The position numbers and the translations under genes were made by a program. Under the pieces are notes generated by a model. The model saw only the letters and a list, made by a program, of their open reading frames with translations. It did no database searches and was not told the DNA's origin. Positions 1-64,000 of a stretch of 64,000 nt of DNA are shown here, one piece after another (the stretch's first letter is position 1; the number at the start of each line of letters is the position of its first letter). This DNA is from a virus: the IMG/VR virus record IMGVR_UViG_3300047678_000431, positions 21,174 through 85,173 of that record. The stretch is one strand, 5' to 3'.

Positions 1-56
1 TGCAAGCACCTATTCCGCAACTAAAAGAAGGCGCATTCCCTCGGTTTGTCGACGGA

Positions 57-395
57 ATGACCGGCGAAGAGTACATTGCCGCGCTCGCTGATGGAAATCC
101 CGGCGCCGTGGACGCAATAGTCAATATGGTGTCAATTACGCAAAAGGCGTTTCCGAATGCGCCCGGCGGGGCACTCTGCGGCGTTCTCTTGCTCGATGAT
201 TTTGGAATTTATGGTCCCGACATATGGCGGTTGTTCAAAGATTGGTCGGATCGAAACCCTGTGTATATGCTCGGGATATTGACGCTCGCAAAGGTCGGTT
301 TGTTGAAGATTGATCTTGACGCGAAAGGCCCGAACCTCGACAATTTACTCGAAGCAGTTCGTGAAGTGATCCCGGAATTTGCGGGTTTGCACTAA
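57..395 (+). CDS. Conserved phage hypothetical protein
   Basis: GNPGA...LDDFGIYG.DIW.LFKD pattern that I recognise from phage hypotheticals; heads a tightly packed gene chain. Confidence 0.7.
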   Translation: MTGEEYIAALADGNPGAVDAIVNMVSITQKAFPNAPGGALCGVLLLDDFGIYGPDIWRLFKDWSDRNPVYMLGILTLAKVGLLKIDLDAKGPNLDNLLEAVREVIPEFAGLH

Positions 396-397
396 TT

Positions 398-724
398 ATG
401 ACGGAACCGAATTCAATAGATGATCAATTCGAGCGCGAACTCGCAAAAATGATTCCTATTGTCGATGCTCTTCAAAAGATCGAACAATATGCCGAACAAG
501 AAAACAATCATTTCCTCGCGGCGGTTTTTTATCTCATTCGCTGCGGTGATTGCGAAGCAGCGCAAAAGGCGATTGCACTAATGGAGTTAGCGGACGATTT
601 TTCCGGGGAGCCGCCGCATTCCGAAACATACCGAAAAAATCTTATTGATCAACGCGATGAACTCACGCGTGATCGCATCCCGATTTTCGGGATACTCATG
701 TTCGAGGGCGAAGGTCGTGTATAA
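398..724 (+). CDS. Hypothetical protein
   Basis: 108 aa ORF packed between neighbours. Confidence 0.65.
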   Translation: MTEPNSIDDQFERELAKMIPIVDALQKIEQYAEQENNHFLAAVFYLIRCGDCEAAQKAIALMELADDFSGEPPHSETYRKNLIDQRDELTRDRIPIFGILMFEGEGRV

Positions 725-1024
725 GTGAAGTCACCGTTTACGCGCGAAGAAGTTGACACTCGAAGCATCCACATCGAAACGCTTTATTCTCTCGAAAAGG
801 GCAAAGGTTTTGTCGGTATTCTTTGGGGCGATAATGTCGCGCAATTAACACCGAACGAAGCGCGCGAACACGCATTGAAAATCATTGAAGCCGCAAGCGT
901 TGCCGAACAAGACGACATCACAATGAAATGGTTGCAGCAACGTGTCGGCGTTGACGATATGGACGCCGCGCGAATGTTGCAAGACCTTCGCGCCATTCGC
1001 ACCGGCATACGCGAGAAGGAATGA
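725..1024 (+). CDS. Hypothetical protein
   Basis: GTG start abutting previous stop; ATGA overlap with next ORF. Confidence 0.7.
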   Translation: MKSPFTREEVDTRSIHIETLYSLEKGKGFVGILWGDNVAQLTPNEAREHALKIIEAASVAEQDDITMKWLQQRVGVDDMDAARMLQDLRAIRTGIREKE

Positions 1025-1149
1025 ATCGCGTACAAAAAATTTGCGTTTGCATCATGATATGGTGCGCGATCATGTTTTGTTGGTCGGCGATGATGTGCAT
1101 GCGATCTCTCGTGTTATTGCAACACGAGTCGCTCCTTCACGAAAAATAG
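1021..1149 (+). CDS. Small hydrophobic/membrane peptide (42 aa, not in ORF track)
   Basis: MNRVQKICVCIMIWCAIMFCWSAMMCMRSLVLLQHESLLHEK; ATGA-coupled to upstream gene. Confidence 0.5.
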   Translation: MNRVQKICVCIMIWCAIMFCWSAMMCMRSLVLLQHESLLHEK

Positions 1150-1227
1150 AAAACGCCCTTAATCTTTTTTCCTAATTGCCGATAGCTTTTAGAAGAGAAC
1201 CGCAATAAGTTCTTCACTGCTTAGGAT

Positions 1228-1470
1228 ATGGGAGATTCGTACATCATGGCCTCGACAATGACACCCGATCGCACGACGATGAAATTCTCGATAAACGTCG
1301 GGACGGACGTCGGTTCGATCGTTCGCAACGCGGCATTCCACATGCGTCTTTCCGAGAGTTCGATTTTTGAAGTCGCGCTCAAACAGATTTTTCACGGTAA
1401 GACCGAGGCGCAACTCGAGAAGTTTTTGCGCGACAATGGTGCATCGTTGCGCCGAAATGCGCAGGGTTAA
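1228..1470 (+). CDS. Putative ribbon-helix-helix DNA-binding protein
   Basis: Beta-strand KFSINV followed by two helices (MRLSESSIFEVALKQIF). Confidence 0.55.
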   Translation: MGDSYIMASTMTPDRTTMKFSINVGTDVGSIVRNAAFHMRLSESSIFEVALKQIFHGKTEAQLEKFLRDNGASLRRNAQG

Positions 1471-1473
1471 ACG

Positions 1474-1932
1474 ATGAGCCGGTTCGATGATGGTGATTAT
1501 GACACCGACGACTATGGTGAATTGCGCATGTATGGATGGGAAAACGCAACGAACCGCGCGTTTAACGGAAAGCGCGGCCTCGTCGTGTTGCAAGAGATGG
1601 AACGCGCGCTCCTTGCGTTGCCCCAACCTCGTTTGATTGCGAATTATGTCGCCCATGAGGGTGAAGTCTGCGCGGTTGGCGCTTTTGCAAAATACAAAGG
1701 CGTCGACCTCGCGGAATTTGAGGCACTAGATGAAGACGAAGCCGATTCAAACGATACAGCAAATCTCGGCATTCGTGCCGGTATGCAACGCACAATCGCA
1801 TGGACGCTCGCACATATGAACGATGAAGTTTGTTCGAGAAAAACGCCGGAAGAACGATTCGAATATGTTCTTGGATATGTGCGCAGCATGATTCTACAGA
1901 ATCCGCATCATCTTTCGCCGGTAGACGCGTGA
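1474..1932 (+). CDS. Conserved phage hypothetical protein
   Basis: GKRG...LP.PRLI...GEVCAVGA...ND...TPEERF pattern typical of a phage family. Confidence 0.7.
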   Translation: MSRFDDGDYDTDDYGELRMYGWENATNRAFNGKRGLVVLQEMERALLALPQPRLIANYVAHEGEVCAVGAFAKYKGVDLAEFEALDEDEADSNDTANLGIRAGMQRTIAWTLAHMNDEVCSRKTPEERFEYVLGYVRSMILQNPHHLSPVDA

Positions 1933-3212
1933 TGTTCGCATTTGCACCGATCCTCGCAACCCTTATCGCCGGTCAATCGGCGTTTGGATATTCGCAGTCG
2001 ATCGGTGAGAATATTCACATCGACGACCCGGTTGGTCAGTGGCAAAATTATGATTTCATCGAGCGCCTTCTGATCGGCATGGGCGTGCGATCGGTGCGTT
2101 CAAGTCTCACGATCCTTCCGGGTCCATCGAACGCATATGCTTCGTTCATGACAAAACTCGCCGCCGATGGCATCACATCCGATAATATTGTCGGGCCGAA
2201 TATCACGACGACGGCGCAGATTCAAACGCTTTTGAGTTATGCGCCGGGCGTGATCTCGCTTGAAGGGCCGAACGAGCAGGACATCTGCTGCAACGATTCC
2301 GCGTGGATTGCGCACGATCAGGCGACGACCGCCGCGATGGCGCCGATACACGGAGAGAATCCGGCGATGACCATCATCGCACCGTCGGTCGCAAGCAACG
2401 ATCCGGCCCTTCTCGGCAATCTCGCCGGTGAAGTGCAATCGGGCAACATGCATCCGTATCGCGGATCGTTTATTCCTGAATCGCTCGGGTGGGGCGGTGT
2501 TTTTTACGGACAAGTGTACGGGAGTCTCGCATATAATATTGCGGCCGCGCAACGCAGCGCCGTCGGCCTGCCGGTCATATCAACGGAAGAAAGTTACACG
2601 ACCGGGACGGTGTCCGAATCGACGCAAGCATCGTACGACGAACGGTTCACCCTTTGGGCGTACATGCACGGCATTTTGAAGCAATATCTGTATGATCTCC
2701 TCGATGATAGCGAGAGCTTCGGGGTCGCGCGTCTTGACGGTAGCTTGAAGCCGTCGGCGTACGGATTGCAGGGACTTTTCAGGATTCTTGCCGACTCGCA
2801 ACCCGCCTCCGGTATGTGTTCTCTCGACGTGAGTATCACGACGACGGTGCCCTATGATGCTCTTCTTCTCTGCAAGAGTAATGGCGAGCAAGATCTCGTT
2901 CTCTGGCAACCCGCACAACTGCAAGATCCGCAAACCCTCGCGTCAACTCCGGCCACGCCCGCGCCGGTCACGGTTACCGCAAACACAACGGGACCGGCGA
3001 TCGTCTATCTTCAATCGGCATCCTATCAATGGTCAAATGCAGTGCCGACGTCAAGTGGTAACGTGTCCGGCCGACTCACCGAGCGTCCCTTGATCATTGC
3101 GTTTCATGCGGCTTCTCCCGTCGTGATTCCGCCGTTGCCGATCATGGGCACGGGGTTGATCCACGGGCACCCGATACCACCCGGCCGCATCCACGTATCG
3201 CCGGGGGCTTGA
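1932..3212 (+). CDS. Secreted glycoside hydrolase, clan GH-A (GH5/GH39-like)
   Basis: EGPNE acid/base motif, NMHPY, PVISTEESY nucleophile motif; hydrophobic N-terminus; ATG overlaps upstream TGA. Confidence 0.75.
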   Translation: MFAFAPILATLIAGQSAFGYSQSIGENIHIDDPVGQWQNYDFIERLLIGMGVRSVRSSLTILPGPSNAYASFMTKLAADGITSDNIVGPNITTTAQIQTLLSYAPGVISLEGPNEQDICCNDSAWIAHDQATTAAMAPIHGENPAMTIIAPSVASNDPALLGNLAGEVQSGNMHPYRGSFIPESLGWGGVFYGQVYGSLAYNIAAAQRSAVGLPVISTEESYTTGTVSESTQASYDERFTLWAYMHGILKQYLYDLLDDSESFGVARLDGSLKPSAYGLQGLFRILADSQPASGMCSLDVSITTTVPYDALLLCKSNGEQDLVLWQPAQLQDPQTLASTPATPAPVTVTANTTGPAIVYLQSASYQWSNAVPTSSGNVSGRLTERPLIIAFHAASPVVIPPLPIMGTGLIHGHPIPPGRIHVSPGA

Positions 3213-3246
3213 AAGATCGCGCCCGTGCGCGGCTAAGAATGAAAAC

Positions 3247-3486
3247 ATGAAGAATCCGTTTGATTTCCACAAGCCGACGAGTGAAAGCAAAAAGAAAATG
3301 CAATCTATACGCGTGAGGTGTGTCGGATTGCATAAAGCTCTTTTAGAGCATGTTCCCGAGTCGCGAGAACGTAGTCTTGCGATTACGAATCTTGAGCAGG
3401 CGGCGATGTGGGCAAATAAGGCGATCGCGTTTAATCAACCCGAAGAGGTGGTCGAGGTTTCCCCGGATTCCCCGGTGTCAACCTAA
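3247..3486 (+). CDS. Acb2/Tad1-like helical hairpin protein (putative cyclic-nucleotide sponge, anti-defence)
   Basis: SRERSLAITNLEQAAMWANKAIA motif; 79 aa. Confidence 0.7.
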   Translation: MKNPFDFHKPTSESKKKMQSIRVRCVGLHKALLEHVPESRERSLAITNLEQAAMWANKAIAFNQPEEVVEVSPDSPVST

Positions 3487-3675
3487 CCCGTTTCGCTGCA
3501 TCGCTTCGACCTGTTCGCGGACGGTCGTATATTGCTCGCCGGGGCCGTATCGCCACACGTAGCCGGTGACGATCGACTTCTTGCACCGATAGATGTCGAA
3601 CTGACCGTCACGCTTCACGAATTTGCAACACTGATCGCTTGGGTATCGCGGCCCGGCGTCTTTCTCCGTCAGCAT
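3478..3675 (-). CDS. Hypothetical protein
   Basis: End of a coupled minus-strand chain. Confidence 0.55.
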   Translation of the reverse strand: MLTEKDAGPRYPSDQCCKFVKRDGQFDIYRCKKSIVTGYVWRYGPGEQYTTVREQVEAMQRNGLG

Positions 3676-3918
3676 TTAGGGCGGATACCGCCGGGCGGTC
3701 TTTCCTTCGCAATTTCCGCGCAAGGCCGCACGCTTGCAATGCGTGCGAATGGCGGTTCGCGGCCGGATATGCCGCGCGCTTCGGTGAGATCGCGGCGCGC
3801 TGCACATGCGCGAATCGGGTATCTTCGGTGACGAGATTGCAAGGATAGGGGTCGAGCGTTGTGACATACGCAGGATTCTCCGATCGCTGGCGGCCCGTAC
3901 GGCGATGATGTCGATCAT
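3676..3918 (-). CDS. Hypothetical basic protein
   Basis: ATGA overlap upstream and stop abutting next ATG, but atypical composition. Confidence 0.35.
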   Translation of the reverse strand: MIDIIAVRAASDRRILRMSQRSTPILAISSPKIPDSRMCSAPRSHRSARHIRPRTAIRTHCKRAALRGNCEGKTARRYPP

Positions 3919-4244
3919 GTCGACGCGGAAGGTTTTTCCTTTCTCTTGCGTTCACTCCTTTCCGCAAATTCTTCAAGTACGCGATTCGGTATCGTATCAG
4001 CTGGCCGAAGGAAACACATCATGCACGTGTCGATGTCGCACAGGCTTCCGCGTTTGTCGACTTCTAGATAATGGGAGTAGGTTTTCGGGCTCACAAAATG
4101 TATGGGCGGTCGAGTCTCTTGGGGCGTCGTTAGGTATTCGATGGATTTTTCAAGGTCTTCGCGGGTAAGGGGTAAGGTTCTGAAATTGTTTTGAAATGTG
4201 TACGGATGCAACATCCCCTCGAACTGGTTCTCCGCATCGCTCAT
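3915..4244 (-). CDS. Hypothetical protein
   Basis: ATGA overlaps at both ends. Confidence 0.6.
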   Translation of the reverse strand: MSDAENQFEGMLHPYTFQNNFRTLPLTREDLEKSIEYLTTPQETRPPIHFVSPKTYSHYLEVDKRGSLCDIDTCMMCFLRPADTIPNRVLEEFAERSERKRKEKPSAST

Positions 4245-4618
4245 TCGTTTAACTCCATGCCTTTATCGTCGCATCGCGCAAGGAATCCGCCCTCACCGAA
4301 ATCAGCGGGATTACCATTATAATCGCAATTTAGATCGTGCTGCGCGGCCTCTTCGTCTTTGCATTGCATGCAGTCGATCGGGTTGCATCCGAAGCGCAAT
4401 TTGTGGAACGCAATCATGATGCGCGTCTCGATCATGTTGAATTTCTTCGCTTCGTTTGCGGTAATAATCCCCGCTCGTTTTTCCGAGAGGTTGTTCAGCG
4501 CCTCATTATGCAGTGATGGCATATAGTAGAGCGCGGTGAGCGTTGTCCCGAGCGCAAATCGGCGATAATCGCCATGCGTGATTGTTTCGGGTTCGGCATT
4601 GGCAATATCAAAGGCCAC
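4241..4618 (-). CDS. Hypothetical protein
   Basis: GTG start with AAGGGG RBS; Cys-rich C-terminus. Confidence 0.6.
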   Translation of the reverse strand: MAFDIANAEPETITHGDYRRFALGTTLTALYYMPSLHNEALNNLSEKRAGIITANEAKKFNMIETRIMIAFHKLRFGCNPIDCMQCKDEEAAQHDLNCDYNGNPADFGEGGFLARCDDKGMELNE

Positions 4619-4700
4619 GGGTACCCCTTTCAGGTGCGTTTTTTCTTTTTATCGTCCGATAGCTCAAAAAGAACACACCGTCTCGGAAGGACGCTCTCGC

Positions 4701-5618
4701 ATGAATCTCCGCCCGATCCTCGCTGATCTCCTCACGTTTATCGCCGAGGAAATCGGCAAAGTCGGCAGTGTGCTTCACACGCCGAAGAACGCCGTCACCC
4801 CTTCGCCTGTGAAGCACGTCATGAATGTGACGCCACCCGATCCCCTCGTCGTCGGGCCGTTTAAGAATACGCCCGCATTCCCGCTCGTGCATGGGACGAT
4901 TCCGCTGATCATTCCCGACCCCTCACGTATCGTGCAATCCGATCAACAAACGACGCTCGCGTACGCGATTCTCGCGCATAACTCGGCATTGCCATTCGGG
5001 CCGGACGGATTGGTTCCGAACCCGCTACGCGGCACGCCGCTCGATAACGGATCGGTCATTCATAAGATCGACTTCGCGACCGCAACAAAGATCGCGCAAG
5101 CGATCATCGCGACGACAAAGAATGAGATCGACCTCGTTTTCGCGATTGGTCAAATCGCCATCGAATCGGTTTTTGATCCCCTTGCGGAAAACGGCAACTT
5201 CCAAGGGTCGAACAAAGAGAAAACGCTCGATGGATACGATCTTGGTCTTTGCCAACTCAAAGACCGTTACGTCATCGGCGCGCACGTCACGAACCCGAAC
5301 GGCGTTCAGTGGATCGTGACAACGGCTGAAGAGGCCCGCACCGTTTCTCTCGACCCGGTCACGGCGCTTCCGATCTTCGTGCAGAAGCTCGCGGGCTTAT
5401 TAGCTTGGGCGGATAAGACGATCCCGCAACTTTCATCGAACATCAACCCGAAATTCAGAAACCGCTATTATCTCGCGGCCGGTGCATACAATTTCGGCGA
5501 GAACGGCGTTCTCTCGGAGATCGCAAGCGGTGGGGATCTTGCCCATTGCGCGCACGTCGCTTCCCTGTCGGGAAGTTTTGCCCGTATCCTTGCACTGCCG
5601 AACCCGTTCGCGCCGTAA
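4701..5618 (+). CDS. Lytic transglycosylase (SLT/lysozyme-like) domain protein
   Basis: IES catalytic Glu, GLCQL (GLMQ motif), AYNFG (AYNAG motif); GGAAGGA RBS. Confidence 0.75.
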   Translation: MNLRPILADLLTFIAEEIGKVGSVLHTPKNAVTPSPVKHVMNVTPPDPLVVGPFKNTPAFPLVHGTIPLIIPDPSRIVQSDQQTTLAYAILAHNSALPFGPDGLVPNPLRGTPLDNGSVIHKIDFATATKIAQAIIATTKNEIDLVFAIGQIAIESVFDPLAENGNFQGSNKEKTLDGYDLGLCQLKDRYVIGAHVTNPNGVQWIVTTAEEARTVSLDPVTALPIFVQKLAGLLAWADKTIPQLSSNINPKFRNRYYLAAGAYNFGENGVLSEIASGGDLAHCAHVASLSGSFARILALPNPFAP

Positions 5619-5629
5619 GGCCGGACGAC

Positions 5630-6583
5630 ATGGCGGACCTCTATGAAACGACCTTGCGGCTCGCGTGGACGAAGGATGAAGATACCCTTCTTCTCCTGGC
5701 CGCAAAGTCGTTACCGCGCAAAGATCTTGCGACGCTTTTTGAAAATCGGACGTTTGGGGCGTGCATTTCCCGATTGCAAAAGCTCAAGCACGGCGATCCG
5801 AAGCCGACTTCACGATGGTCGGCGGATGAGCAATCTATTCTGATCGAATCATATACGCACGGGGGCATTCAGGCCGCAAAATCGGCCCTTCCCGGCCGGT
5901 CGGCGTGGTCGATACAGTGCCGCCTGACTGCGCTACATTTGTACGAGAAAGTCCCGCCCGTGCCGAAAGAAGACCTCTGGACGATCGAGGAAGACATCGC
6001 GATCTCGATCGGATATAATACCGGCGGTTCGCGTGGGGCGCGGGAAGCGGTACCACACCGGACGCCCGGTGCGGTATCCGCGCGCATATCACTGCTCAAA
6101 TCGCGCGGCGTGACGATCAAATACGCCATGCACGCCCCGATTGAACACGTCGACGTATCGGTCGCCGTATCAGATCCTAAACCTGACGCGCCTACGATTG
6201 AAGATCCGCCGACCGAGCCAGGTTCGGTTCTGTATGATCTTCGCCGGAATCAACCCGCGACGAAATATCACGTATGGCGATCAGCTGCGCAGCCCGCTCG
6301 AGTGCCTCATGAGAATGATGCCGATCCGCAAGATCTTCCCGTCGAACGTGAGCCGCTTGCGGAATCGGGTCAGTCGAGCGTTATTGATCGCCTATCCGAT
6401 CCGCGATGCGCGGAACACATGGAATATATTCGACGTCGATTGCAGTATCTGATCAGTTCGCTCGCCGTCCAACTCGATTGGCGGCCGGTCGTGATCGCGC
6501 GCGCGGTTCAGGTGATTGCGGCGCGGAATTTCCGCCAAGAGATCCCGATCCTTGACCGAAAAGCGTCGATCGAGAACCGTTAA
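5630..6583 (+). CDS. Myb/SANT-like repeat DNA-binding protein
   Basis: Three W[TS]xxE[DQ] repeats: WTKDED, WSADEQ, WTIEED. Confidence 0.65.
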   Translation: MADLYETTLRLAWTKDEDTLLLLAAKSLPRKDLATLFENRTFGACISRLQKLKHGDPKPTSRWSADEQSILIESYTHGGIQAAKSALPGRSAWSIQCRLTALHLYEKVPPVPKEDLWTIEEDIAISIGYNTGGSRGAREAVPHRTPGAVSARISLLKSRGVTIKYAMHAPIEHVDVSVAVSDPKPDAPTIEDPPTEPGSVLYDLRRNQPATKYHVWRSAAQPARVPHENDADPQDLPVEREPLAESGQSSVIDRLSDPRCAEHMEYIRRRLQYLISSLAVQLDWRPVVIARAVQVIAARNFRQEIPILDRKASIENR

Positions 6584-6777
6584 GGATTCCTTGACAGTTG
6601 CCGCTCGGCGCGCTTCTTCTCGCGTGATCGTTTTCTGCGCGCGGCGCCCTTCTTGGAACACTCGGCGCAATACCCGCTCGGCGTGGTCGCCGGAACCTGG
6701 CAACAGTCACGGCAATGGCCTTTTTCCTCGGCTTTTGCGCGGTACACCCTCTGATGGATTGCTTGTTTTCCTGGCAT
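6580..6777 (-). CDS. Small zinc-finger protein
   Basis: CRDC...CAEC followed by basic helix; GGAG RBS. Confidence 0.6.
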   Translation of the reverse strand: MPGKQAIHQRVYRAKAEEKGHCRDCCQVPATTPSGYCAECSKKGAARRKRSREKKRAERQLSRNP

Positions 6778-6838
6778 AACTCCCCCGATCCGTCGATTGC
6801 CTGCTCCTATTGTACGCCTCGGAGAGAATGGATGCAAT

Positions 6839-7108
6839 TCATCGACCGTCAATCTTCAGACAAAAGGACGGCCGACGACGCGAACTCACGCAACTCGAAT
6901 CGGACGCCGGGGCTTGCCCCAAAGACGGCCGCAACTGTTCAAAGATCTTTTCGCCGAGTGATCGACTCGTGACGATGACCGGGGACGGGCCGCCGAGGCC
7001 AAGATCAAAAGCGGGGATACCTTCTCCGAGTTTGGGATCGACCGCGATGATCGCATAGAGTTTTTTGGCACTCTGGCCGGGTTGAATGCCGTCGAGGGGC
7101 GAGGTCAT
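6839..7108 (-). CDS. Hypothetical protein (possible frameshift near 3' end)
   Basis: ATGA-coupled start; C-terminal reading looks off-frame. Confidence 0.5.
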   Translation of the reverse strand: MTSPLDGIQPGQSAKKLYAIIAVDPKLGEGIPAFDLGLGGPSPVIVTSRSLGEKIFEQLRPSLGQAPASDSSCVSSRRRPSFCLKIDGR

Positions 7109-7461
7109 GGGTGAAGATATTCCTTTCGCGCGTCGCCGTTTGGTCGGCGTCGATGCGTCGTCGGGTTTCGATGCCATCCGTCGGGCTCGCGTTGTTCAGG
7201 GTAATTCCACGTATTCAGGGCGACGAGGGCCTTAAAGACGTTCGCATAGTCGAACATATCATCGTAAACGCCCCATGTGGTCCCGGGGCGTACCACGCAA
7301 AGGCGCGCAACGTCGTAGGACATTGATTCGATATAGAGTACCGTACCGTCGGCGAACTCGCGCGAGGCGACCGATTGCGGCACGATTCCAGGCGTTTGCA
7401 GGATGGACCCGTCGTCGAGCGTCTCGCGCTCACCGGGTTCTTTCTCTCCCCACGCTACCAC
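7105..7461 (-). CDS. Phage hypothetical protein
   Basis: EPDGWHRNPTTHRRRPNGD motif; overlaps both neighbours. Confidence 0.65.
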   Translation of the reverse strand: MVAWGEKEPGERETLDDGSILQTPGIVPQSVASREFADGTVLYIESMSYDVARLCVVRPGTTWGVYDDMFDYANVFKALVALNTWNYPEQREPDGWHRNPTTHRRRPNGDARKEYLHP

Positions 7462-7949
7462 GAGACGGTGAAGATCTTCTTGCCGAGATGCGCATCGAGA
7501 AACGCCGCAACGTTTGTCACCTGGGCGACGCTATACATGCTCGATCCGTGTGGTTGATTAAAGGCGGCGAGAATTTGATTTCGCAATTCCGGCGTGAGTT
7601 CGGGATGAGGATAGTCGGGAATGAGGTCGTGAATTCGCTGTACGGGCGCCGGGATGAAGGCGCTTTCTTGGTCCTCTTCGTTTTCGAAAAGGGCTGATTT
7701 TAACCAAGAGACTTCCCCGACCCATACGCTCGGCGTTTCCGCAAACTTCTTGAATGTATCAAGATCGTCTCGGGCACCTGTCGAGAGAATATGCAACCGG
7801 TTGGTTCGATTTAACATCTCTTGAGGTGAATCATTCGGCGTGCCGAGCCCGCAGAAGTAATGCGATCCGAGTGAATTCCCGAGAAAGAGAAGAAAGTCGT
7901 CTTCGGTTAGATCTTCGGTTACGACGTGAATGTGGAGATCGGCGGACAT
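7455..7949 (-). CDS. Hypothetical protein
   Basis: MSADLHIHV start; protein-like composition. Confidence 0.65.
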   Translation of the reverse strand: MSADLHIHVVTEDLTEDDFLLFLGNSLGSHYFCGLGTPNDSPQEMLNRTNRLHILSTGARDDLDTFKKFAETPSVWVGEVSWLKSALFENEEDQESAFIPAPVQRIHDLIPDYPHPELTPELRNQILAAFNQPHGSSMYSVAQVTNVAAFLDAHLGKKIFTVSW

Positions 7950-8005
7950 ATGCAACCGGCCTTTCGTCGATGGGATCAAGATCCTTGCGCCCGTCGGTCC
8001 TGTTT

Positions 8006-8590
8006 CTAGAAGTCTCCGGGGGCGACTTGGCAACAGAGAAACCCTTGCGATCTCCAAAGATCGACAACGGAATCCCGATCGTCAAAAAAACAGAGGATGC
8101 GATCGCGATCCTCGGTGAGCATATTGTTCAACCATTCGCGTTTGATCTCTACGTCCGGGCGAAAATCTTTGTGATCGCGCATCATAAACAGATCGAAATG
8201 AATGTCGTGCATTGCTAACCAGGCAAGCGTTTGCGACTTGACCTCATCACTTCGCCCCGACCATATCCAAACCTCGACGCCTTGACGTTTGAGGATATGG
8301 AAGATTTCAATGAGTTTGATATTCGGGGTATCGCGCGTGTATGCGAGGTAGAAATTGCTCCATCGCGTGTCGTCATCGACGCCTTCTTCATCAAGGAGAT
8401 GTCTACGATGCGTGACATCCGCGAGCGTGCCGTCGAGATCAAAGATGACGATCGGTCGACGTAATCCTTGGCAATCATAATGATTCGGGATTGATTGTTT
8501 CGCAGCGATCTTGAGAAGATCTCGCTCATGACGCAAGAGATTTAACTCGTTTCGGAGTCGGGCGTTCTCATCTTTAAGGGGTTCAATCAT
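8006..8590 (-). CDS. HAD-family phosphatase (PNKP 3'-phosphatase-like)
   Basis: FDLDGTL, WSGR, RPDVEIK and FDDR HAD motifs. Confidence 0.85.
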   Translation of the reverse strand: MIEPLKDENARLRNELNLLRHERDLLKIAAKQSIPNHYDCQGLRRPIVIFDLDGTLADVTHRRHLLDEEGVDDDTRWSNFYLAYTRDTPNIKLIEIFHILKRQGVEVWIWSGRSDEVKSQTLAWLAMHDIHFDLFMMRDHKDFRPDVEIKREWLNNMLTEDRDRILCFFDDRDSVVDLWRSQGFLCCQVAPGDF

Positions 8591-8858
8591 TCGAAAGATT
8601 CCTTTCGCATTGTTCAAGAATCTCGTCGATAGTTAAACACGTTTCGTTTGGCCCTGCGCGATTGAATTTCACGTATGACGCATCATCGCAATCGACTGCA
8701 CTTGTGCCTTTCTCAATTACCCTCGCGATTCGAGGATCAGTTGAATACGGCGGGGGCGTCCATCTCTTGCATGAAACGGGAGCGTCGCAGATTGACGACC
8801 ATTCTAATAGATATGACCGGCCGTCGGAGTGCGTCAGATGAACGAGGGTTCTACCCAT
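8583..8858 (-). CDS. Phage hypothetical protein
   Basis: YLLEWSSICDAP...NRAGPNE pattern; overlaps both neighbours. Confidence 0.6.
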   Translation of the reverse strand: MGRTLVHLTHSDGRSYLLEWSSICDAPVSCKRWTPPPYSTDPRIARVIEKGTSAVDCDDASYVKFNRAGPNETCLTIDEILEQCERNLSND

Positions 8859-9291
8859 TCGATTCGCGCATTCTCTTTGAAATTTCTCGCTCGATATACC
8901 ATCGAGCCTTTTGCAAGTCTTCGATGTCCTTGCCTTTTTCGTCAGCGCGCCAGATATATTTGATCGCATTTCCGATATTGAATCCCATATGTTCTGTAAT
9001 GTCGATGCATTCAACGCCGCTCGGATGCGTATTGTAATGCTTCGGATGATGGATTTTCTCACCCTCGGGATTGCATCGGTGCGCTTCATGTGAATCGTAC
9101 CCGGCGCCGCACTCATCGCATCGTTTGGTAGTTAACGGAGAAACTCTATTTGACTTTTGCGCATCTTTGATCGGCGGCTTCCGAATCGAATCAAAGTACT
9201 CTTCGCAATTATGATCATTTTCCAAAACAGAGACGTAAGGTCCGCCGCACCTCATGCATCGCACGGCGCCTTTGACGAATGCTTCAGTCAT
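8851..9291 (-). CDS. DUF3310 family protein (T7 gp1.7/SaV-like)
   Basis: HPKHY...ECID...GNAIKYIWRA..KG..EDLQKARWY. Confidence 0.88.
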   Translation of the reverse strand: MTEAFVKGAVRCMRCGGPYVSVLENDHNCEEYFDSIRKPPIKDAQKSNRVSPLTTKRCDECGAGYDSHEAHRCNPEGEKIHHPKHYNTHPSGVECIDITEHMGFNIGNAIKYIWRADEKGKDIEDLQKARWYIEREISKRMRESNG

Positions 9292-9725
9292 AGCGGCAAA
9301 TCACCCCGTTTCTGTTTCTCATTGATCGCCTCAACGTATTCATCTATCTGCCTTTGCAAGATCGAGGCGCTGGCTAACTCGAGCGCATACATGACCAAGG
9401 TCGCCATGAAGAAAAATGCAAGGGCTAATCCGCCTTGAGATTTCACAATGTCGCTTGCGTGTGCAAAAGCCGTTCCGAGGCCCGCGATCGCAATCGTGAT
9501 CAGGTACATCACCCCCGTCATCGCGCCATTACGAAGCCGGTTGCGCCATTCTTCGAAGAGATGGCCGGACGAGAGGGCGCTCGTCCGTTCGAGGAGCTTG
9601 ACCTGTGGGAAAAGTGAGCAAAACGCCTGCGAGACATCGGCCGGAAAGAAATATGCTCTTTGCCCGAGTTCGCGCAGGCGAGCGGCCTCCTCGTCGCCGT
9701 CGACGGTCGGATCGAGGTTGCGCAT
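9288..9725 (-). CDS. Two-TM membrane protein
   Basis: Two hydrophobic segments; GGAG RBS. Confidence 0.6.
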   Translation of the reverse strand: MRNLDPTVDGDEEAARLRELGQRAYFFPADVSQAFCSLFPQVKLLERTSALSSGHLFEEWRNRLRNGAMTGVMYLITIAIAGLGTAFAHASDIVKSQGGLALAFFFMATLVMYALELASASILQRQIDEYVEAINEKQKRGDLPL

Positions 9726-9890
9726 GCTCCAACATTTCCGAAATCGGTCTTGAAATAAGAGAACCGGCTTCGCGAAATTCCTACCGTGCATAAAAAATGC
9801 GCGAAAGGGAAGCTATTGAAACGCGAGGCGCGCCCGTGTACGATTGTATCCGTGAGAATTCCCGAACGGGTATTCCCCGCATGGCGGCCG

Positions 9891-10331
9891 TCAAAACGGG
9901 ATCTCCCCGTCAATCTCATCGTCGCTCGGTTGGTATTGCGACGCATACTCGCTCGCGGTTGCATGCTCACGATGTCCCTGATCGTAACTCGATCCTCCCG
10001 CTGACCCGCTTTCTTTGCGGTCGAGCATTTGCATCGTGTCGATGACGATCTCGGTTGCCTTGCGTTTGTTTCCGTCTTTATCTTCGTAGTTACGGATGAC
10101 CAGGCGCCCCTCGACGAGAACGCTCGATCCTTTTTTCAGATACGTGTTGCACGTCTCGGCGAGTTTTTCCCAAGCCGTAATGTCAATGTATGTCGTTTCG
10201 TCGCCGTTTTTCGTGCGGCGATTGACGGCAAGGGTAAACTTTACGACCCCGGCGCCTGACTGCACGTACCGAATTTCGGGATCACGCGTGAGGTTACCGA
10301 CCAAGATGACGCGGTTGAAACTTCCGGCCAT
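9891..10331 (-). CDS. ssb: Single-stranded DNA-binding protein
   Basis: NRVILVGNLTRDPEIRY, VLVEGRL, acidic tail ending EIPF. Confidence 0.97.
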   Translation of the reverse strand: MAGSFNRVILVGNLTRDPEIRYVQSGAGVVKFTLAVNRRTKNGDETTYIDITAWEKLAETCNTYLKKGSSVLVEGRLVIRNYEDKDGNKRKATEIVIDTMQMLDRKESGSAGGSSYDQGHREHATASEYASQYQPSDDEIDGEIPF

Positions 10332-10633
10332 TATCCGTTTTTCTCCAATTTCTCCGGCATGCCGCGAAATACGCGGACCCCTTGCTCGTCTTCTAGGCGA
10401 ATAAGTACGGCGTCCCGTTGCATGCCGCGCGCCTTGATTGTAATACCGACAACGCCGTCCGCGTTTGGGATCTCCACGAGGTCGATCTCGATACGATGGC
10501 GGTCGCCGCCCTGGTCGCGAAAGCTAAACTCGGCGCTTGATTTCTCGTGCGAGTGAATGACGGAGGTCGACAAGTCGATCTCGGTCGGACCCGCGACGGT
10601 GATATATTTCGGCTCGCTCGTATCGGTACCCAT
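10331..10633 (-). CDS. Hypothetical protein
   Basis: AAGGAG RBS; TAATG coupling to ssb. Confidence 0.7.
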   Translation of the reverse strand: MGTDTSEPKYITVAGPTEIDLSTSVIHSHEKSSAEFSFRDQGGDRHRIEIDLVEIPNADGVVGITIKARGMQRDAVLIRLEDEQGVRVFRGMPEKLEKNG

Positions 10634-10684
10634 GCCGCTCCTTTAGGTCTTCGGGGATGTTAAGTTTTACATCGGCGAAATTCT

Positions 10685-10966
10685 TTAGACCATGAGCGAT
10701 GCGCGCGTTTTTTTTCCGATTACACGAGGCGCATCGCTCTCGTGCATCGCCTGAAGTTCGACGTCCTCGATACAGTATTGCAGACTCTCCGGGCGACCGG
10801 ATTTTGCATATTCGGCCTGAAGCTCCCTTGCTTGCCGGACAACCTGCGGCGGGTAGCGCCGCTCGGCAATTTGATCCGGCTTAGGCGAAGACCGCGCGAT
10901 CTCATAGCTCGCGAATCCAAGACCCCCGATTCCGACTGAACCTGCGAACAAGGCGAATACACGCAC
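10685..10966 (-). CDS. Membrane-anchored hypothetical protein
   Basis: GTG start after GAGGG; N-terminal hydrophobic segment. Confidence 0.5.
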   Translation of the reverse strand: MRVFALFAGSVGIGGLGFASYEIARSSPKPDQIAERRYPPQVVRQARELQAEYAKSGRPESLQYCIEDVELQAMHESDAPRVIGKKTRASLMV

Positions 10967-11050
10967 GAAACGAGCCCTCGTTTGATAAGTAGGCGCCGCA
11001 GCACATTGCGCGTTTTTTATGCACTTTACCTCTAGGCATCCGAGGTTTTC

Positions 11051-11794
11051 ATGAGATCGTACGGCGTCAAGTCTCGGGACTTTCATACCGAGCGTTTTGG
11101 CCTTTTCGTCCCGGATCGTCCGGCCGTCGGATTACTCCCGACGACGGTTGAATATCAATATCTCTTTTCGCCCGTTGACGATCAAGGCGATTTTTCCAGT
11201 TGTATTTTCCACGCGAGCAAAGGCATTCTCGACGCGATCATTCGGAAGCGATCGAAGGTCGATCCGGGTGTATCTTGGCGCGCGTTATATTCCGCAACGA
11301 AGCATCTGTTCGAATCGAATGATCTTGCCGATGACGGTGCGGTTATCGAACACGGCCTCAATTTGCTCATGCAATACGGATACGTCGAAGAATCCGCGTG
11401 GACCGATGTCGACGTCACCCCCGACAATGTGTTGACTCCGGTGCCCGATGATCTCTTCGTGAAAACCGATACGGTCACAAGTATTCTTCGCGTCGGTATC
11501 AACGAAGAAAGCTTTTGTCACGCGTTATATGGTCACGGCCCGATTATCATCGGCGTGAATTGGCCGAGTGCGTGGGAATTTCCAACCGATGCGAGCGGCA
11601 TTCTTGATCCGAATGTCTCCGACATTGCGGGCGGTCATTGTGTCGTCATCACCGGGTATCGCCGACAGTCGAACGTCACGTATTATCACATTCGCAATTC
11701 GTGGGGCACTGCATGGGGTGATCGCGGTTATGGGTGGATGCCCGCAAGCGGACTCGGGTTCGTCACAAACGCCTACACCGTTCAAATTCCCTAG
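11051..11794 (+). CDS. Papain-like cysteine peptidase (C1 family)
   Basis: DQGDFSSC (oxyanion Gln/catalytic Cys), GGHCVVITGY (His), IRNSWG..WG..GY (Asn). Confidence 0.92.
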   Translation: MRSYGVKSRDFHTERFGLFVPDRPAVGLLPTTVEYQYLFSPVDDQGDFSSCIFHASKGILDAIIRKRSKVDPGVSWRALYSATKHLFESNDLADDGAVIEHGLNLLMQYGYVEESAWTDVDVTPDNVLTPVPDDLFVKTDTVTSILRVGINEESFCHALYGHGPIIIGVNWPSAWEFPTDASGILDPNVSDIAGGHCVVITGYRRQSNVTYYHIRNSWGTAWGDRGYGWMPASGLGFVTNAYTVQIP

Positions 11795-11811
11795 CACGAA
11801 GGAGCGCCGCG

Positions 11812-13548
11812 ATGCCGTCATTGATTTCCTCAATACAAAAAAGCGTCGCGCGCATCCTCGCCGGTCCCGACATTAACATTCCGCGTAAAGGTGCGATCTC
11901 TCCGGTTTCAATCAAACAAGATCGTCAGTTTATGGACGGCGGTCGGATCGAGCCGCGCAACATCATTGCGCGCAATAACCTGCAATCGCTTGCCGAGCGT
12001 GATGATGTGATCGTCGCCCTTCGCCGCGTGTTGCGCAACGGTATCGGAAATCTCAAATGGCACATAGTCCCCGATATTGACGCAATCGAAGCCGACATCA
12101 AGCGATGGAAATCGACCGTTGCGCTGAACCTTGCCATGCCGGGCATGCACATGACGTTTCATCCGCAGGCGATGACGCATGAGTTTTATGCTGGTGCAAC
12201 CGGTGAGTTGCGCGATCTTCTCGTTTCTGAAGCTGAAACAGGTGCCGAGTTCGAAACCTCGACGCGATTGCATCAATTTTTCGAAAACATTCTCGCCGCG
12301 CATAGCGTGATCGCGGAAAGTCACGTCGCCGAGGTGAAGTCCCTCTTCGATAAACCGAACGCAAATGACACCTGGAGAAGTTTCATTTCGCGGGTTGTTG
12401 ATCAGTTGTCGCTCTTCGATGCCGCTGCAATCGTGAAGAATCCGATGATGAACGAAGATCGCATCGGTGAGATCTATCTTCTGCCCGGCGAAGACGTGCG
12501 CGTCTATCGTCGGCGCGATCTTCTCCAACCGATTCCGCCCTTTACGGCGTTTGATTGGTCGGTCAATGATCGGATCTTCGCGTATTTCAATGCGTTTGAA
12601 ATGTGCTATATTACCGCGAACCCGCAGCAGAACGGATACGGGAAACCGCCGCTTGAGGCGCTCGTACAACAAATGCTCGGATCAATTTCCGGTGATCAGT
12701 ATCTTCTCGAATTCTTCGCAAATAATAACATGCCCGCCGGTATCTTTGACCTCGGCCCGAACGTTGATCAAGGTGAACGAGACGCAGTCGAAACGCACGT
12801 GAACAATCAAGCGCGCAAAGGTTTGCGGCGCATTATGTTCGTGTCGAACATGGATGGCGTCAAGGGATTTATGCCCATGCCGCAGCAGCCGATGAAAGAT
12901 AATGACATCGTCAACATGTTCGACATGTGGACGAAGCGAAAAGCTGCCGTCTTTGGGCTTTCTCCGAATGACATCGGACATACGCAAGATATGCATCTTG
13001 CAAATGCGGATAATCAAGCCGAACTGACGCAATCTCGCGGCATTGATTCGATCGCCAAAGCAATCGAGAACGAACTCAATGTCCATATCGTCAAAGGTAC
13101 GATGTGGCGCCGTAATAATCCCGAAGACGTCAATGATCCGACCGGTATTCCGATGCCGGTCTTTCCCTTTCAAGACGTACGATTCGAATTTATTACCGGC
13201 GAGAAGGATGAGAACGCCGATCTCTCTGATCGTGATCTCAAACTTTGGGGCATGGGCGCCCTGTCGACAAACGAGATTCGCAAGTCGCATGGATTGCCGC
13301 CGGTCCCCGGCGGTGATACGCATGTCGTCAATCAGCAGGTGACGATGAAAGTCGATGACCTGCCGAATCTTCCCGCGCCGACGCAAATGGACACTGAGGT
13401 CCGCTTGCCCGATGGCCGCGAGCGTGATGAACGTCCAGGCGCAAACGCGCAGCAAAACGAGCAAAGACCGCCGACGCCGTCACCGGAACAGGCGGAAAAA
13501 AACCTTACCGCGTTAGCTCATAAGCTCGCGCAGATCGTCAAAGGGTGA
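11812..13548 (+). CDS. Portal protein
   Basis: GYGKPPLEAL, FANNNMPAG, AVFGLSPNDIG, STNEIRK..GLPPVPGGD (HK97-type portal motifs); AAGGAG RBS. Confidence 0.9.
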   Translation: MPSLISSIQKSVARILAGPDINIPRKGAISPVSIKQDRQFMDGGRIEPRNIIARNNLQSLAERDDVIVALRRVLRNGIGNLKWHIVPDIDAIEADIKRWKSTVALNLAMPGMHMTFHPQAMTHEFYAGATGELRDLLVSEAETGAEFETSTRLHQFFENILAAHSVIAESHVAEVKSLFDKPNANDTWRSFISRVVDQLSLFDAAAIVKNPMMNEDRIGEIYLLPGEDVRVYRRRDLLQPIPPFTAFDWSVNDRIFAYFNAFEMCYITANPQQNGYGKPPLEALVQQMLGSISGDQYLLEFFANNNMPAGIFDLGPNVDQGERDAVETHVNNQARKGLRRIMFVSNMDGVKGFMPMPQQPMKDNDIVNMFDMWTKRKAAVFGLSPNDIGHTQDMHLANADNQAELTQSRGIDSIAKAIENELNVHIVKGTMWRRNNPEDVNDPTGIPMPVFPFQDVRFEFITGEKDENADLSDRDLKLWGMGALSTNEIRKSHGLPPVPGGDTHVVNQQVTMKVDDLPNLPAPTQMDTEVRLPDGRERDERPGANAQQNEQRPPTPSPEQAEKNLTALAHKLAQIVKG

Positions 13549-13552
13549 AAAC

Positions 13553-13879
13553 ATGGCTAATACTTGGAACGTTGCGGCAAACGGGGCCGTCACACTCAAC
13601 GGAACCGCAATTCCGAACACGTATTTCGTCAAGGTCGCCCTTGAATGGAATACCGAGTTGAGCAAGATCGAAACGTATATTGAAGTCGAGGCCCCGAACG
13701 TTTCGGAAGACAATGCGATCGACCAAGTCCTTGCGGTCTTGCCCGGATCGCCGACGTACGCTTCACTCGGCGGATACACGCCGCGCACTCTGTATCGTTC
13801 GGCGCTTGGCGATACGATCTCGCTTGCCGCGATTAGTGTCGTGCAGCAGAATACGCGCCCGGATAAGCTCGGCGTATAA
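13553..13879 (+). CDS. Hypothetical virion-region protein
   Basis: AAGGGTG RBS; directly after portal. Confidence 0.65.
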   Translation: MANTWNVAANGAVTLNGTAIPNTYFVKVALEWNTELSKIETYIEVEAPNVSEDNAIDQVLAVLPGSPTYASLGGYTPRTLYRSALGDTISLAAISVVQQNTRPDKLGV

Positions 13880-14023
13880 ACAACGTGCTGCCCCTCGAGT
13901 TTCGGCGAGGCGCGGCGGCTCGGAGAACGCGCAGCGGCGGTGCCTCCTGCGTCCCCTGACGCGTGGTCGCGATCGCCGTCGCTTCTCCGGTGATCGCGAC
14001 CTTTCTCTCTCTTTCGAGGCGCT

Positions 14024-14917
14024 ATGCATACACTCGAATTCGACCTCGGCATGATTGCGATTAAGAGTCGCAAGCCGGTTCGCGAAGTCATCAAAGCGTT
14101 GCAAGATCACTGGAATCTTCCGCGATACGCCCCAAACCTGCGCAAGGCGGCGGGGGATGACGACGGTTCGAGTACGGCTGGAAATCATGACATCCCGGAG
14201 ATCGGACGACAAGAGGCCGCTTTTTATAACGCTCTCACCGCCGGTCAAAAAGAGGCGTATGCCGCCATCCGGGAACTTGTCAATCGTTTGCATGAAAGCA
14301 AGGGCGGATGGGCCGGGATTAACCCCTGGGACATCGACGAACCGATTGATCAGTGGAAAGACAACGCATTTTATGAACTCGCAACGCATCCGATGCGTGC
14401 GTATATGGTCGGTCAGATGCTTGCGACCGATGCAATCGACAATGGCCTCGCGCGGCCAGTTTTGCCGACCGACACGCAAGCGATCGAATTCTTAAATTCA
14501 TATGCGTTCAACGAGATTCAATCGGCATTCGATAACATGAAGTCGGATCTTCGCAACGCGCTCATTCAGGGGATGCAACGCGGGGACAACCCGCGCGAGG
14601 TTACGCGTGCGCTTCATGACACGATCAGCGGATACGAAATCGACTGGGATCTCATCGCAATCACCGAAACCGCGCGCGCCGAGAGTCAAGGCCGACTTAA
14701 CGAACTTACCGATCAAGGTTATGAGTACGCAATCGGATCAAGTGCGCACGACTCGCGCACCTGCGAAGATTGTTTGCGCCTGGTCAACGATGTGGTCGTC
14801 GATGTGAAAGATACTGTCGGCGTTTCAAATTATGGGCGCAAAAAAGCTGACTGGGTGACATGCATACCGCTACATCCGCGATGCCGTTGCGTATGGCTCC
14901 CCTACTCGCAACCGTGA
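14024..14917 (+). CDS. Head morphogenesis protein (Mu gpF/SPP1 gp7-like)
   Basis: IAITETARA, DSRTCEDC, PLHPRCRC. Confidence 0.88.
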   Translation: MHTLEFDLGMIAIKSRKPVREVIKALQDHWNLPRYAPNLRKAAGDDDGSSTAGNHDIPEIGRQEAAFYNALTAGQKEAYAAIRELVNRLHESKGGWAGINPWDIDEPIDQWKDNAFYELATHPMRAYMVGQMLATDAIDNGLARPVLPTDTQAIEFLNSYAFNEIQSAFDNMKSDLRNALIQGMQRGDNPREVTRALHDTISGYEIDWDLIAITETARAESQGRLNELTDQGYEYAIGSSAHDSRTCEDCLRLVNDVVVDVKDTVGVSNYGRKKADWVTCIPLHPRCRCVWLPYSQP

Positions 14918-14925
14918 GGAATACA

Positions 14926-15441
14926 ATGCCAACACTTTTAGAAGTTTTACAGCCGAACCCGACGGCGGCGGACATTATGATCAAGGCACGCACGGTCGGC
15001 GAACTCGTTTTGAAATCAGAAGACGAAGTTTCGATTGATAGCGGAACCGGCGGTCATGACATGCCGAACGGGTCGTATGAACGAGCGATCTCCCTCGCCG
15101 GTGGCCCGACGATCAAGGCAACGCCTTGCCCGAGCAGTCAATCCGGCCCGTATTACGACGATTATTCGCCGAATGGCGCATACCATTCGCCGCACGTCGT
15201 CGGCACGTTCCCTGATCATACGATCGTCGGATGCGACGCGTGCGATCGGTACTGGAAAGTGCCCTATGAAATCAAAGATGACGAGGGTCGTGCGACCGTG
15301 ATGACGGGTGAGCCCGAGGCGCGCGTCCGCGCATTTATGGACCCCGCCGCTGCGAAGGACGCCCTTTCCGATCCGCCATTTAACCCGGCATCTGCCGTCG
15401 ACGATCCGACCCCGTCCGCCGAGGGCGGCGAAACCGTATAA
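14926..15441 (+). CDS. Head-associated hypothetical protein
   Basis: GAGGA RBS; TFPDHTIV...YWKVPYEI...TGEPE segment of the kind seen in head-protease-associated domains. Confidence 0.6.
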   Translation: MPTLLEVLQPNPTAADIMIKARTVGELVLKSEDEVSIDSGTGGHDMPNGSYERAISLAGGPTIKATPCPSSQSGPYYDDYSPNGAYHSPHVVGTFPDHTIVGCDACDRYWKVPYEIKDDEGRATVMTGEPEARVRAFMDPAAAKDALSDPPFNPASAVDDPTPSAEGGETV

Positions 15442-15466
15442 CCGCTCTCACGAAGGGGACTTTGCA

Positions 15467-16186
15467 ATGTATCAATCAGCTTTTACCTCGCAAGAACTCA
15501 CGGATCACTATCCGGTCAGCACGACCCCGCTTCTGCTCAAGACGATCGCGCAGGTCGACGACCTTATTCAGCAGGGCGTGATCAGTGACAACGAACTTCG
15601 CCAACTCTTGCCGATTATCGGGGCCGCAATGGACCCGAACGTCGAGAAGGTCACCGTCGGCGGCGCAACCTATACCGGAACGGCTGGCGGCGTCACGCGC
15701 ACGTATTTCGCGATTCCGCTCTATCCTCTGCCGACCGGCAGTGCGGCAAATCCCCGTGGCGTCTATTTGAATCAATATCCGCAGAATCCGCCGGGCGGCC
15801 GTCTGACGCAAACGAATTACATTAGTGAAAACGACATGGTCAAGAATTACGTCGGGGGATCGGCCGCAAACCCGCCGACCGGCCACGTGGTCACCGATAC
15901 GCAAACCGAACTCGATCAATCGAATTACGTGACCTTAGTCGCGCCGGTTGCGAGTGCAAGCGTGATCCCGAATGTCTTGTTTGAAATCTATTGCGAAGCG
16001 ACCACGACCGCCCCGTCGACGCTCATGCGATACCTAGTCGCAACGCGCGTCGCTCCGGGCGCAACCGTCATCGACGGGAACCAAGTCGCTCGCGCCTACA
16101 CGTTGCCCGCGCATACCGGGTTTGCGGTCGACAAGTCCGGTTCGACGCCGGTTGCAATCCCCGGACCTCGTTCGTTCATCATCTAA
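15467..16186 (+). CDS. Putative head decoration/structural protein
   Basis: Thr/Pro/Gly-rich, beta-rich; within head cluster. Confidence 0.55.
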   Translation: MYQSAFTSQELTDHYPVSTTPLLLKTIAQVDDLIQQGVISDNELRQLLPIIGAAMDPNVEKVTVGGATYTGTAGGVTRTYFAIPLYPLPTGSAANPRGVYLNQYPQNPPGGRLTQTNYISENDMVKNYVGGSAANPPTGHVVTDTQTELDQSNYVTLVAPVASASVIPNVLFEIYCEATTTAPSTLMRYLVATRVAPGATVIDGNQVARAYTLPAHTGFAVDKSGSTPVAIPGPRSFII

Positions 16187-16192
16187 ATTCAT

Positions 16193-16489
16193 ATGGAATT
16201 TGAGATCGGGCGACAAGATCGGGCGACGCTGCCAATGGCACGCGATAAGATGGGATCTAAAGATTCGGTTGTCGTGCATGTAAAAGTCTTAAGCGATGAT
16301 TTACGTGAAATTCAGGAGACGACGCGTGCGGTCACACGCGCCGTCGCTGATGCTCGCGTTCATGGCAAACAGATTAGCGTCGTCGTGACGGACGAAAAAG
16401 TTCAAATGAGCATCGGCGACATGAAGCAACTTGCTTCGTATGTCACGGCTGAAGTTATGAAAGCCCTGCACATCCCCTCGCCGACTTAA
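16193..16489 (+). CDS. Hypothetical protein
   Basis: ORF within head cluster. Confidence 0.55.
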   Translation: MEFEIGRQDRATLPMARDKMGSKDSVVVHVKVLSDDLREIQETTRAVTRAVADARVHGKQISVVVTDEKVQMSIGDMKQLASYVTAEVMKALHIPSPT

Positions 16490-16521
16490 AACATCCTTTA
16501 CCGAGTGAAAGGGTTCCCGCG

Positions 16522-17868
16522 ATGCAATTACAGCATCGCCGATTTTTCATTCCCTTTGCTAAGGAAAAGATCGACAAAGAACGTCGTATCGTCTGGGGCA
16601 TTGCGCAAGAAGAATCGGTTGATACACAAGACGACCGCCTCATGTACGATGCGTCAGTCGCCGCGTTTTCTGCGTGGGCCGGAAACATTCGCGAGCAACA
16701 CGATGATAGTAAAGCCGTAGGTCGAGCGATTGAGATTATCGCCGATCCAAAAGCGAAGACCATCACCGTCGGCGCGCGTATTTCGCTCGGTGCCGAGGAT
16801 ACGTGGCAAAAGGTTCTCGATGGTACGCTTACCGGTTATTCAATCGGCGGCGTTCTTCAGGAATTTGCGCTCGACTATGATCCTGAATATCAGAGAAATA
16901 TTCGCAACGTGACAAAGTACGAACTGTACGAGCTTTCGCTCGTCGACGTTCCGGCGAATTCAGGTTGCGTGATTACCGCCGTGCAGAAGCGCGGTACACA
17001 TCTCGTCGCGACCGACGTGCTTGCGCACAGTCTCGGCGCGCTAACTGCGAGCGACGTGCTCAACATGAAGAAAGCGAGTCAACCCATGCCAAACGCAAAG
17101 CGCGCCAAGGTACAAACGATCGTCAGCTTCGCCAAATCACTCGGCGCGAACGATGAGGTTATTCTTCTTCGCACAAGCGACCTAAGCAAAGCAAAAGACG
17201 GAAGCATCGTCTTGAAGTCGACGGCTCCCGTCTCGGGCATTATTCGCAAAGATGATCTCGACGCCGACGGTTATACCGATGAATCCGATGACACAAGCAG
17301 CGAGAACGAACCCGAACAAATCGACTTTGAGCAACATGCCGAGAACGCCGCAAAGATGCATAAAGCATTTTGCAAGATGGGCGGCATTGACGACAACGAA
17401 GGCCATTATCTCGAATCGACCAAGGAAGACGGCGATGACGATATGGCTATGGGTGACGAGCCAAAGGATGACCCGTCGGGCATGAAGTCGCGTCGTTTAC
17501 GCCGCGAAAAAGCGCGTCGCATCGAGGCCGCAAAATCGGCAACGCAAAGCAAACTTGAAGCGCAAGTCGCGGCGTTGAGCGATCAAGTTGTTGCCTTGAC
17601 GAAGACCCTTTCCTCCGGCGGATCAACGACAGCCGTGACCCCGCGCGTCGGCGCCGGTCAAGCTGGTACCGTGGTCGAGAAGGGCGGCGTCGCCGTCGCG
17701 AATTCGCAAGAAGCGCGCCTCGCCGAACTCAAATCCAAGGCCGCCGAGATGGTCAAGTCCGGTTCTAAAGGTCTTACCCAAAAAGATCGCGCCGAACGCG
17801 ACGCAACGCTTAACGAGATTCTATCTCTTGAGACGGCGATCCGCGCAGGTTTCGACCCGAAAGCCTAA
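16522..17868 (+). CDS. Prohead protease with C-terminal scaffold-like region
   Basis: IREQH, LTGYSIGG, ELSLVDVPAN; acidic/coiled-coil C-terminus. Confidence 0.9.
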   Translation: MQLQHRRFFIPFAKEKIDKERRIVWGIAQEESVDTQDDRLMYDASVAAFSAWAGNIREQHDDSKAVGRAIEIIADPKAKTITVGARISLGAEDTWQKVLDGTLTGYSIGGVLQEFALDYDPEYQRNIRNVTKYELYELSLVDVPANSGCVITAVQKRGTHLVATDVLAHSLGALTASDVLNMKKASQPMPNAKRAKVQTIVSFAKSLGANDEVILLRTSDLSKAKDGSIVLKSTAPVSGIIRKDDLDADGYTDESDDTSSENEPEQIDFEQHAENAAKMHKAFCKMGGIDDNEGHYLESTKEDGDDDMAMGDEPKDDPSGMKSRRLRREKARRIEAAKSATQSKLEAQVAALSDQVVALTKTLSSGGSTTAVTPRVGAGQAGTVVEKGGVAVANSQEARLAELKSKAAEMVKSGSKGLTQKDRAERDATLNEILSLETAIRAGFDPKA

Positions 17869-17922
17869 GTCCGCTGACGCGCGCGCCGTGTAAGAACGCG
17901 CGCGCGTTTCCCGTCCCTTTGT

Positions 17923-17960
17923 AGTCGCAAGCGATCGTTTAGATCCTGCGGCTTTTTTTG
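17923..17960 (+). terminator. Hairpin + T-tract upstream of capsid gene
   Basis: agtcgcaagcgatc-gttta-gatcctgcggct followed by a T run. Confidence 0.55.
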
Positions 17961-17984
17961 TTGCCCGCCCGTGGGAGATAAACC

Positions 17985-19046
17985 GTGTCAACATCGCAAT
18001 TAACTGCGGATTATGTGCTTCAGAGCCTGCAAGGCGTCGATGCTCTTATCCGTAAAAGTGCAACCCCCGTTCTCGGCCTCGAAGTCGTTCGCCAGGATTT
18101 AGAGAACGAACTCAAACTCGCTGCAAACCTTGATACGCCGCTTCGTAATCGAATGAAGCGTATCAAAGGCGAAGGCAAAGCGCACGCATTCTATCAGCTG
18201 CAATCGAATCTCGATTCGACCGGCCAAGTTCGATTCTTAGGAACCGACGCAACGAACGGCGTGTTCGCAAAGGGCGGCCTTCCGAACTCTGTCGATGCGC
18301 AATACAATTACATCGCCCGGCCGTACGCAAACGTCGGCGACGTAATGACAATCCCGTTCCAAGACATTGCGCAAGATGCTTCGTATATCGAAATCAAGGC
18401 GCAGCAGAAACGCGTGAAGATGCTCAACACCGGGTTGATTGAAGAATACTTAATCATCAACGGAAATAGCGACACGACAAGCGGTCTTGAGTTCGACGGT
18501 CTGCTCACTCAGATCTTAAACGGCGGATATAATATCCTCGACGTGAGTGCCGCCGGTGGTTCGCCCCTGCGATACTCTTTGATCACGCAAGAGCTTTTCC
18601 GCATCAAGAAGGCGGGCGGACGTACGCGCGCGCTGATCATGTCTTACTCGATGAAAGCAGCGTTGACTGAGCTTCTCGGTTTGTACTACGCAATTCGCCA
18701 AGTAGGCACCGGCGGCGGTACGAACTACGCGGGCGGCTTCTCGACCGAATCGTGGGACTTCGGAACCGGATCGGTCGACCTCATTGACGATCAGTATATG
18801 ATCCCCGATCCTGTGACCGGTCTTGAGCGCATCATCTTCATCGACGATGAAACGCCCGATGACAAGAACGGCGGAAACGTCATTCAAATGGTCGACGTCG
18901 ATCCGATTCATTATCAGGATCTTGCGACCATCGCGACCGCAGAACGCGGCATCGTGTATGAAACGACTCAGCTGATGATCGGCATCCTGCAATTTCAGGG
19001 CCTTATCACCGGATTCAATCTGTCGTTAACTCCGACGATCGCCTAA
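17985..19046 (+). CDS. Major capsid protein
   Basis: Position after protease; DTPLRNRM, EEYLIING, EFDGL HK97-fold signatures; GGGAG RBS. Confidence 0.88.
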   Translation: MSTSQLTADYVLQSLQGVDALIRKSATPVLGLEVVRQDLENELKLAANLDTPLRNRMKRIKGEGKAHAFYQLQSNLDSTGQVRFLGTDATNGVFAKGGLPNSVDAQYNYIARPYANVGDVMTIPFQDIAQDASYIEIKAQQKRVKMLNTGLIEEYLIINGNSDTTSGLEFDGLLTQILNGGYNILDVSAAGGSPLRYSLITQELFRIKKAGGRTRALIMSYSMKAALTELLGLYYAIRQVGTGGGTNYAGGFSTESWDFGTGSVDLIDDQYMIPDPVTGLERIIFIDDETPDDKNGGNVIQMVDVDPIHYQDLATIATAERGIVYETTQLMIGILQFQGLITGFNLSLTPTIA

Positions 19047-19054
19047 TTGCAACA

Positions 19055-19090
19055 CGCGCGCGGCGAATCACTTCGCCGCGCGCCCTTTCT
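19055..19090 (+). terminator. Intrinsic terminator after capsid gene
   Basis: gcgcgcggcgaa-tcac-ttcgccgcgcgc then ccttt. Confidence 0.7.
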
Positions 19091-19104
19091 GTATTGGGGC
19101 CGCA

Positions 19105-20088
19105 ATGAGTCTTCCGTCCGTTTCTCCGGCGACTCCGATTATCCCGACGCTCGGGTCGTTTAATAAACCATTACCGCATACGAATTTGAAGACGGTCAAA
19201 CGATTGCTTCTCGGCTTGCCGCTGGACGTATTCAAAGACGAAGACGGCCGCCTCACAACGTTTTATGAAATGATCGAGGAGACGCTTATCCCTGAAGCGT
19301 CAAATCGCATCGCGCGGTTCTGTCGGACAAATTTCGATTACACCCGCGAGACATGGTTTTTCAACGGCACATATTCGCATGAGTTGGTTCTTCCTCGGCG
19401 GTTTATCGTCGCGGTGAATCTCGTCATGTTGCGGTATTTGCCCTCGGCGATATGGTATCGGTTTGTGCGTCCGCGTTTCCTTGACGGAAGTGAATTCACC
19501 GCGATCGGCGGCATCGAGCCCGCCCTTCCGGGACCTGAAGAGCTTCCACCGGCGCCGACCGGTGTGACGTACGAACAAACGGTTCAAGATATTATTTATA
19601 CTGGTATCGAGGACGCGGATCTCTTTGTCGATCGACGTCGGCGAACGATTACGATCCCGCCGCGTGTCCTTTACGCGTCCGTACAAACCCCCGAATGGAA
19701 TTACACGTTTTTCAACGCGACGATGAATGTTGAAACCCATTTCACTTATGGGTTCCCCCCGATTGCATACACCGACGGCCGACCGTTGATTTTTGATCCG
19801 GTGACCGGTGTCATGTCACTGACGTCGCCCCCGACGGAAAGTTGTCCCGGTGGCGCGCCGGTTGATTGGTCATCGGGCATGCCGAAGGCGATTCAACAGG
19901 CCTGCGCGCGCATTGTTCTCGCCGATATTCTTCGGCGTCTATGGCGCGGCATTTCCGGCGGCCTTTCGTCGATTTCGGTCGACGGCGCGTCGGAGTCTTA
20001 TGGAAATTCGCCCTTTGGTGGCGAGGCGGAGCGCGAAGAAGCGCGCGCTTTCGAACAACTCAAACCCTTCGCGATTCTCATGCTCTAG
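19105..20088 (+). CDS. Head-tail adaptor/connector
   Basis: EASNRIARFC, TYGF...MPKAIQQACA, LSSISVDGASESY; follows capsid. Confidence 0.7.
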   Translation: MSLPSVSPATPIIPTLGSFNKPLPHTNLKTVKRLLLGLPLDVFKDEDGRLTTFYEMIEETLIPEASNRIARFCRTNFDYTRETWFFNGTYSHELVLPRRFIVAVNLVMLRYLPSAIWYRFVRPRFLDGSEFTAIGGIEPALPGPEELPPAPTGVTYEQTVQDIIYTGIEDADLFVDRRRRTITIPPRVLYASVQTPEWNYTFFNATMNVETHFTYGFPPIAYTDGRPLIFDPVTGVMSLTSPPTESCPGGAPVDWSSGMPKAIQQACARIVLADILRRLWRGISGGLSSISVDGASESYGNSPFGGEAEREEARAFEQLKPFAILML

Positions 20089-20098
20089 GAGGCACCAA

Positions 20099-20596
20099 AT
20101 GCAAGCCAAAGTAAAAGTTTTCTCCGCTCACCGCGAAGTTCGCGCGTGCGTCGGTCGCACATGGGACAAAGACGGCAAGCTCACGATGTTCTATCGTGAT
20201 TTCGTTCCGAAGAATGCAAAAGCGACCACCGGTGAAGCATATCTGACACCGGAGGAAGCAACGTTTTTAGTCGATTCGAAAGAGAATCAAAAACGCGCCG
20301 CGAGCGGTTCGCCTCATTATTGGTACCCGGCCGGTGTTCCGCTCGGAATTCCCCTTGATAAGGACGGTTATTTTACGCCCGCACTCAACGATACCACGAC
20401 GAATATCAACGATTCTCGTCAATCCGAGGCGGCCGAAATCGTCAAACGCGAGATGGAACAAAAGATCGCCGAAGCGCAAGCGCGCCACGATCAAAACCTG
20501 ATCACGGCGACTGCCGATGCCGAAGAGAAACGCGCGAAAACAAAAACGACAAAAGAGAAAGTTTCGCAAGAAACACCTTCGCACGAAACGGAGTAG
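20099..20596 (+). CDS. Hypothetical neck-region protein
   Basis: AGGAGG RBS. Confidence 0.7.
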   Translation: MQAKVKVFSAHREVRACVGRTWDKDGKLTMFYRDFVPKNAKATTGEAYLTPEEATFLVDSKENQKRAASGSPHYWYPAGVPLGIPLDKDGYFTPALNDTTTNINDSRQSEAAEIVKREMEQKIAEAQARHDQNLITATADAEEKRAKTKTTKEKVSQETPSHETE

Positions 20597-20600
20597 ATTC

Positions 20601-21104
20601 ATGAATGCACAGAGGGCCTCGAGGTTATACGCGGACCTCGGGTCTGTGCTTTTATGGGAACATGCTATTCCCGCCGATCCTGAAACGGTCGACCGGGCAA
20701 CCGGCACGCCGCGCCTTACGGCTGGCGGTCGTCGGCACGGCAAGGATGAAGGCCATTTCGGCGAGACGTTTCATCCGCCGTATTCGGTGTATGGATATTT
20801 GCAGAATAAGATCACGACAACGTTCTCCGAAGTGTACGGCGTTGTCGACGATCACACGATGCAACTGACGGTTCCCGCAATCATCGTTCCGAGTGTTGCG
20901 GATGGTATTCGCGCGCTCCCGGTCGACCTCAATATCGCGTACGAGAACGGCCAGTTCGTCACGCATAAGAAGGGTGAGACGTGGGCGCGCGATCGCTTCC
21001 GTCACTTAAAGATCACGTACATCGTTAAGAGTACCGCCGTCCCGATTATCTGTCGCAATGCAACGGTCGCATGGCGCATGCTCGTCGCGGCGGACACGCT
21101 GTAA
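20601..21104 (+). CDS. Putative head closure protein
   Basis: Position and size; DRF...TYIV pattern. Confidence 0.5.
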   Translation: MNAQRASRLYADLGSVLLWEHAIPADPETVDRATGTPRLTAGGRRHGKDEGHFGETFHPPYSVYGYLQNKITTTFSEVYGVVDDHTMQLTVPAIIVPSVADGIRALPVDLNIAYENGQFVTHKKGETWARDRFRHLKITYIVKSTAVPIICRNATVAWRMLVAADTL

Positions 21105-21114
21105 GGGTGAAAAT

Positions 21115-21747
21115 ATGGGCCTCGATGACTTTTCGGGAATCGCAGGCTATGAAGTAACGGCGGATGTGAAAGGCCTCGACGGCGTCGTGACGACGGTTGA
21201 AAAAGGCCTCGACGCGATCCTCGACCTTCGTCGCGTTGTTCGACAATATCTTGCCGAAGCGCAATCGCAGGCCGTACGCAACGTATCCGGGATTGAAGTG
21301 CAATATAGCGGCGGCACGTTTACGATCAACCGGCAAACCGGCAAACTCGTGCGATCTATTCAGATTTATGATAGCGGCCCGCTTTCCGGTTACGTTGTGG
21401 CCGGTGCGAATTACGCATCCGCACTCGAAAACGGATCACCCGCGCGAGATATGAAGCCGTCTCTTCTTGGGAAAATCATTCCCTTTCCAGTTACCGGGAC
21501 GACAAAAGAAAAGAAACAGGCGGTCGCCGACGGCAACGCGACTGCGATTCAGAAATACGGTAGCACCGGCCGAAAAACGCGTGTCGAGTATATCGCGTTC
21601 CGCAAAGTCGGACCAAATTCAAAAGGGTTTATTATTCCCGCGCAGCCCCCGCGTCCGTTCATGCAGGCCACGGCCGAAGTGATCGGGCCGAAGTTTTCGC
21701 GCGCCGTTGCCGACGCATTCGCGAAATTCATTACCGATAACCCATAG
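21115..21747 (+). CDS. Neck/tail completion protein (HK97 gp10-like)
   Basis: RQTGKLVRSI, YASALENG, PAQPPRPFM. Confidence 0.75.
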   Translation: MGLDDFSGIAGYEVTADVKGLDGVVTTVEKGLDAILDLRRVVRQYLAEAQSQAVRNVSGIEVQYSGGTFTINRQTGKLVRSIQIYDSGPLSGYVVAGANYASALENGSPARDMKPSLLGKIIPFPVTGTTKEKKQAVADGNATAIQKYGSTGRKTRVEYIAFRKVGPNSKGFIIPAQPPRPFMQATAEVIGPKFSRAVADAFAKFITDNP

Positions 21748-21756
21748 GGGCAAGCT

Positions 21757-22464
21757 ATGCCGGTTCAAGTTTCGATCGACTCGCCGACGACCGATTATCG
21801 TCAACGCGATCTTCGTGATCCGAATAATAAAGAAACCATATGGCCGGTTCCCCACGATGCGAAAATCGACATTGGTGCGGTCATTGATTCCGGCCTAAAG
21901 ATTCTCGGTATCGACGACGTGCCGGTCATTCAAGACGGTGCGTTTGACGATTCACTTCTCACGAATAAACACGGACAATCGGTGCCCGTCGTGTCGATCA
22001 TGCGCACGGCCGACATCACCGCGCGCGAGGCGCTGGGTGGTCGCATTGGCACGTTTATCGGCGGCGAAAGTCCGCTTCTTGATCCGTGCGGGATCGTGCC
22101 TGATGGCGAACCGGTTGATCTCTTCGCAGAATTCTCCGTCGTAACGCTCGACGTGACGATCACCGATTTCATCGGGTACCGCGCAAATCAAATGTATCTC
22201 ATCATTAAGTACGTCATGATGACCGCGCAATCGGTTTTGCATAAGCTCGGATACGTTGATCTCAAACGCCTTAACGGTGTTGATCAAGTGCAATCAATCG
22301 ACGCCCCCGCTGGCGGATTATTACATACGCGAACGCTCACGTACCAAATGAAACACCCCGATTTCGTTGCCTCGCTTCCGACCCTTGTCGAGCTAGTTAA
22401 GCAACGCGTCGAGACGCTGCCTGTCGGCGTGTCTACTGGACCGACTCTCGGCACCGACATCTAG
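21757..22464 (+). CDS. Putative tail terminator protein
   Basis: Immediately upstream of sheath. Confidence 0.5.
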   Translation: MPVQVSIDSPTTDYRQRDLRDPNNKETIWPVPHDAKIDIGAVIDSGLKILGIDDVPVIQDGAFDDSLLTNKHGQSVPVVSIMRTADITAREALGGRIGTFIGGESPLLDPCGIVPDGEPVDLFAEFSVVTLDVTITDFIGYRANQMYLIIKYVMMTAQSVLHKLGYVDLKRLNGVDQVQSIDAPAGGLLHTRTLTYQMKHPDFVASLPTLVELVKQRVETLPVGVSTGPTLGTDI

Positions 22465-22507
22465 TCGCTGCCTCGTTTTTGCATCCCTCTACAAAGGAGC
22501 ACGCTCG

Positions 22508-24100
22508 ATGGGGATCTTTTCTTTCAACGGCCAGAACGTTTATGCGCCGCAAGTTCTTGTACGCACGGAGATCGGCGCGAATCGCGCGTTGACGTTGCTT
22601 CCGAACGGTGTCATCTGTTTCGTCGGCGCCTCCGACGGCGGTCGGCAAAACGGGATATATCAATTCAATGACCTACCATCCGCGCAGCGTCTACTACGAT
22701 CGGGCGACTTGCTCGATGCAATCGTCGCCGCCGTAGGCGAAGGTGCGAGCGCCGGTTTCGTTGCCGTGGTCGCGAACACGAAGACGAGCGCATCGAGTAC
22801 GATCGACGGGTCGACCGGTGAAGTCGCGACCTTATCTTCGGGCGATCAAGGATTCTACACGAACTCGATTTCATATAAGATCGCCGCCGGAACAAATAGC
22901 GGTTTTGTCTTCACGCTCACCTATCTCGATCAGAACAATAACACGATCACCGTCGGCGGCCCGGGTACCGCATACGATAATCTCGTCGACATGGTCGCAT
23001 TGCAGACGCTGCTCGTGAATAATTCCGTTGTCACGCCTCCGGCATCGACGAACTTGCCTCCGGTTGTGACGTTGACCATTACGACAAACGGTGTTCCGAG
23101 TAGCACGGTCGGATTCGTGACCCTGGCGGGCGGCACCGGCACCGGTACCGATGCGCTGACGCAACCGGAGGTCGAAGCAGCCGTTGACGAGCTTGCAGAC
23201 GTCCCCTTCGACATCGGCCATCTTGTGAAGTGCTATAGCTTCGCGATGCATAATTACGCCGACACGTTCGGCGGTCAGAAGATTGCGCCGTTTGGAAAGT
23301 TGCGCCGGTGGATTCATCAAGCGCCGCTTACCGGCGCCTCGGCAACGAATTCAAAGGCGGTCAATTCAGAGGCCGTCGCAAACTCCGTCATCGCGGCCGC
23401 GAACGCGATCAATTCGATTCGTTCGAGTTCGATGGTGCAGCAGGCACTCGTTTACAATAGCGGCACCGGAAAGCAGGCGTGGATGGATTTCGCGCCGCTC
23501 GTGTGCGGACGTGCATCCTTCGTCGGCGCAAATGACAACTGGGGACCGGCCTCACCGCTCACCAAGGTCGCGTTTCAAACCGTCCTCGATGTCGATTATG
23601 TTGCGCTTGCCACAACCGGCGACGTCGATCGCGCACTTGAGGCGGGCGGATGGATATTCGAACGGAATAGCCGGGTCGCGACGCTTGGTTCCGTGCAGAC
23701 GATTCAGTCGGTTACGACCGCACCGGTCGACCCGAACACGGGCCGTCCTTGGTTGTATTCCGAGTTCTCGATCGTGCGCGTTGCCGACGCGGTTCTTGCA
23801 AACGTCAAGGCCACGATTGAAACGCAAACGCCGCGCGCAATCGGCGGCGGTAATACGCCGAAGACGATGGCCGCGATCCTCTCTGATGTCGTCGACGTGC
23901 TCGAAGCGGCGAAAGATAATCAATGGATTATCTCTTATGATCGGTCCTCGATCACGATCAGTACGATCGGCAACCTTGGCGATGCCGACATCGTCAATTA
24001 TTCAATGGTACCGACGCCGCCGCTCAATCATATCGGCGTCACGCAAACGCTTCTCGCCTTCTCCGCGCAATTAACTGCCGGGAATACGGTCAGCAGCTAA
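22508..24100 (+). CDS. Tail sheath protein
   Basis: 530 aa; FVGASDGG, LRSGDLLDA, TLAGG.G, IQSVTT, SIVRVAD; AAGGAG RBS. Confidence 0.9.
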   Translation: MGIFSFNGQNVYAPQVLVRTEIGANRALTLLPNGVICFVGASDGGRQNGIYQFNDLPSAQRLLRSGDLLDAIVAAVGEGASAGFVAVVANTKTSASSTIDGSTGEVATLSSGDQGFYTNSISYKIAAGTNSGFVFTLTYLDQNNNTITVGGPGTAYDNLVDMVALQTLLVNNSVVTPPASTNLPPVVTLTITTNGVPSSTVGFVTLAGGTGTGTDALTQPEVEAAVDELADVPFDIGHLVKCYSFAMHNYADTFGGQKIAPFGKLRRWIHQAPLTGASATNSKAVNSEAVANSVIAAANAINSIRSSSMVQQALVYNSGTGKQAWMDFAPLVCGRASFVGANDNWGPASPLTKVAFQTVLDVDYVALATTGDVDRALEAGGWIFERNSRVATLGSVQTIQSVTTAPVDPNTGRPWLYSEFSIVRVADAVLANVKATIETQTPRAIGGGNTPKTMAAILSDVVDVLEAAKDNQWIISYDRSSITISTIGNLGDADIVNYSMVPTPPLNHIGVTQTLLAFSAQLTAGNTVSS

Positions 24101-24114
24101 ACCGATACCACATA

Positions 24115-24150
24115 CGCCCGCAGGTGATACTACTGCGGGCGTCTTCTTTT
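24115..24150 (+). terminator. Intrinsic terminator-like hairpin between sheath and tube
   Basis: cgcccgcag...ctgcgggcg then tcttctttt. Confidence 0.7.
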
Positions 24151-24166
24151 GTTTAGGAGATTTCCT

Positions 24167-24688
24167 ATGGCTGGACTCGGTTCGCTCTCGAGCCAAATTT
24201 CCCAACAGCTCGGCAGTTTTTCGCTACCCGGCGCGCTCGGTTCGAGCATGCAAGCAGACGGTTCAAAAACAACGACCGCCGTCAATATTGCAATCGTCAT
24301 CAATGGCGTCGTGCAAGGCCTCATACGATCGTTACGATTCGAAGAAAGCTTCGATCAACATCCGGTCAAGGTTGTGGGAGGCGCGGTCGCGGCCGCAATT
24401 ATCCCCGGCGTCTATACCGGTTCGGCAAGCGTGTCGAAAGTGTTTCTCTTTGGCGTCGATCTCAACACGGCATTCGGCGGAAACGTCCGACCGATTAGCG
24501 GCAAGTCGCAAACGACACAAGACTTCACGAAGTTGTATTTCAATATCGTCGTGTTAGATAATCAAGGCAATCCCTTGCAAATCTTCCACGATTGCGCACT
24601 TAACTCAGTTTCAACGTCCGTCGAAATTGACGGTGTGATCATCATGGAAGAAGCGTCCGTTGTGATCCGTTGGAGCGAAAAGGACTAA
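24167..24688 (+). CDS. Tail tube protein
   Basis: After sheath; beta-rich, IIMEEASV C-terminus; AGGAG RBS. Confidence 0.8.
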   Translation: MAGLGSLSSQISQQLGSFSLPGALGSSMQADGSKTTTAVNIAIVINGVVQGLIRSLRFEESFDQHPVKVVGGAVAAAIIPGVYTGSASVSKVFLFGVDLNTAFGGNVRPISGKSQTTQDFTKLYFNIVVLDNQGNPLQIFHDCALNSVSTSVEIDGVIIMEEASVVIRWSEKD

Positions 24689-24698
24689 CAGGACACGA

Positions 24699-24729
24699 AG
24701 GGGGCCGGGCAACCGGCTCCCTTTTCTTT
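24699..24729 (+). terminator. Intrinsic terminator after tube gene
   Basis: ggggccgg-gcaa-ccggctcc (GNRA loop) then cttttcttt. Confidence 0.75.
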
Positions 24730-24739
24730 GGGAGGCATC

Positions 24740-25486
24740 ATGTCTAAGTCGGCACTTATGGAAAAGAATTACGCCGCAGATATTTCACGGCTCGCAGCAG
24801 CGGCGGAAAACATCGGCAATCAGTTACAGAGTGGCAACGTTGCAATTCGCGAGATCGAAATCAAGACCGCTGACATTTCCGTCGGCGATGAAGTTCCGGT
24901 TGAAATGCAAGGGGCACCCGAAGCGGCTCCTGTTCAAAAGATTTCAAACGCGGATGAGTCTCTTCCGAAAACAGATATAAAGACGACCATACCGCGCAAA
25001 CGCGCGACCAAGAAAACGCCCGAGCCTGCACCGGCGCGCACGCTTACCGATGCCGAAATCATCGAACGCGTGCGGCCTTTTGTCGATTCGAGTTACCTCC
25101 GACCGATCTTCATTTCAAAACCGGTTATGGGACGCGTATTTATTGCGATGTATCCCTCGTATGGCGAACTTGTCGGGGCGGAAAAGTTGCTCGGAACTCC
25201 ATCGGGTGACGAGAATTCCGTGCAAGAGTATATGGTTCTCGCCGAGTTTTCCGCCGCATTTAAGGGATGGCTCCCCGAACATGATCAAGGCGTCATGACG
25301 ATTCTTTCCTATCCGGGCGATCTTGAAAAATGGCCGAAGCTCAACAAGGTCGAGTTCCTCAATAACATATGGCCCGCAATGCGATCGGTTATCATTCCCG
25401 AACTCGTGCAGCAGTATTACACATGGAAACATGACGTCACGCCGACGGATGATGAAATGTCAAAATTCTTCGGTCTGGTGAAGTAG
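24740..25486 (+). CDS. Tail assembly chaperone (gpG-like)
   Basis: Between tube and tape measure; GGAGG RBS. Confidence 0.65.
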   Translation: MSKSALMEKNYAADISRLAAAAENIGNQLQSGNVAIREIEIKTADISVGDEVPVEMQGAPEAAPVQKISNADESLPKTDIKTTIPRKRATKKTPEPAPARTLTDAEIIERVRPFVDSSYLRPIFISKPVMGRVFIAMYPSYGELVGAEKLLGTPSGDENSVQEYMVLAEFSAAFKGWLPEHDQGVMTILSYPGDLEKWPKLNKVEFLNNIWPAMRSVIIPELVQQYYTWKHDVTPTDDEMSKFFGLVK

Positions 25487-25701
25487 CGTCTTTTTTCCTT
25501 GGACTCTATCAGACTTGGAATCGCATGCACGACTTTCCGTGGAGCGCCAAGGAAATGACGGCCGTGCATTTTCTGTATATGCAAAAGTGTGAAGAGGCAA
25601 TCGGGCATCGTTCCGGTGCTGGCGGAACGCGATCGCGACATATTCAGGGAAATGCGGCGTTGTATGACACGCTCGAACGGAAGATACAGGCAAAGGGATA
25701 A
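25462..25701 (+). CDS. gpT-like -1 frame extension of tail chaperone (not in ORF track)
   Basis: Frame open 25456-25701: KILRSGEVASFFLGLYQTWNRMHDFPWSAKEMTAVHFLYM...; no strong independent start. Confidence 0.55.
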   Translation, partial: KILRSGEVASFFLGLYQTWNRMHDFPWSAKEMTAVHFLYMQKCEEAIGHRSGAGGTRSRHIQGNAALYDTLERKIQAKG

Positions 25702-25710
25702 GGGTTTTTC

Positions 25711-28047
25711 ATGGCTGAAGCGATTGTCAAACTCGCGATCGCGGACGCTGCGACGGCTCGCATTCGCACGATTGCCGGTGAACTCAAAGACCTTGCAAAA
25801 GCGGCAAAAAGTGCCGGTATGCCGGACGCGGCCGTCCTCGGACGAGGCGCCTCGCAGTTGCGCAATGTTGCGGACAACTTCGGTTCGGCAAAACGTGAGG
25901 CCGACGCCGCCGCTGGCGGATTCTCGAAGGCGAAAGAAGCTCTCGGCGCGTTTACGAATTCTGCCGGTCTTGGTTTTGCGAAGAGTTTCATCGGTCTTGG
26001 TGGCGCGGTTGCGTTTGCGGCCGCTGCCGGTAAGGTCATCGCTGATTCAATACGCCTCGCATCGGAATTTGAACGCGTATCGCAGCGCGCAACATATTCC
26101 CTTGCATTAGGTCGCGGAAATCTTGCGGCGCAAGTGCAGCAGTTGCAACGCGCGTCGATGGGTTACTCGGCGTATGGCATGAACGGCATTCAGGCCGCCG
26201 AGATGATCGGGACCTACGGACAGGCATCCGGTGCGACACAAGGTCAGTCGATTGCCGCCGGACGGGGCATCGCGACGTTCTCGCGCATCATGGGCATGGA
26301 CCCGAGTGTCTACGCCGGGCAAATGGGCCTTCTCTCGCAATATGCGGGAAAAGACGTCGACGCGAATTCCCGCGCCATTTTCGGCGCGGCGCAATCGGCT
26401 GGTGATGCCGGTCGGCGTCCGACGGAGTTGCTCGGAAACGTTGTCAATCTTTTGACGCAAATTCAGGCATCGAACCCATACGGGAAAGATGGATTGAAAT
26501 CGGCTCTTTCCGAAGTTGTCGGGATTTCGAATCTCGGTGGTTTCTATCAATCAACGCAAGGTCAACAAAACGCGATGGCAGGTGCGAACGCACTCGGTTC
26601 ATCAATCGGCGGAAGTCCATACCTTACGCGCCTTGCGTTGCGTGCCGGTTTGAGTCTTGAAGACATCCAAATGGGCACCGGCAACATCGCCGACATCTCA
26701 AAGATCACGCAAGCGATGTATAAGGACACCGGCGGAAATCGTGCGATCATGGGCGCGCAGTTTTCGAAGATGGGTATCACCGGAAATAACGGCCGAGCGT
26801 TGCTCGATTGGGCGATGGCGCATCAAGGCAATCTCATGGGCGCATCGAGTCCGATGGCGCCCGCCGCCGTGCAAAAGGCCTTAAAGCAGTACCAGGATTC
26901 TATTCCCGGTCAGCAAGACCGCATCAAAGCGAAGTTCGAAAACGGCGAGATCACCGCCGGTGACGCAATCCTCAAGGCAATCATTCCAAAACTCGCGGCG
27001 TTGACGGATGCTTTCTCGAATTTCGTGCATACCTACCCGGTCGCTATGGGCGCGGTCGCTGCCGGTCTTGCGGCCGTTGCGCTCGCTCTTGCATTGCGAG
27101 GCAAAGGCGGCCCGGGGCTACCGAGTCTTCCCTTTGGGGGGAAACCTCCTATAATCCCGGGGGCTGGCGGCGCGGGAGCAGCTGCCGCCGACGGTGCGGC
27201 GGGCGGCGGTGTGATTTCAACCGTTGCCGGTTTTGTATTAAAGCGACTCGTGCCCGTTGTCGGCCTGGTCTTGGCGTTGCGTGGTAATACGGAAACGCAA
27301 GCGGAAGATGATTCAGCAATCGCGCAAGATTCTGCGCGTCGCGATAAATCATTTCGCATGCACCTGAATTCTCCAAGTAGCTCGAAGATAGATCTCAAAC
27401 GATGGCTGTATGCAATTCGCTCGCGGGAGTCGGCGAACAAAGCGCATCCGTATGGCGATTATGGCGTCGTCAATAGTATCGGGGCGATGGGTGCCTATCA
27501 GTTTATGCCCGACACGCTCATGGGCGGATACGATTCAAAACACGTCTGGCATAATGGATATGCGCAGAGCATGGACCCGAAGCTCCTGCAAAAGCTCGGG
27601 CGCGCAGGGTTCGCAAAACATTTCCTTGCCGATCACGACATGCAAGACCGTTATGCCGCGAACATGATACAAAACGGGTTCGCGCAAGGCGTCCGCAATC
27701 TTCACGATTACGGTGCGTATCATCTCGGGGGATATGGCGGCCTCCTAAATCTGCGGCGTGGTCGCGGTGACGATCCGAGATATGGTGACGGTCAGTCGAC
27801 CTTGAACCAAGAGGGCGACGCGATGGACTACGGTTACGCGCACGCTCCTTCGCAATTCATCTCTTATCAGGCGCCGAGTGCTGCGAAATCAAACGCGCAT
27901 CATCCGGCACATCAAAACGGTCAACATCATTCGGCCGCAACCGTTGCGCCCGGTCACGCACATGTCACGGTTCCGGGTGGTCATAAGATCAAGCTCACCG
28001 CAACGCTTGAGCCGTCACGTACCAAGGCAACAACCTATCGCAATTAA
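25711..28047 (+). CDS. Tape measure protein with C-terminal lysozyme-like domain
   Basis: Ala/Gly-rich helical region; IRSRES...GAMGAYQFMPDT...QD muramidase motif. Confidence 0.88.
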   Translation: MAEAIVKLAIADAATARIRTIAGELKDLAKAAKSAGMPDAAVLGRGASQLRNVADNFGSAKREADAAAGGFSKAKEALGAFTNSAGLGFAKSFIGLGGAVAFAAAAGKVIADSIRLASEFERVSQRATYSLALGRGNLAAQVQQLQRASMGYSAYGMNGIQAAEMIGTYGQASGATQGQSIAAGRGIATFSRIMGMDPSVYAGQMGLLSQYAGKDVDANSRAIFGAAQSAGDAGRRPTELLGNVVNLLTQIQASNPYGKDGLKSALSEVVGISNLGGFYQSTQGQQNAMAGANALGSSIGGSPYLTRLALRAGLSLEDIQMGTGNIADISKITQAMYKDTGGNRAIMGAQFSKMGITGNNGRALLDWAMAHQGNLMGASSPMAPAAVQKALKQYQDSIPGQQDRIKAKFENGEITAGDAILKAIIPKLAALTDAFSNFVHTYPVAMGAVAAGLAAVALALALRGKGGPGLPSLPFGGKPPIIPGAGGAGAAAADGAAGGGVISTVAGFVLKRLVPVVGLVLALRGNTETQAEDDSAIAQDSARRDKSFRMHLNSPSSSKIDLKRWLYAIRSRESANKAHPYGDYGVVNSIGAMGAYQFMPDTLMGGYDSKHVWHNGYAQSMDPKLLQKLGRAGFAKHFLADHDMQDRYAANMIQNGFAQGVRNLHDYGAYHLGGYGGLLNLRRGRGDDPRYGDGQSTLNQEGDAMDYGYAHAPSQFISYQAPSAAKSNAHHPAHQNGQHHSAATVAPGHAHVTVPGGHKIKLTATLEPSRTKATTYRN

Positions 28048-28058
28048 AGGGGGAATTT

Positions 28059-28868
28059 ATGCCGGTCGTTCCTGGCCTTACGGGCGCCATTCCCTCACCT
28101 TTGCAGGCAATCGACGACGTCGTCTCGGTCTATACGACCCGGGCGACGGAGTCGAAGGCGATTATGAATGCGCAGAGCGAGGCGCTCAACAATCGCATCG
28201 GACAGGTTGCGTCGATTCTCAATGCGACGCCCGTCAATCCACGAATCACACTCACGCTCGAAGGTACGGCGGCAAATAAGAACACGAACGTCGTACCGTT
28301 TGCGCCACGCGCACCCGGATCACCCGGACGTATCCCGCTTGTGTCGGCAAAGAATCAAGCGGCGCCGAGTATCAATGCGACCCTCGTCTTTGACGTCGTG
28401 ATGGGTTTCAATGGGTTTGCTCAGAATATTTCGTACACGTTTTCGCCGAGACAAACAACGCACCAAACCGCAGGCGGTTTCTATGTCGACGAGTTTGGTC
28501 TTGCGCCGGGGTCACTCGCAATCGACGTACTCGTCGCGACGACAAACGATCTTCAATCCCAACTTTCGCAATTCACCGCAATCCTAGAGACTGCAAAGAA
28601 GGCAAATCCGCTTTCGCCTTCCTTTGCGCAGGTGTTGCGGTATGTGAATGCATTCGACGGGCGCGCGTTTTTGCTCACGCAAACGCGTCTCGATGTGCGC
28701 ATGCAAAACGACCGCCCGAATCAATTACTTATTTCGCTTTCCGCCGACATCCTCACCGATTACTCGGCATCGCAACAACCCGGCGGCGCCTCACAGGTGG
28801 CGACGACAATCAACGGCAGTCAACAAACGCAGATTTATCAGTCGATCGCGGATTACGTTTCGGTGTAG
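28059..28868 (+). CDS. Baseplate/tail tube initiator-like protein
   Basis: Follows tape measure; QTAGGFYVDEFG motif. Confidence 0.6.
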   Translation: MPVVPGLTGAIPSPLQAIDDVVSVYTTRATESKAIMNAQSEALNNRIGQVASILNATPVNPRITLTLEGTAANKNTNVVPFAPRAPGSPGRIPLVSAKNQAAPSINATLVFDVVMGFNGFAQNISYTFSPRQTTHQTAGGFYVDEFGLAPGSLAIDVLVATTNDLQSQLSQFTAILETAKKANPLSPSFAQVLRYVNAFDGRAFLLTQTRLDVRMQNDRPNQLLISLSADILTDYSASQQPGGASQVATTINGSQQTQIYQSIADYVSV

Positions 28869-28891
28869 AAGAAAAGAGAAGGAGTCGCATT

Positions 28892-30301
28892 ATGACGATG
28901 GATTCGTCGATTGACCGTACGCAGGCGCGCGTAATCGCTATTTGTTTTGACGGAACGGTTCTGCAATTAAACGAGATTGAACAAATCAACGTTACGAAGT
29001 CTGATACCGGCGACGCGGGTGAGTTTACGATCTCCCTTGCGCTCGGCCTAAATCTTCCCGCTGCCGTGAAATTGCAGCCGATGGATTATATCGCAATCTT
29101 TGTCGGCCGCAACTCGACATCGACCGGTGGTTCAAAGGCGGCGGGCACGAATTCTGATCCGTTTCCGGCCCTTGGTCCGAGTAACGTGCAAGGCCTTACC
29201 TATGGGGCCGAAGGCGCGCAGATTACCAAGACCCTCGGCGCATTCTCCTCGTGTCTCATGATCGGGATGCTTGACGTCGTCCATGAGACGCAAACGTTCC
29301 AAGGGCAACCGACGGCGACGCTCGAGCTTCGGGGACGTGACCTCACGAAGATCTTCCTCGACAACGATACCTTCGTACAATATTCGATTCCCGCGAGTGA
29401 TCCGAATAATGATAACGGCGTCGCGAGCCTTTTGCAGATTCCGCTACGGACCGCAACGAGCGGAACGCGTCTTCTCCTCGACATCTTAAACGTCTTTTGT
29501 AAAAAGAACCCTCCCTCGATCATCCCGTATTCGGGCGCAGGCGGCGCGCAAGCCGTTAACACGGCCGGGTATCTCACTGGTGATGCACTTGCGCAAGTGC
29601 AGGCGTACGGGTATAACTGGGACCGGTTTATTTCGACCGCACATCTCGACATCAATTTCGTGAGTCTCTCGTCGGACTTCTTCCCGACGTATTCCGTACA
29701 AAGCGGAAGCGTGTGGGCGAATTGCCTTGAACTTCGGAACTTTCCCGTCTGCCGACTCTATGTCGACGAACTCGGTAATCTCATCTATGACGATCAATAC
29801 ACCGTATGGACGAATCCTGCGATCGCCGGAACGATTGAAGCGGCCGATGTGCGCAGTTCTGAGTTTTGGCAAACCGACGAAGATCTTCTCACCGCGATCA
29901 CGGTAATTCCCGCGCTTGCGAACTGCGCCGTCAGTGAGATCGCGGCATTGTTATCGACGGCGCGATCACGCGTCCCGGTTGACAAGGATACTATCCAGCG
30001 ATTCGGTTACCGATGGACTTCGTTTGTTTCGCAATATGATTCCGTCAAGGCATTTCAGACGCTCGATAAACGTTTCAAGGCCCTTTGGCTATTGCATAAC
30101 ACGTTGACGCGCGGGCGCGTTATCGTCAAAGGTGATGCGAAGTTCCGAGTCGGTCAACGGTATCAGCTGAATTTCGGAGGGGCAAACGCTGCAACGCAAT
30201 TCCGTTCGTGGTATGTGACAAACACTGATCACAATTATCAGTTTGGTTCCGATTACACGACGACCCTTGAATTGCGTTACCCGTTGCCGGTCGCAAAATG
30301 A
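28892..30301 (+). CDS. Baseplate hub protein
   Basis: LRGRDLTKIF, IQRFGYR, VKGDAKFRVG, WYVTNTDHNY..G..YTTTLEL. Confidence 0.75.
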   Translation: MTMDSSIDRTQARVIAICFDGTVLQLNEIEQINVTKSDTGDAGEFTISLALGLNLPAAVKLQPMDYIAIFVGRNSTSTGGSKAAGTNSDPFPALGPSNVQGLTYGAEGAQITKTLGAFSSCLMIGMLDVVHETQTFQGQPTATLELRGRDLTKIFLDNDTFVQYSIPASDPNNDNGVASLLQIPLRTATSGTRLLLDILNVFCKKNPPSIIPYSGAGGAQAVNTAGYLTGDALAQVQAYGYNWDRFISTAHLDINFVSLSSDFFPTYSVQSGSVWANCLELRNFPVCRLYVDELGNLIYDDQYTVWTNPAIAGTIEAADVRSSEFWQTDEDLLTAITVIPALANCAVSEIAALLSTARSRVPVDKDTIQRFGYRWTSFVSQYDSVKAFQTLDKRFKALWLLHNTLTRGRVIVKGDAKFRVGQRYQLNFGGANAATQFRSWYVTNTDHNYQFGSDYTTTLELRYPLPVAK

Positions 30302-31215
30302 TAGAACAAGGTCGATATAAGAATCAAAGCTGTTTCAATTATACTGAGACGATTGCCGCGCGCGTGCTGTACTGTTATCAGCTTCCCGATAGTGATACGA
30401 AATCACGTGTCTTATATGCGCAATGTGCCGCCCTCGATGGGCGATCCACGTGGAAGGCACGGGTCGCATCCAGTTTCGGCGTCTCGCGCAATGTTCGCCG
30501 TGGCACGATCGTCGCGTTGAGTTTCATCTCGGGTCTTTCAAATTACCCCGTCATTATCGGGCACATGCCGAACGAAGAAACGAATCCGGGTTCTGCGAAT
30601 CCGCTTCCCCCTCCGCATATGACGCCCTCGGATCAAGTCTACTACCATCCCGAAACCGGCGCGTTTCTCAAGATGAGTTCCGCAAAGGCGACGCCGACGG
30701 ACCCTGGCCCCGATAACGCTCCCGGGTTGATCGACATCGAACTTGCGTCGGGCGCTGCTTTCCATTTGAGCGAAAGCGACGATCGGACATACGGGAGCGT
30801 GACGCTCAATATGCCGTCGGGTGCGACCTTGCAGCTTGCGGACGCGAGTTCGAGTTCGTCGGCGTTCACGTTGACTTTGCCGTCGGGCTTCTCGATGCAA
30901 GTCGACGCAAGCGGAAACCTGATGATGCAATCCCCCGGCACGGCGCACATTGAATCGACCGGCCCGATGACGATTGATTCTTCGGCGAGTGTTGAGGTTT
31001 CCGCGCCGTCGGTTGCCTTGAACTCGGCGAACGTTGCGCTCGGCGGGACCGCCGGATCGGGTCGTCAGCTTGCGTTTCAAGATCAACTGCAAGAAGTGCG
31101 AGACTTTCTCGCGGTTCACAATCATAGCGGCGTGCAGGGCGGCCCGGGAAACACCGGTCCGCCGGTAGGCGCGCCGATCGAGCCGACCGGTACGACGAAT
31201 ACAAAAGCCGTTTAA
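30298..31215 (+). CDS. Baseplate spike (gpV/gp5-like)
   Basis: N-terminal OB-fold-like region (YPVIIG), beta-helix repeats, HNH.GV..G.G.TGPP metal-binding tip. Confidence 0.82.
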   Translation: MIEQGRYKNQSCFNYTETIAARVLYCYQLPDSDTKSRVLYAQCAALDGRSTWKARVASSFGVSRNVRRGTIVALSFISGLSNYPVIIGHMPNEETNPGSANPLPPPHMTPSDQVYYHPETGAFLKMSSAKATPTDPGPDNAPGLIDIELASGAAFHLSESDDRTYGSVTLNMPSGATLQLADASSSSSAFTLTLPSGFSMQVDASGNLMMQSPGTAHIESTGPMTIDSSASVEVSAPSVALNSANVALGGTAGSGRQLAFQDQLQEVRDFLAVHNHSGVQGGPGNTGPPVGAPIEPTGTTNTKAV

Positions 31216-31224
31216 GGGGATGCC

Positions 31225-32787
31225 ATGAGGTCACTTCGCGCAGCACTCTTTTTGATCTTTCTCCTTGCGGCCGCAATCCCGGCGACGCTCGTCAATGCGC
31301 AATCGGCGACGTATGTCTATGCGCCGCAGTTTGTCGATGCGAACAATCACCCGCTCGCGGGCGTGACCGTCATTCTCTATAATCACGGCGCAGCGCAAAA
31401 CCCGGGTAATGTCATCGCATCGGGAACAACCGATTCGACCGGTCATCTCTCCCCCGGCGTAACGCTTGAGATCGGCAGTGTGTATGATTTCACAACGTCC
31501 TCACCGGCTGTGCCGCAAGGACAGTTCACGGCGACGGCTCCGCGTCAATTAGTCTTGATCCCCGGTCCTGCCGGTCCGACCGGGCCGCCTGGTCCGGCGG
31601 GATCTCCTGGTCCGACGCTTCCCCCGATCACCATTACCGGCACCGGCGGCGCGACGGTCACGCAACCGACACCCGGCGCGTATGTCATTAACGCCCCGAC
31701 GGCCGCGCCTGCGGGTGCGGGCGTGCCGACCGGCGGTGGATGCGTCTCGCTGAACGGATCAACGAATCCGAACACGCTGACGAATACCGGATATACATGC
31801 GGTGCGTATAACACGGGCGCGTTCTATATCCCGGCCGTCGGATCGTCTGTCGGGATCACGACCGAGCCCGGGAACGCCGCGTTTAATGCGGGTACACCTC
31901 TTACGATTACCGATGGTACAAATATCATCGACGGGCACGTGACGACCTCGACCTCAAGCTATAGCGCGCAATCGTTTACCTTTACCACCGACCGCATTAT
32001 CCACGGCACGGCCGGGCAGTTCATGGGCGCATATTCGCAAATCTCGAGCGGATCGTATTCGTCCGGTATGCCCTTTACCGCCGGTGATGCGAATATCGTT
32101 TTCGGAGGCACGCCCGCCGCGCCGACGTTGTCTCTGGCGACAAGCCCGTCGATCACTGGCACATATTTTGCCCTCGCCGGTTCAAGTGGGACGTTGAACT
32201 ACGGTATCTATATCGGTGGACCGTCAACGGCGAATTTCCCGCATGCAATCGGCATCACGAATGACGCGGGAAACAATACAACGATCGGCGTCGATGATAC
32301 GCACTCGGTTGCCGGAACGTCGGGAAGATGTCTTTCGATTGCGCAAGACAATTCCGGTACTTACAAGGGCGAGTTACTTGGCCTTGATTGTTCGGGGAAT
32401 CTTGGTATCTTGGGTGCGTACACATCGGCGTCGAGTCGTCATCTCAAAGACAATATTTCACCCTTTAGCACGGATGAATTGCAACGCGTTCTTCATTCGA
32501 CCAAGATCGTGAAGTATTGCTATAAGTCAGAACATTGCAAATCGCATGAAACACGTGAAGTCGGAATCATCGCAGAAGATACGAGTTCACTGATTGCCGG
32601 TTCGAAACACGATCATCTTGACGTCGGCACGATGGCGAGCGTCTCGTTCTCGGCGTCGCAATACAACGACCGGCGAATTGTCGATCTTGAATCCGTCATT
32701 CACTATCTTCGCATCGCGATTTTTGGTCTATTGATCATAAATTGCGCGATCGTCTTCCATCTCTTTTATCGCAATCGAGGTCGCTAA
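31225..32787 (+). CDS. Fibre-like protein: signal peptide, collagen-like stretch, peptidase S74 chaperone domain, C-terminal TM
   Basis: MRSLRAALFLIFLLAAAIPATLVNA; GPAGPTGPPGPAGSPGPT; SSRHLKDNI...VGIIAED; IAIFGLLIINCAIVFHLFY-RNRGR. Confidence 0.75.
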   Translation: MRSLRAALFLIFLLAAAIPATLVNAQSATYVYAPQFVDANNHPLAGVTVILYNHGAAQNPGNVIASGTTDSTGHLSPGVTLEIGSVYDFTTSSPAVPQGQFTATAPRQLVLIPGPAGPTGPPGPAGSPGPTLPPITITGTGGATVTQPTPGAYVINAPTAAPAGAGVPTGGGCVSLNGSTNPNTLTNTGYTCGAYNTGAFYIPAVGSSVGITTEPGNAAFNAGTPLTITDGTNIIDGHVTTSTSSYSAQSFTFTTDRIIHGTAGQFMGAYSQISSGSYSSGMPFTAGDANIVFGGTPAAPTLSLATSPSITGTYFALAGSSGTLNYGIYIGGPSTANFPHAIGITNDAGNNTTIGVDDTHSVAGTSGRCLSIAQDNSGTYKGELLGLDCSGNLGILGAYTSASSRHLKDNISPFSTDELQRVLHSTKIVKYCYKSEHCKSHETREVGIIAEDTSSLIAGSKHDHLDVGTMASVSFSASQYNDRRIVDLESVIHYLRIAIFGLLIINCAIVFHLFYRNRGR

Positions 32788-33164
32788 TGTCCTCACCGCA
32801 AATTGACGTCGATCCGAATATTACGATCATCACACCCGACTCGGCACTTCCACTGCCGCCGGTGATTTCGCAAATCGGTCAGATCACGACGAACGTCATT
32901 TGCGTGATCTATCCGCCGACGGTGACGACGGCCGCCGCGATCGGTCAGATTTTGCTTTATCGCGCACCGACGCCGCATGGTCCTTGGACCCTCGTCGATC
33001 AACGGACGATTTCCGACATCTCTCGGAAAAACAACCTTTTCGACACCGATCCCCTTTTCGGTATTACGTCTTACTATGGGGCGACGGTCATTGATACCGT
33101 CGGAAACGCTTCGACGTTGTCCGTTCTTCAGCAGATTTCACCCGCCGCATCTTCGGGGTCTTAA
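32787..33164 (+). CDS. Fn3/Ig-like virion protein
   Basis: LYRAPTPHGPWTLV...YYGATVIDTVGNAS; TAATG coupling. Confidence 0.55.
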   Translation: MSSPQIDVDPNITIITPDSALPLPPVISQIGQITTNVICVIYPPTVTTAAAIGQILLYRAPTPHGPWTLVDQRTISDISRKNNLFDTDPLFGITSYYGATVIDTVGNASTLSVLQQISPAASSGS

Positions 33165-33169
33165 CGTCT

Positions 33170-33982
33170 ATGTCGTTTTTTTATGCGACCGATCCGACGG
33201 TCATTGCGGGGATACCGGCCGCAACGACGACGGTCGAAAGTCCGATGCTCTTGTCCGTCGGGCAGGCAAGCGGGATCGGGGTTGCCTCGGCGCTCCTTCC
33301 TGATCAAGTGACGAATGCGTCGGTTGCGTCGATGCAGCTTTTGCGTACGCTTCCCGGCGGGATGCAAATGCCGGTGGATACCCGAGACGTCGATCGCAAT
33401 TCGCGATGGATGAACCTCTTCGATCAAAACCCGGCCGATGGTCAGATTGCGACATACGCGGTCGTCGCCATTTCTGAAGACGGCACGCAATCGAGTGAAT
33501 CAAATTCGATTACATACACGGCGTACGGAAATCCGCCGCCCCTCGCGTCGGCCGGTGGTATTTCAGCGGGGGCGCTTGGGACCTACCCGCTTCTCGGGAG
33601 TGATGTCTATATCAACCCGATTTCCGGTGAGGCCGTCATCGGTCCGAATGGTGACCTCTTGACGGTCAACGGCCTCGCACTCCTCGGCCAGGATCTCAAT
33701 ACGCGCATTCGCACGAAGATCGGCGAACTCGTGTTTCACCCGGATTTCGGCCTGTTTGGTGGCCTGATCGGAAGCGGTCAATCCGATCCCGCGACGATGG
33801 CAAACACGCTGCGCACGCGGGTCATTGACGCGATCACGGCTGACGCGCGTGTCTATCAGCTTGACGAGGTTATCATTGCGCACCCGTATTTTGACGGGTG
33901 GCAAATCTCATACCTTGTGTATGCGATCGGCGTCGAGGACCCGCTACGCGGAAACCTTGTGTATCCCTATTTGAACGGCTAG
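33170..33982 (+). CDS. Baseplate wedge subunit (gp25/gp46-like) with N-terminal Fn3-like domain
   Basis: GDLLTVNGL..L.QDL..RIRT..GEL.FHPDFG, DARV. Confidence 0.75.
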   Translation: MSFFYATDPTVIAGIPAATTTVESPMLLSVGQASGIGVASALLPDQVTNASVASMQLLRTLPGGMQMPVDTRDVDRNSRWMNLFDQNPADGQIATYAVVAISEDGTQSSESNSITYTAYGNPPPLASAGGISAGALGTYPLLGSDVYINPISGEAVIGPNGDLLTVNGLALLGQDLNTRIRTKIGELVFHPDFGLFGGLIGSGQSDPATMANTLRTRVIDAITADARVYQLDEVIIAHPYFDGWQISYLVYAIGVEDPLRGNLVYPYLNG

Positions 33983-34001
33983 GCTTCGCGCTTTTTCTCC
34001 C

Positions 34002-34045
34002 GTGCTTGCGTGCGTGCGTGTATGCGTGCGTTCGTGTTTTTGCGT
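34002..34045. repeat. 4-bp-periodic TGCG array 1 (intergenic)
   Basis: TGCT TGCG TGCG TGCG TGTA TGCG TGCG TTCG TGTT. Confidence 0.85.
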
Positions 34046-34067
34046 ACCTTCGAAAGGCGGCGCCCGG

Positions 34068-35375
34068 ATGTCGACATCCACCGTTTCAACGACGTTTTCG
34101 ACGACGAATCCATCGGCGTCGCTGCCGTCCTATCCGACGGCTGCCGAGATTCTGATCGGTATTCAACAATCGGTTCAAAAACTCAATGGACTTATCACAA
34201 ATTTCAATGCGGGCGGCGTGACGGAAACCTACCTTGAAGGACTCTCGATCCTTTTAGGTTCGGATTCTTCGACGTTGCCGAATGTGACGATCGAGGGGGC
34301 TTATGAACTTCTCGCAACCGTGGCCGAATCGGCCTATGCATCCACCGCAAAAGGACCGGCACTTGATCTCAAGGGCCTCGATGTCGGCGTTGAACGCAAG
34401 CAGGCGACCACCGCGACGGCACCATTGCAATTCGCTCTTCCCCAACCGGCGACCGCGCCCGGTTATGTTATAGCGGCGAATACCATTTGCAGCGCAAACC
34501 CGGCCGACCCGACGCAAGGCCCGATTCTCTTTCAAACGACCGAGGCCGTCGTCGTCCCGACGGGGCAAACGCTTGCCCCGAATACCGTGCCGAGTGTGGC
34601 GATGGTCGCCGGTTCAAACGGTAACGTCATCGCCGGTGCGATCAATACCTGTATCACAAACGGTCAGTTGATTGTCACGAACCCCGGCAAGGCAAGCGGC
34701 GGGACCGATACCGAGATTGACGACGGCAATGATGGGGGGTATCGCAAGCGCGTCCTTGCCGCGATCCCAAACTCCTCACAATGCACGATCGCGGCCATCG
34801 AAAACGATGCGCTCGCGTTTCCGATTACCTCGGCCGTTCTCGTAGAAAATACCGCTGACGACGGCGTCACGCGGGAGCTTGGGCGCGGACAACTCTACAT
34901 CGACGACGGGTCGGGTGATCTCGGCAGTAGCTCAAACCCAAATTATGCATCGTTTGTCGCATTGCAAAACGCGTTTGATACGGGACTTTACCGCGCGGCC
35001 GGAACGCAAGTGCATGTTCGGGGTTCCGAATCGGTTGCGGTGGTTATTTCGCTTTCCATTACCGCAAGTACGCAAGCGATTACCCTCGGCGCATCCGAGG
35101 CGAGTATTGCATCCGATGTGCAGTCGGCGATTTACTCCTATGTTCAATCGCTTGTGATGGGGCACCCTGTTGACGTTGCGTCGATCGTTGCAATCGCAAA
35201 GAATGTCTTGTATAACGGCGGCGATACGAATGAGGTCGCAAACGTCAACGTTTCAAGCGTGCTCATCAATGGATCGAATTCTGATTTCACGCCGCAAGTG
35301 TATCAGCTTCCGCGCGTGCTCCCGAACATCTCGTCGATCACGGTCAACGTGACCGGCGTGTCTTCCTACGTGTAA
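34068..35375 (+). CDS. Baseplate J-like protein
   Basis: ITNFNAGGV, A.G.ALD, ERKQAT.A, GSNGNV.AG.I, SGGTD.E.D...YRKRV, RAAGT.V. Confidence 0.9.
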   Translation: MSTSTVSTTFSTTNPSASLPSYPTAAEILIGIQQSVQKLNGLITNFNAGGVTETYLEGLSILLGSDSSTLPNVTIEGAYELLATVAESAYASTAKGPALDLKGLDVGVERKQATTATAPLQFALPQPATAPGYVIAANTICSANPADPTQGPILFQTTEAVVVPTGQTLAPNTVPSVAMVAGSNGNVIAGAINTCITNGQLIVTNPGKASGGTDTEIDDGNDGGYRKRVLAAIPNSSQCTIAAIENDALAFPITSAVLVENTADDGVTRELGRGQLYIDDGSGDLGSSSNPNYASFVALQNAFDTGLYRAAGTQVHVRGSESVAVVISLSITASTQAITLGASEASIASDVQSAIYSYVQSLVMGHPVDVASIVAIAKNVLYNGGDTNEVANVNVSSVLINGSNSDFTPQVYQLPRVLPNISSITVNVTGVSSYV

Positions 35376-35390
35376 TCAGAGGGGCGCCGT

Positions 35391-36053
35391 ATGAGCTTTC
35401 TTTCGAGCCCGGCATCGTTGCTCGCGCAATTCTATCCGATCGCGCCATTCAATTTCGAAGCGCCGGTCGATCCCGGTGCAAACGTGCCCCCGATGCAGGC
35501 GATCTTACGTGTTGCTTCTGAGCGCCTCGCGCAAATGGAAAGCGACATTCTGCTTCTCCTCTCGCAAATGACGGTACAAGAGGCCGCCGGTCGGTATCTC
35601 GATTTACATGGCGTTCTCTATGGCATCCCGCGCATCATTGCGCCGAATTATGAACTCGATGGTCATTATCGCGCGCGCATTCTTGCCGGAACAAAGAAGC
35701 TCACGATTCCCGCAATTCGCGCCGTCGTGCAATCGTATTATCGGTCGATCTTACCGGCAAATCAGCAACCGACGGTCGACGTGTATGACTTGCAGAGTAA
35801 CCCAACAAAGTCGGCCGCCGCAAATCTCGTCATTTTTCAATTTTGCATCGACGTCGATTTTCAGGTTCTTGCATCAACGGCGTTCTTCTTCGATCGTTCT
35901 TATCTTGATACGAACGATTTTCTTATGGACTCGGGTGCTACGAAAAACACGCCGAGCGACCCGATCCTTGCCGCGATTGTGAACGCGACAAAGGCCGCAA
36001 ACACGGAACCCGTGTGGATTCAACGTTTTCACTTTGTCGATTCATACTCTTAG
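35391..36053 (+). CDS. Baseplate wedge (gpI/DUF2313-like)
   Basis: AAGRYLDLHGVLYGIPR...YRARIL; follows J. Confidence 0.75.
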   Translation: MSFLSSPASLLAQFYPIAPFNFEAPVDPGANVPPMQAILRVASERLAQMESDILLLLSQMTVQEAAGRYLDLHGVLYGIPRIIAPNYELDGHYRARILAGTKKLTIPAIRAVVQSYYRSILPANQQPTVDVYDLQSNPTKSAAANLVIFQFCIDVDFQVLASTAFFFDRSYLDTNDFLMDSGATKNTPSDPILAAIVNATKAANTEPVWIQRFHFVDSYS

Positions 36054-36062
36054 GGGGAGCCG

Positions 36063-37427
36063 ATGCCTGCACTGCGCACGTTTTATCAGTTCGGCATGCA
36101 AGGCCGTTCGCAAGACTGGAACAACGACGGATATAACGTCGGTACCCTTGTCGGCGAAGTTATGGCGGCGTTCGTCGGCGAGACGGAAGTTCGCCCGTCG
36201 GTCAACGCGATCACCGTCGTTCCCGGATCGGGCCTTTCGGTTGTGGTTGGCGGTACCGGTCAAACGGTATTCGTCCGCGATTCAAATGGGAATTTGCAGC
36301 TTGCCGATTATCTCCCGGCGGATACGATCACCCTTGCGGCGGCCGACCCTTCGCAAACACGCATCGACCTTTTGAGTTTCGTCTACCTTGAAGGCGATGG
36401 CGGCGATTTCAATGTCGCATATGAATCGCCATCGGGGACGATAACCCAACCCCCGAATGGTGTCGAGACGCATTACGTCGCGCGGGGCGTTCAAATTACG
36501 TTAACCGAGGGAACGCCCGGGCAACCGGCCCCGGCAACCCCTGCGGGAAGCTACCCGCTCGCACATATTCAAATTCTCGCAAACGCAACATCTCTCACGA
36601 CGGCGAATATCAATGTCGTCGTGCCGACGCTCTCGCAGGCGTTACAGAGTGCCGGGTCCGCATCGAATACGACGTATTCGTCAGTGGATAATTATATCGC
36701 GTTTGACAACGTCGGGCCGAATCAAATCGGCCTGCGACTTGTAAAACCTTATCCAACGTTTTATCAGTCCGACGATGGGTCGATCAAGTTTTCAATAACT
36801 CCGGCAACCGTCACCGAACCCGCGCTCGGTGACCCGATCACCTTACACGCAACGGTCGACCTCGCCGCCGCCACCGCCGCCACGACAATCGGATCGTCGA
36901 GTTCCCTTGCATTTAATGCCGGGGTCGTCTTTTACCGGCAACGCGGCAACGCTGGCACGAATGAAGCGGGGCTTGAACCGGGAACGCCTCTCGCACCGTA
37001 TCCAAGCGGCGGCACGCAGTCGCCGAGCCCCGGCGACGCCTCGATCTCGCCGGTCGGGTGCTTTAATGGTGCCGTCGCGTTTAATTCGTCATATACGGGG
37101 CCGCAAACGATTCAAGCCGAGTTTGTCGTCATGGTCAAACCCGGTGCCGGTGCGCAAACCGTCGGCGGCGCGAATAGTAATAATGCGACGTTAAGCAATG
37201 GAACGTGCGCGGTGTATTTTGACAATACCGCCGTGTCGACGCTCACCGGGCCGACCAATAATACGTTCACGTGGTCCGCAACAATTCCCGATGATGGTCA
37301 TCCGCATATCATCGTTTTTCATATCAACTATAATGGGCCGATCACCGCGCAGTGGAATGTTTGGTTGCCGCTTAGTGCGGGCGGGGGCGTTGACGCAACC
37401 AAGATCGGAATGGTAGGGCCGACATAA
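36063..37427 (+). CDS. Tail fibre protein
   Basis: AAADPSQTRIDL, GTPGQPAPATP.GSYPLAHI baseplate-attachment motif. Confidence 0.7.
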   Translation: MPALRTFYQFGMQGRSQDWNNDGYNVGTLVGEVMAAFVGETEVRPSVNAITVVPGSGLSVVVGGTGQTVFVRDSNGNLQLADYLPADTITLAAADPSQTRIDLLSFVYLEGDGGDFNVAYESPSGTITQPPNGVETHYVARGVQITLTEGTPGQPAPATPAGSYPLAHIQILANATSLTTANINVVVPTLSQALQSAGSASNTTYSSVDNYIAFDNVGPNQIGLRLVKPYPTFYQSDDGSIKFSITPATVTEPALGDPITLHATVDLAAATAATTIGSSSSLAFNAGVVFYRQRGNAGTNEAGLEPGTPLAPYPSGGTQSPSPGDASISPVGCFNGAVAFNSSYTGPQTIQAEFVVMVKPGAGAQTVGGANSNNATLSNGTCAVYFDNTAVSTLTGPTNNTFTWSATIPDDGHPHIIVFHINYNGPITAQWNVWLPLSAGGGVDATKIGMVGPT

Positions 37428-37930
37428 TGACGTTGCAAGAAGAAATCAGCGATCTTGTCGATGATGGAGAAAAGCGCGGTCGCATGTATAGCGATCTCGC
37501 AAAACAATCGCGCGATCTTTATCACGCGACCAAACTTGCATTGAGCGTCGCCGATAATCTCGATATTCCCGGATGGCATATCGAACGTGTGCCGATCCCT
37601 CTCTTCGGGGTCGAAATGCGATTATGCGAGGCGACTGAAGTCGGCGTGAAATACCATTTAAGCCGTGATGAAGCGTATGACATCACGATCGTCGTGCAAC
37701 GTGGTCTTTTGCACGTGGAGTATCCCGACGCAGGCGAAGCCGGTACGTTCGAAATGGATGCTGGCCGCATGTGGTATTTGCCCGCAAATGTCGCGCGAAC
37801 GACCTTCTCCGCAGAAGTGCCGACCACGCTCTTCGCGATACTGTACGGAAGGCCTCAAGATCGTGGAAGAACCGATGCCCCAAAGTGGCCCTTTGTCGCT
37901 GAGCCCTTGGATAGCAGAAAAGATCATTAA
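37427..37930 (+). CDS. Cupin-like protein
   Basis: YH...EAYDITIVVQRGLLHV...AGRMWYLPANVAR. Confidence 0.5.
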   Translation: MTLQEEISDLVDDGEKRGRMYSDLAKQSRDLYHATKLALSVADNLDIPGWHIERVPIPLFGVEMRLCEATEVGVKYHLSRDEAYDITIVVQRGLLHVEYPDAGEAGTFEMDAGRMWYLPANVARTTFSAEVPTTLFAILYGRPQDRGRTDAPKWPFVAEPLDSRKDH

Positions 37931-38237
37931 GCTTTCTGAGGCGACTTCGCAACTTGCGGCGCTGGGGCAAGCGACGAATGAACGGGTGAATTCGAATTCA
38001 AGCCAACTGATAAAGCTCGAATCCGAAATCGACCAACTCGATAATCTCCCCGATCGCGTTAAGGCGCTCGAAGACTATAATGCGGCGGACGTCGCGCGCG
38101 CGAATAAACGCAAAGAAGATCGCGAAGCGCGTCAGTCCGACATTCTCAAAGAATCCGCAAAGGGCCTCGCTACGGCGGCCGGTGGATACCTTGTCGCGCA
38201 ATGGCCGACGATTTACAAATGGTTTATGCATCACTAA
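37875..38237 (+). CDS. Coiled-coil + C-terminal TM protein (XhlA/holin-like)
   Basis: Heptad region then hydrophobic C-terminus; directly upstream of endolysin. Confidence 0.55.
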   Translation: MPQSGPLSLSPWIAEKIIKLSEATSQLAALGQATNERVNSNSSQLIKLESEIDQLDNLPDRVKALEDYNAADVARANKRKEDREARQSDILKESAKGLATAAGGYLVAQWPTIYKWFMHH

Positions 38238-38246
38238 GGGGACGAC

Positions 38247-38993
38247 ATGAGTATCATCACCGCGCATTGGTCTGCGACGTCGCCCGATGATTCGGGCGTG
38301 TATCACCGGCTCGGCGATTATCATGCTGAGTTCGGATTGATCAAACCGTTGTCAAACACGGTCTTGACGCATTGCCGAAATGCAGTCCACCCGGCCGATG
38401 TGCCGTGGAGTGATCTTTCACATATCTTCGCGGTTTGGAAGAATTACAATTTCGATACGGCGACATCATACGGGACGTGGATGTGGAATCACGATTTCCG
38501 TGATAATACTCCGAATATTGAAGTCGCCGCGTTGTGTATGGGTGGGTCGGATGTTTGCACGACCGATTTCGGCGCGCATCCGTTTACAAAGGCGCATGCG
38601 TGGATGATGGCCGGTGTCATTGCGCGGATCGCAAAACTCAAAGGCATTGATCCGATGCAATCATTCGAGGCGGTCAATGGGTACATGAACGGGCCGCTCT
38701 TTGCGGTTTCCACGCATGGCGAGCGTGCGTACCAAACGGAGAATATGCAAGTCGAGAACGCCGATCGTGGATACTCCGGGTATCGCGGATACGGCGCGTA
38801 TTCTGCCGACCCCGACATGCGATGGGATCTTGACGTCCTCGACGTTGCCGATCTCAAGGCGCTCGGAAGTTTTCAAACCGCATACGCTGCGACGAAATCT
38901 TCGGCGGCATGGCTACGCAACGCGGCCGCGTCGATTATTCACGCAAACTACACGGCCGACATGTGGGGCCTTGACGTGGCCGTCGCGCGTTAA
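38247..38993 (+). CDS. Endolysin, N-acetylmuramoyl-L-alanine amidase-like
   Basis: HWSA...YH...NT.NI..A.LCM...THGE...RWDL. Confidence 0.75.
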   Translation: MSIITAHWSATSPDDSGVYHRLGDYHAEFGLIKPLSNTVLTHCRNAVHPADVPWSDLSHIFAVWKNYNFDTATSYGTWMWNHDFRDNTPNIEVAALCMGGSDVCTTDFGAHPFTKAHAWMMAGVIARIAKLKGIDPMQSFEAVNGYMNGPLFAVSTHGERAYQTENMQVENADRGYSGYRGYGAYSADPDMRWDLDVLDVADLKALGSFQTAYAATKSSAAWLRNAAASIIHANYTADMWGLDVAVAR

Positions 38994-39268
38994 ACCTTCG
39001 AGCGATGATTCGCGAGCATGTCTGTGATGGCGTGCTCGATGAGTGTTTGCTTCTTTACCCCGGTCCGTTTGTAGAGGGCATCAAGCTCGAGCCAAACGGA
39101 TTCACTCAAACGCACGGACATGGGTACGGTGGCTTTTGGCCCCGTGCTTGTTTGCGTGCGTGCGTGCGTGCGTTCTTGTATGTGTGTTTTCGGACTCGTG
39201 GCGAGGTCTTCTAACGAGACAGCGCCGCTTGAGTTCTGGGCATGTTGACGGGACGCACGCGCGCTCAT
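38990..39268 (-). CDS. Ribbon-helix-helix DNA-binding protein (ParG/CopG-like)
   Basis: Disordered N-terminus then MSVRLSESVWLELDALYKRTGVKKQTLIEHAITDML; GGAG RBS; ATGA-coupled to ATPase. Confidence 0.8.
   Translation of the reverse strand: MSARASRQHAQNSSGAVSLEDLATSPKTHIQERTHARTQTSTGPKATVPMSVRLSESVWLELDALYKRTGVKKQTLIEHAITDMLANHRSKV
39143..39189. repeat. 4-bp-periodic TGCG array 2 (inside RHH gene)
   Basis: TGCT TGTT (TGCG)5 TTCT TGTA TGTG TGTT. Confidence 0.85.
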
Positions 39269-40131
39269 GGTGTTTCTCCGTGCCCGAGGGCGTGAGCGGC
39301 ACGGGTGACGTGCCGGATGTGAATGCGGGTCGACTCAAGATCGGCCGCGTAGGACATGGCTCGGTTCGCGATCGTACATGCAATACGCGGCACGCCTCGC
39401 GAATATTCGTAGAGTAAGGCGATTGCGCCATCGTCGAAAAGGTTCTTCTTCGCCCCGGCGACTTTAAGCCGGTGCGCAATCATTTCTTCAAGGTCGTGAG
39501 CATCGAGGCGACTGAGTTGCGTGTGCATCGTCAAACGCGAATGAAACGCGGCATTGCCTTTGAGCACGTCGATCATTTCGGGATTCTGTCCGAACAGAAG
39601 AATTTGCACAAGCGGTCGGTCGACGGCGGTCATGTTACAAATCGACAAAAGCGCGTGAATGCCGGTCGGTCGTAAGAGATGCGCGTCGTCGAGTAAGATC
39701 ACGACGGTATCGCCTTGCTCATGCTGCCGCCACGCTTCGGCCTCGAGCTTGCGTAGGGACGTTTCACTTTTTGCCCGCTCGCGCGTTTCAATCCCGAGAT
39801 CGCGATTGATTTCGAGATGTATTTGCGCCTCGGTTTGCCGGGCGCCGCCGGGAACCCGGTAGAGTGACGCAACAGAATTGCGCTCCCCTGCTTCGCGGGC
39901 GAACAGCGATGCGAGCGTCGTTTTGCCTGTACCGATTTCGCCTGAAATACAGGCGATACCGAGGCGTCCGTTTATGACGTCGCGGCCGTGCTCGAGCGCC
40001 TCGCGCATCGAGCTTGTCACGTATGCGAATTTCGCATGCGGTGAAATCCGAAACGGATACTCTTTGAGATCGAACCATGTGGCGTAGGGCGAGAGCGTTT
40101 CCTCGCAGGGGGTCGTTTTGAATGTATCCAT
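39265..40131 (-). CDS. ExeA-like AAA ATPase (AAA_22)
   Basis: F.L.E.PF, GEIGTGKTT Walker A, ILLDDAH Walker B, LFGQ.PE, YSRGVPR; GGAG RBS before ATG 40131. Confidence 0.88.
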   Translation of the reverse strand: MDTFKTTPCEETLSPYATWFDLKEYPFRISPHAKFAYVTSSMREALEHGRDVINGRLGIACISGEIGTGKTTLASLFAREAGERNSVASLYRVPGGARQTEAQIHLEINRDLGIETRERAKSETSLRKLEAEAWRQHEQGDTVVILLDDAHLLRPTGIHALLSICNMTAVDRPLVQILLFGQNPEMIDVLKGNAAFHSRLTMHTQLSRLDAHDLEEMIAHRLKVAGAKKNLFDDGAIALLYEYSRGVPRIACTIANRAMSYAADLESTRIHIRHVTRAAHALGHGETP

Positions 40132-40137
40132 CTTCTC

Positions 40138-40174
40138 CGCTTGCGTGCGTGCATTCGTGTATGCGTGCGTGCGT
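40138..40174. repeat. 4-bp-periodic TGCG array 3 (directly upstream of ATPase RBS)
   Basis: TGCG TGCG TGCA TTCG TGTA TGCG TGCG TGCG. Confidence 0.85.
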
Positions 40175-40205
40175 CTCTTTTTCCTCAAAGTAAGGAGTCC
40201 TCGTT

Positions 40206-40577
40206 ATGAACGCGACCACATCGCAGGCCCTCGGGTTCTCGCTCAATTTCGTCATCGGTATCGTCGTCGGCGCGCTTGCGTCAAAGTTCACGCCGATCGC
40301 AAAAACGCAAGGCGCAATCGTCGGCAATGAAGTCGGAACGGTCGTCGTCAATTCGGTCAATGCGGATATGGCGCCCGAATTGCGCCCGGCGGTTCTCGCG
40401 GAATTGAAGTCGATCGCGACGACCCTTGAGGCGAAGTCGCAAACCGTCGCGCAAACAGCCTCGCAGATTCTCACGAAGGTCGCCCCCTCGATTCCAACGG
40501 CGACTTCGGATCAGATTGCGCAAGTGCTTGCCGATTTCGTACTCACCTTTGAGGCCGGGTTCATCGCCGAACTCTAA
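40206..40577 (+). CDS. N-terminal TM protein, possible holin
   Basis: TAAGGAG RBS; LGFSLNFVIGIVVGALA TM segment. Confidence 0.55.
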   Translation: MNATTSQALGFSLNFVIGIVVGALASKFTPIAKTQGAIVGNEVGTVVVNSVNADMAPELRPAVLAELKSIATTLEAKSQTVAQTASQILTKVAPSIPTATSDQIAQVLADFVLTFEAGFIAEL

Positions 40578-40621
40578 ACGCACGCATGCATGAAAGCAAG
40601 AACGCACGCATGCATACACAC
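40578..40621. repeat. 4-bp-periodic TGCG array 4 (inverted orientation)
   Basis: Minus strand: TGTG TGTA TGCA TGCG TGCG TTCT TGCT TTCA TGCA TGCG TGCG. Confidence 0.85.
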
Positions 40622-40800
40622 CCTAAAGTTCGTTTCTCGGGCGCCGATAGAGAGGTATCGCCGTTTTCCGCACGATGCACGTTCCGTACTGACGCGCTTC
40701 GTGCGCAGAAGCGAGCGGCGATCCATGAGCGGCGCACGGAAGCGTAGCACTGCCCGCCTGTTTTCTCTCTCCGTGGGAACAGGCGGGCGTTCTTTCTTTT

Positions 40801-40850
40801 GAGCCGTGAGAAAACGCGTGATGACGTTGTTTTCTCACGGCTCTTTTTTT
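40801..40850 (+). terminator. Long-stem intrinsic terminator
   Basis: GAGCCGTGAGAAAAC / GTTTTCTCACGGCTC 15-bp stem then T7. Confidence 0.8.
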
Positions 40851-40893
40851 GTCTCTTCCGCCTTGATTTTCCGGGGTTTTTCGTGCAAATGGG

Positions 40894-40922
40894 TTGATCT
40901 TACGTCATATGTTTGTTATACT
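40894..40922 (+). promoter_or_regulatory. Sigma70-type promoter of recombination/replication operon
   Basis: TTGATC-17 bp-TATACT with extended TG. Confidence 0.7.
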
Positions 40923-40979
40923 TTACAAAGCCGATGGTTATAGGGTTTTCCATTGGTTTTCGGAAGGGAATTTTCACAC

Positions 40980-42326
40980 GTGGCGATCTCAGAACTTAAA
41001 GCCGTATCCGCGAAATCAGCGTGGGATCAAGCGGTTGCGTGGAAGGCCTCGGCGCCTCCGCAACTGCTTGCGCGATTCATCGAAAAGGCGACCGACGGAA
41101 AGGTCAAAGGCGATCAGCTTTTGCAACTTTTGGCCGAATATTTTCGGCTCGGTATAGCGCCCGAAACGCATTTCATCGTCGGCAATCTACGCGGGAAAGA
41201 CGAGAAGGCAAAGCTCGTCATCACGATCACGCTCAATGCGATGCTCGTGCTCGCCGAGCGCGATCCGAATTTCGGGTCGATTCAAGATGGCGAAGTCGAA
41301 TTTGAATCCGACGGCCTTGCGCCGAAATGGGCGACCGCCTACGTCCGGCGGAAAGACATCGCCGAGCCGTTTGTCGCTCGGTTGCTTTATCGCGAATATG
41401 TCGGCAAAGATTTCAACGGCAAAGTCTCCGGCGTGTGGCGTGACAAGCCCGTCTCGATGCTGTGCAAATGCGCCAAGGCGGCCGCGTTGCGTCTCGCGTA
41501 TCCGACGGCGCTCGCCGGAATCTTCATCCCCGAAGAACTCGAACGCGAGGCCGTCGACGCGGTGGATATGATCCGCGATACCTTCGCGCGCCACGAACAC
41601 GCGGGCGCCGTGGTCAACACGGGAACGGGTGAAGTCATCAAACGGGCCGAGGCCGTGCCGTCCGCGCAATCCGAAAAACCGCCAGTAGAAACGCCGAAGG
41701 ATTCTGATCCGGTACAAACACCCGCCGAGGCGGCAAAACCCGCGCCATCGCCAAAGGACGCGCCGGAAACGGCACCTGCGAAGCCTGCCGTGCCCCTGGT
41801 TTTCCGAGGCATCGACTCGCAAGATATGCGCGGCCCGCTTATCCGTAAGGCATACGAGCTAATGGGCGTGCCGATTGCCAAACAATCGCACGAGCAACAT
41901 CTAGCGGTCATCCGCCAGGTTTCGCACGCGATCGGTCGTCCCGATGGGGCGGTCCCGACAGAATGGGCGGATTTTGAACTCGCCGAGCTTCGCAAGTATG
42001 TCGATTACCGGACCAAAGCGCAATCTGCGATCGCGGCCGATTCGGTCAAGTCTGCGGAAGAACCGCCGAAAACCGAATCACGCTCAAAAACGCAATCTCG
42101 CCGCGACCCGCACGCAATGACGGCCGTGATGGCGCAGATGATCGAGCGCGACACGGAGATTTACGGCCTCGATGAACACACGATCGCCAATATGTGCAAA
42201 GATATATCAAATGGCGCCCTCTCCGATTGGCGAGAATTCTCTCGCGAGCAGGCGGCGCATCTTTTGGACACGATCCGCGCCTTCGCCGAATCGCGCGGTC
42301 TACAGAACAACCGACGGACGGGGTGA
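40980..42326 (+). CDS. RecT/Red-beta-like single-strand annealing protein
   Basis: AYVRRKD, YREY...WRDKPVSMLCKCAKAAALRLAYP...G.FIPEE. Confidence 0.85.
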   Translation: MAISELKAVSAKSAWDQAVAWKASAPPQLLARFIEKATDGKVKGDQLLQLLAEYFRLGIAPETHFIVGNLRGKDEKAKLVITITLNAMLVLAERDPNFGSIQDGEVEFESDGLAPKWATAYVRRKDIAEPFVARLLYREYVGKDFNGKVSGVWRDKPVSMLCKCAKAAALRLAYPTALAGIFIPEELEREAVDAVDMIRDTFARHEHAGAVVNTGTGEVIKRAEAVPSAQSEKPPVETPKDSDPVQTPAEAAKPAPSPKDAPETAPAKPAVPLVFRGIDSQDMRGPLIRKAYELMGVPIAKQSHEQHLAVIRQVSHAIGRPDGAVPTEWADFELAELRKYVDYRTKAQSAIAADSVKSAEEPPKTESRSKTQSRRDPHAMTAVMAQMIERDTEIYGLDEHTIANMCKDISNGALSDWREFSREQAAHLLDTIRAFAESRGLQNNRRTG

Positions 42327-42428
42327 TCGCCACGATCTAACCCTTCCCGGCCGTCGGTCAGCAAAGGCGTACTCTCTTCAAAGGGTGCGTTTTTTGCCAT
42401 CTGCGGGAAACTTTCTTCCCCGAAAGTC

Positions 42429-42458
42429 TTGCCGAAATCAACCCTTTTGCGTTACGAT
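42429..42458 (+). promoter_or_regulatory. Putative promoter for leader-rep transcript
   Basis: TTGCCG-18 bp-TACGAT. Confidence 0.5.
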
Positions 42459-42483
42459 TGCGCGTACACGTCCCAATCCAGGC

Positions 42484-42691
42484 AAAACAAAAGACCCCGG
42501 TGTACCAAGCCGGAGTCTTTTGCGGAAAACGTTGCTCCCTCTGGCGATTCGAAGCCGAAATTCTTCGAACCGTTGCCGAGAGCGATGGAGCCCGGAACCG
42601 GGACAAACAATCATCCATATAGCTTTTTTCGAGGAAACCCATATGATCGTTCGCCGTCGGCGCAGCGTCGCCGCTGCATTACCCGAGCGCC
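42484..42691 (-). ncRNA. Predicted antisense RNA to the rep leader
   Basis: Minus-strand promoter TTGCGT-17-TATCTT (42726-42698, extended TG); internal long hairpin; terminator hairpin 42522-42488 followed by TTTT. Confidence 0.5.
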
Positions 42692-42786
42692 ATCTACAAG
42701 ATACCATTTCGAGGCGCCGGACGCAAGAACTTTACAAAAATTTGCGCCTCCCCGCCCGGCAAGTAACCGGAGGGTCGCAGGCATGA
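42643..42786 (+). CDS. Leader peptide coupled to replication initiator (47 aa)
   Basis: GAGGA RBS; its TGA overlaps rep ATG (ATGA at 42783-42786). Confidence 0.55.
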   Translation: MIVRRRRSVAAALPERHLQDTISRRRTQELYKNLRLPARQVTGGSQA

Positions 42787-43784
42787 GCTACGGGACCTAT
42801 ACGGCCGCGATGCTTTCCATCGAACCGGCCGAAGCGCGACACATGGCGTTCACGCTCAATTTGTTCCGCAATCTTGAGACGGGGGAATGCTGGCCCTCTC
42901 AAGAGACGCTTGCCAAAACGGCCGCAATGCACCCCGCAAATGTGCGTCGGGCATTGCGGTCGCTTGAACATCAAAGAATCATCAAACGCGTCGGCGTGAG
43001 CAAATCTCGGACGACGATCTATGTGATCGACCCGATTTTTATTCATAGCCCCGGAACGCAAAGCCCCTCGATTGCCGCCTCGATCGAGACGGCTTCTCGC
43101 AAGCTTACGACTAAGAAGAAGACCCGATCACACCGATCGGTTGACCCGATCACACCGATCGGTTCAACCCGATCACACGGATCGGTATATACCGATCACA
43201 CGGATCGACAACAAGACGATAGACAAGACGATATGACAAGACGAAAGACAACCGGAGTTTTTGTCGCGGCGAAATCAGACGAGGCCGCCGTCGGAGACGT
43301 CGTCTCGTCGGTCGAAGAGATTGCGACAAAAGTCAAAAAAATCGCGAAGAAGAAACCCGAACGGACGTATCACCCCGAGGCATTCGGGATCGTCGATTTT
43401 TTTGCGACCCTTCGCGCCGAGCTTTTGCCGACGGCCGCCGTCGACCAAAAGTTTCGCTTCGCAACGCGCACCGTCGCCGACCGATTGCTCAAACGCGCCT
43501 CGGTCGCCGAGGTCAAGCAACGCATCTTGCGCATGCGGGCGAATATCCCGGATTCAAAGCCGAATCTTTTCGCGAGCCTTGCGCAACTCGAACACCAATG
43601 GGACCGGTGGGGGCCGGGCCGGGAAGAGGCCGCCCGCCTCGCCGGTTTTCAGGCCAAGCTTCCCGAGATCGCGCCGGTCGTCGCATCGGTTCCCGACGAC
43701 GTCCTTGCCGAGATTCGCGAGCGTAAGGCGGCAATGTGGTCGAGTGATCGGAAATCCGAGGCATCGAAGGCGGTGGCGGCGTAA
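42783..43784 (+). CDS. Replication initiator (HTH_36-type, lambda O-like)
   Basis: GECWPSQETLA..AAM....VRRALRSLE....I; internal iterons; followed by DnaC-like loader. Confidence 0.85.
   Translation: MSYGTYTAAMLSIEPAEARHMAFTLNLFRNLETGECWPSQETLAKTAAMHPANVRRALRSLEHQRIIKRVGVSKSRTTIYVIDPIFIHSPGTQSPSIAASIETASRKLTTKKKTRSHRSVDPITPIGSTRSHGSVYTDHTDRQQDDRQDDMTRRKTTGVFVAAKSDEAAVGDVVSSVEEIATKVKKIAKKKPERTYHPEAFGIVDFFATLRAELLPTAAVDQKFRFATRTVADRLLKRASVAEVKQRILRMRANIPDSKPNLFASLAQLEHQWDRWGPGREEAARLAGFQAKLPEIAPVVASVPDDVLAEIRERKAAMWSSDRKSEASKAVAA
43121..43250. repeat. Replication origin: four iterons plus A-rich repeats
   Basis: GACCCGATCACACCGATCGGTT exact twice (43121, 43143), two variants (43166, 43191), then ACAAGACGA three times. 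Confidence 0.8.
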
Positions 43785-44695
43785 TGGACGGGAACTTCAA
43801 GCCTTTGGGGGATTCTCTCGCTCGTGATCTTGGTGCGAAATTTAGCAAAACCCGCATGGTTCCGCGCGGTGTCAAGTGCGATGATTGCGGCGCCGAACTC
43901 GAAGAGCAACACGTCCCGGGCCTTAGCCGTGTCATTCCCGTGCCGTGCATTTGCGTTCGAAATCGCGTGACCGAAGCCGAAGAGATCCGCCGATTGAACC
44001 AGGCCGAGGCCGAGACGCTCGAACGATTGCGGACCCAAGGTGCGGCCCGTCGGGAACGCCTGAAATCCCTCGACCTGATGCCCGACATGATGTCGAAAAA
44101 ATGGACTTTCGAAACCTACGAGGTCGAGCCCGGCAATGCATTGGCCTTTGTCATGGCGGAAAATTTCGTCAACCAAACGTTGCGCGACCGCACGACCTAC
44201 GAGGTTCCCGGGTTCGGCCTCTATGGCGACCACGGCGTCGGGAAGTCGCATCTCACGACCGGCCTCGCGAAGATCCTGATCGAAAAGGGCATCGACGTCG
44301 TGCAGATTTACGAGTACGACATCCGGTCGGTCTTGAACCGTATCCGCAATGGGGAAATCAGCTTTTCCGAGGACGTCTTCGCACAAGACCTGATCTCGGT
44401 GCCGGTTCTCATCATCGAAGATTTCATGAAAAGCCGAGTCAAGAATGCGTCCGGCGCAAACCTCGAATACGTTCACGAGTTTCTCTTCCGTGTCGTACAA
44501 AAACGGATCATGAAAAGTCTCCCGATCATCGTCACGAGTAATCACTCGTACGAAGACCTCCGGGATGTGTATCTCAAGGGGCTCGAATTCGGCCCGGCGA
44601 TCCTCGATCGTTTTGCCGAGAGTTTCGGGTGCGACGAACGCCGGTGGTTACGGATCACGGCGGAAAAAAGCCATCGCCTGCATGGTGCGAAATGA
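43784..44695 (+). CDS. DnaC/IstB-like helicase loader ATPase
   Basis: CDDC...CIC zinc motif, GDHGVGKSHL, VLIIEDF, PIIVTSN, ILDRF. Confidence 0.9.
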   Translation: MDGNFKPLGDSLARDLGAKFSKTRMVPRGVKCDDCGAELEEQHVPGLSRVIPVPCICVRNRVTEAEEIRRLNQAEAETLERLRTQGAARRERLKSLDLMPDMMSKKWTFETYEVEPGNALAFVMAENFVNQTLRDRTTYEVPGFGLYGDHGVGKSHLTTGLAKILIEKGIDVVQIYEYDIRSVLNRIRNGEISFSEDVFAQDLISVPVLIIEDFMKSRVKNASGANLEYVHEFLFRVVQKRIMKSLPIIVTSNHSYEDLRDVYLKGLEFGPAILDRFAESFGCDERRWLRITAEKSHRLHGAK

Positions 44696-44907
44696 CGTGG
44701 ACATCCGATTCGGATTGCATTTACGTTCTCCCGAACGATCTTTGCCAGTGTGGACACCCGTGCAGTGCTCATAAAGGCATACAAGGCTATATGACGTGCT
44801 CAAAAAACAAATGTTCATGCGACGTATTCCGACACATTTCGAAGGAGATCGAAAATCAACGAAAGTCGGAGCTGATGCGTATTGCTCACGATCTCACGAG
44901 ATCATGA
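44692..44907 (+). CDS. Small Cys/His-rich protein
   Basis: CQCGHPCSAH...C....CSC; ATGA-coupled. Confidence 0.6.
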   Translation: MTWTSDSDCIYVLPNDLCQCGHPCSAHKGIQGYMTCSKNKCSCDVFRHISKEIENQRKSELMRIAHDLTRS

Positions 44908-44911
44908 TTTC

Positions 44912-45154
44912 ATGACCGACGGCAAACATGCGTTTTTCAACATGTATAAATATCCGCAAGTCGGCGACCGCATTCGCGACCTTGATCTTCGATCACGGCC
45001 GCTTGCGACGATCATTAGAATCGAGGTTTTAAGTAGTGGTCATGCGATGGTGACGGTCGAGTATGACGACCCTTCGATTGCCTCTACCGGCTTCAATTTC
45101 TGTAATCACAAATCGACGTGGGAATTACTCTACCCGAACGAGATTGCGGCGTGA
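44912..45154 (+). CDS. Hypothetical protein
   Basis: PQVGDRIRD SH3/KOW-like pattern. Confidence 0.55.
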   Translation: MTDGKHAFFNMYKYPQVGDRIRDLDLRSRPLATIIRIEVLSSGHAMVTVEYDDPSIASTGFNFCNHKSTWELLYPNEIAA

Positions 45155-45660
45155 ACGCGATTAGCGAATCCGAATGGGAAGACACGGCGTTTCTCAAGTT
45201 TCGAGACGCCCTTAGCGAAGTCGATGACCCCGGAGACGGCACTCGTATTTATGCGATTGACGCGTACGTCCGAGTCTCCGAGGCCGAAGTCTTGGCCGCT
45301 CGAGATAATGCACGCGATTCCGATGCTGTTGTTGACAGATCATCGGAAATACTTATGAGCCGTAGCAATCAGCGCGTCTTAATGGTCAAAGATGCGATGG
45401 ACCCGTTGTTATTTGAGTATGTCGATGCTTGGACGCAATTCGACACAACTCGAGGCGCGACGGCGCTTATCGCCATCGCGAAAGCGGCGATTGCGACGTC
45501 GGACAAAACGTTCATCGTAACCGAAGAATTTCTCAATGCTGTTTTCGAAAGACTGTGGCAATATTCGCCGGAAGATCAAGAGGATGGCCTTCAACGCGAG
45601 CACTTGCGCACGTCGTTAAAGTATGCGATTTCTAAGTCTAATCATGAAAAGCCGTTATGA
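45151..45660 (+). CDS. Hypothetical protein
   Basis: GTGA-coupled start. Confidence 0.65.
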   Translation: MNAISESEWEDTAFLKFRDALSEVDDPGDGTRIYAIDAYVRVSEAEVLAARDNARDSDAVVDRSSEILMSRSNQRVLMVKDAMDPLLFEYVDAWTQFDTTRGATALIAIAKAAIATSDKTFIVTEEFLNAVFERLWQYSPEDQEDGLQREHLRTSLKYAISKSNHEKPL

Positions 45661-46049
45661 TGGTTGACCTACTCAAAAGTCAGATTCTTGACGAGGTCCT
45701 TGCGGCCGCATCGGTCAGCGTCCTCTCGTACCAAGAGGTGATCGACCATACGTTCAAGCGGATTTTCGAGGAACGGATCGCATGCTGTGTCTGTGCCGAC
45801 ATTATTCCCGAGGATGATAAGCGATTCATACTTTCGACGCATTCGTTCTGTGCGGATACCCTTGCCAGAAGTCTCGAACGGCATGTCCGCATGATCGAGT
45901 TTGAGGCAATCGTCGACCGCATGAATAATCTTCGATCCATCGCGGGCGAAGACTGCGACCATGCGGGAAACTATATCGACGCGCTCGAGTTCACGGCCGC
46001 TATGGACGGCATAAGCGTCGAGGATGCGCGGCGAAAATACATCCGGTAA
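45657..46049 (+). CDS. Hypothetical protein
   Basis: ATGA-coupled; CxxC...HxxC. Confidence 0.65.
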   Translation: MMVDLLKSQILDEVLAAASVSVLSYQEVIDHTFKRIFEERIACCVCADIIPEDDKRFILSTHSFCADTLARSLERHVRMIEFEAIVDRMNNLRSIAGEDCDHAGNYIDALEFTAAMDGISVEDARRKYIR

Positions 46050-46147
46050 TAATTTGAGGGCGATTCCGATCTCGCGCTCGAGATAAGAATCGCTTCGCGT
46101 TTCAAAATACACGTGGCCGACGTCTCGACCGGCCCCAGGCACGCCTA

Positions 46148-46174
46148 TGGTTGGACGCAGGGATTCGAACCCCC
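46148..46174 (-). other. tRNA 3'-end-like fragment
   Basis: Minus strand GGGGGTTCGAATCCCTGCGTCCAACCA (T-loop + CCA); no D or anticodon arm found. Confidence 0.4.
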
Positions 46175-46258
46175 TCAAATATTTTTACTACGCGACCCGG
46201 GAGCTACCCGGCCGCCGTTATGGTATCATAAAGAAACATCTCACGGAAGACGTTTCTA

Positions 46259-47956
46259 ATGATTGAATTACGCCCCTATCAACGCGCGGCGATCGACGCA
46301 GTCAAGGACGGCATCCGGCGCGGCCTGCGATCCATGCTCATCGTGTTACCGACCGGCGCCGGGAAGACCGTCGTCTTTTCAGAACTGCCTCGTGAAATCG
46401 ACGCACGCTTCGTCCTCATCCTCGCGCACCGCGACGAATTGATTGACCAGGCGGTCGCGAAGTATCAGCGATCGAACCCCAACGCCGTCGTCGGCAAAGA
46501 GGCGAACGTCTTTCGGGCCGATGCCGCGTGCGCGGTCGTGGCCGCATCGGTGCAAACCCTTCAGGGTGACCGCCTGCGCGAATTCCTTGCCCGCAAGGGC
46601 ATTCCCGACCTCATCGTGACAGATGAGGCACATCATGCCGTTTCCCCCTCGTACACGGCAATCTATGAGGCGATAGGGGCATCCGCAACACACGTCGGCG
46701 TCACGGCGACCCCGAATCGCGGCGATAAGATCGGCCTCGACACCGTCTTCGAGGAAATCGTCTATGCGATCTCGCTGCCGGAACTCATCGCGCAGGGGTA
46801 TCTCGTCGACCTTACCGGCTACGTCGTTCACACAACGACGACCCTCACGGGTATCAGCCGGACGAAAGGCGATTTTGCGCAAAAACAACTCGCCGAAGCG
46901 GTGAACACCGAAGAACGCAATGCGCAGGTCGTGCGCGCGTACCACGACCTCGCTGGAGGGAAGAGGGCAATCGTGTTCGGGGTCGACGTCGCGCATTCAC
47001 TCGACCTCTGTGATGGATTCCGCGCAGCCGGATACCGTGCGGCGCATATCGACGGCAAGACTCCGAAAGATCAACGCGCGCAGATTCTCGCCGAATTCGC
47101 GCGCGGGGCGGTCGAGGTCTTGTGTAATTGTGCGGTTCTCACCGAGGGGTTCGACGAACCCGCGATCGAGTGCGTGATCCTTGCCCGGCCGACCATGTCC
47201 GCCGGATTGTATGCGCAGTGCATCGGGCGCGGCACGCGACTCCATCCGGGAAAAACCTCGTGCATCGTGATCGACATGCACGACATCTCGCGCACGAAAT
47301 CATGTTATGCCCTCCCGGCGCTTTTCGGTATGCCGCCAAACTTTGACCTCGCGGGTCGGGCGGCACTCGGCGCCGCGCGTAAACTCGCGGCCATTGCCCC
47401 CGATTGCGATCTCGTCGGCGAGGTTCTGCTCGACGCCTACTCGCTCGATGCGCTCGAAGGATGCCCCCCGGAATTGCGTCTCGCGATGCTCGTGCAGGCG
47501 ATCAAAGAGCAAAACGACTTGCGATATGTGCCGGTCGAACTGTTGCGTCCGCGTCCGGTGCCGCAATACGTCAAGGACACGGCGACCTTGAATTGGTTCG
47601 CATCGGATGAAACGCGCTTTTGTTTGCGCTTGCCTGCCGAAATGATAACCGTGGAAGAAAATCAACTCGGCGCGTGGGACGTGATTCTCGCGCCTTCAGG
47701 ATTGCAACCGATGCACATCGGGACGCATGCCGGTATCGCCAAGGCGATCGCGCAGGCGGAATCCTGGGTCCGCACGCAGCGCCCGAAGGATCTCCCGGGC
47801 GTCGACCTTGCCGCCCCCTGGCGCGCGGCTCCGGGTACCGGCGCGCAACGTTCGCGCCTGAAGAAACTCGGCGTCTATACGCCCCGGAAACACGATCTTT
47901 CCCGAGGGGAGATGTCCAACATGATCGAGGCCCTCTCAGTGCTCTACCATGCCTAG
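46259..47956 (+). CDS. SF2 DEAD/DEAH-box helicase (ResIII/IRC3-like)
   Basis: LRPYQ, PTGAGKT, DEAHH, TATP, LTEGFD, QCIGRGTR. Confidence 0.95.
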   Translation: MIELRPYQRAAIDAVKDGIRRGLRSMLIVLPTGAGKTVVFSELPREIDARFVLILAHRDELIDQAVAKYQRSNPNAVVGKEANVFRADAACAVVAASVQTLQGDRLREFLARKGIPDLIVTDEAHHAVSPSYTAIYEAIGASATHVGVTATPNRGDKIGLDTVFEEIVYAISLPELIAQGYLVDLTGYVVHTTTTLTGISRTKGDFAQKQLAEAVNTEERNAQVVRAYHDLAGGKRAIVFGVDVAHSLDLCDGFRAAGYRAAHIDGKTPKDQRAQILAEFARGAVEVLCNCAVLTEGFDEPAIECVILARPTMSAGLYAQCIGRGTRLHPGKTSCIVIDMHDISRTKSCYALPALFGMPPNFDLAGRAALGAARKLAAIAPDCDLVGEVLLDAYSLDALEGCPPELRLAMLVQAIKEQNDLRYVPVELLRPRPVPQYVKDTATLNWFASDETRFCLRLPAEMITVEENQLGAWDVILAPSGLQPMHIGTHAGIAKAIAQAESWVRTQRPKDLPGVDLAAPWRAAPGTGAQRSRLKKLGVYTPRKHDLSRGEMSNMIEALSVLYHA

Positions 47957-48308
47957 GCGTCGCCGGTGGACGCCTGCGGAAGATCAGCGTCTCAAGGATC
48001 TTTGGCTCGACGGCCTCACGTATGCCGAGATCGGCAAGGTCATCAAACGCACCGAGGTCGCCGTCCGTCAGAAGATCGCGAAAACCCGGATGACCTCGCG
48101 TCGTGCCCCGGATTGGCCGAAAGAGGAAGAAGCCCTTATCGACGACCTTTGTGCAAGGTTCGTCGCTGATATGCTCGTTCGGTTCCCGCGTTCCCCGGCC
48201 GCGATGTGTAAGCATATCGTCGCGCACATTGTCTCTCGCAAGACGCTGGAAAAAGCTTCTGCACTTGCCGAAAGAAAGAAAACCCACGATGCCGCCCTTC
48301 CGAGGTGA
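47949..48308 (+). CDS. HTH/Myb-like DNA-binding protein
   Basis: WTPAEDQRLKDLWLDGLTYAEIGKVIKRT; second WPKEEE repeat. Confidence 0.7.
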   Translation: MPRRRRWTPAEDQRLKDLWLDGLTYAEIGKVIKRTEVAVRQKIAKTRMTSRRAPDWPKEEEALIDDLCARFVADMLVRFPRSPAAMCKHIVAHIVSRKTLEKASALAERKKTHDAALPR

Positions 48309-48312
48309 CACC

Positions 48313-48687
48313 ATGTTATCCATCGACGATGCGACCCGTCTCGCACCGATCGCTTTTGCGTTTTCCTTCGGGGATGAAGAGTTCATCGTCGTGCCGGTTG
48401 CCGATACCGAACCCCGGCCCATGTGGAACAGTCGCGTCCTTTGCCCGATCGCCTTTGCGCGCGGTGCGAATAGTAGCGACGTCAGCCTTGATCTCCTCGC
48501 CGATATGGGGGCGGGTGCTTTACTTTCGGGCGCATGCCAACAATGCGAAGGCCTGTGGATGTTTGCCCATGATACGGCCGTACATATCGCCGGTGATCGC
48601 CTTGCACAATTTCAGCATGAGCGATACCCCGACCTCAATGCCGCGTTCGAGTATTTCGTCCGCCGTGGCCCGGGTACCGACGCATGA
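48313..48687 (+). CDS. Hypothetical protein
   Basis: GAGGTG RBS. Confidence 0.6.
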   Translation: MLSIDDATRLAPIAFAFSFGDEEFIVVPVADTEPRPMWNSRVLCPIAFARGANSSDVSLDLLADMGAGALLSGACQQCEGLWMFAHDTAVHIAGDRLAQFQHERYPDLNAAFEYFVRRGPGTDA

Positions 48688-49247
48688 GCGCCCCGATCGG
48701 CGATCATTGGATTCAAACCTATACGGGGGCGATCGTGCATGTCGATGACCCGCAGCCCGAAACGATTCACCTTTCCGACATTGCGCACGCCCTCTCGCTC
48801 ATCTGCCGGTTTAACGGCCACGTCAGCCGGTTTTACCCGGTGGCCTCGCATTCGATCCATGTCGCGCAACTCGTCCCGCCAGAACAAGCCCTCGCGGCCT
48901 TGTTTCACGATGCGTCCGAGGCGTATATCTGCGACATTGCGCGGCCGGTCAAAATTTCAGGCGCCTTCGACGCGTATCGCCGGATCGAAGCGAAAATCAT
49001 GGAGGTCATTCGCGCGAAGTTCGGCCTCGGTGATACGGAGACGCCCGAGATCAAACGCGCCGATCACATTGCTCTTGCGACCGAGACGAAGGCGCTCGTG
49101 AAAGATCCGCAACCCGGCTACTGGACGGAGATCGCCCCCGATTTCACCTATGAGATCAAGCCGACAAGCCCGCGCGAAGCCGAGATGTCCTTCATTCGCA
49201 AATACGAGGAACTTTGCGTGTACCAGGCGCAGACGAGTTTTTTCTAG
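48684..49247 (+). CDS. HD-domain phosphohydrolase (YfbR-like)
   Basis: DIAHALS..CRFNGH, VASHS, LFHDASEAY..D, KRAD. Confidence 0.9.
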   Translation: MSAPIGDHWIQTYTGAIVHVDDPQPETIHLSDIAHALSLICRFNGHVSRFYPVASHSIHVAQLVPPEQALAALFHDASEAYICDIARPVKISGAFDAYRRIEAKIMEVIRAKFGLGDTETPEIKRADHIALATETKALVKDPQPGYWTEIAPDFTYEIKPTSPREAEMSFIRKYEELCVYQAQTSFF

Positions 49248-49413
49248 GGTGGTACATCATTGCCCGTAAGCCGTACCACCCTGCAAATGTTCCACAAAAT
49301 GTTTCACATCGAACAAAATCGCCCGGATTCGGGTATTCGCCACCGCCTAAATGTTAAGAGTTTCCGGCCGAAGAGAATGGTAGTTCACTCCGCCGTTCTT
49401 GAAGGGTCGCCTC

Positions 49414-50082
49414 ATGTCGCCGACGATCACGCCGTACCTTGCGATCTATAAAGCCATGAACCTCGACCCGGGCGACTTCAGTGCATTGAATTTTTCCGTG
49501 TCGATCATGATCGACCTTGCGAATATCCGCGATGCCAAATTTGAAGAGGCCGATCGCACGACGATGTTCCGCTCGATGCGCCGGGCTCATATGGCGATGT
49601 CCGAGTTGCAGCTGTATTTTCTGCTTTTTGAGAAGATGGCCGACGCCGATGTGATTGACCTCGGGATTCTGCCGACGCTCACGACCTATCACCTCGACAC
49701 GCTCGGTGCGATGTTGCAGCTGATGGCCCTGCAAGCAGAATCGGCCGTGTGTTCGTTGACGGCGTTTCCGAGTACGCTTCCCAAAGAAACCGGCGATGCC
49801 CTCAAGGAACAACTTGCCGCCTTTGCCGATGCCTCGAAGATTTTGACCGCCGTCCGGCGAGCCGTCTCGAGTATTCTCGACCTTGAGGATCGCAATGACC
49901 CGATCCAAGAGGCGGTCGCGCAGGCGCATGATGACCTTGTCGCCGACGCCGTCGATGCGATTATGCAGTTGATCAAAAAACGATACCCGGCCGATACCGA
50001 TCCCTCCGTCCTTATTAGCGCCTTGATCAAGGATCTCGAAGAGTTCACTCGCGCCACGAGTCCCGGCGAGATTCACGCCTAA
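49414..50082 (+). CDS. Hypothetical helical protein
   Basis: Long ORF with RBS. Confidence 0.65.
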   Translation: MSPTITPYLAIYKAMNLDPGDFSALNFSVSIMIDLANIRDAKFEEADRTTMFRSMRRAHMAMSELQLYFLLFEKMADADVIDLGILPTLTTYHLDTLGAMLQLMALQAESAVCSLTAFPSTLPKETGDALKEQLAAFADASKILTAVRRAVSSILDLEDRNDPIQEAVAQAHDDLVADAVDAIMQLIKKRYPADTDPSVLISALIKDLEEFTRATSPGEIHA

Positions 50083-50114
50083 AGGCGGACGCCCTCAGTA
50101 CCGATCGATTCGAT

Positions 50115-50513
50115 ATGAGTAAACCTCTGGGAGGCCGCCCCGAACACCGGCTCGGCAGTCAAGAATTTCATCGGGCCGTATTCGCCGCGCACGGGCGCGA
50201 GTGTTACTTTCGCGGGCCGAAATATCGCAAGGTTCGGGTGAGTATCTTCACCGAGGAACTCCGGCCGCGTCTGCCGCATGAGCGATGCCTTCGCGACGCA
50301 ACCGATGCGATGCATATCTACGCGCGCGCGGAACTCGGCGGGAAGAACAACCGGTTCGCGTTTCCCGAACTCAATGGTCGGCCGGGATGCCGTCCGTGCC
50401 ACGAACTCCAAGGCGCAAAGCTCATTGCCTTTGAGTATAAGGACGAGATTGCGGCCTATGAGGCATTACGGGCGATATGCAAACATCGACTGCGTGAGCC
50501 CTATCCTCGATGA
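50115..50513 (+). CDS. HNH-like protein
   Basis: DAMHI...N...CRPCH. Confidence 0.5.
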   Translation: MSKPLGGRPEHRLGSQEFHRAVFAAHGRECYFRGPKYRKVRVSIFTEELRPRLPHERCLRDATDAMHIYARAELGGKNNRFAFPELNGRPGCRPCHELQGAKLIAFEYKDEIAAYEALRAICKHRLREPYPR

Positions 50514-50794
50514 CGGAAACCGGCCTTTTCCGCCTGATTTTTTTCGGTGGTCCGAAAGACGGCCTCGAAATTCTCGCAGCTGAAATGCCGGACACGTGGG
50601 AGTTCTGTCACGCCGCACCCGGACGCCAACCGGGCGCGAAGATCTTTGATTTCCTTGCGCGTACCGGGTCGATGAATCATATCAGTTTCGAGTGTTATCA
50701 TCGCCGCTGGACGACGATCGTCCCGGGAGATCAACCGATCGGCCGGTATTACTACACCGAAACAATCGAACTCGACGAGGTCCTCGCACGATAG
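50510..50794 (+). CDS. GGPxDG-family small protein (paralog 1)
   Basis: LIFFGGPKDG. Confidence 0.6.
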   Translation: MTETGLFRLIFFGGPKDGLEILAAEMPDTWEFCHAAPGRQPGAKIFDFLARTGSMNHISFECYHRRWTTIVPGDQPIGRYYYTETIELDEVLAR

Positions 50795-50930
50795 GGATCG
50801 AACGCGAGATTCCGTCCTCCTGGACAGTACTCCGCAAGATACTCCTTTCATGACAATGCCCCGGCCCGACATTGCGGCAAAACGATGTCGGGCTTTTCAT
50901 TTTCCGGCGTCAGTTGCCGATGATATGTGC

Positions 50931-51236
50931 ATGAATGATCCGCAACGGAATTGCATATATCTTATCGATGGACCGGCAAACGGTCAGCGGTTTGCGATCG
51001 ACCCGCAACATATTCCGGGGACCTGGCTCATCACCGAATCGTTCCTCGGGATGAAACCCGAAAACGGCGATTCTGTGCCGTGGCATATCGAACGGACTCA
51101 TTTTTATCGCATCGTCTATGCCGTCGATCAAAATTCCGGTCGAAACGTGTTTCCCGGATACCATGTCCCGATCGAACTGCCGGACGATGTCGCTGCGATC
51201 TATATGTACGATGCTCGTCTATGTCGGACGCGCTGA
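50931..51236 (+). CDS. GGPxDG-family small protein (paralog 2)
   Basis: YLIDGPANG; start uncertain. Confidence 0.55.
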   Translation: MNDPQRNCIYLIDGPANGQRFAIDPQHIPGTWLITESFLGMKPENGDSVPWHIERTHFYRIVYAVDQNSGRNVFPGYHVPIELPDDVAAIYMYDARLCRTR

Positions 51237-51799
51237 TCGTCACGGTCGTCTTCCCCGATCAGACGTACCCGAGTAAGAATCACGAGGGCAAAGATGCCCG
51301 GCGCGATGGGGCAAAGTCCGACGCCTACAAATGGGTGTTCCGGGAAGTGAAAAAGGCTGCCGAGCAATCTATCCGCGATGCAAAATGGACGACGGCGCAA
51401 GGCGCATGCCTCTTTGTTCTTACGCTGATCGTGCCGAACCGGCGCCGCCGCGATGCGATCAATCTCGGAACCGCAGAGGCAAATGCACTGACGGCGGCCG
51501 GGGTATGGCATGATGATACGCTCGCAAATCCCGCGATCAAGCAAATCCGCGTCGACCCCGGATCGCCGATGCGCGTTGTGATGATGATCCAGCAGTTGTA
51601 CGAAAATTTAGAATCTTATCCGAAAACGGTGTTGCGGGTAAAAAAACCGCCGAAGCATGTAAAAGAGGATACTTCGGTCACGGTTTCACCGTCTCGGAAA
51701 TATCGAGGCATCTACATACCGCCCGGAATGGCCTTGTGTAATGGGGAGCTAGTCCCCGAAGCCTTTGTCCGTGAAAAATTATCGAAGGCCCGCAAATGA
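51221..51799 (+). CDS. RusA-like Holliday junction resolvase homolog
   Basis: PSKN...PNRRRRDAIN...ALTAAGVWHDD. Confidence 0.65.
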   Translation: MSDALIVTVVFPDQTYPSKNHEGKDARRDGAKSDAYKWVFREVKKAAEQSIRDAKWTTAQGACLFVLTLIVPNRRRRDAINLGTAEANALTAAGVWHDDTLANPAIKQIRVDPGSPMRVVMMIQQLYENLESYPKTVLRVKKPPKHVKEDTSVTVSPSRKYRGIYIPPGMALCNGELVPEAFVREKLSKARK

Positions 51800-51999
51800 G
51801 GGAGATGGTTCGATTTTACCTGTCGTTTCTTCGCGTTCGCCTTCCGCGTCTATGGATGCTCGTCGGCCGGTGTCCGCAATGCCGACGCCGGTTCGTGAAA
51901 CTTCCGCCTGTCGGATTCATCGAGAGAAAGGGTTGTCCGTATGAGCACGTCGTCCGGTTTAACGCTCGCCCGCCTCGTCGCGAAATCGACCGTTCATAG
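51796..51999 (+). CDS. Small hypothetical protein
   Basis: ATGA-coupled; CPQC. Confidence 0.45.
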   Translation: MREMVRFYLSFLRVRLPRLWMLVGRCPQCRRRFVKLPPVGFIERKGCPYEHVVRFNARPPRREIDRS

Positions 52000-52543
52000 T
52001 CACGCCGCCGCGCGAATCCGGGCATACGAGCCGGAGTTCGCCACGGTTGCGACCGCAATCCGGTCGTTCTTCCGCACCGAATATGCGGCGTATCTCAGTA
52101 ATGACGAAGAGATCCCCATGCGCACGAGCACCTATTCCGGTAAAGGGGTCGGGTTTTACGCGACGTCCGAAGACGGCCGTCCCGATTGGACGGTTGCGAT
52201 GAAGCGGTTCATCTTCGGCCGGACCGATTCGCATAAGGGGTTTGAATTCACCCTCGAAACCTTCGCCCGCGCAATGAAAGACCTCGAACAATCGCATCCC
52301 CGCTGGCACGCGGCGACAATCGCCTTCGATGTGGAGAGCCTGCCGATCTTAACGGTCGCAAAGGCCCTCAATGTGCATACGGCAACCGTGCATCGGTACC
52401 GGAACAACGTCATTCATTTTCTCTACCCCTATATTTTGCACGGAGACGCAAGTCAACGGCGTCCGATCTTCGCAAAATACCTTCCGCGCATAAAAAACAC
52501 GCCCGAGGGAAGCTACTTGAAACGCGAGTCCGCCTTCGCGTAG
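51941..52543 (+). CDS. HTH regulator (sigma region 4/late activator-like)
   Basis: VAKALNVHTATVHRYRN; position after RusA-like gene. Confidence 0.6.
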   Translation: MSTSSGLTLARLVAKSTVHSHAAARIRAYEPEFATVATAIRSFFRTEYAAYLSNDEEIPMRTSTYSGKGVGFYATSEDGRPDWTVAMKRFIFGRTDSHKGFEFTLETFARAMKDLEQSHPRWHAATIAFDVESLPILTVAKALNVHTATVHRYRNNVIHFLYPYILHGDASQRRPIFAKYLPRIKNTPEGSYLKRESAFA

Positions 52544-52610
52544 TGTGTACCTAGGGCGCATAGGCACCGACTTGCCGACGCGCCCTCGCACGTTCTAAGG
52601 ATACCCTTGC

Positions 52611-52871
52611 ATGACGCATACGACCGACCTCAAACCGCGCTTATTGGCGCGGATTTCCGTCGTTATCGGACACGCCGATCCGGCAAACGACCCGCGTCCT
52701 GAGATGGATGCGCACATCCTTCCGATCGACATTGAAGCCGATTCGATCGACTCGCTTCGTATCCGCGCCGTCCGGTGCGTCGATCGAGCGATTAAAGCCG
52801 TCGGCGATCCGGGGGCCGGTGTCCTCGGCATTGCATATGATCCCCATGCCCGAGAAACGGAATCCGCTTGA
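52611..52871 (+). CDS. Hypothetical protein
   Basis: ORF after intergenic gap. Confidence 0.55.
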   Translation: MTHTTDLKPRLLARISVVIGHADPANDPRPEMDAHILPIDIEADSIDSLRIRAVRCVDRAIKAVGDPGAGVLGIAYDPHARETESA

Positions 52872-53287
52872 TCATGCGTCAGCAGCGAACCTCGCATCTT
52901 CGGCGTCGCCCGATGCTTCCTACTCATCCCGACGTGACGGCCGCAATGCGTGTCGCCCTCGGCGAGGAATACGCGCAAATTCTCGACTGGGCCGTTCGCG
53001 CCGCCGTCGAAGAAATGCTCGCCGTACAACGCCGGTCGATCGTGCGTTTCCGGGGGTCGGTCCGATCAGACCTCGATCAAGATACCATCGGATCGCAAAC
53101 GTTCGCGAAATACCACCTTCGCGGGCAATACGCCGCATGTGACGGCATGATCGACGTGATCAACGGCATTGAAAGCCGAGACATCGTCCGATCGGTCGCG
53201 ATGCGCATGCAGGCCGTACGATTGCGCCGGGAAGCGCAAAATCTTCCGTGGGTCGCAACCTATCATCGTCCGAGTATCGCCGCATGA
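52868..53287 (+). CDS. Hypothetical protein
   Basis: Overlapping gene chain. Confidence 0.55.
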   Translation: MIMRQQRTSHLRRRPMLPTHPDVTAAMRVALGEEYAQILDWAVRAAVEEMLAVQRRSIVRFRGSVRSDLDQDTIGSQTFAKYHLRGQYAACDGMIDVINGIESRDIVRSVAMRMQAVRLRREAQNLPWVATYHRPSIAA

Positions 53288-53451
53288 TGGAATCGCTCAT
53301 GCCTCGGATGCATTGTCCCGATTGCGATCAGACATATCGCGCGACCAAGGAGCACGAACTGCGCACCTGCCGTCTCTGTGGCGGCCGCGACGTCGTCGAA
53401 ACGCAGGCCGTCAATGTGACGTCAACCGTGTCCGTGAGTCCAAACCCGTGA
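53284..53451 (+). CDS. Zinc-ribbon protein
   Basis: CPDC...CRLC; ATGA-coupled. Confidence 0.55.
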   Translation: MMESLMPRMHCPDCDQTYRATKEHELRTCRLCGGRDVVETQAVNVTSTVSVSPNP

Positions 53452-53669
53452 CGAGTTTCGGACCGGTGACGCTTTCCGTTGAATCCATCGACGGACTATC
53501 AAAGCTCACCATACGACGGGAATCGGGATCGACTCGGGTGCGTGTCGAGATTGCCCGAGAAGAGGTCGACGGATTACGTCGCCGGATCATCGAAGTCGTC
53601 GACGGCCTCGATATTGACCGGCGCTCGTTACTTGATTTCGCGCATTCGATCACGGATGGTTTGCTTTAG
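53448..53669 (+). CDS. Hypothetical protein
   Basis: GTGA-coupled start. Confidence 0.5.
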   Translation: MTSFGPVTLSVESIDGLSKLTIRRESGSTRVRVEIAREEVDGLRRRIIEVVDGLDIDRRSLLDFAHSITDGLL

Positions 53670-54079
53670 GCGTTTCTCGCTCCGAGAAATTCCAGCAGCG
53701 CGATTTCGATCGCAGTGCTTTTGGAAGATCCGATGCGCTCGGCCCATTCACAGATACGATCATGAACTTCCGGCGGAAGGGTGATGCTCGTCCGCACGCG
53801 CTTTTGTGCAAGAGGCGGACGACCGGTGGACACCGATATGCTGACGCCTTCGTGTAATGCATGCTCATACGCGCGATACGCCTGGCGCCATGCTCGGTTT
53901 TTGATCATGTCGTCATCGGCATGGTGTTGATAAAGATGTTCTTGAATGGCGCGAAAGGTTTTCGCCCGAACTTCGTGTCGGCATTTCTGATCGAGCCAAC
54001 CGACGAGTGTTGCGTACGTGATTCTCTGGGTCGGATGTTTAATCCATTGCACGAAATGCGGCGTGATGTTCTTGCGCAT
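53666..54079 (-). CDS. Two-domain protein with C-terminal RHH
   Basis: GRPP...RVRTSITLPPEVHDRICEWAERIGSSKSTAIEIAL. Confidence 0.7.
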   Translation of the reverse strand: MRKNITPHFVQWIKHPTQRITYATLVGWLDQKCRHEVRAKTFRAIQEHLYQHHADDDMIKNRAWRQAYRAYEHALHEGVSISVSTGRPPLAQKRVRTSITLPPEVHDRICEWAERIGSSKSTAIEIALLEFLGARNA

Positions 54080-54136
54080 GATGTGGGGGAAAAGGCGCCT
54101 TTCGTCTTGGTACAAAAGGCGCCTTTTCGACGAACC

Positions 54137-54532
54137 TTATGAGTGCGGAAGTGATTCGGTAACCGTCTCAGTCGAGGTCTTTTCGGTTGCCGTGATGGTG
54201 TTCGGTGCGAGTGTCGCCGGTGGCGTCGAAGGCACGAGACTATTGAGTAAGTCACGCGCATGCACGATCGCGATGGCGATTTCGCTTGTGGCGAAGGCTT
54301 CGATCGGGGCTTGAAATCCGGTCGAAATCTCGTCGAATACCTTGAGCGCGGCGGTTGCCGTTTGCGGAATGTAATTTCGTGCAAACGAGACAATATCGGT
54401 TTCAACGGTCGGAACAATGCCGGTCGCCTGAGAGGCGATCAAATCCAGGATGTTCTGAAGATATTGTTTTGCGGCAAGGCGATCGGTAATCGCATCCTGC
54501 TCGACTTGGGCGATAGTTTTGTCAAACGACAT
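54137..54532 (-). CDS. Hypothetical protein
   Basis: GAGG RBS before MSFDKT. Confidence 0.65.
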   Translation of the reverse strand: MSFDKTIAQVEQDAITDRLAAKQYLQNILDLIASQATGIVPTVETDIVSFARNYIPQTATAALKVFDEISTGFQAPIEAFATSEIAIAIVHARDLLNSLVPSTPPATLAPNTITATEKTSTETVTESLPHS

Positions 54533-54885
54533 AGAGAAAGCCTCACAAAAAAGGGCGTTCCGTGCTGTGCGCACGGGATCACCCTGTTTGCATCGGCTGA
54601 CGTCTTGAAAACTTTACAATGCGAGGGTTGCAATTTCCGCTTTCACCCGCTCGATCGTATCCCACGCCTGGCGGTATTCCTCATCTGTCGGGTTGCATTC
54701 GGCTTTTGCGTAGGCGCTCATAAGTTCGTTTTCAAGTGCGCGTTTGCGGTCTTTTCCGTCTTGCATGATCGTACCCCTTGGAAAAAGGCGTTTGGTTAGC
54801 TGGTCCCCTTATTTTACCCGAACTGCCTAGAAGAGTCGACGCGGCGATGGTAAAGAATCACCGAGGCAACCCCTAAAGAGGGCAC

Positions 54886-55152
54886 ATGTCACACGATGCA
54901 CCGTACCCGACGAGTATCCTCACGACGGCCGTCATGCCCGAGTCGATTGTTCATGACGTCCTAGCTTCTCATGATGCCTCGTTCGAGGCCGCGCAAACGC
55001 ATTTCGAGCGATTGCTCGAAGCCTGCAACGGCGATCCGGCGCGTGCGCTTGGGATCTCGCTCATGGTTTCGGAATTACTCCTCACCATTTGCCACACGGT
55101 CGACCAGAAAAGCGAGGCGCCCGCTGAAGACAAGGAAATCCCCCGCACATGA
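54886..55152 (+). CDS. Hypothetical protein
   Basis: GAGGG RBS. Confidence 0.6.
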   Translation: MSHDAPYPTSILTTAVMPESIVHDVLASHDASFEAAQTHFERLLEACNGDPARALGISLMVSELLLTICHTVDQKSEAPAEDKEIPRT

Positions 55153-55162
55153 AACCTTCGCC

Positions 55163-55384
55163 ATGCTCGAGCCGCGAGATCTTTGCGCAAGTAATATTCG
55201 ATGCAAGGAATGCGGCAAGCGCCTCTATTTTGGCGCCTTCGCAAGCGCGCATCTCGAAACCGTCGTGATGTATGGTCAGAATCTTTTGACGCTCATGATG
55301 ACGACCCATATCATGAGTGGTCACATTGTCGGCACCGAGGAAGAACTCGAACGCTTCCACGTCCCGATACCGAGCCCGGTATGA
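55163..55384 (+). CDS. Small zinc-binding protein
   Basis: CKEC...H...H. Confidence 0.5.
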   Translation: MLEPRDLCASNIRCKECGKRLYFGAFASAHLETVVMYGQNLLTLMMTTHIMSGHIVGTEEELERFHVPIPSPV

Positions 55385-55596
55385 ACGAGATGTCACAAGA
55401 CGCAAGGCTCGCGGAAGTGCGGCGATTGCGGGAAAACTTTCTGCAAACGAAGACTGACGTCGTTAAATATATCGACGAATATACCGAACGAAAGATACGT
55501 GAGTTACAAGATCATTGCCCACATGGCGATTGGTTCGAGATTTCGCATGACCGATTTTGCAACGCATGCGGATACCGTGAATGCATCCTGGAATAA
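55381..55596 (+). CDS. CPH-CxxC paralog 1
   Basis: LQDHCPH...CNAC. Confidence 0.65.
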   Translation: MNEMSQDARLAEVRRLRENFLQTKTDVVKYIDEYTERKIRELQDHCPHGDWFEISHDRFCNACGYRECILE

Positions 55597-55787
55597 TCGA
55601 ATCGGCGGCGTTCTTTAACTTGCTCGCGACGTTGTATATCGGGATTCTCTTTCTCGCAAATACACTGCCGCGATCGAATAAGAAGACGATTCTCGTCTGG
55701 GGCGTGCGATTATGGGTCTTTCTCGTTTGTTCAGAGGTGTTCGTGTTTGTAGCGATGTCGATACGGTTTGCGCACTCGTGCCGGTAG
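55581..55787 (+). CDS. Small two-TM membrane protein
   Basis: Two hydrophobic segments. Confidence 0.55.
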   Translation: MHPGIIESAAFFNLLATLYIGILFLANTLPRSNKKTILVWGVRLWVFLVCSEVFVFVAMSIRFAHSCR

Positions 55788-56014
55788 ATTTCACGAAAGT
55801 CTTCAACGATGCCGCTGAGGCGCGCAAGGTGCGTGCGGATGAACTTGCCGCATATAATATGCTGATCGCTGAATCCGAAAAGCGATATAAAGAGAAGATG
55901 AAACGGCTTCAGGATTCATGCCCGCATGATTTTCAATCTCATGTCGGATATTCGAAAGAAGATGTCTGTCGCGCATGTGATTATGCAAAGCCGGAATCCG
56001 GTCGATACCGATGA
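55778..56014 (+). CDS. CPH-CxxC paralog 2
   Basis: LQDSCPH...CRAC; start uncertain. Confidence 0.6.
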   Translation: MPVDFTKVFNDAAEARKVRADELAAYNMLIAESEKRYKEKMKRLQDSCPHDFQSHVGYSKEDVCRACDYAKPESGRYR

Positions 56015-56304
56015 CTATCGACATTGAGATTGCGCGGAAAATTCGCATCGAAGCCGACGAATCGCATGCGATGAATAAAGCGCGACTCATGGACGATCTT
56101 TCAATCGTGCAGCAACGATTCGCAGAGAACGATCGGCGATATGAATGCGTGTTGCAAAAGATTCGCCGCGAATGTCCGCACGATTTTCGCCTTCGAGAAG
56201 AGGCGCGACATGTACTCGGCGATGGTTTATCGGCCGTGTACGATCATTCGGTCGAGATCAAAAGATGCGCGATATGCAATTACACGGAGGAGCGAAAATT
56301 GTGA
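56011..56304 (+). CDS. CPH-CxxC paralog 3
   Basis: IRRECPH...CAIC. Confidence 0.65.
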   Translation: MTIDIEIARKIRIEADESHAMNKARLMDDLSIVQQRFAENDRRYECVLQKIRRECPHDFRLREEARHVLGDGLSAVYDHSVEIKRCAICNYTEERKL

Positions 56305-56555
56305 TGACGCTCGAGGAAGTGAAAGATCGCGTTGCGATTGCGAATCGCCAACGGTGGGCGACGATTGACGAATGTCATCGGTTTTATCAAGTAACCCTTG
56401 CCGCATTTCAGCGGGAATGCCCTCACGAGTGGTCTGAATTCCAAGTTGATCATTGGACCGAAGATTTTCCCGGTGGAACGGCGACGCTTGGTAGTATGAG
56501 CCTGCGAAAATGCAATGTCTGCGAATTTCAAGAAAAGATCACGAATGAGAACTGA
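56304..56555 (+). CDS. CPH-CxxC paralog 4
   Basis: FQRECPH...CNVC. Confidence 0.65.
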   Translation: MTLEEVKDRVAIANRQRWATIDECHRFYQVTLAAFQRECPHEWSEFQVDHWTEDFPGGTATLGSMSLRKCNVCEFQEKITNEN

Positions 56556-57126
56556 ACGGCATGTGTATGTCGGATTCGATCTCGAAACGACAGGCCTCGA
56601 TCCCCTGCGGCACGGCATATGTGAAATCGGCGCCGTCGCGACCTCTTCGCGGGGTGAGATTGTCGGACGATTCCGGGAAGATTGCAATCCCGGCCTCGAG
56701 TTCGGTATCGAGGTCGATCCGTCTGCCCTGGCGGTGAATAAGTTCACGCTCGATCGTATTGAAGATGCCCCGTATATCGGCAGTGTCCTCACGCGATTCT
56801 TCACGTTCTTGCACGATCTTCGTGATCAACCGGTCATCGTTTCGCAAAACTCGCCGTTCGATACGGGATTCATGCTCGCGGCTATGCGCCGGGAGCGTAT
56901 GGACATCGCCGAGATTGGCCGCCCCTTCCGGCGTGGCCTCGATACGATTTCGATCGCCTTCGCTACCCTAGGCGACGGCCTGCTCCATTCGCAATCTTCC
57001 CTCTCGAAGGTCATGGGATTTCCCCCGGACCCGCGCGCCCATACCGCAGAGGCCGACGCCGAGCGTTGCATCATGCTTTTTCATGCGTTGTCCGATATGA
57101 ACGAAAGACGGCGAAAAAAGATCTAA
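56545..57126 (+). CDS. DEDDh 3'-5' exonuclease (DnaQ-like)
   Basis: FDLETTG, QN..FD, LDT, AHTAEADA. Confidence 0.9.
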   Translation: MRTERHVYVGFDLETTGLDPLRHGICEIGAVATSSRGEIVGRFREDCNPGLEFGIEVDPSALAVNKFTLDRIEDAPYIGSVLTRFFTFLHDLRDQPVIVSQNSPFDTGFMLAAMRRERMDIAEIGRPFRRGLDTISIAFATLGDGLLHSQSSLSKVMGFPPDPRAHTAEADAERCIMLFHALSDMNERRRKKI

Positions 57127-57334
57127 GATCTCGCACCTTGCCCGCATTGCGCCCGCGCCGTCACCGGCTTGCGGGTGTTTTGTTTTTGGAGTGCTCGCAT
57201 GTTATCGACTACCCTGATGCTCGTCTTACACATCCTGAATCCGAATGCCCCACCGATCGCCGATATGGTCGCGGTCGAAATGGCCCGTTCCACTGAACTC
57301 GCCGTCTATATGAGCGAGCCGAGGAGTTTCACAG

Positions 57335-57988
57335 ATGACCCCCGAGACGCCGAAGCCCCCAAAATCAACAAAGTCGCCTAAAACCGAAAAATCCGGCGAT
57401 TCTCCGCAACCTACGCGCGCGCGCACGCGCGAGGGTGAGAAGAATCAAGAACGCACGCACGCACGCACGCAAACACGCAAACAATCAATTCCCCCTGATG
57501 AGGATGCCGATCGACGAAAGTCGCTTTCCGGCCCGATTCCGCTCGACTCGCCGCTCAAAGAACCCTACATCGAAAAATCTTACGACATGTACGTCCGCAA
57601 GCAGATGAGCTTCTCGCGCATCGCCGAGGCGCTCGGTATCAACCGAGACACGGTGTCGGCGTATGTGAAGTTCGAGTCGACCCGTCGCAGTGAAGAAAAC
57701 GCCGCTATGCGCACGGCCAACATCGAGCGCAACCTCGAGTCGCTCGCGATCGTGGAGGAGACAAACATCTCCCGTATGTTCGCCGCCGACCGCCGGGGTG
57801 ACGAGGCGCGATACGTCCTCGAAGCGTGCAAGCAGCGGATGATGCTACTCGGCCTCGATGAGGGCGTCGTGATCAAGGATGAACGCAAACATGCAAACCC
57901 CTTCGAAGGACTCGGGAGAGACGAACTCGTCGCCATCCTCAAAAACGCCCCAACCGGCGGCGCATTCCACCGACCCGACTCACGATGA
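57335..57988 (+). CDS. Terminase small subunit (HTH type)
   Basis: MSFSRIAEALGINRDTVSAYV, RMMLLGLD; upstream of TerL; GAGGAG RBS. Confidence 0.7.
   Translation: MTPETPKPPKSTKSPKTEKSGDSPQPTRARTREGEKNQERTHARTQTRKQSIPPDEDADRRKSLSGPIPLDSPLKEPYIEKSYDMYVRKQMSFSRIAEALGINRDTVSAYVKFESTRRSEENAAMRTANIERNLESLAIVEETNISRMFAADRRGDEARYVLEACKQRMMLLGLDEGVVIKDERKHANPFEGLGRDELVAILKNAPTGGAFHRPDSR
57446..57485. repeat. 4-bp-periodic TGCG array 5 (inside terS)
   Basis: CAAGAACGCACGCACGCACGCACGCAAACA, 30 bp identical to the reverse complement of 39149-39178. Confidence 0.85.
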
Positions 57989-59594
57989 ATTTGAAACGGA
58001 TGATTCGGTAGTCGACAACTGGGATCGCGCGATTCCGGCGGCCGATCTCCCGGAAACCGGGCTCCCGGAAATCGGCGGCGATCCGGCCGAAGCGGACGAT
58101 CACCTGCTCGGCCTCTGGGAACAGGCGAAGAAAGTCCTCATCTATCAGCGGCCGGAAACCGACGACGAACTGCACGATTATATTCGGGTCTTTCTCGGTG
58201 TCGACATTCCACGCGTCGCCGTCTGCCCGGGTCATCAATCGAGCTTTCAGGCGATTTCCGACCTGTTTTTCATGCGGTATCCGCACGAGAATTTGCTTCT
58301 CATCGGCGGACGCGGCACCGGTAAGACGCTCGGGTTCGCCCTTGTCGAGCACCTGCTCATGTTCTTTGATAAGGACACGATCGCAAACGTCGGCGCGGTC
58401 GAGGCGCAGGCCCTCAAGTGCTATTCCTACATTCAGCGTATCAACCGTGACCCGCTTTTCGCCGAGCACGTGCAGAGTTCGATGCTCTCGAAAACCGTGT
58501 ATAAGAACGGCGGCGAGATCGAGATTCTCCCCGGCACGATGGCGCGCGTGAACTCGCCGCATCCCCGGCTTGCCTGCCTTGACGAGGTCGACCTCTTACC
58601 GTGGCCGATTCTGCAAGAGGCGCTCTCGATGCCGATCAGAACGAACGGCCGCCCCCCGCAAACCGTCTACACATCGAGCCTCAAAAAACGATACGGGCCG
58701 ATGGTCAAACTCCTTGAGGAATCGACCGAGCGCGCGATCCGCACGTACACCTTTTGCGTGTTTGAGGTCATCCAAACGTGCGAACCTGAGCGTCATCAAA
58801 ACGGTGAAGGTTGCTTCACGTGCCCGCTTGCGAAAGAATGCCTCGACTCGATTACGCACGCCGACGGTACGACGGAATATATGCCCGGACCCGGCAAGGC
58901 CGCACGCGCGAAAGGGTTCATGCCCGTCGACGACGTGATCAAACAATTCAAATCGCTCGACAAAGATACATGGGACTCGCAGTGGCGATGCAAGCAACCC
59001 TCGGCGAAAAACCTCGTGTATCCGACGTTCGATCCGAATATTCACGTCATCGACTACGAATGGCAACCGAACCTTCCCGTGTATGCCGGGTTCGACTTTG
59101 GGTTCACGAACGCGTCGGTCGCGGTCTATGTGCAGCAGTTGCCGACCGATGAATTCGTCGTCTTCGCCGAGGACTTTGCGACCTTGCGCGACGCCGTGCA
59201 GTTTGCGGAATCGGTCAAGTCGGAACCCTGGTTCTCGACGACCCTGAATCGACAGGGTGATCCGGCGGCCGCCGACGCGCGCGCAACCTTCAACCGGCTC
59301 GGCATTGCGATCGCGGCCGCGAACAACTCGAAGGACGTTTCGCGTGACGATTCCGGCATCTCAAAAATCCGCTGGCTTCTTGCTCCACCGGGAAGCGTGC
59401 GGCCGCTTTTATATATCTCGCGGAAGTGTGTGAACCTCATCCGCGAGATCAAGAGTTATCACTTCGCGGAATTAAGTGCGACGGCCGATAAGAACAGTAG
59501 AGAAGATCCGGCAAAGGTCGACGACCATGCGCTCGACGCCCTGCGGTATATCATCTCGAAACTCGTCAAGCACAAAGAGCCGAGGAGAGATTAG
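57891..59594 (+). CDS. Terminase large subunit
   Basis: GGRGTGKT Walker A, CLDEVD Walker B, GFDFG and DDHALDALRY nuclease motifs; start uncertain. Confidence 0.92.
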   Translation: MQTPSKDSGETNSSPSSKTPQPAAHSTDPTHDEFETDDSVVDNWDRAIPAADLPETGLPEIGGDPAEADDHLLGLWEQAKKVLIYQRPETDDELHDYIRVFLGVDIPRVAVCPGHQSSFQAISDLFFMRYPHENLLLIGGRGTGKTLGFALVEHLLMFFDKDTIANVGAVEAQALKCYSYIQRINRDPLFAEHVQSSMLSKTVYKNGGEIEILPGTMARVNSPHPRLACLDEVDLLPWPILQEALSMPIRTNGRPPQTVYTSSLKKRYGPMVKLLEESTERAIRTYTFCVFEVIQTCEPERHQNGEGCFTCPLAKECLDSITHADGTTEYMPGPGKAARAKGFMPVDDVIKQFKSLDKDTWDSQWRCKQPSAKNLVYPTFDPNIHVIDYEWQPNLPVYAGFDFGFTNASVAVYVQQLPTDEFVVFAEDFATLRDAVQFAESVKSEPWFSTTLNRQGDPAAADARATFNRLGIAIAAANNSKDVSRDDSGISKIRWLLAPPGSVRPLLYISRKCVNLIREIKSYHFAELSATADKNSREDPAKVDDHALDALRYIISKLVKHKEPRRD

Positions 59595-59598
59595 CGAT

Positions 59599-59922
59599 AT
59601 GGGGTCACGTAGGCGATACGTTTCCGGCACCAAGGCGATCGCCTACACGCGCGAGCCGTTTTGTTTTGCTGCCGCTCATCCGGTCGTCTTTCTTCGGTCG
59701 ATTCGAACGTTCGATTCCTTTGCGATCTTCGATCCCTCTGGAAATGACATCGTCAGTACTTTTGACGTCGACCCTAGGTTGTACCGCACCGAGAAAAAAT
59801 CGGTCGAGCGCCTAGCACTGGAATGCTTGCGGGAACTGGGCGTATTGCCCGAGGCGCTCCCCGATATGAAGATTCGAGCCGTTTACATGGGCATGCAAAC
59901 GCATCGCCTTCGTCAGATGTAG
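59599..59922 (+). CDS. Hypothetical protein
   Basis: GAGGAG RBS after terL. Confidence 0.6.
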   Translation: MGSRRRYVSGTKAIAYTREPFCFAAAHPVVFLRSIRTFDSFAIFDPSGNDIVSTFDVDPRLYRTEKKSVERLALECLRELGVLPEALPDMKIRAVYMGMQTHRLRQM

Positions 59923-59989
59923 GAAACGACGTCGACACATGCTTCCGGCATGATATGGATTCCATCTCTTTCTTGCCGAGGTATATACT

Positions 59990-60262
59990 ATGCGACCACG
60001 CCGATCATATCGACGCCGTCTCAACTTGCCACGTCTGCGACGCCGTTTCGTTTGCATGTGCAGCGATCAACCGCCGGAGGAGAAGGTCGTCGAGTTGATT
60101 GGCGGTCCGGCCGACGGCACGTATGCGCAATTCGACGGCGAAGGCATTATCGTGAAAGACATTTGCGAGAAGCCGCATCTCTATGTTTACGATAAGGCGA
60201 CGATACATGAGCCCCTGGTTCGCGCGATCTATCGCGGCCCGTATGAATATGCACCCGAATAA
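59990..60262 (+). CDS. GGPxDG-family small protein (paralog 3)
   Basis: VELIGGPADG; start uncertain. Confidence 0.55.
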   Translation: MRPRRSYRRRLNLPRLRRRFVCMCSDQPPEEKVVELIGGPADGTYAQFDGEGIIVKDICEKPHLYVYDKATIHEPLVRAIYRGPYEYAPE

Positions 60263-60293
60263 CTCATCCGCTACACAGAGGACACCCCCCGAA

Positions 60294-60536
60294 ATGATGG
60301 CGACAATACCCGACATAAGACCAAACGGATTCTCGAAATTCGATGCAATCGAACTCGTCGGCGGCATCGGTGACGGACATCGCGACACGATCGACATCGT
60401 GCATACGGATCATTACTATTTCAACCCAAACAATATTGACCCCGTTCTGTACGAAGTGACCGAAGAACTCGCCGCCGATGGATCGTTTATCGCTCGGCCG
60501 TGCGCGTGCTCGATCGTTTCGATTCAGCCCGGCTAA
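60294..60536 (+). CDS. GGPxDG-family small protein (paralog 4)
   Basis: IELVGGIGDG; GAGGA RBS. Confidence 0.55.
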   Translation: MMATIPDIRPNGFSKFDAIELVGGIGDGHRDTIDIVHTDHYYFNPNNIDPVLYEVTEELAADGSFIARPCACSIVSIQPG

Positions 60537-60795
60537 TCGCGTGCGCACGCTGCCGATTGCGCTGCAAAGTAGTTTCGACCTTGGCATATACCGGGTTCAC
60601 ACGCAATCGAGTGACGCGCTCAAGACGCATCGGTTCTTCGTGCGATATGCAGGTCGTCTTATTACGATCTATCGACTCGCATATGATGAACCGCTTTCGA
60701 GAGTCGTTCCCGATGAAACGGTCATTCGCGACCTTATTTTGGGAGCAATCAATCGCGCGCCTGTCCTAGAGATTATCGACGGCGGGCGCGCCTAG
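60478..60795 (+). CDS. Hypothetical protein
   Basis: Protein-like C-terminal half; start uncertain. Confidence 0.45.
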   Translation: MDRLSLGRARARSFRFSPANRVRTLPIALQSSFDLGIYRVHTQSSDALKTHRFFVRYAGRLITIYRLAYDEPLSRVVPDETVIRDLILGAINRAPVLEIIDGGRA

Positions 60796-60858
60796 AATTC
60801 ACGCCTCACCTTTCAACCGGCTCGCATGGTATGCGGGCCTTTTTCTTTTGGGGGCTTC

Positions 60859-61188
60859 ATGGCAAACGTCATTTTTGACCCGTTCACCGTGGGGGATTCG
60901 AAGCCCGTGAGCGTGCGCGTTCATCCGGGCGACGAAATCACCGCACTGTCGGTCACCTATGAGATTACGCGATACAAAGATCCGTGCGGCGTGATCTATG
61001 ATCCCGGCGGCGCGTGTCATGTCGTCAACGACAATTTCGGTACGACGATCACGACGCCGGACTTTATCGACTTTCCCACGGTCGACACGTATTTCGTGCG
61101 ATTCAAGATTTATTGGTCAGACGGACAGATCGACAATTCCGTTGTCGCGCAAATTCCCGTCGACTCTGTTACGGGCGAATGCTGCTAA
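60859..61188 (+). CDS. Ig-like/BppU-like putative virion protein
   Basis: FTVGDS...FPTVDTYFVRFKIYWSDG beta-sandwich pattern. Confidence 0.5.
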   Translation: MANVIFDPFTVGDSKPVSVRVHPGDEITALSVTYEITRYKDPCGVIYDPGGACHVVNDNFGTTITTPDFIDFPTVDTYFVRFKIYWSDGQIDNSVVAQIPVDSVTGECC

Positions 61189-61333
61189 TCGCCCCCTAAA
61201 GTTTCCGGTGTGGCCGCACCGGGATACATGCGCGCATTCTATGCGTGCGTGAATTCACTTGCGCAAAACACGAGAGCCGTCCGGCATATCCGGGCGGTTC
61301 TTTTGTGCGCGCTCCTCGCGAGGATCTTACATC

Positions 61334-61852
61334 ATGGGCGCACCTACCCTAGTCTTCTCGGAGACGAATGGAGCCGTCGGCTCACAAGTCACAACCGACA
61401 ACTTGACGACCATCAATTTCGCCAGTGCCGACCTCGCGTCGAACACGGCGAACATCTTGGTGAATAACCCGGTCGCTGCCGGTTCGAATTCGTTCGAAAA
61501 ATACTATCGCATGAAAGTCACGACCGCGTCGACGAATACCCTCTCGGCGTTTTCGGTGTACTTCTCGGCGACCGCTCCGACCGACGGCGGCGGCGCATCT
61601 TCAACTCTCACCGCATACTACGGCGTGACCGCAACCTATGCGGCCCCGACCGCTTCCCCGAACTCAACTGTCGCAACGACCTTGTGTTCGGCAACGACCA
61701 CCGGTCCGGGAACGACCTTCGCGTCGCCGACGAATACCGTCGGATCGTACTCGGGGTATTTCGTGCAACAGCTTCGCGTCGCCGCAAATGCGACCGGCGG
61801 AAATTGTACGTTCGCATCGAGCTGGGTCACGATTCAGTACACGTATTCCTAA
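61334..61852 (+). CDS. Thr/Ser/Ala-rich putative virion structural protein
   Basis: PVAAGSNSFEKY...QLRV...A..G...YTY; GAGGA RBS; bracketed by hairpins. Confidence 0.6.
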   Translation: MGAPTLVFSETNGAVGSQVTTDNLTTINFASADLASNTANILVNNPVAAGSNSFEKYYRMKVTTASTNTLSAFSVYFSATAPTDGGGASSTLTAYYGVTATYAAPTASPNSTVATTLCSATTTGPGTTFASPTNTVGSYSGYFVQQLRVAANATGGNCTFASSWVTIQYTYS

Positions 61853-61875
61853 GATTAGGCATACGATTAAGCATG

Positions 61876-61906
61876 TGGCGGCGCCGTGTATTCGGTGCCG
61901 CCTTCT
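61876..61906 (+). terminator. Intrinsic terminator-like hairpin
   Basis: ggcggcgccg-tgtatt-cggtgccgcc then ttct. Confidence 0.55.
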
Positions 61907-61928
61907 CGTTCATGGATGAAGGTTCGAT

Positions 61929-62648
61929 GTGAAAATATTCTTCTCGTACTATGGAGGAAAATACCGATGCGCGCCCCATTACTCGGCGCCTGAATTCGAT
62001 ACGATCATTGAACCCTTCGCCGGAAGCGCGGGATATTCGGTGAGGCATTATGCGAAAAATGTCATTCTCGTCGACAAAGATGAGAAAGTCGCAATGTTAT
62101 GGGATTACCTCATCAACGTATCGAGCCAAGAAATAATGTCTCTCCCGGACATTGCATCGGGCACAACCGTCGATGAATATAATCTTTCAGAAGAACAAAA
62201 ATATCTCGTCGGATTCTGGTTGAACAAAGGATCGGCGGCGCCTTGTAAAATGCCGTCAAAATGGATGCGAACCGGCTCCGGATTGTTTTGGGGCGCAAAT
62301 GTACGCGATCGCATTGCATCAAATGTCGAAAACATCCGACACTGGAAAATTATTCACGGATCATATGAAGACGCGCCGGATATGCCTGCGACTTGGTTTG
62401 TCGATCCACCGTATCAGGCGGCCGGAAAACACTATCGCCATTCGTCAAACAATATCGACTTCGCCGCGCTCGGTGATTGGTGCCGGTCGCGCACCGGGCA
62501 GGTGATGGTTTGCGAGAACGAGGGCGCTTCGTGGCTCCCGTTTATCCCGTTCCGATCAATCAAAGGTACGCACGGCAAGACCCGATCGGGCGTGAGTGTC
62601 GAGGTCCTTTGGACAAACGATCCGCCCCTTCAATCCGCCGCCCTTTAG
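61929..62648 (+). CDS. DNA adenine methyltransferase (D12/Dam-like)
   Basis: YYGGK, IEPFAGSAGYS (SAM-binding), FVDPPY. Confidence 0.9.
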   Translation: MKIFFSYYGGKYRCAPHYSAPEFDTIIEPFAGSAGYSVRHYAKNVILVDKDEKVAMLWDYLINVSSQEIMSLPDIASGTTVDEYNLSEEQKYLVGFWLNKGSAAPCKMPSKWMRTGSGLFWGANVRDRIASNVENIRHWKIIHGSYEDAPDMPATWFVDPPYQAAGKHYRHSSNNIDFAALGDWCRSRTGQVMVCENEGASWLPFIPFRSIKGTHGKTRSGVSVEVLWTNDPPLQSAAL

Positions 62649-62672
62649 CGACATCTAAGAAAGAGGTCATCC

Positions 62673-62867
62673 ATGATTCATCTTCTGATCAAGATTGTCA
62701 TCATTTCGATCATCTTCGGTTGGATTGGTCAATTCGTGCCGCAGACGCGAGGATACTACGCGACATCGCCGGTCATCGTGCCGGGGCTCAATACCTTACT
62801 CGGTTTGATCGTTTTGATTTACGTCCTTCGGTATCTCTCCGGCGGCGGATATAGTCTCGGCCTGTAA
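62673..62867 (+). CDS. Small two-TM membrane protein
   Basis: GAGGT RBS; two hydrophobic helices. Confidence 0.65.
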   Translation: MIHLLIKIVIISIIFGWIGQFVPQTRGYYATSPVIVPGLNTLLGLIVLIYVLRYLSGGGYSLGL

Positions 62868-62898
62868 GACTTTCGCGATTCATGTCGATGTATGAGGC

Positions 62899-63177
62899 AT
62901 GGAAAATGAAATCACCCGAGACGCGCCCGTCGGCAGTCACGAATATTTCGAGCGCGTGAACGCTCGGTCGCAGTCGAAGCAACTTCGCGATCGCAATGCC
63001 GCGATCGCGATGGACTTCGACTCGCGGCCGAATTGTTCGCAATTTACATTGATCGCATGGGCGGCATACAAGGCCGCTCACCGCATTCTCGACGTGAAGA
63101 TGACCGACGTGCCGTGCGAAGAGATTCGTCGCGTACAAGGCATCGAGGCGGCAATCCGCGCGATCTTCGCGGAATGA
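62899..63177 (+). CDS. Hypothetical protein
   Basis: ATGA overlap with next gene. Confidence 0.6.
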   Translation: MENEITRDAPVGSHEYFERVNARSQSKQLRDRNAAIAMDFDSRPNCSQFTLIAWAAYKAAHRILDVKMTDVPCEEIRRVQGIEAAIRAIFAE

Positions 63178-63686
63178 AATTCGTCAATCCGCGCGCCGTT
63201 ATCTTCGGAGGCGACTTCGGCGACGTCGAGAGTAGGGCGATCTTTTACGTCGACGCATTCGGTAAACTTTACGACGCGACCGCCGATCATGAAATCATGA
63301 GCGTCTTACCTATCGTCGAACGTGATCCCCGTGACCCGTACCTCTATCCGCAAGCGGTCGGATACCTCAAAGAATGGGCATCGGCCTTTGACATTCCGAT
63401 CGCGATGATTGACGAGATCGAGGTCGAAGCATATGCCGAAATCCCGGGCGATCGTGTCGGATTAGTTCGATACCGGCATGCCTTGACGGGCAATTTTTGG
63501 TTTCATGCGATGTATGCTCGGCCGGATGATGAATCAATGATCGAACGAACGGCCATCGAAGTTCTCGCGTGTATGTGTTCGGCCTTGAACCTTGGTATCG
63601 CTCAGGAATCTTCCTATTCAGCTTCGCGTCAAATTCTCGCAAAGGCGCTTGTTGAATTCAAACGCGAAGCTCAGTCGCATGTCTAA
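63174..63686 (+). CDS. Hypothetical protein
   Basis: ATGA-coupled start. Confidence 0.65.
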   Translation: MKFVNPRAVIFGGDFGDVESRAIFYVDAFGKLYDATADHEIMSVLPIVERDPRDPYLYPQAVGYLKEWASAFDIPIAMIDEIEVEAYAEIPGDRVGLVRYRHALTGNFWFHAMYARPDDESMIERTAIEVLACMCSALNLGIAQESSYSASRQILAKALVEFKREAQSHV

Positions 63687-64000
63687 CGCGGTGATGATTA
63701 TCGAACGAGTCGCATTGCGACTCGATCAATCATGCGCGCAGATTGCAGAAGAATTCTTTAAGGGAATCGACGTGCCCGTCTTGAGCGCGGTCGAGATCCC
63801 GATCGTAGAAGCTCCGAACCCGTATGTTGCGTTCGTCGAGCTACGTGAAAAGCCGCCCGGGGCGAAATATCATCCCCGGGCGGCGGTTCTCGATCCGACA
63901 TACGATCGCGGCCTGAGCATCGAACGTGCCGTCTTCGCGCATTTCACTTATGCAAAATTTGCGCGAGGTGAAGGGTTGTCGGAAACGTTTCAACTGTTGC
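63679..64000 (+). CDS. Hypothetical protein (truncated by window end)
   Basis: MSNAVMIIERVALR... open to the end of the window. Confidence 0.55.
   Translation, partial: MSNAVMIIERVALRLDQSCAQIAEEFFKGIDVPVLSAVEIPIVEAPNPYVAFVELREKPPGAKYHPRAAVLDPTYDRGLSIERAVFAHFTYAKFARGEGLSETFQLL

What the first reader, a model, noticed from the sequence alone, without database searches (positions are those of the whole stretch)
34002..57485. Five dispersed TGCG arrays, including an exact 30-bp copy inside terS
Seen: arrays at 34002-34045 (between wedge and baseplate J genes), 39143-39189, 40138-40174, 40578-40621 (inverted) and 57446-57485 (inverted). The 30-mer CAAGAACGCACGCACGCACGCACGCAAACA is identical in the RHH gene and in terS, and encodes QERTHARTQT in both. 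The 4-bp phase survives substitutions, which fits selection for protein binding better than microsatellite slippage. Known: pac sites often lie within terS, and the linear phage-plasmid N15 uses several dispersed centromeres. Inference: multiple centromeres, and/or roadblocks that let the RHH protein repress baseplate and packaging genes or link segregation to packaging.
Basis: partly seen in the sequence, partly recalled or inferred. Interest (0 to 1): 0.75.

Follow-up and report, generated by a model that had tools for sequence, protein, structure and literature searches.

The report
Seven phased tetranucleotide arrays in a phage
An 85-kb phage from moss metagenomes carries seven near-identical-length (40-48 bp) blocks of 10-12 four-base units (mostly GCGT), in genes and between genes alike; they are real, far beyond chance and look selected at the DNA level, but what reads them is still unproven.

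Summary
All five arrays are at the stated places, and the genome (85,173 bp, circular assembly) has two more outside the window. This scan had already noted six of them from an overlapping window of the same genome.

Each array is 10-12 consecutive in-phase tetramers with T at every fourth base (80 of 80 units). GCGT is the main unit. No intermediate-length copies exist, and no other microsatellite type occurs in the window. The four-unit core is absent from about 0.55 Gb of bacterial genomes searched.

Four arrays lie inside ORFs, always in tolerant segments: three disordered or linker regions and one lipoprotein signal peptide. Three are intergenic. Six of seven lie near a start codon, and three bracket the AAA+/RHH operon.

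My best reading (about 0.35) is a cooperative binding platform on double-stranded DNA for a phage protein, most plausibly the tailed RHH, acting as operator or roadblock. Binding itself is untested.

The centromere reading lacks support. There is no ParA or ParB, the ATPase is an initiator-clade AAA+, and a relative of the AAA+/RHH pair has no arrays. The pac idea could not be tested.

Rivals that remain open are G·U RNA hairpins or RNA-RNA pairing, and tolerated selfish or neutral repeats. No relative's DNA with orthologous array positions could be fetched.

The parts
34000..34045 (+). Array A3: 10 in-phase NNNT tetramers (CCGT GCTT GCGTx3 GTAT GCGTx2 TCGT GTTT). Intergenic, 18 nt after the stop of the baseplate-wedge gene and 22 nt before the baseplate J start.
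   Evidence: gene
39142..39189 (+). Array A4: 12 tetramers including (GCGT)5. Lies inside the RHH ORF on the opposite strand (codons 27-42, disordered tail) and 150 nt downstream of the last + strand gene of the structural block.
40139..40182 (+). Array A5: 11 tetramers filling the 74-bp divergent gap between the AAA+ ATPase start (40131, - strand) and the 123-aa gene start (40206, + strand).
40575..40623 (-). Array A6: 11 tetramers, T phase on the - strand. Starts at the stop codon of the 123-aa gene. Inverted relative to A5, with extra flanking inverted repeats.
57440..57487 (-). Array A7: 12 tetramers, T phase on the - strand. Lies inside the putative terS ORF (codons 37-50 of a basic disordered N-terminal tail) and shares an exact 30-mer with A4.
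38990..39268 (-). 92-aa protein: disordered residues 1-49 plus a C-terminal ribbon-helix-helix-like fold. Its start overlaps the ATPase stop (ATGA). Candidate array binder.
   Evidence: Pfam RHH_3 E 1.4e-3, below the cut-off; AF2 strand-helix-helix with pLDDT 87-94 over residues 50-80; top Foldseek hits are all RHH proteins but with E of 0.4 or more; no sequence homologues found
39265..40131 (-). 288-aa AAA_22 / ExeA-like AAA+ ATPase, upstream partner of the RHH gene.
40206..40577 (+). 123-aa protein with one N-terminal hydrophobic segment and no family match. Flanked by the inverted arrays A5 and A6.
57335..57988 (+). Putative small terminase (217 aa): basic disordered tail, then a weak HTH. 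Its start is ATGA-coupled to a small upstream ORF and has a GAGGAG ribosome-binding site. A 48%-identical homologue keeps the tail.
34068..35375 (+). Baseplate J gene, immediately downstream of A3.
   Evidence: Pfam Baseplate_J E 2e-15; phrog_6

Best explanation
The seven arrays are one family of discrete DNA elements. Each is 10-12 contiguous tetramers of the form K-Y-K-T (consensus GCGT). They are kept at the DNA level whatever the strand, frame or coding context.

Most likely each array is a cooperative binding platform on double-stranded DNA for a phage-encoded sequence-specific protein. The best candidate is the 92-aa RHH protein with a flexible N-terminal tail, whose operon is bracketed by three arrays. 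By analogy with other RHH proteins, about one dimer would sit on every two tetramers, so 5-6 dimers would coat 40-48 bp.

Coating A5 would shut off the protein's own divergent control region. Coating the other arrays would hinder initiation or early elongation at a small set of genes: baseplate J, the putative terS, a lipoprotein, a secreted protein and the 123-aa membrane protein.

Shown: existence, discreteness, phase, enrichment, positions, the DNA-level constraint and the RHH-like fold. Inferred: that a protein binds, which protein it is, and the regulatory outcome.
For: 1. Uniform size (10-12 units) with no intermediate class. Strict K-Y-K-T runs of 9-11 units occur only at the arrays, plus a single 5-unit run elsewhere. 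Two-unit words outside the arrays are at expectation.
2. T4 is invariant in 80 of 80 units, and replacements are restricted and T-biased.
3. The DNA overrides the protein. A2 forces a Cys-rich lipoprotein signal peptide. A1, A4 and A7 force T-H-A-R peptides into disordered segments. Both orientations are used relative to genes, as expected for a duplex-level site placed wherever the protein tolerates it.
4. Six of seven midpoints lie within -80 to +180 nt of a start codon (random mean 2.3, P about 0.007). Three arrays lie within 1.44 kb around the RHH operon (P about 0.026).
5. A5 fills the 74-bp divergent region upstream of the AAA+/RHH operon.
6. The RHH-like fold with a disordered tail matches the ParG precedent: 12 degenerate tetramer boxes coated cooperatively, flexible tails required, box orientation free (PMC3130281).
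7. The arrays are identical in spanning contigs from four runs.
Against: - No binding data exist.
- The RHH is an orphan, so co-variation of protein and site cannot be examined.
- L002, the only fetched relative of the AAA+/RHH pair, has no arrays or other tandem repeats in 1.95 kb.
- A second RHH protein and several HTH proteins are encoded elsewhere, so the binder is not pinned down.
- No sigma-70-like promoter could be recognised under any array.
- The start-codon window in the proximity test was chosen after seeing the data.
- N-terminal regions are also simply the most tolerant places for any insertion.
Confidence: 0.35

Rival explanations
1. RNA-level element. (UGCG)n is self-complementary through G-C and G·U pairs, so transcripts of the TGCG strand fold into hairpins followed by U-rich units. 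These could act as strand-specific attenuators or terminators, as RNA stabilisers, or as processing sites. Transcripts that carry arrays in opposite sense, (UGCG)n and (ACGC)n, could also pair with each other in cis (A5 with A6 around the 123-aa gene) or in trans.
For: - The terminator scan flags A3, A4, A5 and A7 on the TGCG strand.
- Folding energy is -17 to -32 kcal/mol on the TGCG strand against -7 to -16 on the other strand.
- Non-pairing units (TCTT, TCGT) sit at hairpin loops in A1 and A5. GTAT and GCAT variants stay pair-compatible.
- A3 lies 18 nt after a same-strand stop codon, and A4 lies 150 nt after the last gene of the + strand structural block.
- The minimum-energy and centroid folds of the 123-aa mRNA pair A5 with A6.
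- The three sense-(UGCG)n arrays all lie at translation-initiation regions.
Against: - Orientation relative to local transcription is mixed, 3 sense and 4 antisense. A1, A6 and A7 have no upstream same-strand gene to terminate.
- The order of units stabilises the hairpins only marginally over unit shuffles (summed P about 0.05; A2 and A7 are not better).
- U tracts are poor at A1 and A6.
- The phage uses canonical Watson-Crick terminators at 40753-40850.
- T-rich units occur at both ends of the arrays, not only at the 3' end.
- A terminator inside the first 20 codons of its own gene (A2) would be self-defeating.
- No Rfam family matches.
Confidence: 0.2
2. Non-adaptive or selfish simple-sequence element. 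A GCGT microsatellite expanded and was copied among sites by recombination or gene conversion (the phage encodes a RecT-like annealing protein). It survives only where the genome tolerates it: intergenic gaps, disordered tails and a signal peptide. It has no function of its own.
For: - Every coding copy lies in a low-constraint segment.
- A K-Y-K-T strand has almost no A, so the arrays are nearly free of stop codons in all six frames.
- An exact 30-mer shared by A4 and A7 suggests recent copying or conversion.
- Pure GCGT cores with degenerate edges are typical of ageing microsatellites.
- (GCGT)4 microsatellites do occur sporadically in more than 119 viral contigs.
Against: - Uniform length and the absence of short or intermediate copies are not what birth-and-decay predicts.
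- Only one motif type is expanded in the window.
- T4 is never mutated, and replacements are strongly biased to T, including G-to-T transversions.
- No length variants were seen across runs, although contigs hide rare variants.
- A copy is retained inside an essential packaging gene.
- There is no mechanism for copying a 45-bp block into sites without flanking homology.
- The terS homologue shows no gap at the array position, so A7 is not a simple insertion.
Confidence: 0.2
3. Dispersed centromeres of a phage-plasmid. The RHH protein bound to the arrays, together with the AAA+ ATPase, segregates the prophage replicon.
For: - No integrase was found, and a lambda-O-like initiator with iterons is present, which is compatible with plasmid-like maintenance.
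- An ATPase plus tailed RHH plus upstream repeat array resembles type Ib layouts such as ParF-ParG-parH (PMC3130281).
I did not check this in a paper.
Against: - No ParA (PF13614) or ParB (PF02195) is present.
- The ATPase is AAA_22, nearest to ORC/Cdc6, TnsC and RuvB, a clade with no known partition motor.
- L002 keeps the gene pair without arrays.
- A plasmid lifestyle is not shown. The record is a virion-type genome with a 127-bp assembly overlap.
- Centromere function would not explain the placement near start codons.
Confidence: 0.1
4. DNA-structure or recombination element. Each array holds 13-25 nt of strictly alternating pyrimidine-purine sequence, which has Z-DNA potential and could absorb transcription-driven supercoiling. 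Alternatively, the G/T-rich strand could act as a Chi-like or annealing-protein hotspot.
For: - GCGT, GTAT, GCAT and GTGT units all keep the alternation.
- A5 sits in a divergent region.
- Five of seven arrays share one orientation, with a single switch near the RecT and replication module.
Against: - Most variant units (TCTT, GCTT, GTTT, GATT and others, about 27 against 10) break the alternation.
- The orientation pattern has about a 1-in-3 chance of arising at random.
- The orientation switch lies 2.8 kb to the left of the iteron origin, so a replichore rule fails for A6.
- No Z-DNA-binding protein or Chi specificity is known for this host.
Confidence: 0.07
5. Packaging signal: A7 inside the putative terS is the pac site.
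For: A7 lies in the terS ORF, where pac sites of several headful phages lie (textbook knowledge). The assembly is circular, which is compatible with a permuted genome.
Against: Six further copies lie outside terS. Termini could not be mapped because the runs are held as contigs only.
Confidence: 0.04

Closest known systems
ParG-parH/OF of plasmid TP228 (type Ib partition and autoregulation; PMC3130281)
   Same: An RHH protein with a flexible N-terminal tail, encoded directly after an ATPase gene. Its target is an array of about 8-12 degenerate tetramer boxes lying upstream of the operon. Box orientation is free and coating is cooperative.
   Different: ParG boxes (ACTC) are separated by 4-bp AT-rich spacers, giving an 8-bp period over about 100 bp. 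Here the tetramers are contiguous over 40-48 bp. The partner ATPase here is an AAA_22 AAA+ protein, not a ParA. The copies here are dispersed over 85 kb and lie inside ORFs. Binding is untested.
Omega repressor of pSM19035 (own knowledge, not checked in a paper here)
   Same: An RHH global regulator that coats tandem short repeats at several separate promoters; the sites also serve as centromeres.
   Different: Omega sites are 7-bp heptads located at promoters, and the partner is a ParA-type ATPase. Here the units are 4 bp, four of seven sites lie inside coding sequence, and no promoter was recognised at them.
Stoperators of Cluster A mycobacteriophages (own knowledge)
   Same: Many dispersed copies of one short motif across a phage genome, bound by one phage regulator that blocks transcription.
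   Different: Stoperators are single 13-14-bp asymmetric sites, number 20-35 per genome, lie mostly in intergenic DNA, are co-oriented with transcription, and are bound by an HTH immunity repressor. Here there are 7 tandem arrays in mixed orientation.
Dispersed sopC-type centromeres of phage-plasmid N15
   Same: Several copies of one site spread through phage genes.
   Different: N15 sites are palindromes bound by a ParB-family SopB working with a ParA-family SopA. Neither family is present here.
Tetranucleotide contingency loci, for example in Haemophilus (own knowledge; background papers listed)
   Same: Tandem 4-bp units inside or at the 5' end of ORFs.
   Different: Contingency tracts are long, uninterrupted and length-variable, and they switch reading frames. 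Here the pure runs are at most 5 units, the arrays are interrupted, their length is uniform, they are invariant across four runs, and one sits in an essential packaging gene.
Rho-independent terminators and REP-type dispersed hairpin repeats
   Same: The TGCG-strand RNA forms stable hairpins followed by U-rich sequence. The family is dispersed and often lies at gene ends.
   Different: Pairing here relies on G·U and exists on one strand only. Orientation fits transcription at only 3-4 of the 7 sites. The phage has canonical terminators elsewhere.

Membership tests
Type Ib partition cassette (ParA + RHH centromere-binding protein + repeat centromere) | Adjacent Walker-type ParA/ParF ATPase | tested here: not met
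   PF13614 has no match in the whole genome. The adjacent ATPase is AAA_22, nearest to ORC1/Cdc6, TnsC and RuvB.
Type Ib partition cassette (ParA + RHH centromere-binding protein + repeat centromere) | Small RHH DNA-binding protein encoded after the ATPase | tested here: inconclusive
   RHH_3 E 1.4e-3, below the Pfam cut-off. AF2 gives strand-helix-helix with pLDDT 87-94 and a disordered tail. The top Foldseek hits are all RHH proteins, but with E of 0.4 or more.
Type Ib partition cassette (ParA + RHH centromere-binding protein + repeat centromere) | Array of short repeats directly upstream of the operon | tested here: met
   A5 (11 tetramers) begins 8 bp upstream of the ATPase start codon.
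Type Ib partition cassette (ParA + RHH centromere-binding protein + repeat centromere) | Repeats travel with the gene pair in relatives | tested here: not met
   L002 (ATPase 36% identical, overlapping RHH-like ORF with a tail) has no arrays or tandem repeats in 1.95 kb. This is one relative only.
Type Ib partition cassette (ParA + RHH centromere-binding protein + repeat centromere) | Stabilises a plasmid replicon | not testable with these tools
   Needs a segregation assay.
N15-type dispersed centromeres | ParB/SopB-family binder | tested here: not met
   PF02195 has no match.
N15-type dispersed centromeres | Palindromic sites | tested here: not met
   The arrays are direct tetramer repeats on one strand.
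Stoperator-type dispersed operators | Sites co-oriented with transcription | tested here: not met
   Three arrays are sense and four antisense relative to the local genes.
Stoperator-type dispersed operators | Bound by the phage repressor | not testable with these tools
   No binding data; the repressor has not been identified.
Slipped-strand contingency microsatellite | Long uninterrupted tract | tested here: not met
   The longest pure run is (GCGT)5; 42 of 80 units are variants.
Slipped-strand contingency microsatellite | Unit-number polymorphism in populations | tested here: inconclusive
   No length variant appears in contigs spanning the arrays in four runs. Contigs drop rare variants, and the samples come from related studies.
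Rho-independent terminator | Stable RNA hairpin followed by a U tract | tested here: inconclusive
   Hairpins form on the TGCG strand in all seven. U tracts are good at A3 and A5, moderate at A2, A4 and A7, and poor at A1 and A6.
Rho-independent terminator | Lies downstream of a gene, in that gene's sense orientation | tested here: not met
   This holds for A3 and A4, and arguably A2. It fails for A1, A6 and A7, and A5 has no upstream + strand gene end.
pac site within terS | Virion DNA ends cluster at the site | not testable with these tools
   The runs are available only as assembled contigs.
Z-DNA-forming tract | Alternating pyrimidine-purine run of 12 bp or more | tested here: met
   Each array holds 13-25 nt of strict alternation. 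Whether Z-DNA forms in vivo cannot be tested here.

The most novel reading that the evidence does not exclude
A previously undescribed phage genome-marking system. About twelve contiguous K-Y-K-T tetramers form a six-frame-open recognition module that can be written into ORFs as well as spacers. It is read by a tailed RHH protein together with an initiator-clade AAA+ ATPase. Through it the phage silences, organises or segregates its own genome. In an alternative form, the arrays make an mRNA-mRNA pairing network between (UGCG)n leaders and (ACGC)n coding segments.
Probability: 0.15. Interest if true: 0.8.

Novelty: new variant of a known kind. Interest (0 to 1): 0.55.

Why it matters
If the arrays are binding platforms, they show how a phage can place regulatory sites inside essential coding sequence. 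The repeat it uses cannot create stop codons and translates into either a hydrophobic or a disordered hydrophilic peptide, depending on the strand. That would be a neat solution to the conflict between overlapping DNA and protein codes.

It would also give a first function for the AAA_22 + tailed-RHH gene pair, which occurs in other uncultured phages. Proteins 42-56% identical to the ATPase exist on contigs of 74-86 kb.

If the arrays prove to be neutral, they remain an unusual case of motif-specific, length-uniform repeat spread in a virus. The question can be tested directly with a few gel-shift, footprinting and RNA-end-mapping experiments.

Tried and rejected
- **Relatives' DNA.** I therefore could not fetch the contigs of the ATPase homologues P0002-P0007 or of the terS homologue P0063.
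- **Profile scans with the ATPase alignment.** Scans of metagenome contigs, genome contigs and viral contigs returned only relatives of about 30% identity of the ExeA type. The terL scan gave one 33% relative (L001, 34% GC) with no arrays.
- **Phage and plasmid collections.** blastn and tblastn found no close relative.
- **Exact array words in viral contigs.** The 21-mer gave no hit. The 17-mer gave 8 unrelated contigs. (GCGT)4 gave more than 119 contigs, mostly single generic microsatellites, none related by tblastn.
- **RHH homologues.** None were found by the word-index search or by the full HMMER search. No PDB sequence match either.
- **Literature.** Word searches for the repeat and for phage tetranucleotide repeats found nothing relevant.
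- **Earlier notes.** Look-ups by sequence and by words returned nothing.
- **Host search.** A pattern search of 306 bacterial genomes found no arrays. The host remains unknown.
- **Rejected: replication iterons.** The real 23-bp iterons lie inside the rep gene.
- **Rejected: promoters.** No hexamer pairs were found under the arrays, and their orientation is mixed.
- **Rejected: a replichore-orientation rule.** It fails at A6.
- **Rejected: the ORF at 40623-40838 (- strand).** Its translation is Arg/His-rich and looks non-coding.
- **Not usable as evidence: excess summed depth over the array bins in read laying.** It comes from short matches of 85% identity or more from other contigs, and a CG-rich stretch lies next to A7.

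Full report
**Source.** The window is bases 21,174-85,173 of an 85,173-bp IMG/VR virus record. The record is rated 100% complete and has a 127-bp end overlap, so it is a circular assembly. Near-identical DNA occurs in at least eight moss-metagenome runs. The genome encodes baseplate and tail genes, a large terminase, a RecT-like protein, a lambda-O-like initiator, an IstB/DnaC-like loader and an SF2 helicase. No integrase, ParA or ParB was found.

- A scan for at least 19 of 24 matches to (TGCG)n on either strand finds exactly those five in the window. Dinucleotide shuffles give 0.08.
- The whole genome has two more, at genome 487-543 (A1) and 14854-14901 (A2).
- The same scan finds none in 2.0 Mb of unrelated metagenomic and genomic loci.
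- The four-unit core is absent from 306 bacterial genomes, about 0.55 Gb.
- TRF finds no other period-4 repeat in the window, and no other real microsatellite.
- The exact 30-mer shared by A4 and A7 is confirmed.

**Anatomy.**
- Written in phase, each array is a run of 10-12 consecutive tetramers ending in T: 12, 12, 10, 12, 11, 11 and 12 units. The longest such run elsewhere in the genome is 8.
- In 2 Mb of control loci, T- or A-phase runs of 11 or more units occur about 6 times. That gives about 0.25 expected per 85 kb, against 6 observed.
- Of the 80 units, 38 are GCGT. Position 4 is T in all 80. Positions 1, 2 and 3 vary in 17, 20 and 35 units, and 50 of the 72 changes are to T.
- Variant units recur across arrays (TCTT x6, GCTT x6, GTAT x5, GTTT x5), and so do word combinations: GCGT-GCGT-TCTT occurs in five arrays. 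A3 and A4 share a 5' edge. This is one sequence family, not seven independent microsatellites.
- Strict K-Y-K-T runs of 9-11 units occur only at the arrays, and a single 5-unit run is the only shorter example. Two-unit 8-mers outside the arrays are at Markov expectation. There is therefore no continuum of lengths.

**Context.** A simple codon-score gene map, checked by hand, places the arrays as follows.
- **A1** lies in a secreted 154-aa protein on the opposite strand and reads ...STHARTQERTHA... just after its signal peptide.
- **A2** covers codons 4-19 of a 632-aa lipoprotein, where it spells the Cys-rich signal peptide up to the lipobox.
- **A3** lies in the 85-bp gap between a baseplate-wedge gene and baseplate J.
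- **A4** covers codons 27-42 of the 92-aa RHH ORF on the opposite strand.
- **A5** fills the 74-bp divergent gap between the AAA+ ATPase and a 123-aa membrane protein.
- **A6** starts at that gene's stop codon.
- **A7** covers codons 37-50 of the putative terS.

The long forms of both contested ORFs are probably real.
- The RHH start overlaps the ATPase stop (ATGA), and the internal ATG has no ribosome-binding site.
- In L002 the ATPase is likewise followed by an overlapping ORF with a long tail and an RHH-like end.
- The terS start has a GAGGAG site and ATGA coupling to a small upstream ORF.
- A 48%-identical homologue (P0063) has the same start, MTP(E/D)ET, and a basic tail of equal length with no gap at the array. 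It reads STQARKPARKQ where this phage reads ERTHARTQTRKQ. The A-R pairs four residues apart are compatible with a degenerate array there, but its DNA could not be seen.

So the arrays sit only in protein segments that tolerate them. The TGCG sense gives A/C/V/L-type hydrophobic peptides and is used once, in a signal peptide. The ACGC sense gives T/H/A/R/Q hydrophilic peptides and is used three times, in disordered regions. A strand with almost no A cannot encode stop codons, nor can its complement. The DNA dictates the protein here, not the reverse.

**Placement statistics**.
- Six of seven midpoints lie within -80 to +180 nt of a start codon (random mean 2.3, P about 0.007; the window was chosen after seeing the data).
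- Three arrays lie within 1.44 kb (P about 0.026).
- Three of seven are intergenic, against 16% non-coding DNA overall.

**Population data**.
- Contigs from four runs that span the arrays are identical.
- The only variants are a 151-nt, low-depth contig with two 1-nt insertions in A5, and a 2x-depth joint between A4 and A5 with only 21 nt on one side. Both are too weak to use.
- Only contigs were available, so DNA termini cannot be read.

**What reads the arrays?** Orientation relative to local genes is mixed (3 sense, 4 antisense). It is explained by which peptide the host protein tolerates. This points to a function on duplex DNA that does not depend on orientation.

The nearest plausible reader is the 92-aa protein.
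- Pfam RHH_3 matches weakly (E 1.4e-3, below the cut-off).
- AlphaFold gives a confident strand-helix-helix for residues 50-91 and a disordered region for residues 1-49.
- The best Foldseek hits are all RHH proteins (CopG, PutA, antitoxins, Arc, omega), although with weak E-values.
- ParG, an RHH with a flexible tail encoded after its ATPase, coats 8 and 12 degenerate tetramer boxes, whatever their orientation, and represses its own operon (PMC3130281).
- By that analogy, 5-6 dimers would coat each array. A5 would be the autoregulatory site, and the other arrays would act as roadblocks or operators at a few gene starts.

This is my best explanation at about 0.35. The binding, the identity of the binder and the effect are all inferred.

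**Why not a centromere?**
- The ATPase is AAA_22, with ORC1/Cdc6, TnsC, RuvB and clamp loaders as nearest solved relatives.
- No ParA or ParB family member exists.
- L002 keeps the gene pair but has no arrays or tandem repeats.
- A plasmid lifestyle is not shown.

I keep this reading at about 0.1.

**RNA rival (0.2).**
- (UGCG)n is self-complementary through G-C and G·U pairs. The terminator scan flags four arrays.
- TGCG-strand RNAs fold at -17 to -32 kcal/mol, against -7 to -16 for the other strand.
- TCTT or TCGT units sit in the loops of A1 and A5.
- A3 and A4 follow same-strand gene ends.
- A5 and A6 pair in the predicted fold of the 123-aa mRNA.
- Against: unit order improves stability only marginally over shuffles (P about 0.05). 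Three or four arrays have no transcript to terminate. T-rich units flank both ends. The phage has two canonical tandem terminators at 40753-40850.

**Neutral or selfish repeat (0.2).** This fits the tolerant locations and the shared 30-mer. It does not fit the uniform length, the missing short class, the invariant T4, the T-biased replacements, or the absence of a gap in the terS homologue.

**Minor rivals.** Z-DNA or a recombination hotspot (0.07), and pac (0.04).

**Ruled out: iterons.** The real 23-bp iterons lie inside the rep gene at 43122-43207.

**Limits.**
- The RHH has no detectable homologues.
- The host is unknown.
Another (e1-6104846) proposed the AAA+/RHH partition idea.

Noticed in passing
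window 43122-43251: A 23-bp repeat in 3.8 copies, followed by a 12-bp repeat in 3.3 copies, lies inside the lambda-O-like initiator gene (42429-43784). This is probably the replication origin. It is unrelated to the TGCG arrays.
   Followed up: partly
window 40753-40922: Two tandem canonical hairpin-plus-T-tract terminators (-22.5 and -31.5 kcal/mol) close the + strand unit that ends with the 123-aa gene. They are followed by a TTGATC-17-TATACT promoter-like site with an extended TG, ahead of the RecT-like gene.
   Followed up: partly
L002:677-1925: A soil-type metagenome contig keeps the AAA_22 ATPase (36% identity) followed by an overlapping ORF with a long tail and an RHH-like C-terminus. 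The two-gene module is therefore conserved, but no arrays accompany it.
   Followed up: partly
window 40139-40623: A5 and A6 are an inverted pair flanking the 123-aa membrane-protein gene. The minimum-energy and centroid folds of that mRNA pair the 5' leader with the 3' trailer.
   Followed up: partly
outside the window: genome 14845-16743 (window -6328 to -4430): A 632-aa lipoprotein with a long Pro/Thr-rich linker. Its signal peptide, unusually rich in Cys, is spelled by array A2.
   Followed up: partly
window 53666-54115 (-): A second RHH protein (149 aa; RHH_1 at 21.5 bits, above the cut-off) lies in a small - strand block. It is another possible array binder or the phage repressor.
   Followed up: no
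window 39166 / 40139: One low-depth contig in run X5 joins A4 directly to A5 and skips 972 bp (most of the AAA+/RHH operon). Only 21 nt lie on one side of the joint, so it may be an assembly artefact. If real, recombination between the directly repeated arrays can delete the operon.
   Followed up: no
window 38900-39536 and 57373-58000: Summed contig depth over the bins that hold the arrays is 3- to 30-fold above the phage baseline in all four moss runs. Other contigs (one of 4.8 kb) end in array-like sequence. Other genomes in the community may carry similar repeats, or a neighbouring CG-rich stretch may attract matches.
   Followed up: no
window 57200-57338 and 57408-57432: A 46-aa ORF is ATGA-coupled to the putative terS start. 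A CG-rich, nearly alternating stretch lies directly upstream of A7 within the terS tail.
   Followed up: no
P0002-P0007 (no DNA held): Proteins 42-56% identical to the AAA_22 ATPase exist on contigs of 74-86 kb, which are probably sister phages. They are the obvious place to test conservation of the arrays.
   Followed up: no

Follow-up and report, generated by a model that had tools for sequence, protein, structure and literature searches.

A coupled AAA+ ATPase and ribbon-helix-helix gene pair, and seven dispersed 4-bp repeat arrays, in a circular myovirus genome

What does an antisense operon that pairs an ATPase with a small ribbon-helix-helix (RHH) protein do in a phage genome that has replication genes and in which no integrase, ParA or ParB is found, and do the arrays of a 4-bp repeat around this operon take part in its work? 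The preliminary description of this DNA proposed a partition system with an unusual ATPase as its motor. We conclude that the operon is a real, rare and undescribed gene module made up of an AAA+ ATPase and a small RHH protein, and we weigh below what it might be for.

The genome and the two genes of the operon

The operon lies in IMG/VR virus record IMGVR_UViG_3300047678_000431, a circular metagenomic virus contig that represents the complete 85,173 bp circle (CheckV-100%) of a myovirus. The window analysed here is positions 21,174 to 85,173 (64,000 nt) of that record, and coordinates are those of the window unless they are given as record coordinates. The identical phage is present in moss-metagenome sequencing runs from several studies, where its contigs are without strain variation; no RNA runs holding it are listed. 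A search with its TerL protein found one IMG/VR contig (33% identity), which does not have the ATPase; the nearest cultured TerL proteins are 23-30% identical, no plasmid matched, and an IMG/VR search with the 248-aa neighbor of the operon found no relatives. Judged from these sequence searches, relatives of this phage appear to be nearly absent from the data searched.

The operon stands by itself, in antisense orientation, between modules, with tail-region and replication genes as its neighbors; the adjoining replication module consists of recT, an O-like initiator gene with 23-bp iterons inside it (43122-43207), and genes for a DnaC-like loader and a helicase. Its earlier placement in a lysis region finds no support in its 248-aa and 124-aa neighbors, neither of which matches a family in Pfam, PHROG or NCBIfam. 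No integrase, rve transposase, ParA (AAA_31/CbiA), ParB or resolvase was found in the whole 85,173-bp genome; this includes the 21 kb beyond the window, where the preliminary description had allowed that an integrase or parA gene might lie. CbiA matches only once, at 14.5 bits, through the P-loop of the DnaC-like gene, there are no AAA_31 matches, and, with zero rve matches across the complete genome, no DDE transposase is encoded with the ATPase. A ParM (StbA_N) search gave no match in this genome, but it gave none in its control genomes either and so carries no weight. The only hint of a regulator in the genome is one HTH_3 gene, and no DnaA_N protein was found in it. The genes of immediate interest are the following:

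38990-39268, minus strand: small RHH protein of 92 aa, its N-terminal tail (aa 1-49) disordered and its ribbon-helix-helix at the C-terminus (aa 50-91), from RHH_3, AF2, Foldseek and the ESM atlas
39265-40131, minus strand: ExeA-clade AAA+ ATPase (AAA_22) of 288 aa, from domain search, AF2 model and Foldseek
40206-40577, plus strand: divergent 123-aa gene with an N-terminal TM helix and a strong AAGGAG Shine-Dalgarno sequence, bracketed by arrays B and C (below); no family match

The start of the RHH gene overlaps the stop of the ATPase gene (ATGA) and is preceded by the Shine-Dalgarno sequence GGAGA, and the gene organization and domains originally described, an ATPase coupled to a 92-aa protein that ends in an RHH after a disordered N-terminal part, held up in the domain searches and structure models. 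The ATPase matches AAA_22 (E 6e-16, 59 bits, cut-off 27), AAA_16 and AAA, and it does not match CbiA or AAA_31. It also matches TIGR03015 (pepcterm/ExeA-type ATPase) over its full length (aa 16-274, 125.6 bits, which is under the equivalog cut-off of 324.5), phrog_296 "DNA transposition protein" (E 9e-16) and, weakly, TIGR02928 (orc1/cdc6). Its Walker A (GEIGTGKT), Walker B (DDAH), Arg finger (HSR) and sensor-2 (GVPR) motifs are all intact, and they are kept in 47 relatives. The AF2 model (pLDDT 93.6) ends after the lid helices, and its best Foldseek matches are Cdc6/ORC proteins (including 1fnn and 2qby), TnsC and MuB at TM 0.6-0.7, with TMq values of 0.71 for VchTnsC (7ufi), 0.65 for MuB (8xvb) and 0.66 for ShCAST TnsC (7m99). 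The predicted fold is thus closest to those of DNA-bound, oligomerising AAA+ proteins; at 288 aa, however, it is without the winged-helix domain that the 366-394 aa Cdc6/ORC targets carry. It has no TM segment and no peptidoglycan-binding domain. To our knowledge no ExeA-like ATPase is known to bind DNA. A possible alternative ATPase start is the TTG at 40188, from which the array upstream of the gene would be translated.

The RHH assignment of the 92-aa protein comes from several searches: RHH_3 matches aa 48-88 (E 0.0014, 19 bits, just below the cut-off of 21.6), the AF2 model is confident for aa 50-91 (an extended strand and two helices) and of low confidence for aa 1-49, the best Foldseek rows are all RHH proteins (CopG, PutA, antitoxins, omega) but at E > 0.4, and the best ESM-atlas cluster is RHH_3/Antitox_RHH at 0.90. 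A full HMMER search of 1.84 billion representatives found no sequence relative of the protein but itself, and a word-index search, a two-sequence profile and PDB sequence searches likewise found none. Antitoxin models reach only 13-17 bits on it, against cut-offs of 50-60. Type II RHH antitoxins carry the RHH at the N-terminus and a toxin-binding tail at the C-terminus, are usually encoded first and are paired with a known toxin family. The C-terminal RHH, the position of the RHH gene as the second gene and the ATPase, for which no toxin family, and no PADLOC family beyond P-loop noise, was matched, all speak against such a toxin-antitoxin pair here; PADLOC gave no match for the operon.

Seven arrays of a 4-bp repeat

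Arrays were defined as runs of ([C/A/T][G/A][C/A]A)n, read on the strand named, and a tetramer-run scan of the genome found exactly seven, all of 8-12 units:

39145-39192, minus strand: array A, 12 units, inside the RHH gene and coding for ENTHIQERTHARTQTS of the disordered tail
40142-40173, minus strand: array B, 8 units, in the 74-bp divergent intergenic region
40575-40618, plus strand: array C, 11 units, in inverted orientation and beginning at the stop codon of the 123-aa gene
34003-34042, minus strand: dispersed array, 10 units, between two tail/baseplate-region genes of the plus strand
57448-57483, plus strand: dispersed array, 9 units, inside ORF 57335-57988 (putative terS, upstream of terL) and coding for ERTHARTQT
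498-533 and 14855-14898, both in record coordinates: two further dispersed arrays

Array B ends 4 nt from the GGAG that precedes the ATPase ATG, and about 360 bp of non-coding DNA separates array C from recT; an AT-rich stretch (38-40% GC) lies 250 bp from array C and coincides with a promoter-like site for recT. The seven period-4 arrays are clearly non-random: simulations of the genome (Markov-1 and Markov-3) give 0.03-0.08 runs of at least 5 units and none of at least 6. The three tetramer arrays that were reported at the operon are thus genuine, but they are not private to this locus, as four others lie elsewhere in the genome. The presence of three of the seven within 1.5 kb at the operon has P = 0.0005 when the operon +/-500 bp is considered and P = 0.03 for any 1.5-kb window. 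All but one of the arrays are at a gene boundary or within about 150 nt of a gene start, and the genes concerned are those of the operon itself, the divergent 123-aa gene, a baseplate-region gene, a lipoprotein gene, terS and the gene for a secreted 154-aa protein.

Over about 70 units the A at every fourth base is invariant, and the remaining positions draw on a restricted set of bases. Arrays of 5-7 units are absent, which points to selection for a discrete element and not to microsatellite decay. Some arrays lie within ORFs, and they run both along and against the direction of transcription. The repeat (ACGC)n is stop-free in all frames of both strands and is for that reason tolerated inside ORFs; translation of the arrays gives (THAR)n or (ACVR)n whichever frame is used, and the three sense-coding arrays are 36, 48 and 36 bp long, all multiples of 12. 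Array A and the array in the putative terS ORF, 18 kb apart, share an identical 30-mer. (ACGC)5 microsatellites occur in at least 100 other IMG/VR viral contigs, none of them related to this phage and none with the ATPase, so their occurrence is of no use as a test of whether arrays and ATPase go together.

Several apparent signals were set aside. The common "THART" frame of the sense arrays is trivial, as a 4-nt repeat gives the same peptide in all three frames; the orientation of the arrays, with two switch points on the circle, is equalled by about a third of random arrangements; and apparent array-array joints in sequencing-run contigs go back to other organisms, whose microsatellites form short contigs. 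On the TGCG strand, terminator-like calls were made at two or three arrays only. No promoter of the sigma-70-like type, which may not be the type that the host uses, overlaps an array.

Relatives of the ATPase and their partners

Six close relatives of the ATPase (P0002-P0007; 284-296 aa) are 42-56% identical to it. Beyond these, scans of IMG/VR, the JGI metagenomes and GTDB with the ATPase or its alignment returned cellular ExeA-like genes at ~30% identity (Omnitrophota, Planctomycetota and Rhodobacterales proteins) and one metagenome contig, L002, at 36%. A search of GenBank phages gave no match, and the best identity among plasmids was 31%. In a quick tree the phage-type ATPases form one clade of eight (SH-aLRT 97), to which a VPGGxRQTE insert is specific. 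On this tree the clade is old and distinct from the cellular proteins with GspB-like partners, and not a recent pick-up from a host.

What accompanies the ATPase in these different settings? At about 130 of 160 cellular loci the ATPase gene is followed, often with a 4-nt overlap, by a gene for a MSIIxDALKK (GspB-like) membrane protein, and the neighbors include EPS genes. Two loci of the phage-type clade, those of this phage and L002, were read for the partner, together with L165, a Leptolinea plasmid locus of the sister clade. The L002 ATPase gene overlaps the gene for a 114-aa partner and the L165 gene overlaps that for a 108-aa partner, and both partners have a long N-tail and an RHH-like core, the core being read by pattern, eye and alignment only, with no Pfam match and a pairwise BLASTP E of 0.096. 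As read from these sequences, a small partner that combines a long N-tail with a core of RHH or RHH-like type appears to replace the GspB-like membrane protein in the phage-type clade and its sister clade. The view that the phage ATPase has neither a type II secretion nor a transposon context is upheld by its RHH partner and by the genome without rve; homologs in such contexts are indeed found in the wider family, but not in the RHH-partnered clade.

The pair therefore recurs at L002 and L165 as far as the small partner is concerned, but the tetramer arrays do not: both loci have ordinary palindromic or 22-27-bp repeats, among them, upstream of the L002 ATPase gene, a 17-bp palindrome-like motif that is present three times. 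The Leptolinea plasmid in addition carries a canonical Soj/ParA with a small partner 4.5 kb from the homologous ATPase pair, so that pair is at least not the sole par system there. A DnaA_N-domain gene directly follows the pair on this plasmid.

Possible functions of the module

The likeness of the operon to type Ib partition loci, which had been pointed out with the reservation that the ATPase is not a ParA, stands when it is compared with TP228 parF-parG-parH/OF (PMC3130281) and pSM19035 delta/omega: an ATPase gene is followed by one for a small protein with an N-tail and a C-terminal RHH, and short degenerate repeat arrays, here a candidate operator and centromere, lie directly upstream. 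Read from its sequence, the operon is built like a type Ib par locus in which the motor has been exchanged, the candidate phage motor being an AAA+ protein (AAA_22, ExeA clade) in place of a ParA/Walker-type ATPase with a deviant Walker A motif. In TP228 there are 8 OF boxes and 12 parH ACTC boxes, each bound by one ParG dimer (PMC3130281), and these 4-bp boxes have 4-bp AT-rich spacers, whereas the phage units are contiguous 4-bp repeats. The phage arrays also differ in being GC-rich, partly coding and spread over 85 kb, and the phage system is known from sequence alone. Separate partition sites on one genome, in place of a single block, have a precedent in the plasmid-prophage N15, which does not integrate into the chromosome and has the dispersed centromere sites IR1-4 (PMC7205306); N15, however, uses ParA/ParB proteins (SopA/SopB) and inverted-repeat sites, and its plasmid lifestyle is proven, whereas an episomal life of the present phage is a proposal.

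The closest sequence family of the ATPase is that of the ExeA/GspA-ExeB/GspB, MshM and XrtA/PEP-CTERM ATPases, in which the partner gene also comes next, often with an ATGA overlap, but in cells that gene lies in secretion, pilus or EPS loci and encodes a bitopic membrane protein, and the phage partner is a soluble RHH protein. With MuB, TnsC/TniB and Cdc6/ORC the phage ATPase shares the fold and, as predicted for the phage side, the logic of a sequence-specific adaptor that works with an ATP-dependent oligomeric ATPase; it differs from them in having no DDE transposase, TniQ, winged-helix domain or co-encoded MCM or helicase partner.

We put at roughly 0.3 the probability that the operon encodes a two-part DNA-tethered AAA+ module that most likely maintains the phage DNA as an episome, a use favored because the genome has replication genes and is without integrase, ParA and ParB. 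RHH dimers would bind cooperatively along the arrays, in the manner of ParG on its ACTC boxes or omega on its heptads, and would thereby repress the divergent promoter region and mark the four other sites in the genome. The N-terminal tail of the RHH protein may dock on the ATPase and regulate it, with SLEDLA, SIADELA and LYDAR, set against IYDAL of the GspB-like proteins, as a candidate docking motif, and the ATPase in its ATP form might assemble on or beside the marked DNA. Maintenance would then be by partition-like positioning or by nucleoid tethering, through a MuB/ParA-style, ATP-dependent DNA-binding cycle that the adaptor stimulates; MuB is said, by Han and Mizuuchi in 2010, to parallel the diffusion-ratchet behavior of ParA. 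Partition by the operon is plausible, though less likely than not. We consider it unlikely that the pair is a fourth type of partition machine, beside those of ParA, ParM and TubZ, in which an ExeA/MuB-like AAA+ protein and an RHH centromere adaptor position or tether an extrachromosomal phage via the seven arrays, the adaptor having replaced the GspB-like anchor of the ancestral ATPase.

Could the arrays have to do with gene expression instead? Their dispersal over the genome, with six of seven near gene starts or boundaries (above), is as compatible with a global regulator as with a centromere, and the four arrays far from the operon, some of them coding, fit regulation or a repeat-spreading process equally well. 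The RHH protein might be an omega/Arc/Mnt-like repressor acting on the arrays, with the ATPase as a co-repressor or as a remodeller through which the complex is stabilised, spread or taken apart during a lytic/lysogenic or temporal switch; this is a real possibility with the odds against it. RHH proteins are mostly repressors, the Foldseek rows above are of this kind, and the sites of omega (pSM19035) are dispersed over several promoters; array B takes up much of the 74-bp divergent intergenic region, and the threefold 17-bp motif at L002 is typical of an operator. However, several arrays lie within ORFs, in either direction with respect to transcription; the promoter search (above) placed no promoter on an array, with the same proviso about the host; and a simple repressor would do without a 49-aa tail and without a translationally coupled AAA+ partner conserved across three elements. 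The 30-mer shared over 18 kb suggests recent copying or conversion, and the arrays might be a self-spreading or slippage-born repeat that is unrelated to the operon; the pair would then be accessory cargo (for example for exclusion, defence or interference with host ExeA/GspB-type secretion or pilus assembly) whose RHH protein is an autoregulator at another site. The uniform reading frames and multiples of 12, the (ACGC)5 repeats in unrelated contigs without the ATPase, the lack of such arrays at L002 and L165 and the lone antisense position between modules, which is typical of a moron, are in its favor, but the invariant A, the gap at 5-7 units, the three arrays at the operon, the absence of a PADLOC match and the age and distinctness of the ATPase clade make it rather doubtful.

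Replication offers a further use for a protein whose best structural matches are Cdc6/Orc1 and ORC subunits and which weakly matches the orc1/cdc6 model: it could be a Cdc6/ORC- or DnaC-type initiator or loader with the RHH protein as its DNA-binding domain in trans and the array cluster as the origin or loading site, for example for a plasmid mode apart from the lytic O-type origin. The adjoining replication genes and O-like iterons, the DnaA_N-domain protein after the Leptolinea pair and the 38-40% GC stretch near array C agree with this; yet a complete set of initiator, loader and helicase is already encoded by the phage, seven dispersed arrays would be unusual as origins, the ATPase is without a winged-helix domain, no DnaA_N protein was found in the phage and the AT-rich stretch coincides with the recT promoter-like site, so that we consider a replication module quite unlikely.

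The known motors of bacterial DNA segregation fall into three families, ParA, actin-like ParM and tubulin-like TubZ, and RHH adaptors serve two of them; we know of no RHH adaptor for MuB, TnsC/TniB or Cdc6/ORC. If an AAA+ protein of the MuB/TnsC/ORC fold does work with an RHH adaptor on repeats in this phage, it would be an additional class of segregation motor and would provide a mechanistic link between transposition-target ATPases and partition. Two points stand without the partition reading. The arrays, whose 4-bp units keep strict phase in coding as well as in non-coding stretches, are a signal at the DNA level that is so far unexplained. The partner swap, a GspB-like membrane protein in cells versus an RHH-type, predicted DNA-binding protein on a phage, a plasmid and one metagenome contig, suggests that one ATPase scaffold has been retargeted by exchange of a small coupled adaptor, and it may give a handle on the poorly understood cytoplasmic role of the ExeA-type ATPases.

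The ATPase, its small partner and their relatives

The preliminary description proposed that an ExeA-like ATPase gene is coupled to a ribbon-helix-helix (RHH) gene, and the AAA_22 match, the ATGA overlap of the ATPase stop with the start of the 92-aa ORF, the RHH_3 match and the AF2 model of the smaller product all agree with this:

39265-40131, minus strand: ATPase, 288 aa (AAA_22, E-value 6e-16)
38990-39268, minus strand, same operon: RHH protein, 92-aa ORF, GGAGA before the start

Along its whole length the ATPase aligns to TIGR03015, an ExeA-type model, with 125.6 bits, a score below that model's equivalog cut-off, and its Walker A, Walker B, arginine finger (HSR) and sensor-2 (GVPR) are kept across 47 relatives. 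Its AF2 model (pLDDT 93.6, pTM 0.88) is structurally closest to Cdc6/Orc1 and ORC subunits, TnsC and MuB filaments (TM 0.6-0.7), which are AAA+ proteins that assemble on DNA and are placed there by a specificity factor. In the 92-aa protein the RHH occupies the C-terminal 42 residues (RHH_3, E-value 0.0014), modeled as an extended strand and two helices (pLDDT 87-94), and residues 1-49 are of low confidence. Its top structural neighbours are all RHH proteins (CopA, CopG, PutA and omega) with weak E-values, as expected for only 40 residues, and its ESM-atlas neighbours are RHH_3/Antitox_RHH, CopG, Arc and one partly ParG cluster. At 40190-40206 the AAGGAG Shine-Dalgarno sequence of a 123-aa plus strand gene and a GAGGA are complementary copies of the same bases; the latter is a possible Shine-Dalgarno sequence for an alternative ATPase TTG start at 40188, which would add 19 array-encoded residues.

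A search of 5.8 billion clusters returned six proteins of 284-296 aa that are 42-56% identical to the ATPase, on contigs of up to 85,955 nt. Beyond these, the accessible relatives come from cells and share about 30% identity (Omnitrophota, Planctomycetota, Hydrogenedentota and Rhodobacterales EPS plasmids). At about 130 of 160 cellular loci the next gene, often overlapping the ATPase gene by 4 nt (ATGA), encodes a bitopic membrane protein with the strongly conserved N-terminus MSIIxDALKK, which by its sequence is a GspB/ExeB-like partner; the MSIIxDALKK is probably the ATPase-docking peptide of such partners. The closest accessible relative (36% identity) is encoded by L002, a 1,950-nt metagenome contig, where the downstream ORF, with an 11-nt overlap across the ATPase stop, encodes a protein with 70 low-complexity residues at the N-terminus and NIRLGEKTEARVAPLIEDSRLSLTHLIEFALHRLLEDL at the C-terminal end; this end lines up, in register, with the RHH of the window (pairwise E-value 0.096), and a Pfam search with the L002 partner gave no match. 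A quick maximum-likelihood tree places the phage ATPase, its six close homologs and L002 in one clade (SH-aLRT 97), and the sister group includes an ATPase of a Leptolinea sp. HRD-7 plasmid. The next gene on that plasmid, overlapping by 4 nt, encodes 108 aa, with an N-tail rich in proline and a strand-helix-helix core that resembles an RHH. Thus, in all three readable members of these two clades the membrane partner is replaced by a small protein that combines an N-tail with an RHH or RHH-like core, an adaptor swap relative to the cellular ExeA-GspB pairs as judged from sequence. An insert, VPGGxRQTE, after strand beta-2 is specific to the phage-type clade. As a weak lead, a short N-terminal motif may be common to all partner types (IYDAL in GspB-like proteins; LYDAR, IADELA and LEDLA in the others). 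Our literature searches found no report linking phage to ExeA plus ribbon-helix-helix, or linking AAA_22 to phage-plasmids or partition.

The phage genome

The 85,173-bp IMG/VR virus record, of which the window is bases 21174-85173, has a CheckV completeness of 100%, and a 127-bp overlap between its ends indicates a circular assembly. The sequence is 55.5% GC, and identical copies are present in moss-metagenome runs of several studies. It encodes a myovirus-type phage (portal, protease/major-head protein, tail sheath, tape measure and TerL) with a replication module to the right of the ATPase-RHH operon:

57879-59594: TerL
40980-42326: RecT
42783-43784: O-like initiator
43784-44695: DnaC-like loader
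in the same module: helicase
genome 18818-19324, minus strand, outside the window: the genome's only HTH_3 regulator, a 168-aa open frame with the HTH in its C-terminal half
genome 20258-20536, plus strand, outside the window: sigma-factor-like protein, 92 aa

The last two may be the phage's main regulatory switch. Tandem repeats inside the initiator gene (23 bp x 3.8, then 12 bp x 3.3, at 43122-43251) look like lambda-style origin iterons. The preliminary description placed the operon in a lysis region, a label that must stay provisional since the operon's neighbours had no match in family and profile searches. An integrase or ParA gene just outside the window would have told against the preliminary proposal, and none was found in the whole genome; profile searches of the complete genome found no tyrosine integrase, serine recombinase, rve transposase, ParA (AAA_31), ParB or DnaA_N, and CbiA gave only P-loop noise.

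Period-4 arrays

Searching both strands of the whole genome for runs of the unit [C/A/T][G/A][C/A]A gave exactly seven runs of at least 5 units, all of 8-12 units (32-48 bp), and returned the three positions noticed previously near the operon:

39145-39192, minus strand: array, 12 units
40142-40173, minus strand: array, 8 units
40575-40618, plus strand: array, 11 units
34003-34042: dispersed array between two tail-region genes
57448-57483: dispersed array inside the ORF upstream of terL
genome 498-533, outside the window: dispersed array
genome 14855-14898, outside the window: dispersed array

Markov-1 and Markov-3 simulations gave 0.03-0.08 runs of at least 5 units and none of at least 6. Over about 70 units every fourth base is an invariant A (T on the other strand), and the choice of bases at the three remaining positions is narrow. 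The arrays are non-random and concentrated at the operon, where three lie within 1.47 kb (P = 0.0005 for the operon +/- 500 bp; P = 0.03 for any 1.5-kb window, the fairer figure since the clustering is post hoc).

Some arrays are coding, giving ERTHARTQ-type peptides in the RHH tail, a putative TerS and a 154-aa secreted protein, and one read on the opposite strand is a signal peptide, LLSCVLACVYACVLASC:

genome 14845-14900, other strand: array-encoded signal peptide and lipobox (VKRLLSCVLACVYACVLASC, then D) of a 629-aa proline/threonine-rich lipoprotein

Such double use of a DNA-level repeat can occur since a repeat of 4 nt yields the same stop-free peptide, (THAR)n or (ACVR)n, in every frame, which makes a shared reading frame uninformative. 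An identical 30-mer (CAAGA, ACGC x5, AAACA) at 39150-39179 in the RHH gene and, 18 kb away, at 57447-57476 in the ORF upstream of terL codes for QERTHARTQT at each place, suggesting that one array was recently copied from, or gene-converted by, the other. For six of the seven arrays the distance to a gene start is about 150 nt or less, or the array sits at a gene boundary; with respect to transcription they face both ways, and this placing suggests a DNA-level rather than an RNA-level role. On the TGCG strand, 34007-34040 (between two plus strand tail-region genes) and 40142-40183, both plus, were flagged as terminator-like, with potential G-C/G-U hairpins and T-rich tails after them.

What might the module do?

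We class the module, on its anatomy, as an AAA+ ATPase that would be positioned by a DNA-bound adaptor. Among known systems, a type Ib par system has the wrong kind of ATPase, an ExeA-ExeB pair the wrong partner and context, and a MuB/TnsC system lacks its transposase here; Orc1/Cdc6 fails on the winged-helix domain, absent from the ATPase model, and the module does not qualify as a toxin-antitoxin pair. RHH dimers would bind along the arrays, controlling their own operon and marking further sites, the RHH tail would engage the ATPase, and the ATPase would assemble on DNA. The function that we rank first, tentatively (probability about 0.3), is episome maintenance by partition-like positioning or tethering, because the operon copies the anatomy of a type Ib par locus (PMC3130281), the phage carries no other means of inheritance, and N15 is a precedent for dispersed centromere sites (PMC7205306). 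That the ATPase is a categorically new AAA+ partition motor is unlikely.

A global regulator with an ATPase cofactor, to which arrays beside gene starts are relevant, is only slightly less probable. A little less probable again is that the arrays are unrelated to an accessory operon; to be set beside their clustering is that no period-4 arrays lie upstream of the pair in L002 or the Leptolinea plasmid. L002 has instead, at 402-557, three copies of an operator-like (by sequence) palindrome-like motif of about 17 bp (CTCTCAGTCTAAGAGAG, CACTCATATTAAGAGAT and CTCTTATCATGAGAG), and the plasmid has upstream repeats of 22-27 bp. A replication initiator or loader is improbable; the phage has its own O-like and DnaC-like genes. 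On the 212-kb plasmid the homologous pair directly precedes a gene for a protein with a DnaA N-terminal domain:

AP024711.1 190113-197861: Soj/ParA and 140-aa partner, sister-clade ATPase 4.5 kb on, 108-aa RHH-like protein, 295-aa DnaA_N-domain protein

The block may serve the plasmid's replication and maintenance, and a 27-bp x 2.2 repeat separates its last two genes. The nearby canonical Soj/ParA, which has its own downstream partner, and the DnaA_N protein put the pair in a replication/maintenance region, yet it is not the plasmid's only candidate par system. The features described here are genuine and uncommon, and they raise testable questions.

Follow-up and report, generated by a model that had tools for sequence, protein, structure and literature searches.

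Antisense control beside or over replication initiator genes is already known from plasmids, from phage lambda and from phage-plasmids. In lambda, the leftward promoter pO is located at the very start of the O gene, facing pR, and makes the oop RNA, which targets cII at its 3' end (PMC3985674). Loss of pO leads to more pR read-through and impaired replication, and the level of oop RNA matters little (PMC3985674). In plasmid R1, an upstream promoter and gene are followed by an intergenic second promoter with the antisense gene, a short ORF ending where rep begins, and rep (PMC5717011). IncI2 plasmids encode a 108-nt antisense RNA and RepR, a 19-aa product whose ORF overlaps the repA start, and this system works without a pseudoknot; IncI1 plasmids, too, use such an RNA together with a leader peptide (PMC8053102). 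There is also a report of a phage-plasmid with a true CopA/RepA module of the IncFII type (bioRxiv 10.64898/2026.08.19.745698).

The replication region

The window analyzed here is a 64,000-nt stretch corresponding to positions 21174-85173 of an IMG/VR virus record, which is complete at 85,173 bp and carries direct terminal repeats; unless stated otherwise, coordinates are those of the window. Several moss metagenomes contain the 85-kb phage record, and eight DNA runs carry the stretch. The upstream cistron of the region is a plus-strand gene for a RecT/Bet-like single-strand annealing protein (recT, 40980-42326; Pfam RecT, E=1e-12; PHROG Bet-like/RecT-like, E=1e-13), which is separated by a gap of 456 nt from rep, the gene for the replication initiator. 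The candidate antisense locus lies inside this gap. The rep gene (42783-43784, plus strand) encodes a 333-aa product with an N-terminal winged HTH domain (Pfam HTH_36), assigned to the PHROG 'replication initiation O-like' (E=4e-7). Its stop is overlapped by the start of a gene for a DnaC-like helicase loader (43784-44695, plus strand; Pfam IstB_IS21 / Bac_DnaA; PHROG_50 DnaC-like loader, E=2e-29).

An origin was found within rep (43121-43251, no strand assigned), composed of four iterons of 22-23 bp (43121-43208) and three A-rich repeats of 12-13 bp (43211-43251). Six iteron matches were detected against 1.2 expected, and all four good ones map inside the rep origin; in the leader upstream of rep, neither an iteron copy nor a DnaA box was found. 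The earlier note on this DNA had proposed a lambda O/DnaC-type replicon, and this assignment is borne out by the HTH_36/O-like initiator, the iterons and A-rich tract inside its gene, and the DnaC-like loader located downstream, which together are the marks of a lambda-type replicon.

Among 1.8 billion representatives searched with phmmer, the only Rep homologue with the full architecture was P0002 (~30% identity), all other matches being to the N-terminal HTH. The linker of P0002 also carries a peptide repeat, so that the origin-in-gene arrangement appears to be a trait of a small Rep/P0002 family.

Promoter-like sites

Every position was scored with a sigma-70 weight matrix, a rough yardstick with base frequencies after classical compilations. 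The top score in the whole 85-kb genome (15.0 bits, rank 1 of 170,274) was obtained for a plus-strand promoter-like site before recT (40894-40922; TTGATC, 17-nt spacer, TGt-TATACT). This site is preceded by a strong plus-strand terminator at 40803-40849 (d-score +14) and is likely the main promoter of the recT-leader-rep-loader operon. The presence of the genome's strongest promoter before recT, able to supply rep without local promoters, favors an alternative in which there is no antisense RNA at all. The hairpins described below would then belong to a plus-strand recT-rep intercistronic spacer, where they would stabilize or process the mRNA or act as a leaky attenuator like lambda tR1; the reverse promoter-like site would have arisen by chance, and the 47-codon ORF before rep would be an ordinary small first cistron or untranslated. 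We hold this alternative, the main rival of the antisense reading, to be doubtful.

A candidate second forward promoter was found in the gap (42429-42458, plus strand), with TTGCCG at 42429-42434, an 18-nt spacer and TACGAT at 42453-42458, just as the earlier note had described it from sequence inspection. Its predicted start site is at ~42465, and its -35 is of the TTGC type seen in the repeated early promoters of the phage. The site matches the sigma-70 consensus at 8 of 12 positions and scores 9.0 bits (rank 100 of 170,274), a level reached by about one site per 1.7 kb, and the match class to which it belongs is mostly noise (26 observed vs 16.7 in shuffles).

On the minus strand, a candidate antisense promoter region spans 42698-42742. 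It has a -35 of TTGCGT (42726-42721), a 17-nt spacer, a TG at 42706-42705 and a -10 of TATCTT (42703-42698), reading TGG-TATCTT at 42706-42698, with a predicted start at ~42691. An AT-rich UP-element-like tract (42727-42742) abuts the -35, with 13 of 16 positions A/T, a content reached by 0.3% of the 16-nt windows of the genome. The antisense site scores 10.0 bits (rank 42 of 170,274) and is clearly the top minus-strand site in 42523-43300, the best within 800 nt. This score is within the range of five repeated, operator-bearing early promoters (7.6-11.0 bits, ranks 22 to 261 of 170,274), which are located in the 21 kb outside the window and show TTGC-type -35 elements, 17-18-nt spacers and TGA-GATAAT-type extended -10 elements. 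The elements attributed to this promoter in the earlier note are present, but its description as strong is overstated, since beside the extended TG the site matches only 7 of 12 positions of the E. coli sigma-70 consensus, which may not be that of the host. For the same reason it is absent from a consensus promoter scan at a 9/12 threshold, in which no site was listed.

A site as good as the antisense promoter is expected in ~8% of random 340-nt stretches. Units composed of a promoter followed by a terminator are not enriched genome-wide (4 vs ~3.5 expected), and at least one of the other three such units corresponds to a genuine small gene, read leftward and accompanied by an operator half-site. 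The antisense promoter thus adds only moderate weight, and the promoters alone would exceed chance only weakly. Both the 7/12 match and the chance rate of promoter-terminator units speak for the alternative without an antisense RNA.

Structure and termination of the predicted antisense RNA

Structure and terminator polarity at this locus exceed chance. The predicted non-coding antisense RNA has ~207 nt and four hairpins (42484-42691, minus strand). Read from 42691 to 42484, the minus strand folds into four helices with a minimum free energy of -92.5 kcal/mol (z -4.72), and 0 of 200 shuffles were equally stable, compared with -71.5 kcal/mol (z -2.79) for the plus strand of the same interval. 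After regression of minimum free energy on dinucleotide content, with 2180 window-strands taken from the genome, the composition-adjusted stability ranked 8th for the minus strand and 107th for the plus strand; the most extreme fold strand asymmetries of the genome were left out as comparators. The ensemble diversity of the minus strand was 14.4, against 50.5 +/- 16 in shuffles, 0.7% of which attain it, while that of the plus strand was ordinary (53 vs 47 in shuffles), so in these predictions an unusually well-defined fold is present on the minus strand only.

These comparisons bear on the reading of the hairpins as a plus-strand spacer in both directions. The plus strand is still more stable than its own shuffles (z -2.8 to -3.2), as expected if the hairpins served the mRNA. 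Against it, the well-defined fold is restricted to the minus strand, which is 21 kcal/mol more stable than the plus strand, ~10 kcal/mol of this exceeding the effect of base composition.

The predicted unit ends in an intrinsic terminator (42484-42523, minus strand), with a core stem at 42517-42493, an extended stem at 42523-42487 and a U tract at 42492-42484. On the minus strand, the hairpin at 42487-42523 forms 14 continuous pairs followed by UUUUGUUUU, whereas on the plus strand a C-A mismatch interrupts the stem and the sequence continues with UUUUGCGG. The d'Aubenton-Carafa terminator score, calculated with ViennaRNA energies and serving as a rough yardstick, was +8.4 for the minus strand and -19.3 for the plus strand. 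For the clear plus-strand terminators of the phage, the score ranged from +1.8 to +42 on the plus strand and was negative on the minus strand, and the terminator of the antisense unit is one of seven on the minus strand with d>0 in 85 kb. The better minus-strand pairing that the earlier note had recognized at 42488-42522 was recovered, and the opposite signs of the two scores argue against a purely plus-strand role. Moreover, if the forward promoter is real, a plus-strand terminator located 25-55 nt past its start makes little sense.

Upstream of the terminator in the antisense direction is an imperfect hairpin with the loop AAUUUCGG (42534-42583, minus strand; -27.4 kcal/mol on the minus strand, -25.7 on the plus strand). 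It had been delimited previously as 42534-42590, and it is real on both strands. This middle hairpin contains the palindrome TTCGAAG-N8-CTTCGAA (42548-42569), which was considered as a repeated operator and discarded because it is unique in the window. The inverted repeats could also be DNA-level elements, namely single-strand initiation or priming hairpins or protein-binding palindromes that do not act as RNA. The perfect palindrome would suit such a role, as would the location of the region 430-640 bp from the iterons, and G-T pairs would likewise favor one DNA strand. We consider this very improbable, given that the palindrome occurs once, that the leader contains neither iteron copy nor DnaA box, and that the U tract, the promoter-like site and the anti-Shine-Dalgarno loop would be left without a role.

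The 5' domain of the predicted antisense RNA (42587-42691, minus strand) is composed of a closing helix and two hairpins, with -42.7 kcal/mol on the minus strand vs -27.1 on the plus strand. One of these hairpins (42662-42677) carries a GCGA tetraloop. The other (42602-42655) is the longest of the RNA, and in its apical loop, CCUCGAAA (42627-42634), it presents the anti-Shine-Dalgarno sequence for the leader ORF.

No minus-strand gene near the candidate antisense RNA was present in the ORF list, and the RNA contains no complete ORF. Three minus-strand reading frames were considered as protein genes (42358-42642, 42438-42707 and 42452-42610) and rejected, since they start outside the predicted transcript or cross the terminator; the first of them had no PHROG family match.

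The earlier note had predicted a counter-transcript of ~200 nt covering the ribosome-binding site and start codon of the leader ORF. The stability, the fold and the terminator polarity point to such a minus-strand unit; this strand bias is shown by the present analysis, as are the sequence features and the type of replicon. The Rfam search suggested in the same note, extended over 84 kb (the window plus bases 1-20000 of the genome), retrieved nothing at the gathering score, neither a repABC ctRNA nor an RNA of the P1 C4 or P4 CI type. The best match was ctRNA_p42d (15.3 bits vs a gathering score of 50, E=8), the sole minus-strand hint; this match is sub-threshold and restricted to the terminator hairpin, indicating that the RNA is not a member of RF00489.

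The leader ORF and the translation of rep

A plus-strand ORF of 47 codons, here referred to as the leader, precedes rep (42643-42786). A Shine-Dalgarno sequence, GAGG(A), at 42631-42635 precedes the leader ATG by 8 nt. At its other end, the TGA of the leader shares bases with the rep ATG at 42783 (ATGA), in agreement with the previous description of the leader. A short leader ORF ending at or over the rep start, as in R1-type systems, is thus present, with a coding score that is ambiguous: its value of -0.04 falls between those of coding frames (0.27 +/- 0.14) and off-frame sequence (-0.44 +/- 0.21). No Pfam or PHROG family was found for the leader. Since rep and the loader gene overlap in the same way, the ATGA of the leader represents normal operon packing and is unspecific for regulatory coupling. 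Such routine overlapping of stops and starts within the recT-rep-loader operon is also what would be expected if no antisense RNA existed.

The rep gene has its own Shine-Dalgarno sequence, a strong GGAGG at 42769-42773 with good spacing, 9 nt (42774-42782) before the ATG. In the predicted folds, this GGAGG is mostly paired (probability of being unpaired 0.13-0.25), either with CCCUC at 42538-42542 or locally. A long-range complementarity of 8 bp connects 42539-42546 with the rep Shine-Dalgarno region at 42767-42774, and in the models this pairing would mask the rep ribosome-binding site rather than activate it. The pairing partners differ between the modelled transcripts, and the fold around the site does not surpass that of shuffles (z about 0). 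An obligatory coupling of rep to leader translation is therefore unsupported by the modelling, because rep has its own GGAGG, the masking is no better than in shuffled sequences and the partners change.

The strong ribosome-binding site of rep is also of interest for a different reading of the locus, in which the leftward promoter is real and acts mainly by convergent transcription, as suggested by lambda pO and oop, the RNA being secondary. Such a promoter would damp rightward transcription into rep and the origin, thereby tuning the transcriptional activation of the iteron origin, and blocking of leader-peptide translation would not be its main effect. The replicon is of the lambda type, in that an O-like gene contains the iterons and is followed by a loader gene, and the candidate promoter agrees in position and orientation with pO at the start of O, facing pR (PMC3985674). 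This reading nevertheless seems improbable to us: interference does not need a strongly and uniquely folded RNA of 207 nt with an apical anti-Shine-Dalgarno, and oop targets the 3' end of cII, whereas in this phage a cII-like gene is absent and the predicted RNA lies over the upstream ORF at its 5' end, including its ribosome-binding site.

Search for relatives

No relative close enough to align was found in any collection searched. Neither blastn against phages and plasmids nor tblastn of Rep against phages produced a match, and tblastn of the loader gave only matches of <=31% identity, to phages of Firmicutes. IMG/VR yielded no usable relative, whether Rep, RecT, the loader or the helicase served as the query, a search of 5.8 billion proteins returned the self match only, and scans of metagenome and genome contigs recovered distant HTH-domain loci at most. 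The iteron 17-mer had five single matches in IMG/VR, all without Rep similarity. In four of the eight moss DNA runs, the contigs matching the stretch at >=99% were all identical, so that they offer no natural variation for comparison.

Distant HTH_36 rep loci were nevertheless available for comparison of the arrangement itself. Only 1 of 27 non-redundant loci had any minus-strand terminator within 450 nt upstream, indicating that the arrangement is not a background property of HTH_36 rep loci.

Lifestyle of the phage

The earlier note had extended the antisense locus to a plasmid prophage state without a CI repressor, a step that is not supported. Searches for known families in the complete 85 kb detected no tyrosine or serine recombinase, integrase, rve transposase or S24 peptidase, and no partition genes of the ParB_N type or of the AAA_31 or CbiA-type ParA. 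Judged on these conventional families, the phage lacks the combination expected of a phage-plasmid (P1, N15 or SSU5-like), a partition system together with absent integration functions. An XRE-type HTH gene and a LuxR-type HTH gene are encoded outside the window, and the operator-bearing repeated promoters are also found in the 21 kb outside it. Since lambda has the pO/oop antisense unit at O, the layout does not require a plasmid lifestyle. The full proposal, namely an R1/IncI-style circuit independently assembled on a lambda-O-type replicon, with a dosage-sensing antisense RNA and an obligatory leader peptide, in a low-copy extrachromosomal prophage without known partition or integration genes, has in our estimation little probability. 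We read the antisense locus instead as a device that would throttle or time a lambda-type replicon, and not as evidence of a plasmid prophage.

Proposed mechanism

The best explanation of the locus is an antisense RNA that throttles rep, a reading to which we would give an even chance on the strength of the sequence. A non-coding cis-antisense RNA of ~207 nt would be read leftward, starting at ~42691, from the promoter with the extended -10 at 42726-42698 and would end at the intrinsic terminator at 42523-42484. Over its entire length it would be complementary to the leader at the 5' end of the rep mRNA, spanning nearly all of the untranslated leader from the candidate forward promoter, as well as the ribosome-binding site, the start codon and the first 16 codons of the leader ORF. 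Pairing should start at the anti-Shine-Dalgarno CCUC in the apical loop of the long hairpin and then spread, blocking translation of the upstream ORF, and the duplex would probably be exposed to RNase III. Synthesis of the initiator would drop as a result, and with it that of the loader coupled to rep. As the same DNA encodes the antisense RNA and rep, the level of the antisense RNA would follow genome dosage, and the circuit would provide negative feedback on replication initiation. The inferred parts of this model are an active promoter, an RNA that builds up and acts as a repressor, and a rep gene that needs the upstream ORF to be translated.

If true, the novelty would lie in an O-type, origin-in-gene replicon being joined to a long RNA of four hairpins, placed over the ribosome-binding site from which an overlapping upstream ORF is read. 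RNA-based control of initiator dosage would then not be confined to plasmid-type replicons and lambda oop, and would recur on the O-like replicons of environmental phages, with unrelated sequence and in a longer, four-hairpin form. The locus would also offer a small testable module, ~400 bp plus a rep fusion, for antisense timing or limiting of replication. Its present practical value is modest, being that of a well-supported annotation hypothesis in an orphan phage, and caution is needed in that an antisense-leader-rep layout alone is not a sign of plasmid lifestyle.

Comparison with known systems

Like the repABC ctRNA (RF00489), the predicted RNA is a short counter-transcript located upstream of an initiator gene and ending in an intrinsic terminator. 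With IncI1/IncB (Inc RNA-repY-repZ, with a pseudoknot) and IncI2 the locus shares a leader ORF overlapping the rep start and, as predicted, an antisense RNA in the rep leader, but the replicon is unrelated. The reported phage-plasmid with a CopA/RepA module also differs, since its replicon is plasmid-type and that of the phage described here is not.

The predicted layout is also that of R1 CopA/CopT/tap/repA, and the antisense RNA would here, too, act on the translation of a short ORF. The initiator, however, is HTH_36/O-like, where R1 has an IncFII RepA, and its gene contains the origin; no Rfam family was found at threshold, so that homology to R1 is not indicated. CopA is an RNA of ~90 nt with two hairpins, whereas the RNA predicted here has ~207 nt and four hairpins and directly overlaps a ribosome-binding site.

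Lambda pO/oop/tO is the closest positional precedent, yet the phage has no sequence similarity to any phage record by blastn. Both have an O-like initiator with in-gene iterons and an adjoining helicase loader, and in both a leftward promoter just upstream of the initiator start converges with early rightward transcription and gives a short non-coding RNA ending at an intrinsic terminator, promoter and RNA being predicted from sequence in this phage. The candidate antisense promoter is located 57-85 nt before the rep ATG, with the terminator 207 nt downstream of the predicted start. No cII-like gene was found with Pfam or PHROG, so an RNA antisense to the 3' end of cII, as in lambda, has no counterpart here. 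The oop RNA is 77 nt long; the RNA predicted in this phage differs from it in its length of ~207 nt and in lying over the 5' leader, the ribosome-binding site and the start of a 47-codon ORF.

Organization of the recT-rep-loader operon

A very strong plus-strand terminator (stem at window 40803-40841, about -26 kcal/mol followed by a U-run) lies upstream of the RecT/Bet-like gene recT. Some 45 nt after it, within window 40803-40922, is a plus-strand promoter-like site of the form TTGATC, 17-nt spacer, TGt-TATACT, which is the top sigma-70-like promoter genome-wide. This terminator and promoter would define the beginning of the operon that carries recT, the lambda-O-like initiator gene rep and the DnaC-like helicase loader gene.

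Inside rep, four iterons of 22-23 bp and three A-rich repeats of 12-13 bp span window 43121-43251, and together they encode the linker of the Rep protein. GATC half-sites make the iteron core, CCGATCACAC[C/G]GATCGG, nearly palindromic in its own right, and a partial copy in inverted orientation is located at 43015-43029. At 42326-42338, overlapping the stop codon of recT, is a GATC-N5-GATC motif spaced like the GATC pair within every iteron; it may be either a weak Rep site or a chance occurrence.

In the modelled plus-strand transcript starting at the forward promoter (candidate site 42429-42458), the chief partner of the rep ribosome-binding site is the 8-nt segment CCCUCUGG (42539-42546; pairing probability P about 0.5), which belongs to the target region of the predicted antisense RNA and has its complement 230 nt downstream, in CCGGAGGG (42767-42774) of the rep Shine-Dalgarno region. 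If this modelled pairing is real, binding of the antisense RNA could unmask rep instead of repressing it.

Repeated promoters, terminators and candidate regulators

Five near-identical leftward (minus-strand) promoters, with TTGC-type -35 and TGA-GATAAT-type -10 elements, were found at genome 1-6 kb, outside the window, each enclosed by an inverted repeat (GCCTCTGTGA / TCACAGAGGC). One half-site of this repeat recurs at window 54867, at a leftward promoter (~54816-54870) that heads a minus-strand gene for 50 aa (54614-54766), which is followed by a strong terminator (~54553-54585). Candidate regulators of the repeated operators are a minus-strand XRE-type HTH_3 protein (genome 18887-19048; 819-1307 in the genome piece L046; HTH_3 E=8e-13) and a plus-strand LuxR/GerE-type HTH protein (L046 2259-2537), also outside the window. 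No S24 peptidase domain was detected in the entire genome.

A 22-nt GC-rich terminator hairpin (GGGGGCCGGGCAACCGGCUCCC plus U-run) is present in two identical plus-strand copies, at window 24700-24721 and genome ~13,264-13,285. The largest strand asymmetries of predicted folding genome-wide, which amount to as much as 60 kcal/mol in a 208-nt stretch, map to genome ~14.9-15.4 kb and window ~38990-39150 and ~57300-57500; these are probably repeat artefacts, not RNA genes.

Comparison with a distant rep-like locus

Region 3333-3911 of L003 belongs to the locus of the best distant N-terminal homologue. Upstream of the rep-like gene there are a Cro/YdaS-like HTH gene for 71 aa, a hairpin rich in GC (about 3600-3628) whose U-tract is better on the minus strand, and a purine-rich leader of ~280 nt. 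The succession of HTH gene, hairpin and rep-like gene is loosely similar to the cro, terminator and O layout of lambda.
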